IMG/VR virus record: IMGVR_UViG_3300034122_001045
DNA length: 40,950 nucleotides
Direction: 5' to 3' (one strand)
Source of the DNA: a virus
Taxonomy: Duplodnaviria; Heunggongvirae; Uroviricota; Caudoviricetes
Below, one piece after another: positions 1 to 40,950 of this stretch (within the stretch, counting starts at the first letter, position 1; every line of letters begins with the position of its first letter). Below the pieces are notes generated by a model, which saw only the letters and a program-made list of their open reading frames with translations, was not told the origin of the DNA and made no database searches. A program made the position numbers and the translations under genes.

Positions 1-747
1 CTCGATCGTTTCTTTTCTCCATTTCTCATCACGGCCAGGGACGTCATACCACATGACTTTAACGTATTCGTAACCGTTAGTGCCTTCTTCGGCTCCCTTA
101 CATGTTTTCCAAAAGTGGTTCAATCCGTTTGGTGTAGAGGTCATTAGAAGCTTTGTAGACTCGCCTGATGAAATGGTTGGATATACCGATGCAAAGAATT
201 CATCGTATCCCTCGATGAAGGCTACCTCGTCTAGATAGAGGAACGACACCGTCTTACCACGAATAGCCGAAGAAGACGTTGTTCCGGCCAAAACGTTACA
301 TCCGTTCTCGAGAGCGATGTTTCCTTTGTTCCATTCTTCAATGCCCTGCTGTAGCCACTTAGGTAGAGCTTCATACGCAAGTTTAATACGAGCAAGAACT
401 TCCCTCGCTGCGTCTCCCTTGTTCGCAAGGATGGCGACAGTCTTAAACTCGTTAAAGAGTATGTAGTGTAGAATCACTGCGACGGCCGTAGTCGTTTTAC
501 CAGACTGGCGAGCCGTAAGAACTGCAAGACGACGATTGTTTGTAATCTTTTCAACTATCTCTTTCTGATAGTCATACATGTCGAGAGGAATGAGACCGTG
601 ATCAACGTGAACGATCTTAATATACTTCTTAGCGAAATATATTGGATCTTCAGAACACTTAACGTATTCCTTTATGAGTTCCGGCGTCCATTCGATTGGT
701 TCACCAGTTTTCTTTAAGTGTATATTACCAAGATATCCGTCACCCAT
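1..747 (-). CDS. gp17: Terminase large subunit, T4 gp17-like (N-terminal 249 codons, runs off the window start; absent from the ORF track)
   Basis: Hand translation from the ATG at 747 (TAATG overlap with the gp16 stop) gives MGDGYLGNIHLKKTGEPIEWTPELIKEYVKCSEDPIYFAKKYIKI..., with Walker A TARQSGKTT, Walker B FLYLDEVAFI and coupling motif TSTPNG. The frame is open to base 1. Confidence 0.96.
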   Translation of the reverse strand, partial: MGDGYLGNIHLKKTGEPIEWTPELIKEYVKCSEDPIYFAKKYIKIVHVDHGLIPLDMYDYQKEIVEKITNNRRLAVLTARQSGKTTTAVAVILHYILFNEFKTVAILANKGDAAREVLARIKLAYEALPKWLQQGIEEWNKGNIALENGCNVLAGTTSSSAIRGKTVSFLYLDEVAFIEGYDEFFASVYPTISSGESTKLLMTSTPNGLNHFWKTCKGAEEGTNGYEYVKVMWYDVPGRDEKWRKETIE

Positions 748-1187
748 TATTCACCCTTTAACATCTTAAGAAGATCTGCTGTCGAGAGTATGAGATTGTT
801 ATTCGTTACGTTCGTCTGAGCAGCTTCCTTAGGACCATTCTTTTCTTCAATTGCGTACTTCTTCTTCGTAGAGATTTCAACGAAATCTTTGTTAGCATCG
901 AGGAGAGTCTTCATAAGAGTTGACGCAACTTCAAACGCACGTGGAGACTCAGATTGTTTTGCAAGACTAATCATTTCCTTTAATGCGTCATCGCCTTGCT
1001 CTATAATGTTCTTGATGTTTCCGCGAACCTGTTCGATATCTCGAATTGTTTCATCGTCTTCTACGACTGTTGCAACAGCAGTGATGACTTCCTTTTCTTC
1101 GTATACAACCACAAGTTCTTCTGATTTTGCTTCTTCTAAAGGTCTAAGACCAAGAACCTCTGAAATTTTATCATTGTTCATTTTCAC
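747..1187 (-). CDS. gp16: Terminase small subunit, T4 gp16-like
   Basis: SESPRAFEVASTLMKTLLDANKDF and C-terminal NVTNNNLILSTADLLKMLK are typical of T4-like gp16; the gene lies between gp15 and gp17. Confidence 0.9.
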   Translation of the reverse strand: MKMNNDKISEVLGLRPLEEAKSEELVVVYEEKEVITAVATVVEDDETIRDIEQVRGNIKNIIEQGDDALKEMISLAKQSESPRAFEVASTLMKTLLDANKDFVEISTKKKYAIEEKNGPKEAAQTNVTNNNLILSTADLLKMLKGE

Positions 1188-1999
1188 TCTTCTTCTGGGT
1201 TACTTGTTATGACTCGTATGATTCCCCAATCATCGTCAAACTGGATTTCTTCGTATGGAATAGTTAGGTCAGGATCTGTCGTCGGCACGTTGTTTGCGGT
1301 TAGACCTGGATATACATTGACACCTTCAGAAGGATCCGAAGATGCGTCCATAGATGTCCAGATATCTGTGTCTATGAACTTAATGATCTTCTTTTCTCTT
1401 TCAGGACCAAAGTACCAGCCCTTCATAGTAAAGTTAAGAGTCCATAGGACGGATCTTCTTTCTTCAAAGCCTCCTTCGTATAGATCCTCGTTCGTAATTC
1501 CATTCAAAATGATAGGAATATCAATAGGATCAAGGTCGTTAATCAACTTAACCGTAGCTGTCCACTCTGGTTTAAAGAATGGTATGATCTGCTCTACGAT
1601 CTTTGTTGCATCTTCCGAATACTTAGTCATTATATAAAGAGAAAAGTCGAGGTTATATGGTGTCGCCGTCCACACATATGATTTTTGGCTATCTGTCTCA
1701 CCTAGGTTCTTTTGAATCTTTTGCTTCGATGGTATCTTTCTCGCTCCATCGTATGTCATATTTGTGATTTCAAAAGACATACGAGGAAGAGAGATAGCAG
1801 TCTTACGAGTTAGATCTGGATCCTGCGTGATACGAGCAAGAAACTTTTGAAACGGGCCGTATGCAATTGGAACTACCATACGCTGCACTTCAGCACCATC
1901 TAAGCCGTCTCGAGTGATCGAGATCTTATTAAAGATAGTACCGAATAGCGCAACATACTTCCGCGTAGTCGCATTATAGAAGTGATTTACAAAGGCCAT
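1184..1999 (-). CDS. gp15: Tail sheath stabilizer/completion protein, T4 gp15-like
   Basis: HFYNATTRKYVALFGTIFN, VPIAYGPFQKFLARI, LPRMSFEI, PYNLDFSLYI, EQIIPFF and WTLNFTMKGWYFGP are gp15 motifs; synteny agrees. Confidence 0.93.
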   Translation of the reverse strand: MAFVNHFYNATTRKYVALFGTIFNKISITRDGLDGAEVQRMVVPIAYGPFQKFLARITQDPDLTRKTAISLPRMSFEITNMTYDGARKIPSKQKIQKNLGETDSQKSYVWTATPYNLDFSLYIMTKYSEDATKIVEQIIPFFKPEWTATVKLINDLDPIDIPIILNGITNEDLYEGGFEERRSVLWTLNFTMKGWYFGPEREKKIIKFIDTDIWTSMDASSDPSEGVNVYPGLTANNVPTTDPDLTIPYEEIQFDDDWGIIRVITSNPEEE

Positions 2000-2008
2000 G
2001 TATTTTCC

Positions 2009-4411
2009 TTACCAAGTGTCTAGTGACCAAGCAGTTCTTTTCCAGATATTAGTAGAACCATTATAGTTCGCAGTGCAATAATATATGTAAGAAGAACTAA
2101 AGGATATGTCGCCAGTCTTATCTCCTAATGCCCCAATACTACTTGATGGAACTGGCACTACCCTTCCGCCAGACCAGGCAGTATTCTGTAAGGTTTCGTC
2201 TGGAAAAATTATAGATCCATTCGCACCAAATGTCCAAACATTGTTATTTGCAGCGACTTGTAAATCAGGATTTAATCCGGACTCAACTCTAAAGTAACTG
2301 TTATTTCCGCCTATTGTTAAATTCGACTCACTGTCATCTTCAATTCCGCCGGCACGGATACGAATATCATTCGGTCTTATTGCATCTACGATTATAAAAT
2401 GGTCCTCAGAACCTGAGTCTACTGTCGGAAACAGCCCTATAGCATAGAAAGGTCCGGTGTTTGCAGCGACTGAAACCGTGTTTGCAGGAATAGCAGTGAA
2501 TAGAATCGAAGAAAAGTCAGTTCTTATACTTCCAGACGTGTCATTGAACTCGTCACCTTTCATAAATATTGTATTTACATAGAGGTCGCTCCAATAGTTT
2601 GACAGAGAACCGATGTCGTAAGTTAGATCTTCTGCCGGGATTATGTCTTCCAACTCAGTGAATGAAGCTGCTCCTGTTAAATACCCAGCTAGAGCATGAT
2701 CACCCCAAGAATAAGCTGTGTTCCAGTTAGACACATTTGTACTGGTTATAGAACCAGCCGCAGTTCTTGGGAAATCATACCCTGCATAGCTGTAAGAAAC
2801 GGTGTACTCTCTATCTTCAACCCAGTTCCCTGTTACAGATAGGCCGCCAACTTCTACTTTATAACCGATTACTCCTTCAAGCTCTCCATGCGTCTTTTCT
2901 ATGTCGCCTTCGGATCCAAGTGTACCTGAGAAGTATACACTCGTTATGTCTGCATCTTTTGCAACCATAGAAAAGATAGAGTCTTTATATAGAGTTACAT
3001 AGCTACTTGCCGATCCAAACGGTGTGGCTGCAGTTCCAGCAGATGGTACTCTGTTGCCATCATTATAATCTATGCCCGTTGATCGGTTCGTGTTTATAAT
3101 ATTTCCGGAAGTATCGTACTGGCCAGATCCACCACCTGAAATTTCAGTAGCAGGCCATATATTCACGGCCGTTCCTGAAACTGTGTATGAGGTAATAACA
3201 CCGTTTTCATCAGCACCCGAGATTAGAATACTTACATTATTGTTACTAGTTCCACCTAAGTTAGTTCCCAATATCGTTAGAGTGTCGCCGACTTCATAAC
3301 CAGTCCCGCCATTAAGTAAGCTATTGTCTCTCCAAGACTCGCCTTCATATCTACCAAAAAGCAGACCGAATGCGGCGCCAGTTCCAGACCCGCCCGTAAC
3401 TATGCTCGAATTGGCAGTTATTTCGCTACCTTCGTAGAACCAAAAATCTGGATAAAGAACTGGAACTTTTGACTTAAGAGACTCAATATGTTGATAGAAC
3501 CTAGTCTTTATAGTCGCAGTGCTATTCTGAGTATCTCCTGTGTATAGAACTAGATCAACGTACTCTTTAAAGAATTCCCACAGCTGTCCTCTTCCGATCG
3601 GATCTTCAGAACCTCTAAAGATTGATATAACAGCAACCGTTGCGGAACCACTTATATTCGAAACTGCGAAATCGTCGTCCTCAGTTTGTGTAACACTTGT
3701 ATTTGGGTTTACGGCTTCTGATGTAATTACGATTTGATTTATACTTGGTATACCGGTGTTATATATTGTAGAGAACGACGCGCTAAACCCTCTATAGTTG
3801 TTTGTGTCGGTTGGTATATATGACACCGCCTTTGTAAAGAATACGTCATCGTTACCTTGGTGATCTGTAATGAACAGTTCAAAAGCTTGCTTATTAAATA
3901 CCGCGCTTTCAAAAAGAGTAGAGAAAGAAGCGCCGTCCTCAGACTCTGTGCTAAAGTTTAGAACACGAGTGTCCTCAGTGTTACCTATATAGTTTTCGCT
4001 TAAGTCTTGTGGTATAAGCTCACCATTTTCAATTGCGGTCGCTGCCTTATCTTTAATAACATAGTTCTGTTTTATGATACTATATTTTCTTTCAATGATA
4101 TTGGAAGTATCCGTCAAGTCTGACACGTCAGATACAATTAAATTATTCGCATCTGTAAGATCAGAAATGTCAGTTGGTATCGTTGGTTTGTTATCCAAGT
4201 CATCATAGTCACCAGAAAAAGCGGTACTTACTAACTGATACAAGTTTAAGTTTGGCTTATTCGACAGATCGTTATAGTTTCCAGAAAAATCTGCAGCGTC
4301 ATCGTTATAGAGTTCAGTAAAGTTCTGGTTAATCTTCGTGAATGCCGTTCTTAACGGATCACCGGTTCTATCGTTCGCTGTTGTACCGATATTGATGGTT
4401 TGCTTTGCCAT
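2009..4411 (-). CDS. Fibre-like virion protein with a T4 gp9/gp10-type N-terminal attachment motif (800 aa)
   Basis: N-terminus MAKQTINIGTTANDRTGDPLRTAFTKINQNFTELY; duplicated FSG(N/D)Y(N/D)DLxNKP; PAEDLTYDIGSLSNYWSDLYV; C-terminal YIYYCTANYNGSTNIWKRTAW; Ser/Thr/Gly-rich composition. Confidence 0.65.
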   Translation of the reverse strand: MAKQTINIGTTANDRTGDPLRTAFTKINQNFTELYNDDAADFSGNYNDLSNKPNLNLYQLVSTAFSGDYDDLDNKPTIPTDISDLTDANNLIVSDVSDLTDTSNIIERKYSIIKQNYVIKDKAATAIENGELIPQDLSENYIGNTEDTRVLNFSTESEDGASFSTLFESAVFNKQAFELFITDHQGNDDVFFTKAVSYIPTDTNNYRGFSASFSTIYNTGIPSINQIVITSEAVNPNTSVTQTEDDDFAVSNISGSATVAVISIFRGSEDPIGRGQLWEFFKEYVDLVLYTGDTQNSTATIKTRFYQHIESLKSKVPVLYPDFWFYEGSEITANSSIVTGGSGTGAAFGLLFGRYEGESWRDNSLLNGGTGYEVGDTLTILGTNLGGTSNNNVSILISGADENGVITSYTVSGTAVNIWPATEISGGGSGQYDTSGNIINTNRSTGIDYNDGNRVPSAGTAATPFGSASSYVTLYKDSIFSMVAKDADITSVYFSGTLGSEGDIEKTHGELEGVIGYKVEVGGLSVTGNWVEDREYTVSYSYAGYDFPRTAAGSITSTNVSNWNTAYSWGDHALAGYLTGAASFTELEDIIPAEDLTYDIGSLSNYWSDLYVNTIFMKGDEFNDTSGSIRTDFSSILFTAIPANTVSVAANTGPFYAIGLFPTVDSGSEDHFIIVDAIRPNDIRIRAGGIEDDSESNLTIGGNNSYFRVESGLNPDLQVAANNNVWTFGANGSIIFPDETLQNTAWSGGRVVPVPSSSIGALGDKTGDISFSSSYIYYCTANYNGSTNIWKRTAWSLDTW

Positions 4412-4420
4412 GTCTTCCTC

Positions 4421-5167
4421 TTATACGGTGTCTGCTGTGATCTCAGTAGTGTCAGCAGTTATATTGTTACTGTCGGCGGTGATTGAATAATTCGTTGGTC
4501 TAGTAATAATCTCACTAAACGGATCTATCTCTGTAAAGTCGATGATATCTTCACCTTCTTCTTCAAAGAATATGTTCTTAGCTATCGGATCCTTGCTTAG
4601 AAGTTTATCAAGAGAATATACATGCGGATCTTCTGTATTTATGCTATCGAAGTAAGTGTCTATCTCTTGGATTCCGGTATTGAACATTTCGTTCGAGTAT
4701 TCGAATAGTTCACACTTAAGATCAAAAACTTGCAGTGATCCACTCTGATAGAATACACTCTCGTGTTCAACAAACATTATCTTAAAGAACTTATCGTTCA
4801 ACGGCAGGTAGACTAGGTCGCCTTCTTTAGGACGTATTAATGTAGTGTTCAGTCTTGTCGCATATCTTTCAAACGTTCTCATAGCAACTGTGAAAGTAAC
4901 TTGATCACGTATCTGAAGACCAAACTTACTAAGAAAGTCGCCTTCACCTTGGAACCCGTCAACACTCTTTACATAAACTTCCATCGAGTAAGCAGCATTA
5001 AAGATAGACAGATCGTCTTCGTTAAGTATGTGATCCGTTGCTTCTAACTTTCTAGTTAAGTAGTAAGTATCAACGCCATAGATCTGAATTGCTTCAATGA
5101 CCAAGTCGTCAATGAGTTGTTGCTCATTGAAGTATCCATAGTTTTGAAAAAAGACGTTAGTCGCCAT
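4421..5167 (-). CDS. gp14: Neck/head completion protein, T4 gp14-like
   Basis: EQQLIDDLVIEAIQIYGVDTYYLTR, GFQGEGDFLSKFGLQIRD, RPKEGDLVYLP and LKCELFEYSNE. Confidence 0.94.
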   Translation of the reverse strand: MATNVFFQNYGYFNEQQLIDDLVIEAIQIYGVDTYYLTRKLEATDHILNEDDLSIFNAAYSMEVYVKSVDGFQGEGDFLSKFGLQIRDQVTFTVAMRTFERYATRLNTTLIRPKEGDLVYLPLNDKFFKIMFVEHESVFYQSGSLQVFDLKCELFEYSNEMFNTGIQEIDTYFDSINTEDPHVYSLDKLLSKDPIAKNIFFEEEGEDIIDFTEIDPFSEIITRPTNYSITADSNNITADTTEITADTV

Positions 5168-5170
5168 TTA

Positions 5171-5914
5171 TCATCCAACGAAATTGTAAACGAGTGGTTG
5201 AAGTGAAGTCTTCGCGTTTTCTTCCATCTCTTTGCGGTCTGCCTTTGCTTCCGATAGGATCTGTTCACCGTTGAACTGAACACCACCGATAAGCTGCATG
5301 TTTGTGAACTTTGTTAGGTTTACACCCCACTGCTCACGTATTAGGATAGACGCATAGTTCTGAAGAAAGCGATCGCTCCATACATCGGAATATGTGTTGC
5401 CATCAATAATGTCGTATCCTTCTATAATGATAAACGACCCAGGATTTAAGATGTTCTTATTTACATCGAGATACAAACGATTTATGTGGCGGTTATATCT
5501 TATAAGAGGTTTACCCACGAGAATTTCCTGAAGAAATTGTAGGTGCGATAGAGCCATGTAGTAATGCTGAATGTTATAACCGGTTATGTCTTCGAGATTA
5601 TTCAAAACGAACTGATACTGAACGTTGAAGAAGCCAGTTCCGGTCGAGATCGATGAACTAAGATCAAAGATACGAGTAATGCCAAGCATGCTCTCAGGTA
5701 CTTCTACATATCCCTGATCTATCTCTTCTTGAGTTAGCGCGTGTTTAAGATATATCATCTGGCTACCATCGTAGTGATAGTCTCTCCAGAATGCTATTGC
5801 CTCGTCAATACGATCTTCTATCTGTTCGTCAGAAACGTTGATCTGAATGACTGGTGCACCGATCTTTCTAAGAACATAATCTTTGAATTCGCTTCTTGTT
5901 GAAGGACGTGCCAT
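5171..5914 (-). CDS. gp13: Neck protein, T4 gp13-like
   Basis: MARPSTRSEFKDYVLRKIGAPVIQINVSDEQIEDRIDEA, YHYDG, QWGVNLTKF and IGGVQFNGEQI. Confidence 0.94.
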   Translation of the reverse strand: MARPSTRSEFKDYVLRKIGAPVIQINVSDEQIEDRIDEAIAFWRDYHYDGSQMIYLKHALTQEEIDQGYVEVPESMLGITRIFDLSSSISTGTGFFNVQYQFVLNNLEDITGYNIQHYYMALSHLQFLQEILVGKPLIRYNRHINRLYLDVNKNILNPGSFIIIEGYDIIDGNTYSDVWSDRFLQNYASILIREQWGVNLTKFTNMQLIGGVQFNGEQILSEAKADRKEMEENAKTSLQPLVYNFVG

Positions 5915-5938
5915 GTTTGATCACCTTACTTTTTGATC

Positions 5939-5946
5939 TATTTATA
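5939..5946 (-). promoter_or_regulatory. T4-type late promoter TATAAATA upstream of gp13
   Basis: Exact TATAAATA on the minus strand 25 nt upstream of the gp13 ATG, followed by the SD-like TAAGGTGA. Confidence 0.85.
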
Positions 5947-5980
5947 AAAAGTAAGGCGATCTATTCGACAGCCTTACTTT
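5946..5980 (-). terminator. Intrinsic terminator-like hairpin after the 1718-aa gene
   Basis: Minus strand AAAGTAAGGC-13 nt loop-GCCTTACTTT followed by TT, running into the late promoter. Confidence 0.6.
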
Positions 5981-6008
5981 ATCAAAATGCAATAGATCCA
6001 CTTTGTAA

Positions 6009-9000
6009 TTAAGCTTGAGATTCAGACCAACCTATTCTACCAGCAACCACGAATGGATTTGCTGCGGTAACATTACTAGGATCTTCTAAAAGCTTAACAA
6101 CAAGAGTTAGAACATCTGGGCCATCTGGGAATGTTCCGTCTCCACCGAGGATAGAGTTTCCAAGTGTCGCGATTTCATCGAGAGAAACTATGATATTGTT
6201 TTGTGAACGAGCGGTTGTGCCCGATGTACCCTGCGCTCTGAACGTATACACCGTAGTTCCTTCGGTGATTCTATCCGACGAATCGTGATAGATAAGTTGA
6301 CTCAAGCTCGGGTTCGCAACTCTCTTCCAGTCATAGTTATTCAACTTGCCGTTCAATTTCAGAAGAACCTCGCAGCTGTGAGTCGTCAGAATACCAACGC
6401 TATCTAAGATCAGTTGCATACGATTTATGATCTCTCTTTCTCCAAGATTTCCTGGCGTTCCGTTGTCAACGCTAGGAGCTAGACGAATGCTAATAAGAGG
6501 TTGTTCGTACACAACGGAAGTAGTTGCAGCAGAAAGAGTTACAGTGTAGTTGTTCGCTGCTGCAGTTGCTGTTGGAGGACCGTTCAATAGAATAAGGTTT
6601 CTTGTAGCAGTAGAAGCGACGTTTCCTGGAAATTGTATTCTTGAAGAAACGCTTGGAAGGTACGCTTGGAATGGAGTAGTTCTAGTGTCCAGTGGGTTTG
6701 CGGTTAGTCTTCCAGTAATTCCGTTACCAGTTATAGACACGCCAGCAGGAATCGCGTTTAATGCTGTGCTTGGAGTCACAACTTCAATAGCATAGTTTGC
6801 TGTTCTAAATTGGCCTTGTGATAGAACATAGTATAATGAAGTATTTGCAATTGCACCGTTAGCTACGATACTCGCGGTTCCTGAAATACTTAGTGTATTC
6901 GAGCTTGCAGCAAACACGTATGCACGGTCGTTGTCATATCTTCCATCCATGATCACAGAAGTACCCCAGTGAGCTAGCGCCGGAACATATGTTGGAGCTC
7001 CAACGTTCTCAATCTCATATCTTCCTGGTATATTACCAGATCTCATATAAGCTTCGTTTTGTTTATTATTGTGTATAAATTCATGAACGTATACGACTTT
7101 ACCTTTTTGATCTTTAAAACCAAATCTCACTTTACCGGCACCATACCAGCTGTAATCCATATAGGCCATCTGTATCTTATTAGTATTAAGATAGAAACCA
7201 GTCGAGCCGGTTCCATCGCAGGTGTCAATATTCCACTGAGACTGTGGTATTTTAGTGTCAATCGTTTTTGTAATGATTACATTCGTAGCATCCGTTCCTC
7301 TATAACTAGGAAGTATGTAAAGAAGAGTGTTACTTGCTATCTCTGATATGACATAAGTTTGGCCTTTGATGACTATTCGACCGCCTGCGTTTAATTGAGA
7401 AAGAAACTTCGTGTTTGTTCCAACAACGTTACCCTGCTTAAACTGAACAGATACAGTACCGCTTATCTGAAGGGTACTGCTTCTTCGACAGCAATATAGT
7501 TCCGAACCGTCATATTCAAAATATAGTCCGTTTTGATCATCAAAGAGGCCGCATTTTAGAAGACTGTTAGACCACGTGTTGACATAGTACTCAGGAATAC
7601 CAAGCGCAAAAGTATCGGCAGGTTGGCCGCCGATGTTGACTCTAAACGAATATGGGTCTATGATGCTATCCACCGTAAAGGACCCATTCCAATAATTTTG
7701 TCCGGCAGTAACTGTAGCTCCACTTACTGTTATACTCAAATCTTCTGTCACTCTACTTGGAAAACGAGTCGTTATTATTGCCGTGTTTCCAGTGTCATAC
7801 ACCATCGAGTCAATAGTAGTGGTTGGACTAAAGTTAACAGCAAAGCTAACTTGAATACCCTTACCAGACTGATAACGGAAATATTTACGTGTCTGGCGTA
7901 TCATAGTACTGTCTGGATTTGTGCTCGGAATAAGTTCAACTCCGCCATCGTATGGTCTATGAAGAGCGAAGCCATCTGCACGAAGCAAGAGAGATGTACC
8001 AACAGCATACTCAGAGCTCGTAAGAGTGGTGTTTGCGACACTCTCTCGTGCAATAATTTCAGTTGTACTGTTTATGCTTTCTATAGTTGCGTTGTACGTC
8101 GCACCAATACCTATAATTTCATTTAGTATAACACTAGTTCCGCTTGATGTTATATCGATTTTATTTGTGTTTGCGGTCGCTGTGGCTGGAGTTGGGTGTA
8201 GTTGAAGAGTTGTGCTACTTAAGACATTTACGTAATAAATCCCATCTTCTGTTATTCCACCCGGCGTCGAATCAGATGACACAAATACTGCATCTTCTGT
8301 AATATATCCATGTGAAGCAGAGGTTGTAATAACGTCTGTAGTTGTGTTTATACTGCTTACTGTTACGTTCGCTCCTATAGTTTGGCTTTCATAAACAAAG
8401 AACTCGTTTCCTCGAGTAAACAATGAAGGAAAGTTTGTGTCCGTTCCAGTGATTGTAGTCTCGCCAGCAGTAATAGTTACTGTTCCAGGTCCTAGCACTT
8501 CACCGGATACTGTAGAAGTTGTTATGGTGTGATCTGTACCGGTACCTTTCGAAGTTAAAGTAATTGACACACCATCAATCGCATTTTGCTCAGAAGACGC
8601 CAGTCTAAACCAGTTTTTACTCACTCTTATCACATAATAAGTAGTAGAATCTGTAAGACCGCCTATTGCAGTTCCAGTTGTGTTATATTCTACGGCAGTG
8701 CCGGTTCTGAGTCCGTGTGTTAACGAATAGAAAGCACTCTTACTTAAATCTAAAAACAGATTAGGATTTATACTAATAATTCTCAAAGGCACGCTAACGT
8801 TAGCTGTAGACACCGTAAACGTGTTAGAAGTTATATTATCCACTAACGTATACACCCCATCTGCTGCACCGGGCGTCGTAGCCGAGAAGGTATGTGTGGC
8901 TGTACCGGAGGCCGCTATATCCACCAAGTCTGCTGCGCGCAAAGATCCTGATCCACTAAGAGGGCCGCCTATATCAACACGATCTGTATTTGCATTTGCG

Positions 9001-11165
9001 CCGGCTTTTGTCCAGTGAAGAGTAAGCGTTGTTGTAGTCCCAATTCTTGCCCAATACCATGCGCCGCTTCTAAGGCCAGATATCGGCGTTGAGCTTAAGT
9101 ATTGTACGGCGTCGCCGTTTGTAAAACCGTGAGCAACAGCCGTAGTGATCACGTCAGTCGAAACGTTAACAGCAGAGGATTGTGTAAATGTTCGCTCAAC
9201 GGTCTTAAATCCAGCAGTAGTGGTCGCAAGTTTAAAATTGTTCTGTGATTTTTGAAAAACATAGTAAAAGTCACCACTAGTAAGACCACTGATATTAGAA
9301 TTTCCATTATTGTTGTACAATACTGAAGAACCGTCTATAAGTGTATTACTAGGAGCAAATATACTATCATTGTTTAAAATAGAATAATTTCCAGATATGC
9401 GATACTGGCCAGCTGCGCTTCCAAACGAAGTAAGGTTAATTTGTGCGCCGTTTGAAACTGACGTAAATCTAACTCTGTTGACATTAACTTTTTCAATTCT
9501 GTAAGCCGTAGAAGATGTAATACCGCCGATGGCAGTGCCAGATTGAACAGTATATGTTGCTATGTCTCCGGTTTCAAAACCGTGATTTGAAAACCATATC
9601 GTATCAAAATCTGGAAGAAGTGACGCAGCAATCATCACAGCACCATTCGTGGTCGTTGTCATATTTAGAGTTGCGCCCGTAGGTGTAGTTCTAATCGTCA
9701 TTGTTGTTGCACCACTGACAACCGAAACATAATATGGAGTGTAAGAAGATAGAAGGTCGGTTGATACGGAAACGTTGCCTGCTCCACCTGGGCCAAAGAA
9801 TAAAAGTGGAACGTTATTATCAGAGTTAGTAAGATTGTGCGGTTCAACGAACGTAACAATTTCTGTTGCAGTGGCCACGCCACTAACTCTTGTGCCTCTT
9901 ATGAAAGCGCTTCTCATAACTCCACCGTCAGTTCCTGCTCCTGACAAGTTTACTCTTGTTGTGCTTCCGCTTGTAGTGGTAAGATATATAGTTGTAGGAT
10001 TTACCACTCTTACGTAGTACCAGTTAAAGGTAGTAAGACCGCCGATTACGGTATTTCCTTCACCAGCTACATACACGTATGGAAAGTTATCCGACAATCC
10101 ATGAGCAGTTGGAAACGTAATCGTCTCAACTCCAGCTCCAGCATCAATTGTGACTGCCGAATTTCTAAAGTATAGTACAGGTGAACCTTTTGATGAGTCT
10201 CCACTGTAGTTATATGGCTGAACTGCACCAAGAGCAAACGAACCTGTTTCTCCAGTTGCAGTATTGTTTGTGCTTGTTACCGTGCTAGTAACAAAATTAT
10301 TTGCTTCTACTAGAGACGCATCAATGTCTAAGTCTACAACACCTTTACTGTTTGTTAAAAAGAAGCTGGTTCCAGGTGTAAAATTTGTCGGGTATGCCGT
10401 CGTAACAGTTAGGGCAGTATTTCCAGATCCGCTCGTTGTGATTGCGGAAATTCCAGAAATATCAAATTCGGTTCCTTGATAAAGTGATCCAGCAAAGATC
10501 TGAGTGAATGTATCAAGTATACTTCCTGTAAAGTTTTGTATTGACTTTGATTTGTATTGGAACGAAGTTGTACTTATAATATTAGTTACAACAAATCCGC
10601 CATCGCAAGAAATACTTCTAGAACCAGAAACGATCACTGGGCTTCCGCTAATAAAGTTGTGAACTTCTCCAAGTTCAACAGTGACAAGATCGCTTCCATT
10701 AATTGTAGACATAGAAGTAATACTAAAAGAAGTGTCACCAGTTCTTGAATAGAAAGTAGGAATATTCTTAACGAGTTCAAGAGTCTCCCATTTAGTTGAC
10801 TGAAGACCGTATTCGAAGTCAGTATCGATTAGGTTTTCTGGTTGACTTATTCTTAATTTTGAAACAGGATCAACAAACGTTTCACTAGGCTCAAATGATT
10901 GATTGTCTTTTTCAACGAAGATCTGAAGCTTATCAGATGCACTCATAGCACTGCAGTCGTATGTTAAGACGAGAGTTGTGGTTTCTGCAGTCGTGTTAAT
11001 GGTGTAGTTACTTATTCCCTTTGCTGAATCAGCGAACGAAAAAATGATTTGATTATCCGTAACATTCGTGATAAGCAGGAATCTCTCTAAACGATATATT
11101 CCATCAATGACAATTGTATCCGTTGATGGTGTAAACGTATAAGATGGGATAAGTACTTTAGCCAT
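6009..11165 (-). CDS. Large virion structural/fibre-associated protein with repeated modules (1718 aa)
   Basis: Ser/Thr/Gly-rich, with about 7 recurring (D/E)xIx..HG(L/F)xxG..VxY...GL...YYV modules, DPVSKLRISQPENLIDTDFEYG and RQTRKYFRYQSGKG segments, and its own late promoter. The precise function is not identifiable. Confidence 0.65.
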   Translation of the reverse strand: MAKVLIPSYTFTPSTDTIVIDGIYRLERFLLITNVTDNQIIFSFADSAKGISNYTINTTAETTTLVLTYDCSAMSASDKLQIFVEKDNQSFEPSETFVDPVSKLRISQPENLIDTDFEYGLQSTKWETLELVKNIPTFYSRTGDTSFSITSMSTINGSDLVTVELGEVHNFISGSPVIVSGSRSISCDGGFVVTNIISTTSFQYKSKSIQNFTGSILDTFTQIFAGSLYQGTEFDISGISAITTSGSGNTALTVTTAYPTNFTPGTSFFLTNSKGVVDLDIDASLVEANNFVTSTVTSTNNTATGETGSFALGAVQPYNYSGDSSKGSPVLYFRNSAVTIDAGAGVETITFPTAHGLSDNFPYVYVAGEGNTVIGGLTTFNWYYVRVVNPTTIYLTTTSGSTTRVNLSGAGTDGGVMRSAFIRGTRVSGVATATEIVTFVEPHNLTNSDNNVPLLFFGPGGAGNVSVSTDLLSSYTPYYVSVVSGATTMTIRTTPTGATLNMTTTTNGAVMIAASLLPDFDTIWFSNHGFETGDIATYTVQSGTAIGGITSSTAYRIEKVNVNRVRFTSVSNGAQINLTSFGSAAGQYRISGNYSILNNDSIFAPSNTLIDGSSVLYNNNGNSNISGLTSGDFYYVFQKSQNNFKLATTTAGFKTVERTFTQSSAVNVSTDVITTAVAHGFTNGDAVQYLSSTPISGLRSGAWYWARIGTTTTLTLHWTKAGANANTDRVDIGGPLSGSGSLRAADLVDIAASGTATHTFSATTPGAADGVYTLVDNITSNTFTVSTANVSVPLRIISINPNLFLDLSKSAFYSLTHGLRTGTAVEYNTTGTAIGGLTDSTTYYVIRVSKNWFRLASSEQNAIDGVSITLTSKGTGTDHTITTSTVSGEVLGPGTVTITAGETTITGTDTNFPSLFTRGNEFFVYESQTIGANVTVSSINTTTDVITTSASHGYITEDAVFVSSDSTPGGITEDGIYYVNVLSSTTLQLHPTPATATANTNKIDITSSGTSVILNEIIGIGATYNATIESINSTTEIIARESVANTTLTSSEYAVGTSLLLRADGFALHRPYDGGVELIPSTNPDSTMIRQTRKYFRYQSGKGIQVSFAVNFSPTTTIDSMVYDTGNTAIITTRFPSRVTEDLSITVSGATVTAGQNYWNGSFTVDSIIDPYSFRVNIGGQPADTFALGIPEYYVNTWSNSLLKCGLFDDQNGLYFEYDGSELYCCRRSSTLQISGTVSVQFKQGNVVGTNTKFLSQLNAGGRIVIKGQTYVISEIASNTLLYILPSYRGTDATNVIITKTIDTKIPQSQWNIDTCDGTGSTGFYLNTNKIQMAYMDYSWYGAGKVRFGFKDQKGKVVYVHEFIHNNKQNEAYMRSGNIPGRYEIENVGAPTYVPALAHWGTSVIMDGRYDNDRAYVFAASSNTLSISGTASIVANGAIANTSLYYVLSQGQFRTANYAIEVVTPSTALNAIPAGVSITGNGITGRLTANPLDTRTTPFQAYLPSVSSRIQFPGNVASTATRNLILLNGPPTATAAANNYTVTLSAATTSVVYEQPLISIRLAPSVDNGTPGNLGEREIINRMQLILDSVGILTTHSCEVLLKLNGKLNNYDWKRVANPSLSQLIYHDSSDRITEGTTVYTFRAQGTSGTTARSQNNIIVSLDEIATLGNSILGGDGTFPDGPDVLTLVVKLLEDPSNVTAANPFVVAGRIGWSESQA

Positions 11166-11202
11166 TTATTGCTTCCTAGCTTAATGATAAGATTGTTTCT
11201 TC

Positions 11203-11210
11203 TATTTATA
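11203..11210 (-). promoter_or_regulatory. T4-type late promoter TATAAATA upstream of the 1718-aa gene
   Basis: Exact TATAAATA on the minus strand in the intergenic gap, flanked by the short inverted repeat TCTTC/GAAGA. Confidence 0.85.
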
Positions 11211-11297
11211 AAAGAAGACGAACCGCATTTTTCTATTGACATATGTGAAATTACTGATATAATTAGATTTAATATCTATCAGGCCGGTAGTATATAC

Positions 11298-12044
11298 TCA
11301 CTCGATGCGTTCGATATCTTCTTCATAGCAGTTCTCTCCATACTGGATCTCAACAATCTTGAGTTCTTCAGACGAGTCGTTAATGAGTTGATGCCAGTCG
11401 GTTACGACAATGGTGACGAAGTCACCTTTCTTCAAAGGTTTTCTTATTCCATTGTGTAGGATTGCACCTGTACCATTCGTCACGTACCAAAGTTCGCTTC
11501 GATACTTATGTCTCTGAAGACTCAGTGACTTACCTGGTTCGACGACGAGCTCCTTTACCTTCGTAGAAGGACCGTCTGAGTGAAGAACACGATAGTATCC
11601 CCACTTTCTTTCAGTCTTTGGAGTCTTCCACTCAGTGAGGATCTTGCTACTCGAATTCATCTTATGAGTTCCACCGACGCCAAATACAAATGATAGTCTT
11701 TCATCCTTAATACTCATTTCCGGAATATTAATATTCGTTCTATCCCCGCCATTTGCAAAGATGATTTCATCATTAGGAAACTTTCCTAGGCACAACTTAA
11801 TTGCTTCTGATGCCCCGCCATCACTATCGTCAAAGATCATGACACTATCGACCATATGAAGGCTCTCAACGATTGCAACTCTTTCTGATAGACTCATGAA
11901 TGGCTGGCCCTTTTTACGAGTTAACCATTCGTCACTATTGACTCCAACTATTAGAATATCGCCGAGCTCTTTTGCTTCGTTAAAATATGCGATGTGACCG
12001 CTGTGAATTGGATCAAAACCGCCGGTTACAAGTACTATCTTCAT
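11298..12044 (-). CDS. Cytidylyltransferase-like nucleotidyltransferase (TagD/RfaE-II type) fused to a phosphomannose-isomerase type II-like cupin
   Basis: GGFDPIHSGH (HxGH) and LIVGVNSDEWLTRKKG in the N-terminal half; ERKWGYYRVL, KELVVEPGKSLSLQRHKYRSELWYV and IVEIQYGENCYEEDIERI in the C-terminal cupin. Confidence 0.85.
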   Translation of the reverse strand: MKIVLVTGGFDPIHSGHIAYFNEAKELGDILIVGVNSDEWLTRKKGQPFMSLSERVAIVESLHMVDSVMIFDDSDGGASEAIKLCLGKFPNDEIIFANGGDRTNINIPEMSIKDERLSFVFGVGGTHKMNSSSKILTEWKTPKTERKWGYYRVLHSDGPSTKVKELVVEPGKSLSLQRHKYRSELWYVTNGTGAILHNGIRKPLKKGDFVTIVVTDWHQLINDSSEELKIVEIQYGENCYEEDIERIE

Positions 12045-12047
12045 TTC

Positions 12048-13619
12048 TTACTCCGCATCAAAAAAGAACATTTGCCATAGACGTGAATTTTCTAAAGCAT
12101 ATCCAAAGTATTCAGACGCTGCGTGTATCAACCCAGCATCAAATATAACTAGTCTATTATAAACGTTTCCAACCACATCAACTGGCTCGTATGGAGTTCT
12201 ATCCAGAGTAGTATGACCAGAGAATGTGCTCATAATTTCTGGATGCGAGTTATGACGTATACGTGTTGCTTTATGTGCAAACATAGATGTACCTGTCTGA
12301 TATGGCGCGTCTGGTGTTAGAAACAACATTCCTGCATACTTCTGTTCGTCGCAGTGATACACGAGAGGTTCGCCTGCGTAGCAGTACTGGAATCTACCGT
12401 TCATTCCATACTGTTCCCACTTAGTAACCTTCATTCCCATGATCTTTTCGAACTCGTCTTTTAATCCGTTAAAGAGGTACTGTTTGTGAGTTCTTCTTCC
12501 AATGTATCCTCTTCCTATGCCACCCTCGTCAAATTCTCTAGTCATAGCATACTTCCTTACTTCATCCGGATTTTGATAAAAGTCATCTACGACCCACAGT
12601 CTCTTCTTATAAGGATTTATAATCGAAGAGGGGTTTAATACTGATTTTTCGAATACATCCAAGTCTTTGTAATCAAAGTTTGGTAAGAAAAAGTTTTTAA
12701 GATGCTCTCTTTCAAGTATCATTTTTGGCAACTCGCTTATTGGATACTTTTTCAAAACATGATCATTATTTCCAGAAGGTGGAACAGAACCTTCAGTAAG
12801 AGGAGTTTTGTTGAGAAAATCAATAAACGAGTCATCGCTAAATTTGATAGAACTGTTATCTTCTTTACGCATCCATTCAAACGAATCGTTGTAATGGGCA
12901 AAGACTTTTGCTTTTAAAACTCTATTTTCAACTCCGCCCATCCATGACAAGTGCCATCCAAGATCTTTAACGGGTTGTCCATTTTCTGTTATATAATGAA
13001 CAGGAAATGGGTTACCGATATTTGATCTTATATTCGAAGGATTTATTTTTTTTAGTTGACTCTTCGTAGCAAGAAACATTCCGCCAGACCAATCTACTGG
13101 ATACCCATTACTATAACAAACACGAAGGTCTGCTCTTCCTTCTAAGTATATCAACGGAACTTTAATAATAATATTTTGATTTTGCTTGCATACGTTAGAA
13201 AGATATTGAATAACTTCAGGCTTTATAATTTCGTCAGCGTCACTATGTATGAACACGGTATCATCATCAAACTTATCTAGCGCAATTAAAAGAGCATCTT
13301 TCTGTAGGCGCTCTCTTACCTTTGCTCTCTTTGATTCAATTTCGTTACGACTATCGTTTTTCATATCCGCGGTGTCGATAGGAAGAATCACTAGATCTTC
13401 GTCTTCTGGAATATCGTGCTCTATATATACGATCTTATCTTCTGGTAAATTTAGTTTTTTTGCAATCTCACTAAATTTTCTCTCGACGTTCTGTCCGCTA
13501 TGTGTTTTATTCGACTCTGCAATCACAAAATAGTCTACATAATCTTTAAGAAGATTTACTCTCAGCTCTAGTGTTTGCTCGCCATACGGAGCAAAAAATG
13601 GAAAAAAATCTACTATCAT
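12048..13619 (-). CDS. Fusion of a GT17-like glycosyltransferase (N-terminal) and a 2OG-Fe(II) oxygenase-like domain (C-terminal, DUF6445-like)
   Basis: N-terminal ELRVNLLKDYVDYFVIAESNKTHSG, HSDADEI (DxD) and GWHLSWMGG; C-terminal VVDDFYQNPDEVRKYA, YHCD (HxD), NRLVIFDAGLIH and RLWQMFFFD. Confidence 0.75.
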   Translation of the reverse strand: MIVDFFPFFAPYGEQTLELRVNLLKDYVDYFVIAESNKTHSGQNVERKFSEIAKKLNLPEDKIVYIEHDIPEDEDLVILPIDTADMKNDSRNEIESKRAKVRERLQKDALLIALDKFDDDTVFIHSDADEIIKPEVIQYLSNVCKQNQNIIIKVPLIYLEGRADLRVCYSNGYPVDWSGGMFLATKSQLKKINPSNIRSNIGNPFPVHYITENGQPVKDLGWHLSWMGGVENRVLKAKVFAHYNDSFEWMRKEDNSSIKFSDDSFIDFLNKTPLTEGSVPPSGNNDHVLKKYPISELPKMILEREHLKNFFLPNFDYKDLDVFEKSVLNPSSIINPYKKRLWVVDDFYQNPDEVRKYAMTREFDEGGIGRGYIGRRTHKQYLFNGLKDEFEKIMGMKVTKWEQYGMNGRFQYCYAGEPLVYHCDEQKYAGMLFLTPDAPYQTGTSMFAHKATRIRHNSHPEIMSTFSGHTTLDRTPYEPVDVVGNVYNRLVIFDAGLIHAASEYFGYALENSRLWQMFFFDAE

Positions 13620-13620
13620 A

Positions 13621-14637
13621 TTATAACCTTTCTAAAACAGTTAAACCGTTGTTGTTTGTTAAGAATTTTTTGAATCTCCAGTGAGGGTTAACCATGAGAA
13701 ACTCTATTATAGCTGGAAGAAGACCTTGAGAAGTACTGTATGCTTGGCCTCCCTCGTTCTTTAGACCAAAAGTATTTGTATCGTGGAACACCATGTATTT
13801 TCTAGACTTATTTCCATGAAGTGAAAGCTCTTGTTTTAACTGCTCGTATGTATGCCAAGTATCAATGAAGAGCAGGTCTGTTTCTTCGATATCAATCTTA
13901 AGAACGTCTGCTTCGATGAATGTAGCATCCTTTCCAGCTTTCTTTGCCTCGTTGATTAGATCTACTACTTTTTGATCTGTTACGATGTCATATGAAATTA
14001 GTCTCGCATCAACTCTTAAGAATGCTCGTGTACTTATTCCGGTTCTTACACCCATCTCTATTATATGATTACAATCTTTAGCTAGTTCATATAGAACTGG
14101 AAGGTGTTCGTGAATGTCACTAGGAGACGAAGCCGCGATCGCGAACTCTTTCTCTATCATGTGTTTGAAATTTTTTTGCGGCTGGTCTTCCGAATGTCTA
14201 ATAGTACCAACCGAAGGAATATACTTTTTCATTATGTCGTTCAAATTTACCATATCATATATCTCACTCTTAGTGTTCTTTTCTTTTGCTTTAAGAAAGA
14301 ACGGATGTATGTTCATAAAATCATCTTCTTTTCCAATATATTTATATATTAGCAGTAACATATAAAACGCATCTATTCTTGACGAGTCAACGTTCAATGC
14401 ATTCTTTAAAATTTTCTCTGCCATCGCAAAACTATCGCCATGTTCTATCAATGACTTTGCAGCTGACACTAGAGAATTATAGATAAGTTCTACGTCATCT
14501 GTCCTATCTGCCGCTCTTAGAAAGTATCCACAGGCAGAAGAATACTGCTGAAGGATTTCATACTCTTTTCCAAGATCGTAGTTGTACTGAGCGTTTCCTG
14601 GATCACTTATATAAGTGTTAATCTTTTCTTTAAGCAT
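13621..14637 (-). CDS. TPR-like N-terminal domain plus class I SAM-dependent methyltransferase (Methyltransf_24-like)
   Basis: Helical N-terminus YDLGKEYEILQQYSSACGYFLRAADRT; C-terminal SDIHEHLPVL, IIEMGVRTGIST, DLLFIDTWHTYEQL and MVFHDT. Confidence 0.8.
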   Translation of the reverse strand: MLKEKINTYISDPGNAQYNYDLGKEYEILQQYSSACGYFLRAADRTDDVELIYNSLVSAAKSLIEHGDSFAMAEKILKNALNVDSSRIDAFYMLLLIYKYIGKEDDFMNIHPFFLKAKEKNTKSEIYDMVNLNDIMKKYIPSVGTIRHSEDQPQKNFKHMIEKEFAIAASSPSDIHEHLPVLYELAKDCNHIIEMGVRTGISTRAFLRVDARLISYDIVTDQKVVDLINEAKKAGKDATFIEADVLKIDIEETDLLFIDTWHTYEQLKQELSLHGNKSRKYMVFHDTNTFGLKNEGGQAYSTSQGLLPAIIEFLMVNPHWRFKKFLTNNNGLTVLERL

Positions 14638-14638
14638 G

Positions 14639-16240
14639 TTACCCTCTCAAAATAAAATCATCAAACACGTCTCTAGGTATTCTTAGTATGTAAGAAGCAT
14701 TATCTTCATAGCCATAGGATATAAGTACGTCATTCTTATGGTAAGCAATACCAGATACAAACTCAATAGTACCACCCATCATAGTAAAGTCACGAGTAGA
14801 GCATACGATGTTCCAGTTTCTATCCCAGACTACGATTCGCTGAAAGTATCTTCTTCCGCTATCCTTGCCGCTATATAAGCACTCGTGAGTAACACCTATG
14901 TAGTAATCGTCATTCCAAGGAAGAATATGAGAACCGCCTCTTAAGTCTCGAGGAAACCGATAAGTCTTAGACTCTTCCAAGTGAACGGTCTCGGTCTTTA
15001 GAGTTTTAGTATCAAATGAAACTATCTGAGTTGGGTTAGACCACTTCACCCATTGGAACGGTTTATCTAGAACAGGCATCCAGTTCTTTTCACAATAGGT
15101 ATCGTCGTTTCCTGGCGCAGGAATTGAAAAACGTTCTACTTCGACTACGCCATTCTCGGTTATCTCGATCTGTGAAAGATCCATACGACCCTTACCTTCT
15201 AGTATGTGGTCCCTTCTTACTCCACATAGATACTTCTTTCCATCCCACTCTACAAACCTAGCATCTTCCAATCCAATGTAGAACCAGTTAGGATTCTCAT
15301 TGAGTCTCATGTCAACGCGATCTGCAGTTATAACATTAAGTCGATCGTCTAATCTGCACACGACGTTTTCGGATCTGATATTAATGTCGTTGTCGGAATA
15401 TAGATATTTGAGAGGACCGTCTTTTTCTGGAAACTTATTACTGTAGTAGAGTGTGTAGTTTGTTTCTCTTAAGTTTACAAAGACTCTCTCTTTATCATCA
15501 ACAAACACGGAAGCATTTGTAGTCGCAACTCCTTTAGAAACAGAATGAGGAACTACGATAGAATGCACGGATCCTCCCTTTTCCAAAACATATTTGGAAA
15601 GACTAGAACTATATACATCCTTTAAATCTGAAGAGTTGTGATAGTAGTTAGCTCTTTCGTTTTCTTTTTTGATCTGCATAAGATTCTTTAACGCATCTCT
15701 TTTTATGTGGTTCGGAACGTCCTTGATCTTTGTTAACGATAGTAATATCTCTCTTGCTTCTTCAATGAAACCGCTGTTAAAACCAGCATGCGCTTTTTGC
15801 AAAAGAAGTGAATACTTTCCTTCAAAAATAGTTTTAAATCTCAAGGGTTTTAAATTATCTATGTCTTTAATAGATAATGCGGTGCACACTAGAGAGTACG
15901 CGGTGAACCACTTCTCATCGTTCGTTTCGTTATTTTCTATGAACTTACTTAGAATTAAATATGCTTCGGGTCTATCAGGCATATGCGATATCGCAAAGTT
16001 TAGCATACCCTTTGTTGAATATCTACGTCTTCCTAGTGAAGCAGTACATGCTGCAAACCTTATTAGGCTCTCATATGACAGAAGACGGTTCTCTGTTCTT
16101 TCTGCTGTTCTTAAGTAATAAGAACCAGCCGAAGAATACTGCCCCAGATCCTCATAGTAAGATCCTAGAGTAAAACTTACTTCTGGATCACTAGGGTTAA
16201 GAGCAAACATCGTGATCAATTGTTTCATTTCTTCAAGCAT
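14639..16240 (-). CDS. TPR-like N-terminal domain plus five-bladed beta-propeller glycoside hydrolase/phosphorylase-like domain
   Basis: The start is likely the ATG at 16240 (AAGGG SD-like sequence, 1 nt after the upstream stop), although the ORF track starts at 16255. TPR-like LGSYYEDLGQYSSAGSYYLRTAERT; propeller motifs GLEDARFVEW, CEKNWMP, RGGS, THE and IEFVSG. Confidence 0.65.
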   Translation of the reverse strand: MLEEMKQLITMFALNPSDPEVSFTLGSYYEDLGQYSSAGSYYLRTAERTENRLLSYESLIRFAACTASLGRRRYSTKGMLNFAISHMPDRPEAYLILSKFIENNETNDEKWFTAYSLVCTALSIKDIDNLKPLRFKTIFEGKYSLLLQKAHAGFNSGFIEEAREILLSLTKIKDVPNHIKRDALKNLMQIKKENERANYYHNSSDLKDVYSSSLSKYVLEKGGSVHSIVVPHSVSKGVATTNASVFVDDKERVFVNLRETNYTLYYSNKFPEKDGPLKYLYSDNDINIRSENVVCRLDDRLNVITADRVDMRLNENPNWFYIGLEDARFVEWDGKKYLCGVRRDHILEGKGRMDLSQIEITENGVVEVERFSIPAPGNDDTYCEKNWMPVLDKPFQWVKWSNPTQIVSFDTKTLKTETVHLEESKTYRFPRDLRGGSHILPWNDDYYIGVTHECLYSGKDSGRRYFQRIVVWDRNWNIVCSTRDFTMMGGTIEFVSGIAYHKNDVLISYGYEDNASYILRIPRDVFDDFILRG

Positions 16241-16241
16241 A

Positions 16242-17306
16242 TTAACCCTTTGCATAATTTAAAAACTTTTCTACGGTTGCATATGGAGTTTCTAATACGT
16301 ATGCAACGTTGTCTTGAAAACCAAACGTGATGAGGATCTTTCCTTTATGGTGACACATTCCGCACGTAAACTCAGTATGTCCTCCCATAATGGTAAAGTC
16401 ATCAGAGAAACCTACTATGTCCCAGTTCCTATCCCATACTATAAAGCGATGCCGATATACTCCGTCCTTTACTCGCTTCTCTCCTTTAAACAGATCCACC
16501 TCGTGAGTAAGAGCAATATAGTGATCACCGAACGGAATGACTTGCGATCCTCCACGAGGTTCTGTAAGACCCTTAGGATTTCCATTAAACAGACGCTTCT
16601 CGCTAAGAAAGGCTGTTTCTGCTTTAGATTTTTCTATATCTACAAGAACTACTTCTGTTGGGTTGCACCACTTTATGTACGTATAGTTTTGATCTAGAAC
16701 TGGCATCCAATTCTTTTCGCAATAAGACTTGTCTTCACCAGGTGCACCGATACGAGTTCTTGACACTTCTATGACTTCGTTTTCCAGAACTTCTATCTCT
16801 GACAGTTCCATACGACCCTGTCCGTTTGTAGTCGTATCTCTACGAACTCCAGTCATATAGAGCTTTCCGCCCCATTCCACGAGTCTTGCGTCTTCAAGTC
16901 CTACGAAGTCCCAGATTGGTTCTTTGTCCAATCTTGAAGTATCTACGTGATTGAATCTAGTAATGTTATAGTTATCATCAAGTTCGCAGTAGTAGTTTTC
17001 AGTGCGAAGCTTCATATCGTCTTCGGGGTGAAGATATGTTAGAGGCCCCCAAGGATGGACGAATTTCTTTTTCTCTGAATGATAGAATAGATAGTTGGTG
17101 CATCTTACATTAACAATCAATTTATCATTATGAACCAAGATGGATGGGTTCATGAGACCAGTTCCACCGGTGAGTTCGACTGGAACGATAAGCGGATGAA
17201 TGCTGCCGCCGTCCGTTAATGCTTGTTGTGCTAGAGTGATAGAAGTTTCATATCTGTATGTTTGCTCTACTTGATATGAATCTTTTATGTGTTCAAAAAA
17301 TGACAT
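16242..17306 (-). CDS. Five-bladed beta-propeller glycoside hydrolase/phosphorylase-like protein (GH130/GH43 clan-like), paralog of the neighbouring gene
   Basis: NPSI, VNVRCTNY, GLEDARLVEWGGK, GVRRD, GRMELSEIE, CEKNWMPVLD, RGGSQ, THE and TEFTCG align by eye with the neighbouring paralog. Confidence 0.65.
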   Translation of the reverse strand: MSFFEHIKDSYQVEQTYRYETSITLAQQALTDGGSIHPLIVPVELTGGTGLMNPSILVHNDKLIVNVRCTNYLFYHSEKKKFVHPWGPLTYLHPEDDMKLRTENYYCELDDNYNITRFNHVDTSRLDKEPIWDFVGLEDARLVEWGGKLYMTGVRRDTTTNGQGRMELSEIEVLENEVIEVSRTRIGAPGEDKSYCEKNWMPVLDQNYTYIKWCNPTEVVLVDIEKSKAETAFLSEKRLFNGNPKGLTEPRGGSQVIPFGDHYIALTHEVDLFKGEKRVKDGVYRHRFIVWDRNWDIVGFSDDFTIMGGHTEFTCGMCHHKGKILITFGFQDNVAYVLETPYATVEKFLNYAKG

Positions 17307-17349
17307 AGTGTAATAAGTCTCCGCATAATATAGTTATCTCAACTACATT

Positions 17350-17357
17350 TATTTATC
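17350..17357 (-). promoter_or_regulatory. Near-consensus late promoter GATAAATA heading enzyme cassette A
   Basis: GATAAATA on the minus strand in the 72-nt gap upstream of the 17306 start; 7/8 match to TATAAATA. Confidence 0.5.
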
Positions 17358-17378
17358 TGCCACGATAGCGTTGATTAT

Positions 17379-17648
17379 TTAACCCAATGCGATTGCGTAT
17401 GCAACTGCGTCTGCCGTCGTTACAGGTGTATCCCAAAAGACACTGTTTGCAGAAGAGTGTAATACTTGTCCAAAAGATCCAGGTGAATTTGTGCTGTCAT
17501 ATATGGCTCCAGTTATTCTAACATTGCCTTCCACGTGCAGTTTTTGAGATGGGATTAACGTCCCAATGCCTATATTTCCTGCGCCATCAGCGGTTATTCC
17601 GCCAATACTAACATTAACTCCTACTAACGTCCTTAACGATACTGGCAT
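17379..17648 (-). CDS. Small fibre-associated structural protein (89 aa)
   Basis: GNIGIGTLIPSQKLHVEGNVRITG fibre-type repeat and C-terminal AVAYAIALG; its ATG overlaps the collagen gene stop (TAATG). Confidence 0.65.
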   Translation of the reverse strand: MPVSLRTLVGVNVSIGGITADGAGNIGIGTLIPSQKLHVEGNVRITGAIYDSTNSPGSFGQVLHSSANSVFWDTPVTTADAVAYAIALG

Positions 17649-20600
17649 TAGTTATCTCTCTTTATGTTTTCGATATCGGCTTTTAGTCTCTTAACTGCTT
17701 CTATTAAGATCGCAATAAGTGGAGTATATGCAACCGTCTTCCAACCGTTTCCGTTTGTTTTCACGAGTTCTGGCATTATCTTTTCAAGTTCCTGCGCAAT
17801 CACACCGTAACTCTTAGTTTTGTTATCTTTCCAATCGAAACTATATGTATTTATTCTTTCTAGAATATCAAAGCTGTTATCAATAGACATAAAGTTTTCT
17901 TTAAACGTTTCGTCTGAAAGCGAGTTGAAGTTAGTCGCCGAGAGATCACCGGTCGAAGGATTGAAATACAGTTTAGTTGTAGAAACTTCTGCCGTTTGAT
18001 TCGATCCAGCCGCTGCTACGAATACTGGGTAATGAGTCGCATTAGTGGTGGTATCGTCAGACGCGTTAATCGTAGTAGACGGTCCTGATGTACCTTGGAT
18101 ACCTTGAACACCCTGTGAACCTGTTCCGCCAATACCTTGAGAGCCAACCCCTTGAATACCTTGAATGCCTTGAGTACCCTGAGTACCCTGAGTACCCTGA
18201 AGACCTTGTGTACCCCGAGTACCCTGAAGACCCTGTGTCCCTTGAGTTCCCTGAAGACCTTGAGTACCCTGAGTACCCTGAAGACCTTGTGTACCCTGAG
18301 TACCCTGAAGACCCTGCGTTCCTTGAGTTCCTTGAGTTCCCTGAAGACCTTGAGATCCAGTCGTACCTTGGGTTCCTTGAGTACCTTGAATACCTTGAAT
18401 ACCTTGGAAACCTTGAGTTCCAGTTGTACCTTGTGTTCCCTGAGTTCCTTGAATACCTTGGAAACCTTGTCTACCTTGTAGGCCTTGAGATCCAGTCGTA
18501 CCTTGGGTTCCTTGAGTACCTTGAATACCTTGAATACCTTGGAGACCTTGGGATCCAGTTGTACCCTGAGTTCCTTGGGTACCTTGAATACCTTGGAAAC
18601 CTTGTCTACCTTGTAGGCCTTGAGTACCCTGCGTGCCCTGAGTCCCTTGTGTACCTTGTGTTCCCTGAGTTCCTTGAATACCTTGGAAACCTTGAGTTCC
18701 AGTTGTACCTTGAATACCTTGAATACCCTGCGGGCCATATGCATACAATGCAGCTGTAAAATATGTGCCGTTTGCACTGCTATTAATGTTCTGAGAAGTT
18801 GTATTTCCAGTAAATGCAGTAACTTCGACATAATCTGTTGTACCGTTAAAATATGCAATAGTGGAAAATGTCATTGCATAACCAGAACCAGTCATGATTT
18901 GATCTTGACTAATTGCTAGCTGCGTAGTTCCATTTTTTCTAAGTTGGATATTGTTTTGATTATTAGTTACTGCGCCAGCATCCCACCAAACCTGAGCAGT
19001 AATATTGTAATAACCGGCAACAGTTGGTTGGAACCTATTTGAAGCGAACCAATTCTGTGGATCAAAATCATCTGAAAATGTAACAACTGTATCGGCGCCG
19101 TTGGTGACAGTTTGTGCTATGTCTTTAACTGCACGAACTACATAACTACCGGGTGTAAGCAAACCGCCATCAAATCCTTGTACACCCTGTCTACCCTGTA
19201 GACCTTGAGTTCCCTGAGGACCCTGTAGACCTTGAGTTCCCTGAGTACCCTGTAGACCTTGAGTACCTTGAGTTCCCTGCGTTCCTTGTGTTCCTTGAAG
19301 ACCTTGAGTACCTTGAGTTCCCTGAAGACCTTGAGTGCCTTGAGTTCCCTGCGTTCCTTGTGTTCCTTGAAGACCTTGAGTGCCTTGAGTTCCCTGAAGA
19401 CCTTGAGTGCCTTGAGTTCCCTGAAGACCTTGAGTACCTTGTCTACCTTGGAGTCCTTGAGGACCCTGTACACCTTGAGTGCCTTGAGTTCCCTGAAGAC
19501 CTTGAGTACCTTGTCTACCTTGGAGTCCTTGAGGACCCTGTACACCTTGAATACCTTGAACACCAATTGCAGTAAATATTTCCCAAGTAGAGCCATCATA
19601 AGCAAATTCTACAGAGAAACCTTTCACATCCATTGCAACGTCGTCTGAAACTCCTTCGATTGTGCTTCCGTTTCTTCCAACCGTAAGGTTGGTGGCCGCC
19701 CAGTCGGCTGGATCTGCAATAATTACAAAATCGCCTGTAGAAGGAGCAGCCGGAAGATTAATTGTGAATGTTCCCCCAGAAGTGTCTGCTAGAATTCTGT
19801 CTCCGGAAACTGCGGTGTATGTAGTTGTTTTTACTAACCAATTATTAAAACCACCATCCAGACCTTGTAATCCTTGAACACCAGTTCCTTGAAGACCCTG
19901 TGTCCCTTGAGTGCCCTGAGTTCCTTGAAGACCCTGTGTCCCTTGAGTGCCCTGAGTTCCTTGAAGACCTTGGGTTCCTTGAGTACCCTGAGTACCCTGA
20001 AGACCTTGGGTTCCTTGTGTTCCTTGAGTACCCTGAGTACCCTGAAGACCTTGGGTTCCTTGTGTTCCTTGAGTTCCTTGAGTACCCTGAAGCCCTTGGG
20101 TTCCCTGAGTTCCTTGCGTACCTTGAGTTCCCTGAGTTCCTTGCGTACCTTGTGTGCCCTGAAGACCTTGAGTGCCCTGAGTTCCTTGTATACCTTGAGT
20201 TCCTTGAGTTCCTTGAGTACCCTGAAGACCCTGTGTTCCCTGAGTTCCCTGAGTTCCTTGAGTACCTTGAGTTCCTTGAGTACCTTGAGTTCCTTGAGTA
20301 CCCTGAAGACCCTGCTCGCCTTGAAGACCTTGAGTGCCTTGTGTACCCTGAGTACCCTGAGTACCTTGAGTACCCTGAAGACCCTGAGTACCTTGAGTAC
20401 CTTGAGTACCTTGAGTACCCTGAAGACCCTGTGTTCCCTGAGTTCCCTGAGTACCCTGAAGACCCTGTGTTCCCTGAAGACCCTGTGTTCCCTGAGTACC
20501 TTGAGTACCCTGAGTACCTTGAGTACCCTGAAGACCCTGTGTTCCCTGAAGACCCTGTGTTCCCTGAGTACCTTGAGTACCCTGAGTACCTTGAGTACCC

Positions 20601-23600
20601 TGAAGACCCTGAGTACCCTGAAGACCCTGAGTACCCTGCGGGCCTTGTAGGTTTGTTGGAGATCCAACCCATTCACCGCTCGAATTAATTACTGGCCCAA
20701 CACTTTGGATAGTGACTCCGCTTACTACGATGTTAGCGGTGTTGTCTATAGAGAATTCTACACCATTAAGTTCTAATCCAGCCCCTGCTTTATAAATCTG
20801 AGAAGAACTTATCTGAGAGAAGTTTATACCCGTGCTTCCAAAAACGATAGTGCCTTCAGTCGTCATCACGTAAAGTTGACCAGCCCCAGTGTCACCTTCA
20901 AGAACATAGAATGCGTCACCTTTTCCTAGGTTACCAGGACTGCTTGGACTATAAGAATCCGCATCCGTTGAACGAATAAGAACCCAAGCAGTGTTCGCAG
21001 ATCCAGTGTCTGAAACTGTATATACGCCGTTATGTGCAGTATTTGCTTGTTGATATAATAAGACACGATCATCAATATCTAAAGTAATGCCATCTATGAT
21101 AAGAGTTGCTTGTGTTCCGACATTCGTAAGAGTTGCACCTACACCAGAAGTACCATTATCATATGCAGCATTAAGATTTATCGGTGATTCAACTCTGACT
21201 GGATCGTGATAGTGTATAGCTGCAGATACAAGAGTATCTACATACTGTTTTGTGACAGCTTGTAGATTTCCCGTTGGATCTTGAGCGAGAGTTAAGAAAC
21301 CGCTAGTCATTGCGGTACTAACGTCCGATCTTAGGAATTGTAGACTGTCTAATCCATCGAGAGTAGCAGCATCACCTGCGGTAGAACCTTGAATACCTTG
21401 CAAGCCTTGATCACCTTGAAGCCCTTGCATGCCCTGTGGGCCTTGTGTTCCTTGGATACCTTGCTCGCCCTGAACACCCTGAAGTCCTTGTGAACCCTGG
21501 GTTCCCTGCGTACCTTGTGTTCCTTGAAGACCTTGCTCACCTTGTACCCCTTGAGTTCCCTGTGTTCCTTGAGTTCCTTGCGTACCTTGGATACCTTGCT
21601 CGCCCTGAACACCCTGAAGTCCTTGTGAACCCTGGGTTCCCTGCGTACCTTGTGTTCCTTGTGTTCCTTGTAGACCTTGTGTCCCCTGTGTACCTTGTGT
21701 TCCTTGAAGACCCTGGGTCCCTTGTGTTCCTTGAAGACCCTGAGTTCCTTGTAGAACAAACAGTTCCCATTCAGCAGTATTAACCGCAGGGTCCTGGTAA
21801 ACCGATGTGATGACTTGCTTTGATACATAAGTGTTACCATCAACTGGGCTTACAGCAACAGTATCTTTTACATAGCTAGCTTCTGTCCATAATCCAATGT
21901 AATTTAATACGAGCTCTATGCCTTGGAGTCCCTGTAGACCCTGTGTTCCTTGCTCACCCTGAAGACCTTGAGTACCTTGGGTTCCTTGTTCACCTTGAAG
22001 ACCCTGAGTACCTTGGGTTCCTTGTTCACCTTGAAGACCTTGCGTTCCTTGAGTACCCTGTGTCCCTTGAGTTCCTTGAGTTCCCTGAAGACCCTGCTCG
22101 CCTTGAAGACCTTGAGTGCCTTGGGTTCCTTGAGTTCCCTGAAGACCTTGGGTTCCTTGTGTACCCTGTGTCCCTTGAGTTCCTTGAGTTCCTTGAGTTC
22201 CCTGAAGACCCTGCTCGCCTTGAAGACCTTGAGTGCCTTGTGTACCCTGTGTCCCTTGAGTTCCTTGAGTTCCCTGAAGACCCTGCTCGCCTTGAAGACC
22301 TTGAGTGCCTTGGGTTCCTTGAAGACCTTGAGTGCCTTGGGTTCCTTGAGTACCTTGGGTTCCCTGAAGACCCTGCTCGCCTTGAAGACCTTGAGTGCCT
22401 TGGGTTCCTTGAAGACCTTGAGTGCCTTGGGTTCCTTGAGTACCTTGGGTTCCTTGTTCACCTTGAAGACCTTGCGTTCCTTGAGTACCCTGAAGACCTT
22501 GCGTTCCTTGCGTACCCTGAAGACCTTGCGTTCCTTGCGTACCCTGAAGACCCTGTGTCCCTTGAGTTCCCTGAATACCTTGAGTTCCTTGTGTACCCGT
22601 ACCCTGCGTCCCTTGAAGACCCTGCATGCCCTGGGCGCCTTCATCCCCATCTACTGCTGCAGTACCTTGTGTACCCTGAGAACCCTGAAGACCTTGTAAG
22701 CCCTGTGGGCTCTGTGTACCTTGAGTTCCCTGCTCTCCTTGTAGACCCTGAAGACCTTGAGTACCTTGTGTTCCTTGAGTACCCTGAAGACCTTGTTCGC
22801 CTTGGAGACCTTGGGTTCCCTGAGTTCCCTGAGTTCCTTGTGTACCCTGCGTCCCTTGAGTTCCTTGCTCGCCTTGAAGACCTTGGGTGCCTTGGGTTCC
22901 CTGAGTTCCTTGCGTCCCTTGAGTTCCTTGGGTGCCTTGGGTGCCTTGCGTCCCTTGAGTTCCTTGCTCGCCTTGAAGACCTTGGGTGCCTTGCGTCCCT
23001 TGCGTCCCTTGAGTTCCCTGAAGACCTTGCGTTCCCTGCGTCCCTTGTTCGCCTTGAAGACCTTGCGTTCCCTGAGTTCCCTGAGTTCCTTGCGTTCCTT
23101 GAGTACCTTGGGTTCCCTGAAGACCCTGTGTCCCTTGAGTTCCCTGAATACCTTGAGTTCCTTGCGTACCCTGAACACCCTGAAGACCAGTGTCACCGAT
23201 GTCACCTGTACGAGCAAACGTGATGATAACATCTTCATTATTATTGAATGAAGAAACAGAACCGGATACATAAGATCCGTCCACTGTGAAGTAACCAGTT
23301 TCTTCTGTTATTGAAGATATCGTGAATAACACGAAACGAGAAGAATTAGTGCGGTTTGATACTCTAAAGTGACCCTTAATAGTAGATGTAGAGTCGTCTA
23401 TCGTTCTTAAGAAACTTTGTATGTCTGTACTGTTATCATCCGCGTCATCGATGTACATACTAAGAGCGGTAGTGATATCGGTGTTGCTAAATTTAAGTTT
23501 TCCAACTCCAGGATCGGTTGCATCTACAGAATTGCTAAAGGTGTAATCAAATGAAGCGCCGCCAAAGTTTCCGTCAATACCCTGAGTACCCTGTGAACCC

Positions 23601-23926
23601 TGAGTACCTTGAGAACCCTGTGCACCTTGAATACCTTGAAAACCTAGAGAACCCTGCAGACCTTGAGTTCCTTGAGAACCCTGTGTTCCTTGAAAACCCT
23701 GTAGACCTTGACGCCCTTGGAGACCTTGTGTACCTTGGATCCCTTGAACTACGCTAGTATCAAGCCAAAAACGATTACCCTCTTCGTCTGAAGCAAGCAC
23801 ATAGTTATTTCCGGCTGGAACTCCAAGATCTGGTTCCGCATCAGAAAGTTTCAGATACCTGTATCTATCTGGAGACGCTTGAGTCGATGGCGTCTTTTTT
23901 ACTTTACCTGATAAAAATTCTGTCAT
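17648..23926 (-). CDS. Collagen-like tail fibre (2092 aa) with interspersed globular domains, a C1q-like domain and a C-terminal Peptidase_S74 intramolecular chaperone
   Basis: Hundreds of G-[TLIEFRSV]-Q triplets in several blocks; AATLDGLDSLQFLRSD fibre motif; C1q-like VTFSDDFDPQNWFASNRFQPTVAGYYNITAQVWW...IQLRKNG; S74 autocleavage motif SDETFK, then GVIAQELEKIMPELV and LIEAVKRL. Confidence 0.9.
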   Translation of the reverse strand: MTEFLSGKVKKTPSTQASPDRYRYLKLSDAEPDLGVPAGNNYVLASDEEGNRFWLDTSVVQGIQGTQGLQGRQGLQGFQGTQGSQGTQGLQGSLGFQGIQGAQGSQGTQGSQGTQGIDGNFGGASFDYTFSNSVDATDPGVGKLKFSNTDITTALSMYIDDADDNSTDIQSFLRTIDDSTSTIKGHFRVSNRTNSSRFVLFTISSITEETGYFTVDGSYVSGSVSSFNNNEDVIITFARTGDIGDTGLQGVQGTQGTQGIQGTQGTQGLQGTQGTQGTQGTQGTQGTQGLQGEQGTQGTQGLQGTQGTQGTQGTQGLQGEQGTQGTQGTQGTQGTQGTQGTQGTQGTQGLQGEQGTQGTQGTQGTQGTQGTQGLQGEQGLQGTQGTQGTQGLQGLQGEQGTQGTQSPQGLQGLQGSQGTQGTAAVDGDEGAQGMQGLQGTQGTGTQGTQGIQGTQGTQGLQGTQGTQGLQGTQGTQGLQGTQGTQGLQGEQGTQGTQGTQGTQGLQGTQGTQGLQGEQGLQGTQGTQGTQGTQGLQGTQGTQGLQGEQGLQGTQGTQGTQGTQGTQGLQGEQGLQGTQGTQGTQGTQGTQGTQGLQGTQGTQGTQGLQGEQGLQGTQGTQGTQGTQGTQGLQGEQGTQGTQGLQGEQGTQGTQGLQGEQGTQGLQGLQGIELVLNYIGLWTEASYVKDTVAVSPVDGNTYVSKQVITSVYQDPAVNTAEWELFVLQGTQGLQGTQGTQGLQGTQGTQGTQGLQGTQGTQGTQGTQGSQGLQGVQGEQGIQGTQGTQGTQGTQGVQGEQGLQGTQGTQGTQGSQGLQGVQGEQGIQGTQGPQGMQGLQGDQGLQGIQGSTAGDAATLDGLDSLQFLRSDVSTAMTSGFLTLAQDPTGNLQAVTKQYVDTLVSAAIHYHDPVRVESPINLNAAYDNGTSGVGATLTNVGTQATLIIDGITLDIDDRVLLYQQANTAHNGVYTVSDTGSANTAWVLIRSTDADSYSPSSPGNLGKGDAFYVLEGDTGAGQLYVMTTEGTIVFGSTGINFSQISSSQIYKAGAGLELNGVEFSIDNTANIVVSGVTIQSVGPVINSSGEWVGSPTNLQGPQGTQGLQGTQGLQGTQGTQGTQGTQGTQGLQGTQGLQGTQGTQGTQGTQGTQGLQGTQGLQGTQGTQGTQGLQGTQGTQGTQGTQGLQGTQGTQGTQGTQGTQGLQGEQGLQGTQGTQGTQGTQGTQGTQGTQGTQGLQGTQGTQGTQGIQGTQGTQGLQGTQGTQGTQGTQGTQGTQGTQGLQGTQGTQGTQGTQGLQGTQGTQGTQGTQGLQGTQGTQGTQGLQGTQGTQGTQGLQGTQGTQGTQGLQGTGVQGLQGLDGGFNNWLVKTTTYTAVSGDRILADTSGGTFTINLPAAPSTGDFVIIADPADWAATNLTVGRNGSTIEGVSDDVAMDVKGFSVEFAYDGSTWEIFTAIGVQGIQGVQGPQGLQGRQGTQGLQGTQGTQGVQGPQGLQGRQGTQGLQGTQGTQGLQGTQGTQGLQGTQGTQGTQGTQGLQGTQGTQGLQGTQGTQGTQGTQGLQGTQGTQGLQGPQGTQGLQGRQGVQGFDGGLLTPGSYVVRAVKDIAQTVTNGADTVVTFSDDFDPQNWFASNRFQPTVAGYYNITAQVWWDAGAVTNNQNNIQLRKNGTTQLAISQDQIMTGSGYAMTFSTIAYFNGTTDYVEVTAFTGNTTSQNINSSANGTYFTAALYAYGPQGIQGIQGTTGTQGFQGIQGTQGTQGTQGTQGTQGTQGLQGRQGFQGIQGTQGTQGTTGSQGLQGIQGIQGTQGTQGTTGSQGLQGRQGFQGIQGTQGTQGTTGTQGFQGIQGIQGTQGTQGTTGSQGLQGTQGTQGTQGLQGTQGTQGLQGTQGTQGLQGTQGTQGLQGTRGTQGLQGTQGTQGTQGIQGIQGVGSQGIGGTGSQGVQGIQGTSGPSTTINASDDTTTNATHYPVFVAAAGSNQTAEVSTTKLYFNPSTGDLSATNFNSLSDETFKENFMSIDNSFDILERINTYSFDWKDNKTKSYGVIAQELEKIMPELVKTNGNGWKTVAYTPLIAILIEAVKRLKADIENIKRDN
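18085..23750 (-). repeat. Gly-X-Gln 9-nt tandem triplet arrays (approximately 18085-18735, 19180-19560, 19865-20645, 21380-21755, 21920-23195, 23580-23750)
   Basis: Plus-strand periodic ccttgagta/ccctgaaga/ccttgtgtt units; synonymous variation at third positions; several exact 40-70 nt higher-order duplications. Confidence 0.95.
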
Positions 23927-23931
23927 CTATC

Positions 23932-24399
23932 TTACACCACACCACTGTGTTCGCTCGACAGTCTTTCTTCGGCTGCCGACCAAACATCAAATATTCCATT
24001 TATTTCGCTTCTAACTTGTAACGTATCTCCAGTTGCATTGTTAGCAACTCTTTTAAACAAACTTCTACCTTGAATAGGAATAAAAGCAGTATCACCAGCA
24101 GGAACCTCAAGTTTTCCAAGCTCTATCGTATCATTATCTTCGGTTACAAGGATGATTTCTATCCATCTATCGTTCGATGTGTCTTTATTTTTTGCAGCTA
24201 GCGGCGTAAGAAAAAAGATCTCTCCTGGTCTTATAGCACGAGCCTCGTCCGTAGGATCCCTTTCGGCAAACTTAATAGATGCGTCTGGAACAGAAAAGTC
24301 TGGAGCTTCTGCAATTACTTCAAACGTGTTTGACACACTTTCTTTTGCTATTCTTAATGGCTTACCCGTTGACGGTGTTCTGCATGTAATACGTGCCAT
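23932..24399 (-). CDS. Hypothetical virion-associated protein (155 aa)
   Basis: Clean ORF packed between fibre genes (2- and 5-nt gaps); no motif recognised. Confidence 0.6.
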   Translation of the reverse strand: MARITCRTPSTGKPLRIAKESVSNTFEVIAEAPDFSVPDASIKFAERDPTDEARAIRPGEIFFLTPLAAKNKDTSNDRWIEIILVTEDNDTIELGKLEVPAGDTAFIPIQGRSLFKRVANNATGDTLQVRSEINGIFDVWSAAEERLSSEHSGVV

Positions 24400-24401
24400 G
24401 A

Positions 24402-26021
24402 TTAAAAACTCCTTGCGATTGCAGCTCTAGTAGCAATTCTATTAACTGATTGTTCAAACGGAGGACCAGTAAGTTCTCCAGTATCGGCATCGATCTTCAT
24501 ACCGCCAATGAAGAGCGCCGAACCCTGATCATCCTGGCCAGATGCAATAACCACTCCGTTGTTTAATTCGAGTATACTTTCTTCGATCGTCGAAAAATTT
24601 CTTGCTGGTGGTATTTTAGTAAGAGCGACTCCGGCCATAAGAGCGGTCCAAGTATGACTGATGGCAGTGATCGTAGACGGTTCCGTAACTGTTTCTGTAT
24701 TTTGAATTGTATTCAATAATGCAGTGATTAGATTTGTAACTATCGTGTCAGACGCAGAGTTGACATTAGGAAGCGCAATAATAGTGTCTCTTATAAATTG
24801 AAACATATATATAAGAGCGGCTTCTCTCGAAGGATCGTAGACTTTTTCCGATATAGTGTTAAATAAGCCCTTAGCAAAATCTAGCATCGGCTTTTCGTTC
24901 GCCGTTTGTAAAACCCATATTATGGACTGTATTAGAGTCGTAGCTTCTCTTCTAAAATATATTTCATCTTGAGAGTTCCAACCGGTTGTGTAATCTTCTG
25001 CAACAAGATCGTCCCATGCGTCTTCTACGATAGAAGCCTTTATGGAGTTTACTGCAGTCGACGCCGTTGTTTGAACGGAAAGAGAACCCTCGGCTACTTC
25101 TGTTGGAACCACAATCTGCCTAGATCCATCTGCGACCATAGTAAAGTCGCCAAATTGCGTTGAACACGAAGACAGAATGATTTGACCGCCGTCAAGAGCA
25201 AGAAAGTGTTTATGAGACCACATACTAATCGCATTTACGGCGTTAATAAGACCACCGTTCTTTGCGACGTATCCAATACCATTGTGCGAAACAGGAGTTG
25301 CACCCCACGCCATGATGTTTGGATATATGCTATATTTAGAACAGACGGCGCCGTCTGCGAGTATAACTCCAGCGCCACGACCAATAAGAGGGTTCTGATT
25401 CTCTCTATCGAGAGGAGGCGCAACCGTGTCCCAGAACGGAGTAGTTCTCACAACAACCTTATGAATATAAGGAGCTCTTCTTATTACCGCGTCTTGTCTA
25501 AAGCAGAAAGCAAAACCTTCCGTTGGATCATCTAGACTGTCAAGTCTCCAATTGTCAAACATTAGACCTTCTACGAAGCATCCTGATCCAAGACGAAAAA
25601 CATTTCTTTCTTCAAAACCAGTTTCCGGTCTTATGATAGCACTTCTATGCGCCGAACGTATGATTACATCGTCTGGTACATCTATATGACCTTCCGTTGT
25701 GTACTCACCCGGCCCTATCTCAATAAGAGTAATCTCGCCTACACGATCCCAGGCTGCATCTACAGCTTGTTCTATCGTTGCGAACGCGCTATCCCATGAT
25801 GTTCCGCTATTTGAGTCGTTACCATTCTTTTGAACGTATACAACATTTCTAACAGGATTATTAGCAAGAAACGTTATAATCGCTTCGTCATTACCCTGCT
25901 TTCTCTTAAGAAAGAGATTACCATCAAAGGTGTTAATCGCAAGTTCGCCTAGCTCAAGATCGGATACTGTTGGTACTCTATCCGATACAGAGCTTCTCTT
26001 ATGTTTTATTGTAGTGGCCAT
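24402..26021 (-). CDS. Fibre/tailspike-like protein with a putative right-handed beta-helix (539 aa)
   Basis: N-terminal fibre motif IKHKRSSVSDRVPTVSDLELGELAINTFDGNLF; VVYVQKNGNDSNSGTSWDSAFATIEQA and IEIGPGEYT are typical of pectin-lyase-like beta-helix starts. Confidence 0.65.
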   Translation of the reverse strand: MATTIKHKRSSVSDRVPTVSDLELGELAINTFDGNLFLKRKQGNDEAIITFLANNPVRNVVYVQKNGNDSNSGTSWDSAFATIEQAVDAAWDRVGEITLIEIGPGEYTTEGHIDVPDDVIIRSAHRSAIIRPETGFEERNVFRLGSGCFVEGLMFDNWRLDSLDDPTEGFAFCFRQDAVIRRAPYIHKVVVRTTPFWDTVAPPLDRENQNPLIGRGAGVILADGAVCSKYSIYPNIMAWGATPVSHNGIGYVAKNGGLINAVNAISMWSHKHFLALDGGQIILSSCSTQFGDFTMVADGSRQIVVPTEVAEGSLSVQTTASTAVNSIKASIVEDAWDDLVAEDYTTGWNSQDEIYFRREATTLIQSIIWVLQTANEKPMLDFAKGLFNTISEKVYDPSREAALIYMFQFIRDTIIALPNVNSASDTIVTNLITALLNTIQNTETVTEPSTITAISHTWTALMAGVALTKIPPARNFSTIEESILELNNGVVIASGQDDQGSALFIGGMKIDADTGELTGPPFEQSVNRIATRAAIARSF

Positions 26022-26057
26022 TCTATTCTTCGACTCTTTTCGTTTGGTCGTTTTCTT

Positions 26058-26065
26058 TATTTATT
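26058..26065 (-). promoter_or_regulatory. Near-consensus late promoter AATAAATA upstream of the 539-aa fibre gene
   Basis: TAAATAAATAAA on the minus strand in the 47-nt intergenic gap. Confidence 0.4.
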
Positions 26066-26068
26066 TAC

Positions 26069-26377
26069 TTAGTATGTGCCGCCGTCAATGACTTGCGCGT
26101 TAAGTATATTTGTTGCGATAAACGTCTGTGATGAGGAGTTGTAAACAAGAATTGCGCCGTTTACATTATTGTTTAGATTTACGTCCGCAAGATCCTCAAG
26201 TCTTCTTATTACGAGGTTCGATTGGTTTGTAAATATCTTTGGGCGTTCTGTTCCAACTGGAACTGTCGCTTGACCAACGATCACAGGCCCAGATTGGCTT
26301 GCGAATACTTTAACATTCTCGCGGCCAATTGGTATAGATGCTTGACCAACTGTTACGTTAATTCTTTCTCTTGCCAT
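26069..26377 (-). CDS. Small virion structural protein (102 aa)
   Basis: Duplicated VGQA(S/T)(I/V)P(I/V)G; LEDLADVN...GAILVYNSSSQTFIA...IDGGTY ending typical of T4-like fibre accessories. Confidence 0.6.
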   Translation of the reverse strand: MARERINVTVGQASIPIGRENVKVFASQSGPVIVGQATVPVGTERPKIFTNQSNLVIRRLEDLADVNLNNNVNGAILVYNSSSQTFIATNILNAQVIDGGTY

Positions 26378-26380
26378 CTA

Positions 26381-26719
26381 TTATAACCTCGTGACAGTTG
26401 GAAGAATAAACATAAGACCCTCTAAAACTTTTGTCCTAGACCCACTTAGATCCACCATGAGTATATCATATGTATATTTTCCAGGATCAAGATCTTCTGT
26501 GGTTTCTGGAGGAATGTATAACTCTATCATACTCGTATTTGCGTTGACGTGAGTCGTGATCTCTGCGTTTGCTACCGCAGATGAAGCGTACAACTTCTTA
26601 ATATTACAGTAGAAAGACTTATTCGAAACGCTGTAATCCGCGCCTTCGTTAGTCGTTAGATATAGGTCGATTGAATAATCAACACCTTGGTCTACATACA
26701 AGTTTGCGCGAGTTGCCAT
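26381..26719 (-). CDS. Small Ig-like/BppU-N-like virion structural protein
   Basis: The likely start is the ATG at 26719 (GGAG SD); MATRANLYVDQGVDYSIDL and LDPGKYTYDILM...KVLEG; preceded by a late promoter. Confidence 0.65.
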   Translation of the reverse strand: MATRANLYVDQGVDYSIDLYLTTNEGADYSVSNKSFYCNIKKLYASSAVANAEITTHVNANTSMIELYIPPETTEDLDPGKYTYDILMVDLSGSRTKVLEGLMFILPTVTRL

Positions 26720-26743
26720 GTATTCTATCTCCACTTTTGTTTC

Positions 26744-26751
26744 TATTTATA
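26744..26751 (-). promoter_or_regulatory. T4-type late promoter TATAAATA
   Basis: Exact match on the minus strand 25 nt upstream of the ATG at 26719. Confidence 0.85.
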
Positions 26752-26774
26752 AAAAGAGGGACTATTCGTCCCTC
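26751..26774 (-). terminator. Intrinsic terminator
   Basis: Minus strand GAGGGAC-GAATA-GTCCCTC-TTTTT, with the U-tract merging into TATAAATA. Confidence 0.8.
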
Positions 26775-26810
26775 TCAATTCTAAATCACAATGTAGAAGT
26801 GGAAGAAACT

Positions 26811-27110
26811 TTAGTCTTCTTCGTCTGGCTCGACTGGTATGAATGATATGCATATTCTCTGATAGACGTCCAGCATTTCTACCTTTGGCTTTGTCATCAT
26901 AACAATGCTACTTTTATTAAGTTCAACGATTGCTTCTGCAGACAGAATCTGCCAAGGCACGTATCTAAAAACTGGCATGCTTTCTGCATTAAACTTGTAT
27001 TCAACAGACATAGGATTGATTAGTTCTATCGTCTTGCTGGTCTCAGATTTTACTTCTGCTATATAAGTCTTATCATTTTGTAAAAAAATAAGTTTGTAGT
27101 CACCTTTCAT
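26811..27110 (-). CDS. Hypothetical small beta-rich (possibly Sm-like) protein
   Basis: The likely start is the ATG at 27110 after GAGGAG; MKGDYKLIFLQNDKTYIAEV...LINPMSV...VPW. The fold is a guess. Confidence 0.55.
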   Translation of the reverse strand: MKGDYKLIFLQNDKTYIAEVKSETSKTIELINPMSVEYKFNAESMPVFRYVPWQILSAEAIVELNKSSIVMMTKPKVEMLDVYQRICISFIPVEPDEED

Positions 27111-27126
27111 CTTCACTCTCCTCATA

Positions 27127-27798
27127 TTAAAGTTGTTTCCAGAACTCATAGTCTTTTTTATAAAAGTTCAGGACGTTTTCTTTGAGCTCTTCAGATAATG
27201 AAAAATCTTTTATCTTATCATCGTAAAAAGCTCTATCGTATATGTCTTTTACGTTTATATTTATATCCAAACCGACATCTTTTGTTAGAAACTCTACGAA
27301 CTCGTCGTTGAACCCGTTTTCAAATTTCCAAACGTAAAAGTCTTCATTAAAAAAATCTACTTGCGGTTTGAACCAATTGTTAAACATATTGGTAAGACCT
27401 TTAAAAATAAAGTATTTTCCCTTAGTTCTTAACGAATACGGTTTTTCTTTCATAACATACTTAAAGTATATAGGGTCGTTCATTAGATGAAAATTTTCAT
27501 ACCCACCAAAAAACAATTTCATTGACCACTCAGAATTAACTGTAGATAAGAAACGATCTAGAGGATTTCTAAATATGATGATCTTTTTAGAGTTTTTTAA
27601 TTCTCCGTGGATATCTTTGAGTTCTTCGTATGTTATATGCATGTACTCACTATCTTTATAAAAGTGAGTATAAAAAATTTCTTTACACTTTTTGTTTTGT
27701 ATGTAAGAATTCTTCTTGAGTAGACTGATAAAGTGTCGCCCACCATTTCTGGGTATATGCACAAAGCATACGCTCTGGTCGTTCTTTTCAAATATCAA
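27127..27798 (-). CDS. Sulfotransferase family 2-like protein
   Basis: FVHIPRNGG (5'-PSB-like), IFRNPLDRFLS (3'-PB), WFKPQVDF and C-terminal FYKKDYEF. Confidence 0.8.
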   Translation of the reverse strand: MIFEKNDQSVCFVHIPRNGGRHFISLLKKNSYIQNKKCKEIFYTHFYKDSEYMHITYEELKDIHGELKNSKKIIIFRNPLDRFLSTVNSEWSMKLFFGGYENFHLMNDPIYFKYVMKEKPYSLRTKGKYFIFKGLTNMFNNWFKPQVDFFNEDFYVWKFENGFNDEFVEFLTKDVGLDININVKDIYDRAFYDDKIKDFSLSEELKENVLNFYKKDYEFWKQL

Positions 27799-27808
27799 TT
27801 CTATCTAC

Positions 27809-28408
27809 TCATTCCAAGTTCATTTCTTTTTTGAACTTATTTAAAACTGCGTCGCTTTCGTGTATCCAAGTCACGATTGCTTCGCGTGTTCCAGATTCTA
27901 CGATCCTAGCTTCATGGTAAAACACGGCTGGAAATATTATGAAGCTTCCGATTTCTTTTGAAAGCTTTGCTATTTCGTTATTATTGTTATCAAACACGAC
28001 TAACTCACCACCACCATAATCATTTTCTTCTGATAGATTAATCGAGCACGTGAGAATTCTTTTTATGTTAGTATCATACAAGGTGTCTTTGTGTTTTTTA
28101 AAGAAGTTACCTTTTTCGTATCTTGCATACTGTATCTCAGCAATATTTGTTAAGTCTATGTAAGAGCATATCGAAGAGTACTCGCTTATTATCGCGGATT
28201 GAAGTATGCTAAATGTGTTAGGATACTTATCGGCTTTTGGAAAGAAGATCGTAGAATTGCGAATACTTGTATCTAGTCTACCCTTGCCAGAACTGGAAAG
28301 CTGTGCATTAAAGCGATCTTCTTTATAAATATTTGCGTCCTTTGACAGTTTTCTTACTTCGTTTCGCGTAAGTTTACCGCTTGCAATATATTTAGAAAAG
28401 TTATCCAT
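27809..28408 (-). CDS. 2OG-Fe(II) oxygenase (prolyl 4-hydroxylase/PKHD-like)
   Basis: RYEKGNFFKKHKD (HxD), RILTCSINLS, YGGGEL, IIFPAVFYHEA (distal His) and GTREAIVTW (2OG-binding Arg). Confidence 0.88.
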   Translation of the reverse strand: MDNFSKYIASGKLTRNEVRKLSKDANIYKEDRFNAQLSSSGKGRLDTSIRNSTIFFPKADKYPNTFSILQSAIISEYSSICSYIDLTNIAEIQYARYEKGNFFKKHKDTLYDTNIKRILTCSINLSEENDYGGGELVVFDNNNNEIAKLSKEIGSFIIFPAVFYHEARIVESGTREAIVTWIHESDAVLNKFKKEMNLE

Positions 28409-29102
28409 GAAGATCTCCCTAGGGACTACTTATTACAACAATCCCGAAAACATAGTAAATTTTATTGATCACCATCTGGAACACGTTGACGAATTAGTCA
28501 TTGTAGACGATGGATCCTCTGATATTTATCACATATTGAATTATGTTCAACCGTCAGAAAAACTAAAATTGTATCGTGTCAAAAAGGACTATGGGTTTAA
28601 TTCTCACGGGTGCAGAAATCTTATAATGAAAGAGTCATCAAACGAGTTTGTGATACTCTTGGATTCTGATCGAAAGTTAGAAGACCCAGCATATTCTATA
28701 GAACAGATAAAAAGAAAAACACTAAAAGGGAATCGTCTGTATAGATTTGTGGCGCATTCTTTCAACATAGGAAAGAATGTGCACGAGTCTGTTAACGATT
28801 ATTTAATAAGTAAGACTCACTTCTTTAGTGCCGGTGGATACGATGAGGAATGGATAGGTTATAGAAACGGAGATCGTCAATTCTTTGAGCAACTGAAGTT
28901 TTTTGGCGATGAGAAACTTCTACACGACATTAATATATTACTCTTAAGATCTGCATCCTTAAGATTGGACAATAAAGAGATACGTTCTGAAAATGATTTA
29001 ACGAATCCAAGTAAAAAAGACTACGATGTCGTAATGCAAAGAATGAAAAAGCCGGATCCAAATAAAAAGATAATTACATTTGAATGGGAAAGACTTACTT
29101 AA
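28407..29102 (+). CDS. Family 2-like glycosyltransferase (GT-A fold); the only convincing plus-strand gene in the window
   Basis: TTYYNNP, LVIVDDGSSD, GCRNL, VILLDSD (DxD) and FFSAGGYDEEWIGYRNGD. Confidence 0.85.
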   Translation: MKISLGTTYYNNPENIVNFIDHHLEHVDELVIVDDGSSDIYHILNYVQPSEKLKLYRVKKDYGFNSHGCRNLIMKESSNEFVILLDSDRKLEDPAYSIEQIKRKTLKGNRLYRFVAHSFNIGKNVHESVNDYLISKTHFFSAGGYDEEWIGYRNGDRQFFEQLKFFGDEKLLHDINILLLRSASLRLDNKEIRSENDLTNPSKKDYDVVMQRMKKPDPNKKIITFEWERLT

Positions 29103-30087
29103 AGTCTCCAAGGTCGAACTTTGTCCCTTTCATCTTATTAATGTCTACTAGGTCGTTGTTCTTCCACACAAGTACTTCGTTATCCTCATACAAGAAATCA
29201 CAGTCCTTGCAAAAAGAAACCTCGTCGAATCTTTTTTCGGTATGCATCTGTCGCAACCACTTATATCTATCACCATTCCATACTTCTTCGACAGACTTAT
29301 TCTCTAACGATCCTAAATCTGCTTCTGCATCTCTTCCAAGCACTTGACAGCACGGTGCTACAGATAACTTGGTACCGTTGCTTCCACCAGCACGTATAGT
29401 GATATCGGGTGAGAATGGACGCCCACAGGTTCTCTTCTCTCCCTTTCTCTTATATGTTGGATCGTATACTCCCGACCAGTTATGCATCTTCCATATCTCT
29501 GCGTGCGATCCTACTACGTCAATAAAGTTCTTTCTGTATTCAGAGACTTCGTATTCTTCCTGATCGTTATCGAGTATAAGGTGATAGGATGCTACGATGC
29601 AATTAGAATTCCTTTCCTTGATGTAGTTCTTCATGTCAATTGCGTTTTGCTTAACCGTATCAAAAGCGTATCGATTCATCCACTTTCTATACATCGCTTG
29701 ATTGTAGCCAATGATCGAGAACCTGGCAAGATCTAACCCAGCATCGACACATTCCTTCATGAAGTCGCCTCGAAGGTTATAACCGTTTGTGTATATGAAA
29801 GCTTTCGCTCCGTACTTTTTTACGATAGCAATGTATTCCGGAAGATTACGATTTAGAGTCGGCTCGCCAGATCCTTCAAGGTTCACAACATTAAGACCTG
29901 CTTCTGCACACTCGGCAACTGCTCTCTCAAAATCTTCGAGAGACATCTTCTTGAGCCAGTCCTTACCTCGTCCACCATGCGTACCGTCAGCATTCGTCTG
30001 AGGACACATCTGACAGGTATAGTTGCAGCCCCCGTTGATCTCTATGACGGCTCTGTCTATATTGAGCGGTATTGAATAATCATTCAT
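29095..30087 (-). CDS. Radical SAM enzyme with a SPASM/twitch-type C-terminal domain
   Basis: CNYTCQMC (CxxxCxxC), GSGEPTL and IYTNG; C-terminal CGRPF...PCC...LGSL...EEVWNG...CKDC. Confidence 0.92.
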   Translation of the reverse strand: MNDYSIPLNIDRAVIEINGGCNYTCQMCPQTNADGTHGGRGKDWLKKMSLEDFERAVAECAEAGLNVVNLEGSGEPTLNRNLPEYIAIVKKYGAKAFIYTNGYNLRGDFMKECVDAGLDLARFSIIGYNQAMYRKWMNRYAFDTVKQNAIDMKNYIKERNSNCIVASYHLILDNDQEEYEVSEYRKNFIDVVGSHAEIWKMHNWSGVYDPTYKRKGEKRTCGRPFSPDITIRAGGSNGTKLSVAPCCQVLGRDAEADLGSLENKSVEEVWNGDRYKWLRQMHTEKRFDEVSFCKDCDFLYEDNEVLVWKNNDLVDINKMKGTKFDLGDFK

Positions 30088-30097
30088 TCTATCAACC

Positions 30098-30751
30098 TTA
30101 TGGTATCATTACAAAATTATGTTTCTTATATTCGTCTTTGTCGTTTGAATAGTGATCTATCGTTCCGCCATACTTCATTGACATTACCTGGTCTGAAGCT
30201 GGAATAAAGAGATCATGTTTAACATTGACTAACTCTTTCATTCTATTATTTTGAAAGGCAAACTTTTCTATATGAGAGTACGGTCCATTACTTATCTCTA
30301 CTCCATACATATGCTCTATTAGATCCTTTGCGAACCAGGGCTGAATGATATAGCTACCCATTGCAGCGCGATCGTAGAATGTAATTCCGTAAAGATTGTT
30401 ACACCAAAGTTTTGAAGGATCTTGTAATATGCAGTCGTGTTCGAGTATTAGAATAGGTTTGTTCGTAAAGACTGATTCTTGCCAGAGACGAAAATGACTG
30501 TAGAAGCATGCACGTTCTGTTTCGGTTATCTCAACCTTCAATCCTCTTACTACATACTTAGGAGAAGTAGAGTATTTTGCGAACTTTAGGTCTTTCTGTC
30601 TGTGTAACGTCTTTGGTGTTATCGCGTTAAAGCGATTGACTGTGATCCCTACACTTTCCCAACTCGGCTTGCAATAATCGTGATAGTACTCAGACCTTTC
30701 GTCGTTCTCTATCACTATCATAAAACATGATATGTTTTTAAATATATCCAT
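30098..30751 (-). CDS. Glycosyltransferase family 25-like protein
   Basis: RFNAITP, ETERACFYSHFRLW and PILILEHD match the GT25 pattern (E.GC..SH..LW, ILEDD). Confidence 0.75.
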   Translation of the reverse strand: MDIFKNISCFMIVIENDERSEYYHDYCKPSWESVGITVNRFNAITPKTLHRQKDLKFAKYSTSPKYVVRGLKVEITETERACFYSHFRLWQESVFTNKPILILEHDCILQDPSKLWCNNLYGITFYDRAAMGSYIIQPWFAKDLIEHMYGVEISNGPYSHIEKFAFQNNRMKELVNVKHDLFIPASDQVMSMKYGGTIDHYSNDKDEYKKHNFVMIP

Positions 30752-31457
30752 TTGATTTAAGATCTTTAAGTGGTCCTTGAGATTCTATAGCATGCTTATC
30801 GTAATCGCTATCTGTAATGTACTCCACCATATTAACCCACATGTCTCTATTGTGTATAACAAAGGCGATCGACAATCTGGCTTTCTTAGTTGAAGCTGCA
30901 TGCCAGTACACTCTATTCGGTTCCTTGACTTCTGAAGGATAGTATCCGCACTTAACGTTCCAACCTGGCTTGTCATACATATACACTACTTCGTCTTTTT
31001 CTTTATCGTAGTACTTAAAGTGCCCATCGCCGTCCTGGCTATATGAGAACAATACATTATATCCTGGAGCGTTACCGTTATGATGCCACCCGATGTAACC
31101 GTCGTCAGGATACAACATACATAGCGCGTTTTGTGCAGACCCAACGGTGTTCTGAAGACGCATTAACTTTTTTGCCACTAATTCGTGAAAGAAACTACTT
31201 TTATCAATGTCAGTACTTATGGTTCCTATACCTAACGCAGCTCTAGGATACGCAAAATCTTTTAATGGGTACTTTAATGCTTTTCTAAAATATGCATCGT
31301 CTACAGAATGTAAATCTGTAATTAGATTATCTTTTTTTTCTTTACGTCTAGCTTCTTCAGATAGTCTTTTTATATTTTCTTCTTTAAAGACATCTTCAGT
31401 TATACCAGATAGAATTTTCGTCAGTCTTTGACTTTTTAGGCAAACTTCTTTCATCAT
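30738..31457 (-). CDS. Cupin/2OG-Fe(II) oxygenase-like protein
   Basis: YPDDGYIGWHHN, GWNVKCGY and YWHAASTKKARLSIAF (His...His...Arg pattern; lacks the canonical HxD). Confidence 0.6.
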   Translation of the reverse strand: MMKEVCLKSQRLTKILSGITEDVFKEENIKRLSEEARRKEKKDNLITDLHSVDDAYFRKALKYPLKDFAYPRAALGIGTISTDIDKSSFFHELVAKKLMRLQNTVGSAQNALCMLYPDDGYIGWHHNGNAPGYNVLFSYSQDGDGHFKYYDKEKDEVVYMYDKPGWNVKCGYYPSEVKEPNRVYWHAASTKKARLSIAFVIHNRDMWVNMVEYITDSDYDKHAIESQGPLKDLKSNGYI

Positions 31458-32223
31458 TCAATCCCTTCTGTAGTCTTTCATAAAAATGTGTCATATCCTT
31501 AGATCTCATGGATACCTTATCTATCTGATATACGATCGGACGTTTTCCATCGTATAGATCCTTTCCATCGTGTATCGTAGCGTTGTACACCTTTGGGCCT
31601 ATCTTTATATTTAAGTTGTTAAATCGTTCAAACTCTTTCCATCTGCCGGAAGTTAGTCTCCAAAGAGTAAACATATCAAATATTTTCCAATCGGGCCAAG
31701 CGAAGTCGTATGTCCACGGTTCGGTTCTTTGTTTTAGATATTCATCGAACCACGTCTGCATAAAATCTATCGTTAGGTCTGTCTTTCTGTAACCGCAGAC
31801 CGCACCATGATACTTTACTGGTATCTTTTGTTCCTTATCAAAGAAAGACCACTTATAGTTACCGGTTGTATACCAGTAACTCTCTGTGAAGAACATGTCG
31901 CAGTCTTTAATCTCGTCGAATACGTTCTTTATCTTACTGCTTACGATCTGCGAGTCTACGTCGTTGTAGAATGTATTCTCGTATGGAGTCCTTGCCATAC
32001 ACCACATCTTTGCTCGCTCGTGAACCGGAATGCCGGTGATCACGTTATTAAAAATCTCTCTTGCTCTATCGTCAACCCAAGCTTCGTGAGTAAAGAGAGT
32101 TATGTGAGCGTTTCTATGCATTGTTCGAAGAGACTCTCCGGACAGCATGGCGAGTTCATAGAATAGTTTTTCTTTTGAAGCAACGTATATGAAACCATTT
32201 TCACTTTTTTCTACATCATTCAT
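31396..32223 (-). CDS. GT-A fold glycosyltransferase-like protein (GT8-like)
   Basis: GFIYVAS, AHITLFT, AKMWCMARTPYENTFYNDVD (DxD), HGAVCGY and DMFTLW; overlaps the downstream gene by 62 nt. Confidence 0.6.
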   Translation of the reverse strand: MNDVEKSENGFIYVASKEKLFYELAMLSGESLRTMHRNAHITLFTHEAWVDDRAREIFNNVITGIPVHERAKMWCMARTPYENTFYNDVDSQIVSSKIKNVFDEIKDCDMFFTESYWYTTGNYKWSFFDKEQKIPVKYHGAVCGYRKTDLTIDFMQTWFDEYLKQRTEPWTYDFAWPDWKIFDMFTLWRLTSGRWKEFERFNNLNIKIGPKVYNATIHDGKDLYDGKRPIVYQIDKVSMRSKDMTHFYERLQKGLNDERSLPKKSKTDENSIWYN

Positions 32224-32237
32224 AAATCAATCTCATT

Positions 32238-32729
32238 TCAAGTTGTTTCGGCTTCTTCCTCGAGATCATCTAGGTAGTCTAGATAATCGTTGTAGTCCAT
32301 ACCCTGATTTTCCATAAACTTTCTCGTGATATCTGTAACAATAAAGTCTAATACAGCTTTCGTTGGCGCTCTTCGTATTGCAGATTTTATATCTGTTCCT
32401 GCGTCACGAATAAATGGAAGTTCTAGGACTTTTGTTTTTTCGTTGAAAAGAGTCTTAAGCTCTATGACTTTCTCTTGAGTCCTTCTCTTTTCGTCGGCGT
32501 GCTTTTTATGATTTCTCTGTTCCGCTTCGATGCGGTTTCTTTTCTGACGCATTTCTTCGATATCAAATTCATCAACGATTCGATCCCAATACTTATTCAC
32601 GCCTTTTCTTTTATTATTCGGAACAGTAAGTTCAGCAACGCTTTCGATTCCATCTTCACGTATTATCTTAAATCTTACTCTCGTCTTTTCCAAGTCTACA
32701 TATTCAGGGTTTAGTATTTTTTCAACCAT
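32238..32729 (-). CDS. Hypothetical protein with a coiled-coil middle (possible assembly chaperone of the Tyr-repeat protein)
   Basis: 163 aa, highly charged helical centre, 3 nt downstream of the repeat-protein stop. The function is inferred from position only. Confidence 0.55.
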   Translation of the reverse strand: MVEKILNPEYVDLEKTRVRFKIIREDGIESVAELTVPNNKRKGVNKYWDRIVDEFDIEEMRQKRNRIEAEQRNHKKHADEKRRTQEKVIELKTLFNEKTKVLELPFIRDAGTDIKSAIRRAPTKAVLDFIVTDITRKFMENQGMDYNDYLDYLDDLEEEAETT

Positions 32730-32732
32730 AAT

Positions 32733-35357
32733 TTAAAGAATCCTTCTCCAAAGAGTTTTCGTAGAGATTACTGAGCTATTATTATTTATTATCGATCCTG
32801 CATATGTACTCTGATAGTCTACAGCTCCAGCATAATCGTTTGGTACTGTAGAGTCATAATTTACCGTATCCGGGACGGCTGCAATGTATGTTGTAGTATA
32901 TGCAGGACCATCATAAGAGCTAGTATAGCTGGATGGTAAAGGACTAGAGAAGACCCCACCTGTGACTCCTATGTAATCGGTAATATATGACAGGGTCCCA
33001 ACATAAAACACTGGAGCAAATCCTACAAATTGTCCTAGATATGTAGTTTCACTTATATACGACACCGGTCCAATACCAACGTAGTCTCCTAGATAAGCAA
33101 CTGTGTTGTCATAGTTTGCCGCCGTCACTCCTAAGTAATCTATATCGTATGTTAACACTCCAACGTAGCTTGCGGGAGTCACACCGGCGTATTCACTCTC
33201 GTATGTAACAGATAATATATAACTGCCAGCATCTGGAGTTAATCCAGCGTAGTTGCCAAGATAGGCTATAACCGTATCATAAACCGCTCCATCTGGGTTT
33301 GTTCCGAGATAATCTGCAGCAATGAGCGCAGTATATAATACTTCCGGTATACCAATATATCCGGCTCCGTCTGGAGTAGTTCCTGGACCGATATATGTAG
33401 GGCCGTCAAGAGGGCCCAAGTAACTAACATCAGGCCCGGCACCGAGATAGTTAACTGGTGCACCAGATCCAAGATAATTTATTGCGTTGTCTGACTCGTA
33501 GTTTATGGCATCCGGAGTCGCAGGACCTACGTAGTTAATTGATGGTATGGAAGTATAATCTACGAAGTTTAGTTTTTGCGACCCTTGATAATCTTGGTTT
33601 CCTGGGCCTAAGTAGTTGGTATCCGCGCCAGGGCCGAGGTAGCTTGTAGCTGCACCAGGGCCGAGGTAGTTTGTAGCATTCGCCGGGCCAGGGCCAACGT
33701 ATGATAATGTTTTGGTTCTCACGTACGTGATGCCCGGCCCTGGCCCGAGATAGTTTATAGAATTCGCTGCGCCTGGCCCAACATAATTTATAGCATTCGC
33801 CGTGCCCGGGCCAAGATAGTTTGTGACGTTAGCAACTAACGAAGTGTAGTTCGCAGCAGGACCTCCTGGGCCAAGGTAGTTAACAGTTGTAATGTCTCCT
33901 AGATAGAAAGGTTCTGCGCTAGGACCTAAGTATAGAGGAAATAACGTATAGTTTGTAAAGTTTGCCGGGCCAGGACCAAGATAGTTTACGTTTGGGACTC
34001 CGGATTGAGATGCATAAGGAGCACCGTCCGTATCCGTAGATACATATAGAACTCCATCCAAAGGCCCAATATATGTGACTGGCGCAGAGGGTCCTAGATA
34101 TGAAGCCGGAGTCGTTCCTGCATAGTTAATAGAGTCCGCCAACGGACCAAGATAGTTAACTGTCACGAATCGAGTACTATCATAGGTAACCTCTGCAGGT
34201 CCAACGTATGTGACTGGACCAATAAACCCAGTCACATACGTGATAGGAGTGATACCAACGTACGTAGCTGGTCCTACATAATCTGCTACGTAAGTAGCCG
34301 GTGTAACGCCGACATAAGAAATAGGACCGATGTAATCGCCGACATAGTTCGTTGGCGCAACTCCATCGTATACAATCCCGCCAAGATAGTCTCCATCGTA
34401 TGTTGCAAAACCCGGACCTAGATAGTTTATACCACTAGGCCCTTCAAAGGTGGTAGTGTATGCCGCCGGTGCAACACCGTCATAACCAACAATAACAGAA
34501 GAAACGTAATCAGTGTCGTATGTTCCTATGTAATCTGTGTCATACGGTACGTCCGAACCGCCAAGATAGCTTATAGGAATAATACCGGTATAATTCACAT
34601 CAGAAGTATATATCGGGCCTACATAATCTTGCGCAGATATCGTAGGTCTTGTGTCAAGGATAGTACCCATTTCAGCCCAAGTCCCTGGCGTTGGCGCAGC
34701 TAGCTGAAATGCATAGTAACCTATCTGTGTTGTTATAATTCTTTCTCTTACTTTTTCGACTAGCTGTTCTATTTCGGCCTGAGTCATGATCTGAATGGTT
34801 CCGCCAGATACATGTTTAAGAGGACTGTGTGTAAGAGTGGTAGTACCCGATATCTTTTTAAATAACGTGGTTACAGTAGTATTTGCTGTGTCTTGAACGT
34901 TGTTAATGCTTCCGATGGATACCCAAGTACCTCCAGCCGGCGCGGCGCTTGTTAACACGTAACCACCTGGGCCATCTCCAATAACCATATATTGTATAAT
35001 AGCATCGGCAAGATCGTTGAGCTCTGTATTGTTCGCGATCTTAATATCAGTTCCGTTCCAATGTAATGGTGGATTCGTGACAGATCCGTAGTTACTCGTT
35101 CTATCCTGATAAAGAGTGTATGTTGTAGAAAGAAGTGTAACGTCTCCAGTTCCAATAGCTCCCTGATATCGTGTATCAGTGAAATCACCTATTGCTACAT
35201 AAGCGGTGTTTGCACCTTGTGCGTTGTATATGTTACCGGGCCCGTCAACAGAAGCAAACTTTTCAAGAACAACTTCAGCGATCGCTTCAAACTCAGAGTC
35301 GTTTATGATCTGTAATATGCCACTGCCCTTATAGGTAAGGACATTTGGTCTTGCCAT
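32733..35357 (-). CDS. Virion fibre-like protein (874 aa) with a central Tyr-x-Gly repeat region
   Basis: About 245-aa globular N-terminus with internally duplicated G.Y.(L/F)...AP..GTW segments, about 50 YxG motifs counted by hand, and a short C-terminal cap KTLWRRIL. Confidence 0.75.
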   Translation of the reverse strand: MARPNVLTYKGSGILQIINDSEFEAIAEVVLEKFASVDGPGNIYNAQGANTAYVAIGDFTDTRYQGAIGTGDVTLLSTTYTLYQDRTSNYGSVTNPPLHWNGTDIKIANNTELNDLADAIIQYMVIGDGPGGYVLTSAAPAGGTWVSIGSINNVQDTANTTVTTLFKKISGTTTLTHSPLKHVSGGTIQIMTQAEIEQLVEKVRERIITTQIGYYAFQLAAPTPGTWAEMGTILDTRPTISAQDYVGPIYTSDVNYTGIIPISYLGGSDVPYDTDYIGTYDTDYVSSVIVGYDGVAPAAYTTTFEGPSGINYLGPGFATYDGDYLGGIVYDGVAPTNYVGDYIGPISYVGVTPATYVADYVGPATYVGITPITYVTGFIGPVTYVGPAEVTYDSTRFVTVNYLGPLADSINYAGTTPASYLGPSAPVTYIGPLDGVLYVSTDTDGAPYASQSGVPNVNYLGPGPANFTNYTLFPLYLGPSAEPFYLGDITTVNYLGPGGPAANYTSLVANVTNYLGPGTANAINYVGPGAANSINYLGPGPGITYVRTKTLSYVGPGPANATNYLGPGAATSYLGPGADTNYLGPGNQDYQGSQKLNFVDYTSIPSINYVGPATPDAINYESDNAINYLGSGAPVNYLGAGPDVSYLGPLDGPTYIGPGTTPDGAGYIGIPEVLYTALIAADYLGTNPDGAVYDTVIAYLGNYAGLTPDAGSYILSVTYESEYAGVTPASYVGVLTYDIDYLGVTAANYDNTVAYLGDYVGIGPVSYISETTYLGQFVGFAPVFYVGTLSYITDYIGVTGGVFSSPLPSSYTSSYDGPAYTTTYIAAVPDTVNYDSTVPNDYAGAVDYQSTYAGSIINNNSSVISTKTLWRRIL
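32790..34630 (-). repeat. Degenerate YxG / NYLGPG / YxxxY peptide repeats
   Basis: Recurrent plus-strand gggccaagatagtt, gggccgaggtag and ccaacgta motifs; protein spacing about 8-13 aa. Confidence 0.9.
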
Positions 35358-35358
35358 A

Positions 35359-35526
35359 TTATACAGAACCCCAGACTACAGTTCCTGCCGCATTAAGGAT
35401 CTTTAGAGTTCTATTTGAACTGTCCTGCAAATAAGTAATCACGGCAGTGTTTGAGGTTGCCGTGAGTATGTTTGTTATATTTCTGCTATCGTCAATAACG
35501 GTTGTTCCAGATATCTTAACAGCCAT
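35359..35526 (-). CDS. Small 55-aa fibre-associated protein (absent from the ORF track)
   Basis: Hand translation MAVKISGTTVIDDSRNITNILTATSNTAVITYLQDSSNRTLKILNAAGTVVWGSV; strong SD AAAGGAG; stop 1 nt before the next ATG. Confidence 0.8.
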   Translation of the reverse strand: MAVKISGTTVIDDSRNITNILTATSNTAVITYLQDSSNRTLKILNAAGTVVWGSV

Positions 35527-35558
35527 CTTCGCTCTCCTTTAGAACTATTAGCTGTATC

Positions 35559-35566
35559 TATTTATC
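35559..35566 (-). promoter_or_regulatory. Near-consensus late promoter GATAAATA heading the Tyr-repeat operon
   Basis: GATAAATA on the minus strand in the 45-nt gap upstream of the 55-aa ORF. Confidence 0.55.
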
Positions 35567-35571
35567 ACAAC

Positions 35572-36597
35572 TTATGTCTTTAGCCATCTTTCGTTCTCTA
35601 GAGTCCACTTTACTACTTCTGCAATTCTTTCGCGGACTGAAGTGGCTGGTTCCCATCCAAGACTCTTCATCTTGTTTCCGTCTAGGGCATAGCGAAGATC
35701 GTGGCCTGGGCGACTCGAGTGAAAGTCGACAAACTCGTAGTTGAGTTCCTTACCTTGCGCGTCTGCGATGATCCTTGCAAGTTCGTAGTTATCGATCTCT
35801 TCTGCGCCGACGATGTTAAACTTGGGGCACTTAGCTCCACCCCATTCTTCCTTTAGATCAAAATTCCCATTTAGTAAGAATAAAACTGCATCTGCTACAT
35901 CTTCTGCGTGGATGTAGTGACGTGATCCCGGGATCGTCTTTGTTCTATCGCTATGGATTGTAATCTTCTCGCCATCACGAGCTTTCTTGATGCACATTGG
36001 TATGTACTTCTCCGGGTGTTGTCTCTGACCAAAGACGTTCATAGTATGAGTGATATAGATCGGCAAGCCGTAGGTATTCTCATACGCAACAGCAAGTTCT
36101 TCGCCGCCTGCTTTTGATGCGCTATAAGGATTCGTAGAGTTATAGCGATCGTTTTCACCATACTTAATTCCATCCGGCGCAGGACCAAAGACTTCATCGG
36201 TACTGAAGTAGATGAACCTCTTAAGATTGCTCTTTTGCGCTCTTGCAAATTCGAGAATGTTACACGTTCCGACAACATTATCAAGAACGAACTCCATCGG
36301 ATAGTCGATAGAACGATCAACATGTGACCCTGCTGCAAGGTGAGCGATGTAGTCTACGGATCCTACTTCTGAACGAACGAGTGGGTTCATGTCGGCCTTC
36401 AGGTCGTGAAATACCACGCTTACTCTCTTACGAGTTTCGGCGTCGAACTCCTGTAGTGAGTCGTGGAGGCGATTCAAGTTTCCACTGTAGTCCAATCTAT
36501 CTAGAGTAACTACCTCCCAATCCGTCTCTTTGAGCACTTTACATACGAGGTGGTGGGCAATAAAACCGGCTCCGCCAGTGATTAATATTCTTTTCAT
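35572..36597 (-). CDS. rmlB: dTDP-glucose 4,6-dehydratase-like NAD-dependent epimerase/dehydratase
   Basis: The likely start is the ATG at 36597 (AAGGA SD); ITGGAGFIA, HLAAGSHVDRSI, STDEVFG, YSASK, NVFGQRQHPEK and RPGHDLRYALD. Confidence 0.9.
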   Translation of the reverse strand: MKRILITGGAGFIAHHLVCKVLKETDWEVVTLDRLDYSGNLNRLHDSLQEFDAETRKRVSVVFHDLKADMNPLVRSEVGSVDYIAHLAAGSHVDRSIDYPMEFVLDNVVGTCNILEFARAQKSNLKRFIYFSTDEVFGPAPDGIKYGENDRYNSTNPYSASKAGGEELAVAYENTYGLPIYITHTMNVFGQRQHPEKYIPMCIKKARDGEKITIHSDRTKTIPGSRHYIHAEDVADAVLFLLNGNFDLKEEWGGAKCPKFNIVGAEEIDNYELARIIADAQGKELNYEFVDFHSSRPGHDLRYALDGNKMKSLGWEPATSVRERIAEVVKWTLENERWLKT

Positions 36598-36620
36598 AAT
36601 GTATTCCTTTTCATTGTATG

Positions 36621-36648
36621 AAGAAGCGGGCAATGCCCGCTTCTTTTC
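36621..36648. terminator. GC-rich hairpin, possibly a bidirectional terminator
   Basis: AAGAAGCGGGC-AAT-GCCCGCTTCTT followed by TT on the plus strand; lies between the TctC-like gene and rmlB. Confidence 0.65.
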
Positions 36649-36655
36649 TATATGA

Positions 36656-37483
36656 TTACTGCACCTGACTTTGGTAGGCAGACACTTCTTTCTGTATAGC
36701 TTCGAGCTGTGCTTCTCTATCGAGTAATGAAAGCTCACGACTATATGTGTTAAACATTTCTTTCCAAGAATCTGAAGAGGTAGAATCGTTTAAAACCTGC
36801 TTCATCTCTTCTAGATCAACATTTACTCCAAGGAATGCGAACTTCATACCGGCTGTAGAGAAGACGTCATCACTGTAATTAACTAGCGGTGTAATTTCAG
36901 TGCTGTTTGGATCTGTAGTCAGCACGCAGCTCATAATATCGCTTGGCTTGGTCGTATAGACAAAGTCTATCTCGTCTATTTCAAAAGCTGCCATATATTC
37001 ATTCGCGCTCTTATACGGAATGATCGTAGCATTACTCTGTACTGCTTTTACATTATTTTCTAAAGATAACTTGTATAGAAAATCAATAGCATAACCTATC
37101 TTTGCGTTTCCGTTTATAAAGTATTCGAGATCTTTACCGGAATCTTTCTTTGTGCAGATATAGTTATACGAAGAGATGTGAACAGTGATAAAATTATCTT
37201 TTGTGAGTGTTTCCTTACATTCTTCACTTGCTGAAAAAGGTTCTGCAATTGGCTGCCATATTACTATGGTTGGGTTAGTCTCAGTTTTAAGAATGCTTGC
37301 TGCTGTGGCACAGGACTCTACTTTTTCTACACTTCCAAAAAGAGAAGGGTTTGACTCGTGTAGATAGTTTCCTAGTTTAAAGGCAGCTCCGGTTGGATTG
37401 TATGGATTTATGATGCGAACTAATTCGTTTGCGTAGAGCGGTGTAGAAATCATCATAAAGAGCGCTGTGATGTATTTAATCAT
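36656..37483 (-). CDS. Secreted/periplasmic solute-binding protein, divergent TctC (Bug)-like
   Basis: Signal peptide-like MIKYITALFMMISTPLYA; VRIINPYNPTG resembles the TctC N-terminal IVP(Y/F)xPGG; adjacent to tctA. Confidence 0.55.
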   Translation of the reverse strand: MIKYITALFMMISTPLYANELVRIINPYNPTGAAFKLGNYLHESNPSLFGSVEKVESCATAASILKTETNPTIVIWQPIAEPFSASEECKETLTKDNFITVHISSYNYICTKKDSGKDLEYFINGNAKIGYAIDFLYKLSLENNVKAVQSNATIIPYKSANEYMAAFEIDEIDFVYTTKPSDIMSCVLTTDPNSTEITPLVNYSDDVFSTAGMKFAFLGVNVDLEEMKQVLNDSTSSDSWKEMFNTYSRELSLLDREAQLEAIQKEVSAYQSQVQ

Positions 37484-37491
37484 ATTTTACC

Positions 37492-38823
37492 TCATAAGTA
37501 TAGAGCGTTGAATGTCATTATGCTGTAGTACAGCATGTCGTGAAGCAGAAATGCAAAGACTATTGGTGTTCTATCGTAACTCTTGAGCAGATAACCAATT
37601 GGTATCAAAGCTATAAGAAGTACTACATAGTACACGGACTGACCATACATAGATCCAGTAATATACGCGACGACAAAGAGCATCGCAATAATAAAGATAT
37701 ATATGTATCTAAAGTCTATCCTTGAAAAAACTCTTATCCAATTTACATACTTTCCTGCTATGAATACGCCGATAATCGCGCTAAGCATATAGACAACCAT
37801 CATATAAGGAAGCATGTGATAGAAGAAGTTTGTTGTTATATGTATTCCTTTACTCTCGACTATACTATATATAAAAGATTGTGTACTAGTAATTGGAAGA
37901 CCTACGAGAAATAAAGGAATTATTTGTGAAAAAACACCTGCGTTGTTTGCAGTCTCGGCCGCAACAAGACAGTCTATATCACCAACCTGATACTTGTTTT
38001 GTTTCTTTTTTATTCTTTTTTCGAGTAGATACGCAAGTGTTGTTCCAAGATGATACGTAACTCCTGGTATAAACCCGGATACATAACCTATCAAGAATCC
38101 ACGAACTACAACTCCCCAATGTTGTAACATATTCTTAAACGACACAACATAACCTGAAAGTTGCAACTTATTCATCACTATCTTTCTTGAGCCTACTTCA
38201 AGTTGATCTAGGATATACGGTATTACGTATATTCCTAAGACGACACTGATTGTAGGAAGCCCGCTTAACAGATAATTGTTACCAAATGTAAGAAATGCGG
38301 TGTTTGTATTTTTATCCATCCCGACGTGCGCTAAGATAAAACCCAAGATTATAAATGCGCAACTGATCCAGTACTTATTCTTACTCACTACTATAAATGC
38401 TATTAGACACAGAAAAGTAAGCAGCATTTTTATGCGCGTATCAAACATAGAGAACATATAGTAACTATACTGAATAAAGATGTACGACACCATGATAGAG
38501 AGAAGAGATCCTATGAAGCTTCCTATCGCTGCATACATTATTGCCCTATCACCATCTCCACGACGAAACAATTCGTGACCTTCGATTAACGAAGGAATGG
38601 ATGTCATAGAACCAGGGACAGCAAAGATAGTTGCTGACACAGATCCAAAGTATTGGCTCAGGCTTGCAACTACTACATATACTGCTAACGCGTTTGCTGG
38701 GTCAATTCCCATTAGAAACGGATACATTAGAGACAGCGTCACAAACACGGACACTCCTGGTATCAATCCGGACAAGACGCCAAAGAAGGTCGCAACAAGA
38801 AAAGAAACAACCATTTCTATCAT
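37492..38823 (-). CDS. tctA: Tripartite tricarboxylate transporter large permease, TctA family
   Basis: Polytopic hydrophobic protein with GLIPGV, YFGSVSATIFAVPG, EGHELFRRG...RA, GFIPGV and AAETANNAG...IPLFLVGLP, the TctA signature segments. Confidence 0.85.
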   Translation of the reverse strand: MIEMVVSFLVATFFGVLSGLIPGVSVFVTLSLMYPFLMGIDPANALAVYVVVASLSQYFGSVSATIFAVPGSMTSIPSLIEGHELFRRGDGDRAIMYAAIGSFIGSLLSIMVSYIFIQYSYYMFSMFDTRIKMLLTFLCLIAFIVVSKNKYWISCAFIILGFILAHVGMDKNTNTAFLTFGNNYLLSGLPTISVVLGIYVIPYILDQLEVGSRKIVMNKLQLSGYVVSFKNMLQHWGVVVRGFLIGYVSGFIPGVTYHLGTTLAYLLEKRIKKKQNKYQVGDIDCLVAAETANNAGVFSQIIPLFLVGLPITSTQSFIYSIVESKGIHITTNFFYHMLPYMMVVYMLSAIIGVFIAGKYVNWIRVFSRIDFRYIYIFIIAMLFVVAYITGSMYGQSVYYVVLLIALIPIGYLLKSYDRTPIVFAFLLHDMLYYSIMTFNALYL

Positions 38824-38824
38824 T

Positions 38825-39997
38825 TCAACTATCTCTTAACTCTAAAGTGGATTTTCTTATGTATATGGACCTAGAAGGAATCGAATTTAATGTTTTATTT
38901 TCTTCATCTATGTATCTTGCGTCAACTCTTCTAGATATTTCTTCTTCAAAGAAATGCTGAGTTTCTCGAATAATTCCAATCTTTTCTCTTTTTAAATGAA
39001 GATGTTTTAACCATCCGGAATAATCTGGACTCGCTCTCCAATAATTTCCATTCAATACATGACTCAAGGCTTTATATCCCATTGATTCATTTATAAGTGT
39101 ATAGTAAGAACTAGAAAAGTGTTGAACTTCACTCACAAGTTTTTCTGCTTCGCTCTTACTAATATTTCCACGTGCCTTGACAATACTTTCAATCGCTGAT
39201 ATCTTAAGCCACGCGAGCTTTATCTGTATTTCTGGGACGTCGTCAGTAGAGAAAAAGAAGATTGTATCGTAGTCATTAGATGATGGAGTATCATATTGCC
39301 ACCACATTCCAGAATTAGTAGCCCAAAACCAATCTCCGTTTACCAAAGTTACACGAGGTTTTTCTAATCCCCATATCATACAAGATCGCGGTTTAGTCTT
39401 ATTCACTCTCTTGTGTCTTGAGTGATATTGGCCTATAGATTCCGGTAACTTAACCATAGTACGATAATCACCTACGAAATTCTCAAGAGCAAGTCTCCAT
39501 TCTGCCGGGTCGTTTGGTGCAAGATAATTCGGTTTGTCTAAACCTTCTACCGTGTAGTTGAGTTGCTTTAACTTCTCGCTGTATTTACTCATAAGAGTAT
39601 CACGAATCTGTCCAAAGAGTTTTATTTTTGGATTAAAATCTTCGAAACCAAACCCGGCTCTATGCCAAAGTTTAACATTTCTTATACCTTCATCTATAAA
39701 TGCATCGAGTATTGTATGACTATCAGTTCCTCCACTGTAGTGAATCGTAATGTCATCATACTTTTCCGCAAGGATTCTTGCGTGCTTCCTGAAATAGTCT
39801 TTAGATTCAAGAAGAGGTTCTACTCTCCATGCCTGCGGATTACGATACACGTCATAGTCAAGAACAAACTCTATCCTAGAGTCTCTTCTCTTACTTGCTT
39901 CTGAAAATGCTTCTACGTTATTATAAAACTTAGATCCGTTCGCGAGAAAGTAGAAGTTTGGTTTTGAAGAAGGAATATCGCGAAATAAATTTATCAC
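38825..39997 (-). CDS. PP-loop (adenine nucleotide alpha hydrolase-like) protein of unknown function
   Basis: IHYSGGTDSHTILDAF (SGGxDS PP-loop) and IWGLEKPRV; GTG start; 1 nt before tctA. Confidence 0.6.
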   Translation of the reverse strand: MINLFRDIPSSKPNFYFLANGSKFYNNVEAFSEASKRRDSRIEFVLDYDVYRNPQAWRVEPLLESKDYFRKHARILAEKYDDITIHYSGGTDSHTILDAFIDEGIRNVKLWHRAGFGFEDFNPKIKLFGQIRDTLMSKYSEKLKQLNYTVEGLDKPNYLAPNDPAEWRLALENFVGDYRTMVKLPESIGQYHSRHKRVNKTKPRSCMIWGLEKPRVTLVNGDWFWATNSGMWWQYDTPSSNDYDTIFFFSTDDVPEIQIKLAWLKISAIESIVKARGNISKSEAEKLVSEVQHFSSSYYTLINESMGYKALSHVLNGNYWRASPDYSGWLKHLHLKREKIGIIRETQHFFEEEISRRVDARYIDEENKTLNSIPSRSIYIRKSTLELRDS

Positions 39998-40009
39998 AAT
40001 TCAATAAGT

Positions 40010-40948
40010 CTACTTTTTCTCAACTTCGTCTAGACGAGCAGATAGCTCCTTTACAGCTTCAATAAGAACGGCTGTTATGTTACCATACGCTACTGATTTA
40101 TATTCACCTATGTCATGAACTACTTCTGGGAGTATCTTTTCAACTTCCTGCGCGATCACACCTACGTTCTGCTTTCCGTCTCTTTCGAAATACACACCTC
40201 TCATTAGATCAACTTTTTCAAGAGCGCTATCGATTGTGCGAATATTCGTCTTAAGTCTTTCATCAGAATAAGCTGTTACGTTTCCACCGACGGCTAGGTT
40301 TCCGGTTGATGGTTGGAATGAGAACGCTGTGGCTGTAGTTCTTACTCTTGCTGTTTGGTCGCTTCCAGAACCGGCAACAAAGACTGGGTAGTGAACCGTA
40401 GAAGACGTCGAGTCTGCTGCATTGATTGTGCTAGATGGTCCGGCCAAGCCTTGTGTACCAGTAGTTCCTTGTCTACCTTGAATGCCTTGCGAACCGTTCA
40501 ATCCGTTCGATCCTAGAACACCCGCGGTACCTTGTACACCAGTACTACCCGCTGTTCCGGTCAATCCTTGAGAACCGGATCCTGTTGTACCTTGTCTCCC
40601 TTGAATACCCTGAAGCCCTTGTCCGCCAGTTGTTCCGGTTAATCCTTGAGAGCCAGACCCTGTTGTACCCTGTGTACCTAGAGTACCTTGAATGCCTTGA
40701 GTACCTTGACGACCTTGGAAGCCTTGCGCTACTGCTCCACCGTCTTGACCTTGAATACCTTGGCTTCCTTGGAAGCCTTGAGCAACTGCACCACCATTGA
40801 GACCTTGAATACCTTGACTACCAGCTCCGCTAATGCCTTGTGTACCTTGTCTACCTTGGAAACCTTGGACAGTACCGGCAGTACCTTGGAAACCTTGGTT
40901 ACCTTCTCCAGGTATACCTTGGACGCCCTGTCTTCCCTGGAAACCTTG
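40010..40948 (-). CDS. Second collagen-like fibre (C-terminal 312 aa, 5'-truncated by the window edge) with a Peptidase_S74 chaperone
   Basis: The frame is open from 40948 (QGFQGRQGVQGIPGEG...), so the track's 40564 start is internal. GXQ triplets, SDERLK autocleavage motif, GVIAQEVEKILPEVV and LIEAVKEL. Confidence 0.9.
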   Translation of the reverse strand, partial: QGFQGRQGVQGIPGEGNQGFQGTAGTVQGFQGRQGTQGISGAGSQGIQGLNGGAVAQGFQGSQGIQGQDGGAVAQGFQGRQGTQGIQGTLGTQGTTGSGSQGLTGTTGGQGLQGIQGRQGTTGSGSQGLTGTAGSTGVQGTAGVLGSNGLNGSQGIQGRQGTTGTQGLAGPSSTINAADSTSSTVHYPVFVAGSGSDQTARVRTTATAFSFQPSTGNLAVGGNVTAYSDERLKTNIRTIDSALEKVDLMRGVYFERDGKQNVGVIAQEVEKILPEVVHDIGEYKSVAYGNITAVLIEAVKELSARLDEVEKK

Positions 40949-40950
40949 CG

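Follow-up and report, generated by a model that had tools for sequence, protein, structure and literature searches.

Two gene modules, each joining a repetitive fibre gene to its own set of enzyme genes, lie in the genome of an uncultured T4-like myovirus from fresh water (lake water), and the core of each is conserved far beyond the present phage. Variable islands of the kind that houses them were already known; the two fibre-enzyme cores are new. These pairs are found again in hundreds of related phage contigs, which makes it probable that the phage decorates its fibres with its own enzymes. We hold this to be the best reading, with confidence somewhat better than even.

The window, the whole stretch of 40,950 nucleotides that was analysed, is a fibre-rich variable island adjoining the neck gene gp14. 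The genes gp14, gp15 and those of the terminase occupy positions 1-5167, and the island runs upstream of gp14; VrlC, its other boundary, lies outside the window. Such islands are known from pelagimyophages and cyanomyophages (PMC7029224). The present one has the features of a host recognition cluster: it is a variable stretch of fibre and glycan genes in a T4-like genome and has gp14 at its end. An initial annotation of this DNA had described two enzyme cassettes, A and B, each following a repeat-protein gene. Its gene order, sizes, coordinates and minus-strand orientation were all reproduced; only an inverted GT2 gene is on the plus strand. Profile and fold searches also bore out nearly all of its domain calls, those for B1, B7, the A3 methyltransferase and the RmlB-like enzyme being weak or below cut-off. 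Within the gene strings, neighbours overlap or are separated by 1-14 nt, which suggests co-translation. The fibre-module genes h117 (tail-fibre-assembly-like), h102, tf539 (tail fibre protein) and h155 fill the minus strand between the cassettes (23932..26734), with TATAAATA and AATAAATA in their gaps.

The collagen module, all on the minus strand, opens with COL2092 (17648..23926), a collagen-like fibre protein of 2092 aa. It has 18 Pfam collagen stretches, 1215 residues in G-X-Y runs broken by globular domains, and a Peptidase_S74 chaperone domain at its end. GTQ occurs 219 times among the triplets and GLQ 82 times; across about 405 triplets, the X position is Thr in 229 and Pro in 7, and Gln occupies the Y position in 381. 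Lys is outside the ten commonest residues at either position. With almost no Pro, and no Lys among these residues, the triplets do not fit P4H-type or lysyl-hydroxylase-type collagen chemistry, the animal- or mimivirus-like scheme (P4H, lysyl hydroxylase, GT25).

A fibre-like small protein of 89 aa (17379..17648) precedes A1 (16242..17306), whose model (pLDDT 77) is a five-bladed propeller of the GH130/GT108/GT91 type, the fold of beta-mannoside phosphorylases or mannosyltransferases. Its Foldseek matches, at E 5.6e-10 to 1e-8 and TM 0.5-0.63, are GH130 phosphorylases, Leishmania MPT transferases and fungal Bmt enzymes. The match to Pfam GH130 (E 0.0044) is below cut-off, and the A1 profile found no sequence match in the PDB. 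The family has an invariant E138-D139-x-R141, which may be the equivalent of the GH130/GT108 catalytic motif. A2 (14639..16255) combines a TPR module (residues 1-210) with a paralogue of A1, the two propellers being 42-44% identical. In A3 (13621..14637) the same TPR module (E 1e-7 for the module of A2 and A3) is joined to a class I methyltransferase-like domain (Methyltransf_24, below the Pfam cut-off). A4 (12048..13619) consists of a GT17 glycosyltransferase and a DUF6445 oxygenase-like domain with HxD...H; the latter recurs in relatives fused to TPR. Finally, A5 (11298..12044) joins a cytidylyltransferase-like nucleotidyltransferase, similar to RfaE domain II, to a cupin of the mannose-6-P-isomerase type.

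The YxG module, also on the minus strand, lies beside a gene for an RmlB-like NDP-hexose 4,6-dehydratase (35572..36738; best match dTDP-glucose 4,6-dehydratase, below the equivalog cut-off). As the RmlB-like domain begins at about residue 50, translation probably starts near 36597. A 54-aa ORF (s54, 35360..35524), overlooked in the initial annotation, separates the promoter from the YxG gene; its C-terminus, ..GTVVWGSV, is similar to the ..GTIVWGG in which small ORFs ahead of the YxG gene end in locus L003. The YxG-repeat protein itself (32733..35357) has 874 aa, 53 Y-x-G motifs and 10% Tyr. Among relatives its N-terminal ~245 aa and ..LWRRI end are conserved, and its length is hypervariable, from about 320 to 2091 aa. 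It is followed by s163 (32238..32729), a 163-aa protein of no known family in the profile scan, which stands between the YxG gene and B1 in 10/10 close relatives where it was detected.

B1 (31396..32223) resembles GT-A type glycosyltransferases and has a conserved D-x-D; its assignment as GT8/GT77-like comes from weak matches. B2 (30738..31457) is a 2OG-oxygenase-fold protein, modelled as a double-stranded beta-helix (pLDDT 91) with structural matches to PHD2, P4H, AlkB and YxbC. An RxS-type 2OG-binding motif, R194-x-S/T196, is invariant in 42 sequences. In place of the canonical HxD/E...H iron triad, the invariant motif is H125-x-N127...H186: the carboxylate ligand is replaced by Asn.

The rest of cassette B comprises B3 (30098..30751, minus strand), a GT25 glycosyltransferase by Pfam; B4 (29095..30087, minus), a radical SAM/SPASM enzyme by Pfam and NCBIfam; and B5 (28407..29102, plus), the inverted GT2 glycosyltransferase of 231 aa, without TPR. 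These are followed by B6 (27809..28408, minus), a P4H/PKHD-like 2OG-Fe(II) oxygenase (2OG-FeII_Oxy_3, HxD...H), and B7 (27127..27798, minus), a sulfotransferase-like protein that matches Sulfotransfer_2 weakly (E 5e-4) and has the PSB-like and PB-like motifs HIPRNGG and RNPLDRFLS. In a hydropathy scan, none of the cassette proteins showed a membrane-like segment, and such segments were confined to the unrelated TctA; judged by sequence, the cassette enzymes are soluble. The scanned window genes include no recognisable priming transferase, flippase, polymerase or ligase, and the cassette proteins lack, in the hydropathy scan, the membrane-embedded transferase or flippase typical of Gtr/Oac seroconversion.

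Near-consensus late promoters had been proposed at 17350 and 35559, and a late-type motif is indeed present at both. Each site reads GATAAATA on the minus strand, with one mismatch to T4's TATAAATA, and fits NATAAATA, the cyanophage late motif (PMC2984593). The site at 35559..35566 heads the gene string from s54 and the YxG gene to the radical SAM gene; that at 17350..17357 lies 44 nt before A1. Six of the 12 minus-strand NATAAATA sites in the window fall within the few intergenic gaps. The A1 motif is kept in relatives: a NATAAATA-type motif is present 35-81 nt before the A1-like start in 9/9 T4-like relatives checked, compared with a background frequency of 0.26 per kb. In addition, the plus strand has an exact TATAAATA (28324-28331), missed earlier, 75 nt upstream of the B5 start, and GATAAATA occurs 115 nt upstream of the B6 start. 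The cassettes are apparently expressed late.

Relatives of B2 number 207 in IMG/VR, and we clustered them at 90% identity into 44 non-redundant lineages. A YxG-family gene is found upstream of B2 in 42 of these, a count that includes L201, scored positive by hand; in the remaining 2/44, no fibre gene is within reach. B1 adjoins B2 in 39/44. The pairing of YxG gene and B2 persists down to about 31% B2 identity, despite the varying repeat length. The YxG core consists of the YxG fibre gene, a small gene, B1 and B2, and is kept far beyond the present phage.

The collagen module gives a similar picture. For the A1/A2 family, 156 relatives were found; in 19 of the 22 A1/A2 lineages that were usable, a fibre gene of the collagen or S74 type lies upstream in the same orientation, and the window's fibre proteins find matches only upstream and on the same strand of A1/A2 relatives. 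In at least 20 loci without T4-like neck or terminase genes in their flanks, a gap of 16-76 bp separates the end of a collagen ORF from the A1-like gene, and in nearly all loci inspected the A1-like gene is followed by one that encodes a TPR module. No fibre gene is within reach in 2/8 deep A1 lineages. In relatives, A1-like domains are also joined to domains of the FkbM methyltransferase and radical SAM types. The collagen core, likewise kept far beyond the present phage, consists of a fibre gene of the collagen or S74 type and, after it, a GH130-like propeller gene, with a TPR-fused gene usually next.

The co-occurrence of repeat gene and cassette, as first proposed, holds for these core enzymes and fails for the radical SAM enzyme. 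The 356 relatives of B4 are mostly accompanied by GT25-like genes and mostly without a repeat gene: about 66 of 80 fetched loci, at 57-63% identity, lack a YxG or collagen ORF within 10 kb. Their neighbours are presumably replication-type genes (rnh- and nrd-like, named from N-termini), and no clear late motif was seen before these clusters. GT25 directly follows or overlaps the YxG gene in 5 related loci, and an A5-like gene is also present in a radical SAM/GT25-type cluster without a repeat gene (L037). By eye, we noticed sulfotransferase-like N-termini in L026 and L007. The cores stay paired, while the radical SAM, GT25, sulfotransferase-like and nucleotidyltransferase-cupin genes are a movable glycan toolkit that occurs also away from repeat genes; in one case a collagen-fibre orthologue, 71% identical in its globular domain, is itself without cassette A. 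The RiPP-like layout proposed initially is not borne out. The putative substrates are long structural proteins (874 and 2092 aa) in which globular ends are conserved and an S74 chaperone domain is present, not short precursors with leader and core; no RRE/PqqD-like element was detected by Pfam and NCBIfam in the cassette-B genes scanned, B4 being Radical_SAM and SPASM only; and the maturase mostly occurs without a precursor gene in the loci counted above.

We propose the following substrates, sugars and order of steps. Soluble enzymes would act in the cytoplasm, late in infection, on freshly synthesised fibre proteins. Activated sugars would come from the RmlB-like enzyme and A5. On the Thr-rich collagen, A1/A2 and A4 may assemble an O-glycan of the mannose type that is possibly methylated, and the TPR modules would hold the protein substrate in place. 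On the YxG repeats, B2 would hydroxylate and B1 glycosylate, and GT25 and GT2 would extend the glycan. To this module the present lineage would have added GT25, radical SAM/SPASM, GT2, the P4H-like oxygenase and the sulfotransferase-like enzyme. It is tentatively possible that YxG(-Pro) proteins form a class of phage fibre that is widespread and so far undescribed, in which a dedicated pair of H-x-N...H 2OG-oxygenase-fold and GT8/GT77-like proteins matures each fibre, and that, in parallel, TPR-tethered GH130-like enzymes beta-mannosylate S74-type fibres. If true, a virion protein would be O-glycosylated in the bacterial cytoplasm by a hydroxylation-linked or tyrosine-linked route, a system not known to have been described for any phage.

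Fibre tailoring has to be weighed against the fact that some adjacency is expected by chance in a fibre-rich island. Also counting against it are the radical SAM, GT25-like and A5-like genes found away from repeat genes, the collagen-fibre orthologue without cassette A, the few A1 and B2 lineages with no fibre gene in reach, the Asn in the iron motif of B2, and the link of A1 to GH130 at the level of fold only. In the published view, equivalent genes remodel the host surface, island glycosyltransferases being read as modifiers of the host O-chain (O-antigen) (PMC7029224, PMC12801897). The enzymes would then alter the LPS O-chain or capsule of the infected cell, which could block superinfection or keep progeny from sticking to debris, and their proximity to fibre genes would reflect the island's tolerance of cargo. 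GT2, GT8, GT25, RfaE-like and RmlB-like proteins are indeed classic LPS/LOS-pathway families, and the radical SAM/GT25 clusters of relatives lie outside the structural region. We nevertheless consider this unlikely: neither membrane segments nor lipid-carrier machinery were found among the proteins scanned, and late-type motifs are kept before the A1-like gene, whereas superinfection exclusion is expected early. Cargo tolerance hardly explains why B1/B2 and fibre, or A1/TPR and S74 fibre, remain paired and strand-consistent at 30-50% identity, also in loci without T4-like neck genes, and it leaves the TPR fusions unexplained.

Genes that follow fibre genes in T4-like phages often encode chaperones or adhesins. 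A1, the TPR proteins, s163, B1 and B2 might be fibre assembly factors or virion parts, such as chaperones or a fibre-attached glycan-cleaving enzyme; the GH130 fold includes hydrolases as well as phosphorylases. Among ESM Atlas clusters, one whose fold is like that of B2, and in which 95% of members carry the 60-residue Phage_tail_APC family, is a lead only; a cyanophage virion preparation has also yielded a 2OG oxygenase (PMC12801897). However, the A1 and B2 families have many invariant residues, charged or of metal or cosubstrate type, as expected of enzymes, the FkbM and radical SAM fusions fit a biosynthetic rather than a structural role, and nucleotide-sugar enzymes lie in the same gene string; we find this account quite improbable. 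Slightly less credit still goes to the idea that there is no functional link, an insertion hotspot gathering glycan and fibre genes independently and some enzymes serving DNA or small-molecule modification. It agrees with the description of the island as hypervariable and non-syntenic (PMC7029224), with an insertion of about 21 kb in comparison with the closest cassette-B relatives, and with the differing position of cassette A relative to g07_1718 in the closest relatives. Order and strand of both cores are nonetheless kept across dozens of lineages, and the tight gene spacing, with its hint of co-translation, speaks against it too. To our knowledge, the glycosyltransferase families of the window are also not those of T-even DNA glucosylation. 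Of the readings considered, we give this one the least weight.

Several known systems can be set beside the fibre tailoring proposed here. BclA of Bacillus is a glycosylated collagen-like protein of the exosporium. As in the BclA and BclA3-SgtA systems, a Thr-rich collagen-like surface fibre is encoded beside a putative dedicated sugar-adding enzyme, predicted to be soluble, the 219 GTQ triplets being candidate acceptor repeats, and as with BclA a deoxy-sugar pathway gene (RmlB-like) is nearby. In contrast to BclA, Thr is at the X position (GTQ) and not at Y (GPT), and the window contains one of the four Rml enzymes. In C. difficile, the exosporium collagen BclA3 is glycosylated by SgtA (PMC7157674); the enzymes here are GH130-like, GT17 and TPR-methyltransferase proteins, and no SgtA-like transferase was found beside the collagen gene, the sole GT2 (B5) lying in cassette B without TPR. 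Mimivirus, whose collagen and fibrils are glycosylated (L230, R699; PMC9546862, PMC9614988), likewise unites collagen-like proteins, hydroxylase- and glycosyltransferase-type enzymes and nucleotide-sugar synthesis in one virus. Its route is lysyl hydroxylation followed by glucose, unlike what the composition of COL2092 would allow, and GT25 here travels with the YxG gene, not the collagen gene. The host recognition cluster (PMC7029224) shares with the present phage a big variable island by gp14 with tail fibres, collagen repeats, glycosyltransferases, rfaE-like genes and radical SAM cassettes; the two conserved cores are absent from its description, and the freshwater group of that study has no LPS, radical SAM or curli genes, whereas our lake phage has glycan and radical SAM genes.

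At the level of folds, the A1 model shares the five-bladed propeller with GH130/GT108 beta-mannoside enzymes, and B2 shares the double-stranded beta-helix and RxS motif, though not the HxD/E triad, with 2OG-Fe(II) oxygenases. In mycobacteriophages, C-terminal extensions of capsid and tail-tube proteins are reportedly glycosylated, as seen by MS (Freeman et al. 2023), and there too soluble phage glycosyltransferase genes adjoin structural genes. Here, in a system known from its genes, the presumed targets are fibres and the hosts are probably Gram-negative. Skp1 undergoes cytoplasmic hydroxyproline glycosylation by a P4H and then by GT2 and GT8/GT77 enzymes, and glycogenin is glucosylated on Tyr. 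B1 and B2 have no sequence-level membership in these systems, and B2 has HxN instead of HxD; yet a soluble 2OG hydroxylase and a retaining GT-A transferase of the GT8/GT77 type, acting on one protein, offer the working analogy for B2 and B1 on the Y-x-G-P repeats.

The two enzyme cassettes had been predicted to accompany their repeat-protein genes in related phages. This holds for the core of each cassette, the enzymes tied to fibre genes, and fails for the periphery, which includes the radical SAM, GT25 and sulfotransferase-like proteins. All genes listed in the initial annotation lie where it placed them, and nearly all of its domain calls were reproduced; the weak ones are the GT8/GT77-like assignment of B1, the first enzyme of cassette B, and the sulfotransferase assignment of B7, its last. 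The former has weak evidence only, the latter a weak Pfam match and two motifs, nothing more.

Nearly all genes of the window are carried by the minus strand. Its low-coordinate end holds a partial large terminase, the small terminase, gp15, a gp9/10-like gene, the neck protein gp14 and a 247-aa neighbour; the virus is therefore a T4-like myovirus. Between gp14 and gp15 is inserted an 800-aa protein with a T4 gp9/10-like N-terminus (2009-4411, minus strand), whose counterpart in the closest relatives has 507 aa only. Towards the other end, three genes (together 36656-39997, minus strand) separate the RmlB-like gene from a second collagen/S74 fibre gene: a TctA transporter gene and two, of 275 and 390 aa, that match no known family. 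This second fibre gene (40010-40948) is truncated at the edge of the window. The exact window sequence occurs in 19 lake-water metagenome runs. No close relative was found among cultured phage records: neither megablast of 20 kb nor tblastn of the YxG protein and of GT25 gave a match in INPHARED, where the radical SAM enzyme matches one phage, C48C1 (Kyanoviridae), amid unannotated genes.

In the collagen fibre protein (17648-23926, minus strand), G-X-Y runs account for 1215 of 2092 residues, chiefly GTQ (219 triplets) and GLQ (82); within the triplets proline is nearly absent and there is no lysine, and an S74 chaperone domain lies at the C-terminal end. In a lake DNA run the repeat region (18100-22800) shows raised depth and many alternative joints, which is compatible with variants in repeat length or with cross-mapping from the collagen genes of other phages. 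The YxG protein (32733-35357, minus strand) contains 10% tyrosine and 53 Y-x-G motifs. An Atlas search with its N-terminal domain returned no informative neighbour; its position, promoter motif and hypervariable repeats, though not a family match, suggest a place in the virion. An unlisted 54-aa ORF (35360-35524, minus strand) lies directly behind the late motif and ends 2 nt before the YxG gene; its end, ..GTVVWGSV, is similar to the ..GTIVWGG with which larger ORFs terminate ahead of the YxG gene in one relative (L003).

The first protein of cassette A (A1), previously without a family, is predicted by modelling to be a five-bladed, GH130/GT108/GT91-like propeller, with the fold known from beta-mannoside phosphorylases and beta-mannosyltransferases; the A1 profile found no match among PDB sequences. 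A2 combines a TPR module with an A1 paralogue, and A3 the same module with a methyltransferase-like domain. The cassette comprises a sugar-1-phosphate nucleotidyltransferase with a mannose-isomerase-type cupin, two beta-mannoside-type propellers, a GT17 and a methyltransferase, a chemically coherent set; the characterised animal GT17 enzyme transfers GlcNAc onto beta-mannose. In cassette B, modelling assigns to B2 (30738-31457), also without a previous family, a 2OG-oxygenase fold, nearest to PHD2, bacterial P4H, AlkB and YxbC. Pfam gave no family for 11 of 11 members of the B2 family, the B2 profile found nothing useful among PDB sequences, and a large protein search with it returned 133 hypothetical proteins, none with a Pfam domain or a fusion. 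Two ESM Atlas clusters share the B2 fold (TM 0.64-0.66): in the viral one, 95% of members carry the Phage_tail_APC family, and the other is actinobacterial, labelled Nif11-like precursor, both being cluster-level labels.

The A1/A2 family has 156 relatives. In 60 of the 80 loci examined, the same strand carries, upstream, a fibre homologue of collagen or S74 type, and the fibre proteins of the window had no match downstream or on the opposite strand in these 80. Counted by lineage, 19 of the 22 usable ones have a fibre gene ahead of the A1-like gene in the same orientation. One broad group of loci has no T4-like neck or terminase genes in its flanks, and here the A1-like gene starts 16-76 bp after the end of a collagen ORF of 800 to 2500 residues. 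T4-like relatives have, 1-1.4 kb upstream, a giant fibre that ends in S74 but is not collagen. A TPR-module gene follows the A1-like gene in nearly all loci looked at, the TPR often being fused to a DUF6445 domain, which is also the C-terminal domain of A4, the GT17 protein. The 15 A1-family matches in a 'bacterial and archaeal genome' collection (L180-L194) all come from MAG or bin contigs, scattered over many taxa. Since terminase and neck genes occur on several of them, they are probably phage contigs binned with cellular genomes, and they offer no bacterial test of A1 beside collagen genes.

For B2, an IMG/VR search yielded 207 relatives. A YxG-family gene lies upstream of it in 42 of 44 non-redundant lineages (a count that includes L201, added by hand), and B1 is adjacent in 39. 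The YxG-B2 pairing persists to about 31% B2 identity, with repeat proteins of about 320 to 2091 residues, while a radical SAM, GT25, GT2 or P4H gene is also present in only 9 of the 44. The ancient unit therefore consists of the YxG fibre, a small gene, B1 and B2; we infer from this distribution that the remaining enzymes of cassette B are additions in the lineage of the window. The radical SAM enzyme (B4) has 356 relatives in IMG/VR. Its roughly 15 closest loci run YxG, (GT25), the counterpart of the window's 163-aa gene, B1, B2, radical SAM, inverted GT2 and P4H-like, then pass directly into the gp14 neighbourhood; the window therefore has about 21 kb more between the P4H-like and neck genes. 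In the other loci examined the radical SAM gene (57-63% identical) sits with several GT25-like genes and an epimerase, with no YxG or collagen ORF within 10 kb; the neighbours of these distant clusters we take, from their N-termini, to be rnh- and nrd-like replication genes. In one relative (L007, 11581-12950) two further proteins are encoded one gene beyond the radical SAM gene, as judged by eye: one of 320 aa whose N-terminus looks sulfotransferase-like, and a P-loop protein. The latter may be an APS kinase, which would then supply the sulfate donor absent from the window.

Near-consensus late promoters had been reported at the head of both units; both indeed read GATAAATA, compatible with the cyanophage late motif NATAAATA (PMC2984593). 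Half of the minus-strand copies of this motif (6 of 12) fall within the few intergenic gaps, and NATAAATA lies 35-81 nt ahead of the A1-like start in 9 of 9 T4-like relatives tested, at a background of 0.26 per kb; late motifs ahead of the distant radical SAM/GT25 clusters follow no clear pattern. These late-type motifs argue for expression of the cassettes alongside structural genes. The inverted GT2 has its own perfect TATAAATA (28324-28331, plus strand) 75 nt before its start, inside the P4H-like coding sequence, and the P4H-like gene (B6) has GATAAATA (28522-28529, minus strand) 115 nt before its start, inside that of GT2; late promoters facing each other may therefore drive this divergent pair. 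One freshwater metatranscriptome contains short, low-depth contigs identical to A4 and A2, for which DNA carry-over is possible; it gives no cover to cassette B up to 31297, which proves nothing.

Since their first sighting, the glycan genes in T4-like phages of marine and fresh waters have been labelled 'LPS genes', with the host as their target. Pelagimyophages possess a large variable 'host recognition cluster', bounded by gp14, with tail fibres, collagen-repeat proteins, glycosyltransferases, rfaE-like genes and radical SAM cassettes, which its authors interpret as a host O-chain-modifying device (PMC7029224); the general layout of the present finding is thus already published. A recent cyanomyovirus paper shares the host-directed view (PMC12801897), and the idea of enzymes acting on fibres is absent from both accounts. 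The twelve cassette enzymes contain no membrane-like segment, and the window genes scanned include no recognisable priming transferase, flippase, polymerase or ligase; any LPS-directed action would depend wholly on host machinery. We hold such remodelling of the host surface to be unlikely. TPR fusions are typical of enzymes that hold protein substrates, such as OGT, the collagen P4H with its peptide-binding domain and TMTC O-mannosyltransferases, and TPR proteins are also involved in polysaccharide export. By analogy, the fusions of cassette A are suggestive of a protein substrate; a complex prediction between the TPR module and a trimer of the fibre S74 C-terminal domain scored 0.00, evidence neither way.

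A second alternative, that the conserved partners serve in non-enzymatic assembly or in virion-borne roles, is distinctly improbable. B2 keeps both His residues and the Arg-x-Ser/Thr 2OG motif in 42 of 42 sequences examined, and in the same sequences an Asn stands at the carboxylate-ligand position of the iron site; it is probably an enzyme, though not a textbook one. A collagen-fibre orthologue with 71% identity (L172, L173) speaks against a link between the collagen gene and cassette A: its neighbours are other sugar enzymes, and no cassette A lies within 7 kb. So does an A5-like gene that occurs in a non-fibre glycan cluster (L037). Given the recurrence of both pairings across lineages, fibre and enzyme genes standing together with no functional link at all seems very unlikely. 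That the enzymes tailor the phage's own fibres is the reading we favour, with restrained confidence.

Several narrower mechanisms were rejected. The composition of the collagen protein does not fit the animal or mimivirus collagen pathway, and it has too few prolines for a P4H acting on it; DNA glycosylation would involve other families and another predicted timing. The likeness to a RiPP cluster, drawn in the initial annotation, fell away: a leader-core precursor and a recognition element are both missing, and the maturase is unlinked to its 'precursor'. Nor does the radical SAM enzyme look like a dedicated tyrosine-crosslinking maturase, since most of its loci lack a repeat gene and, in one relative, a related domain forms part of a fusion with glycan enzymes. 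In this 872-aa protein (L108:9989-12607) a GH130-like propeller is joined to an FkbM-type methyltransferase and a radical SAM/SPASM domain; two small ORFs separate its gene from a 2421-aa collagen-like ORF upstream. The fusion places its radical SAM domain, only 23% identical to B4 over about 110 residues, in glycan chemistry, not peptide cross-linking.

If the core enzymes do modify the fibres of the phage itself, a hidden protein chemistry would underlie how these very abundant marine and freshwater T4-like phages recognise hosts, keep their virions stable and escape grazers or enzymes, and host-range prediction from fibre sequence alone would miss this layer of modification. Both conserved pairs, the YxG fibre with B1/B2 and the S74-type fibre with the GH130-like and TPR enzymes, are open to direct co-expression and mass spectrometry without phage culture. 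The window uses none of the enzyme families of BclA3/SgtA (PMC7157674), of giant-virus fibril glycosylation (PMC9614988) or of mycobacteriophage virion glycosylation; in function, these systems are its nearest analogues.
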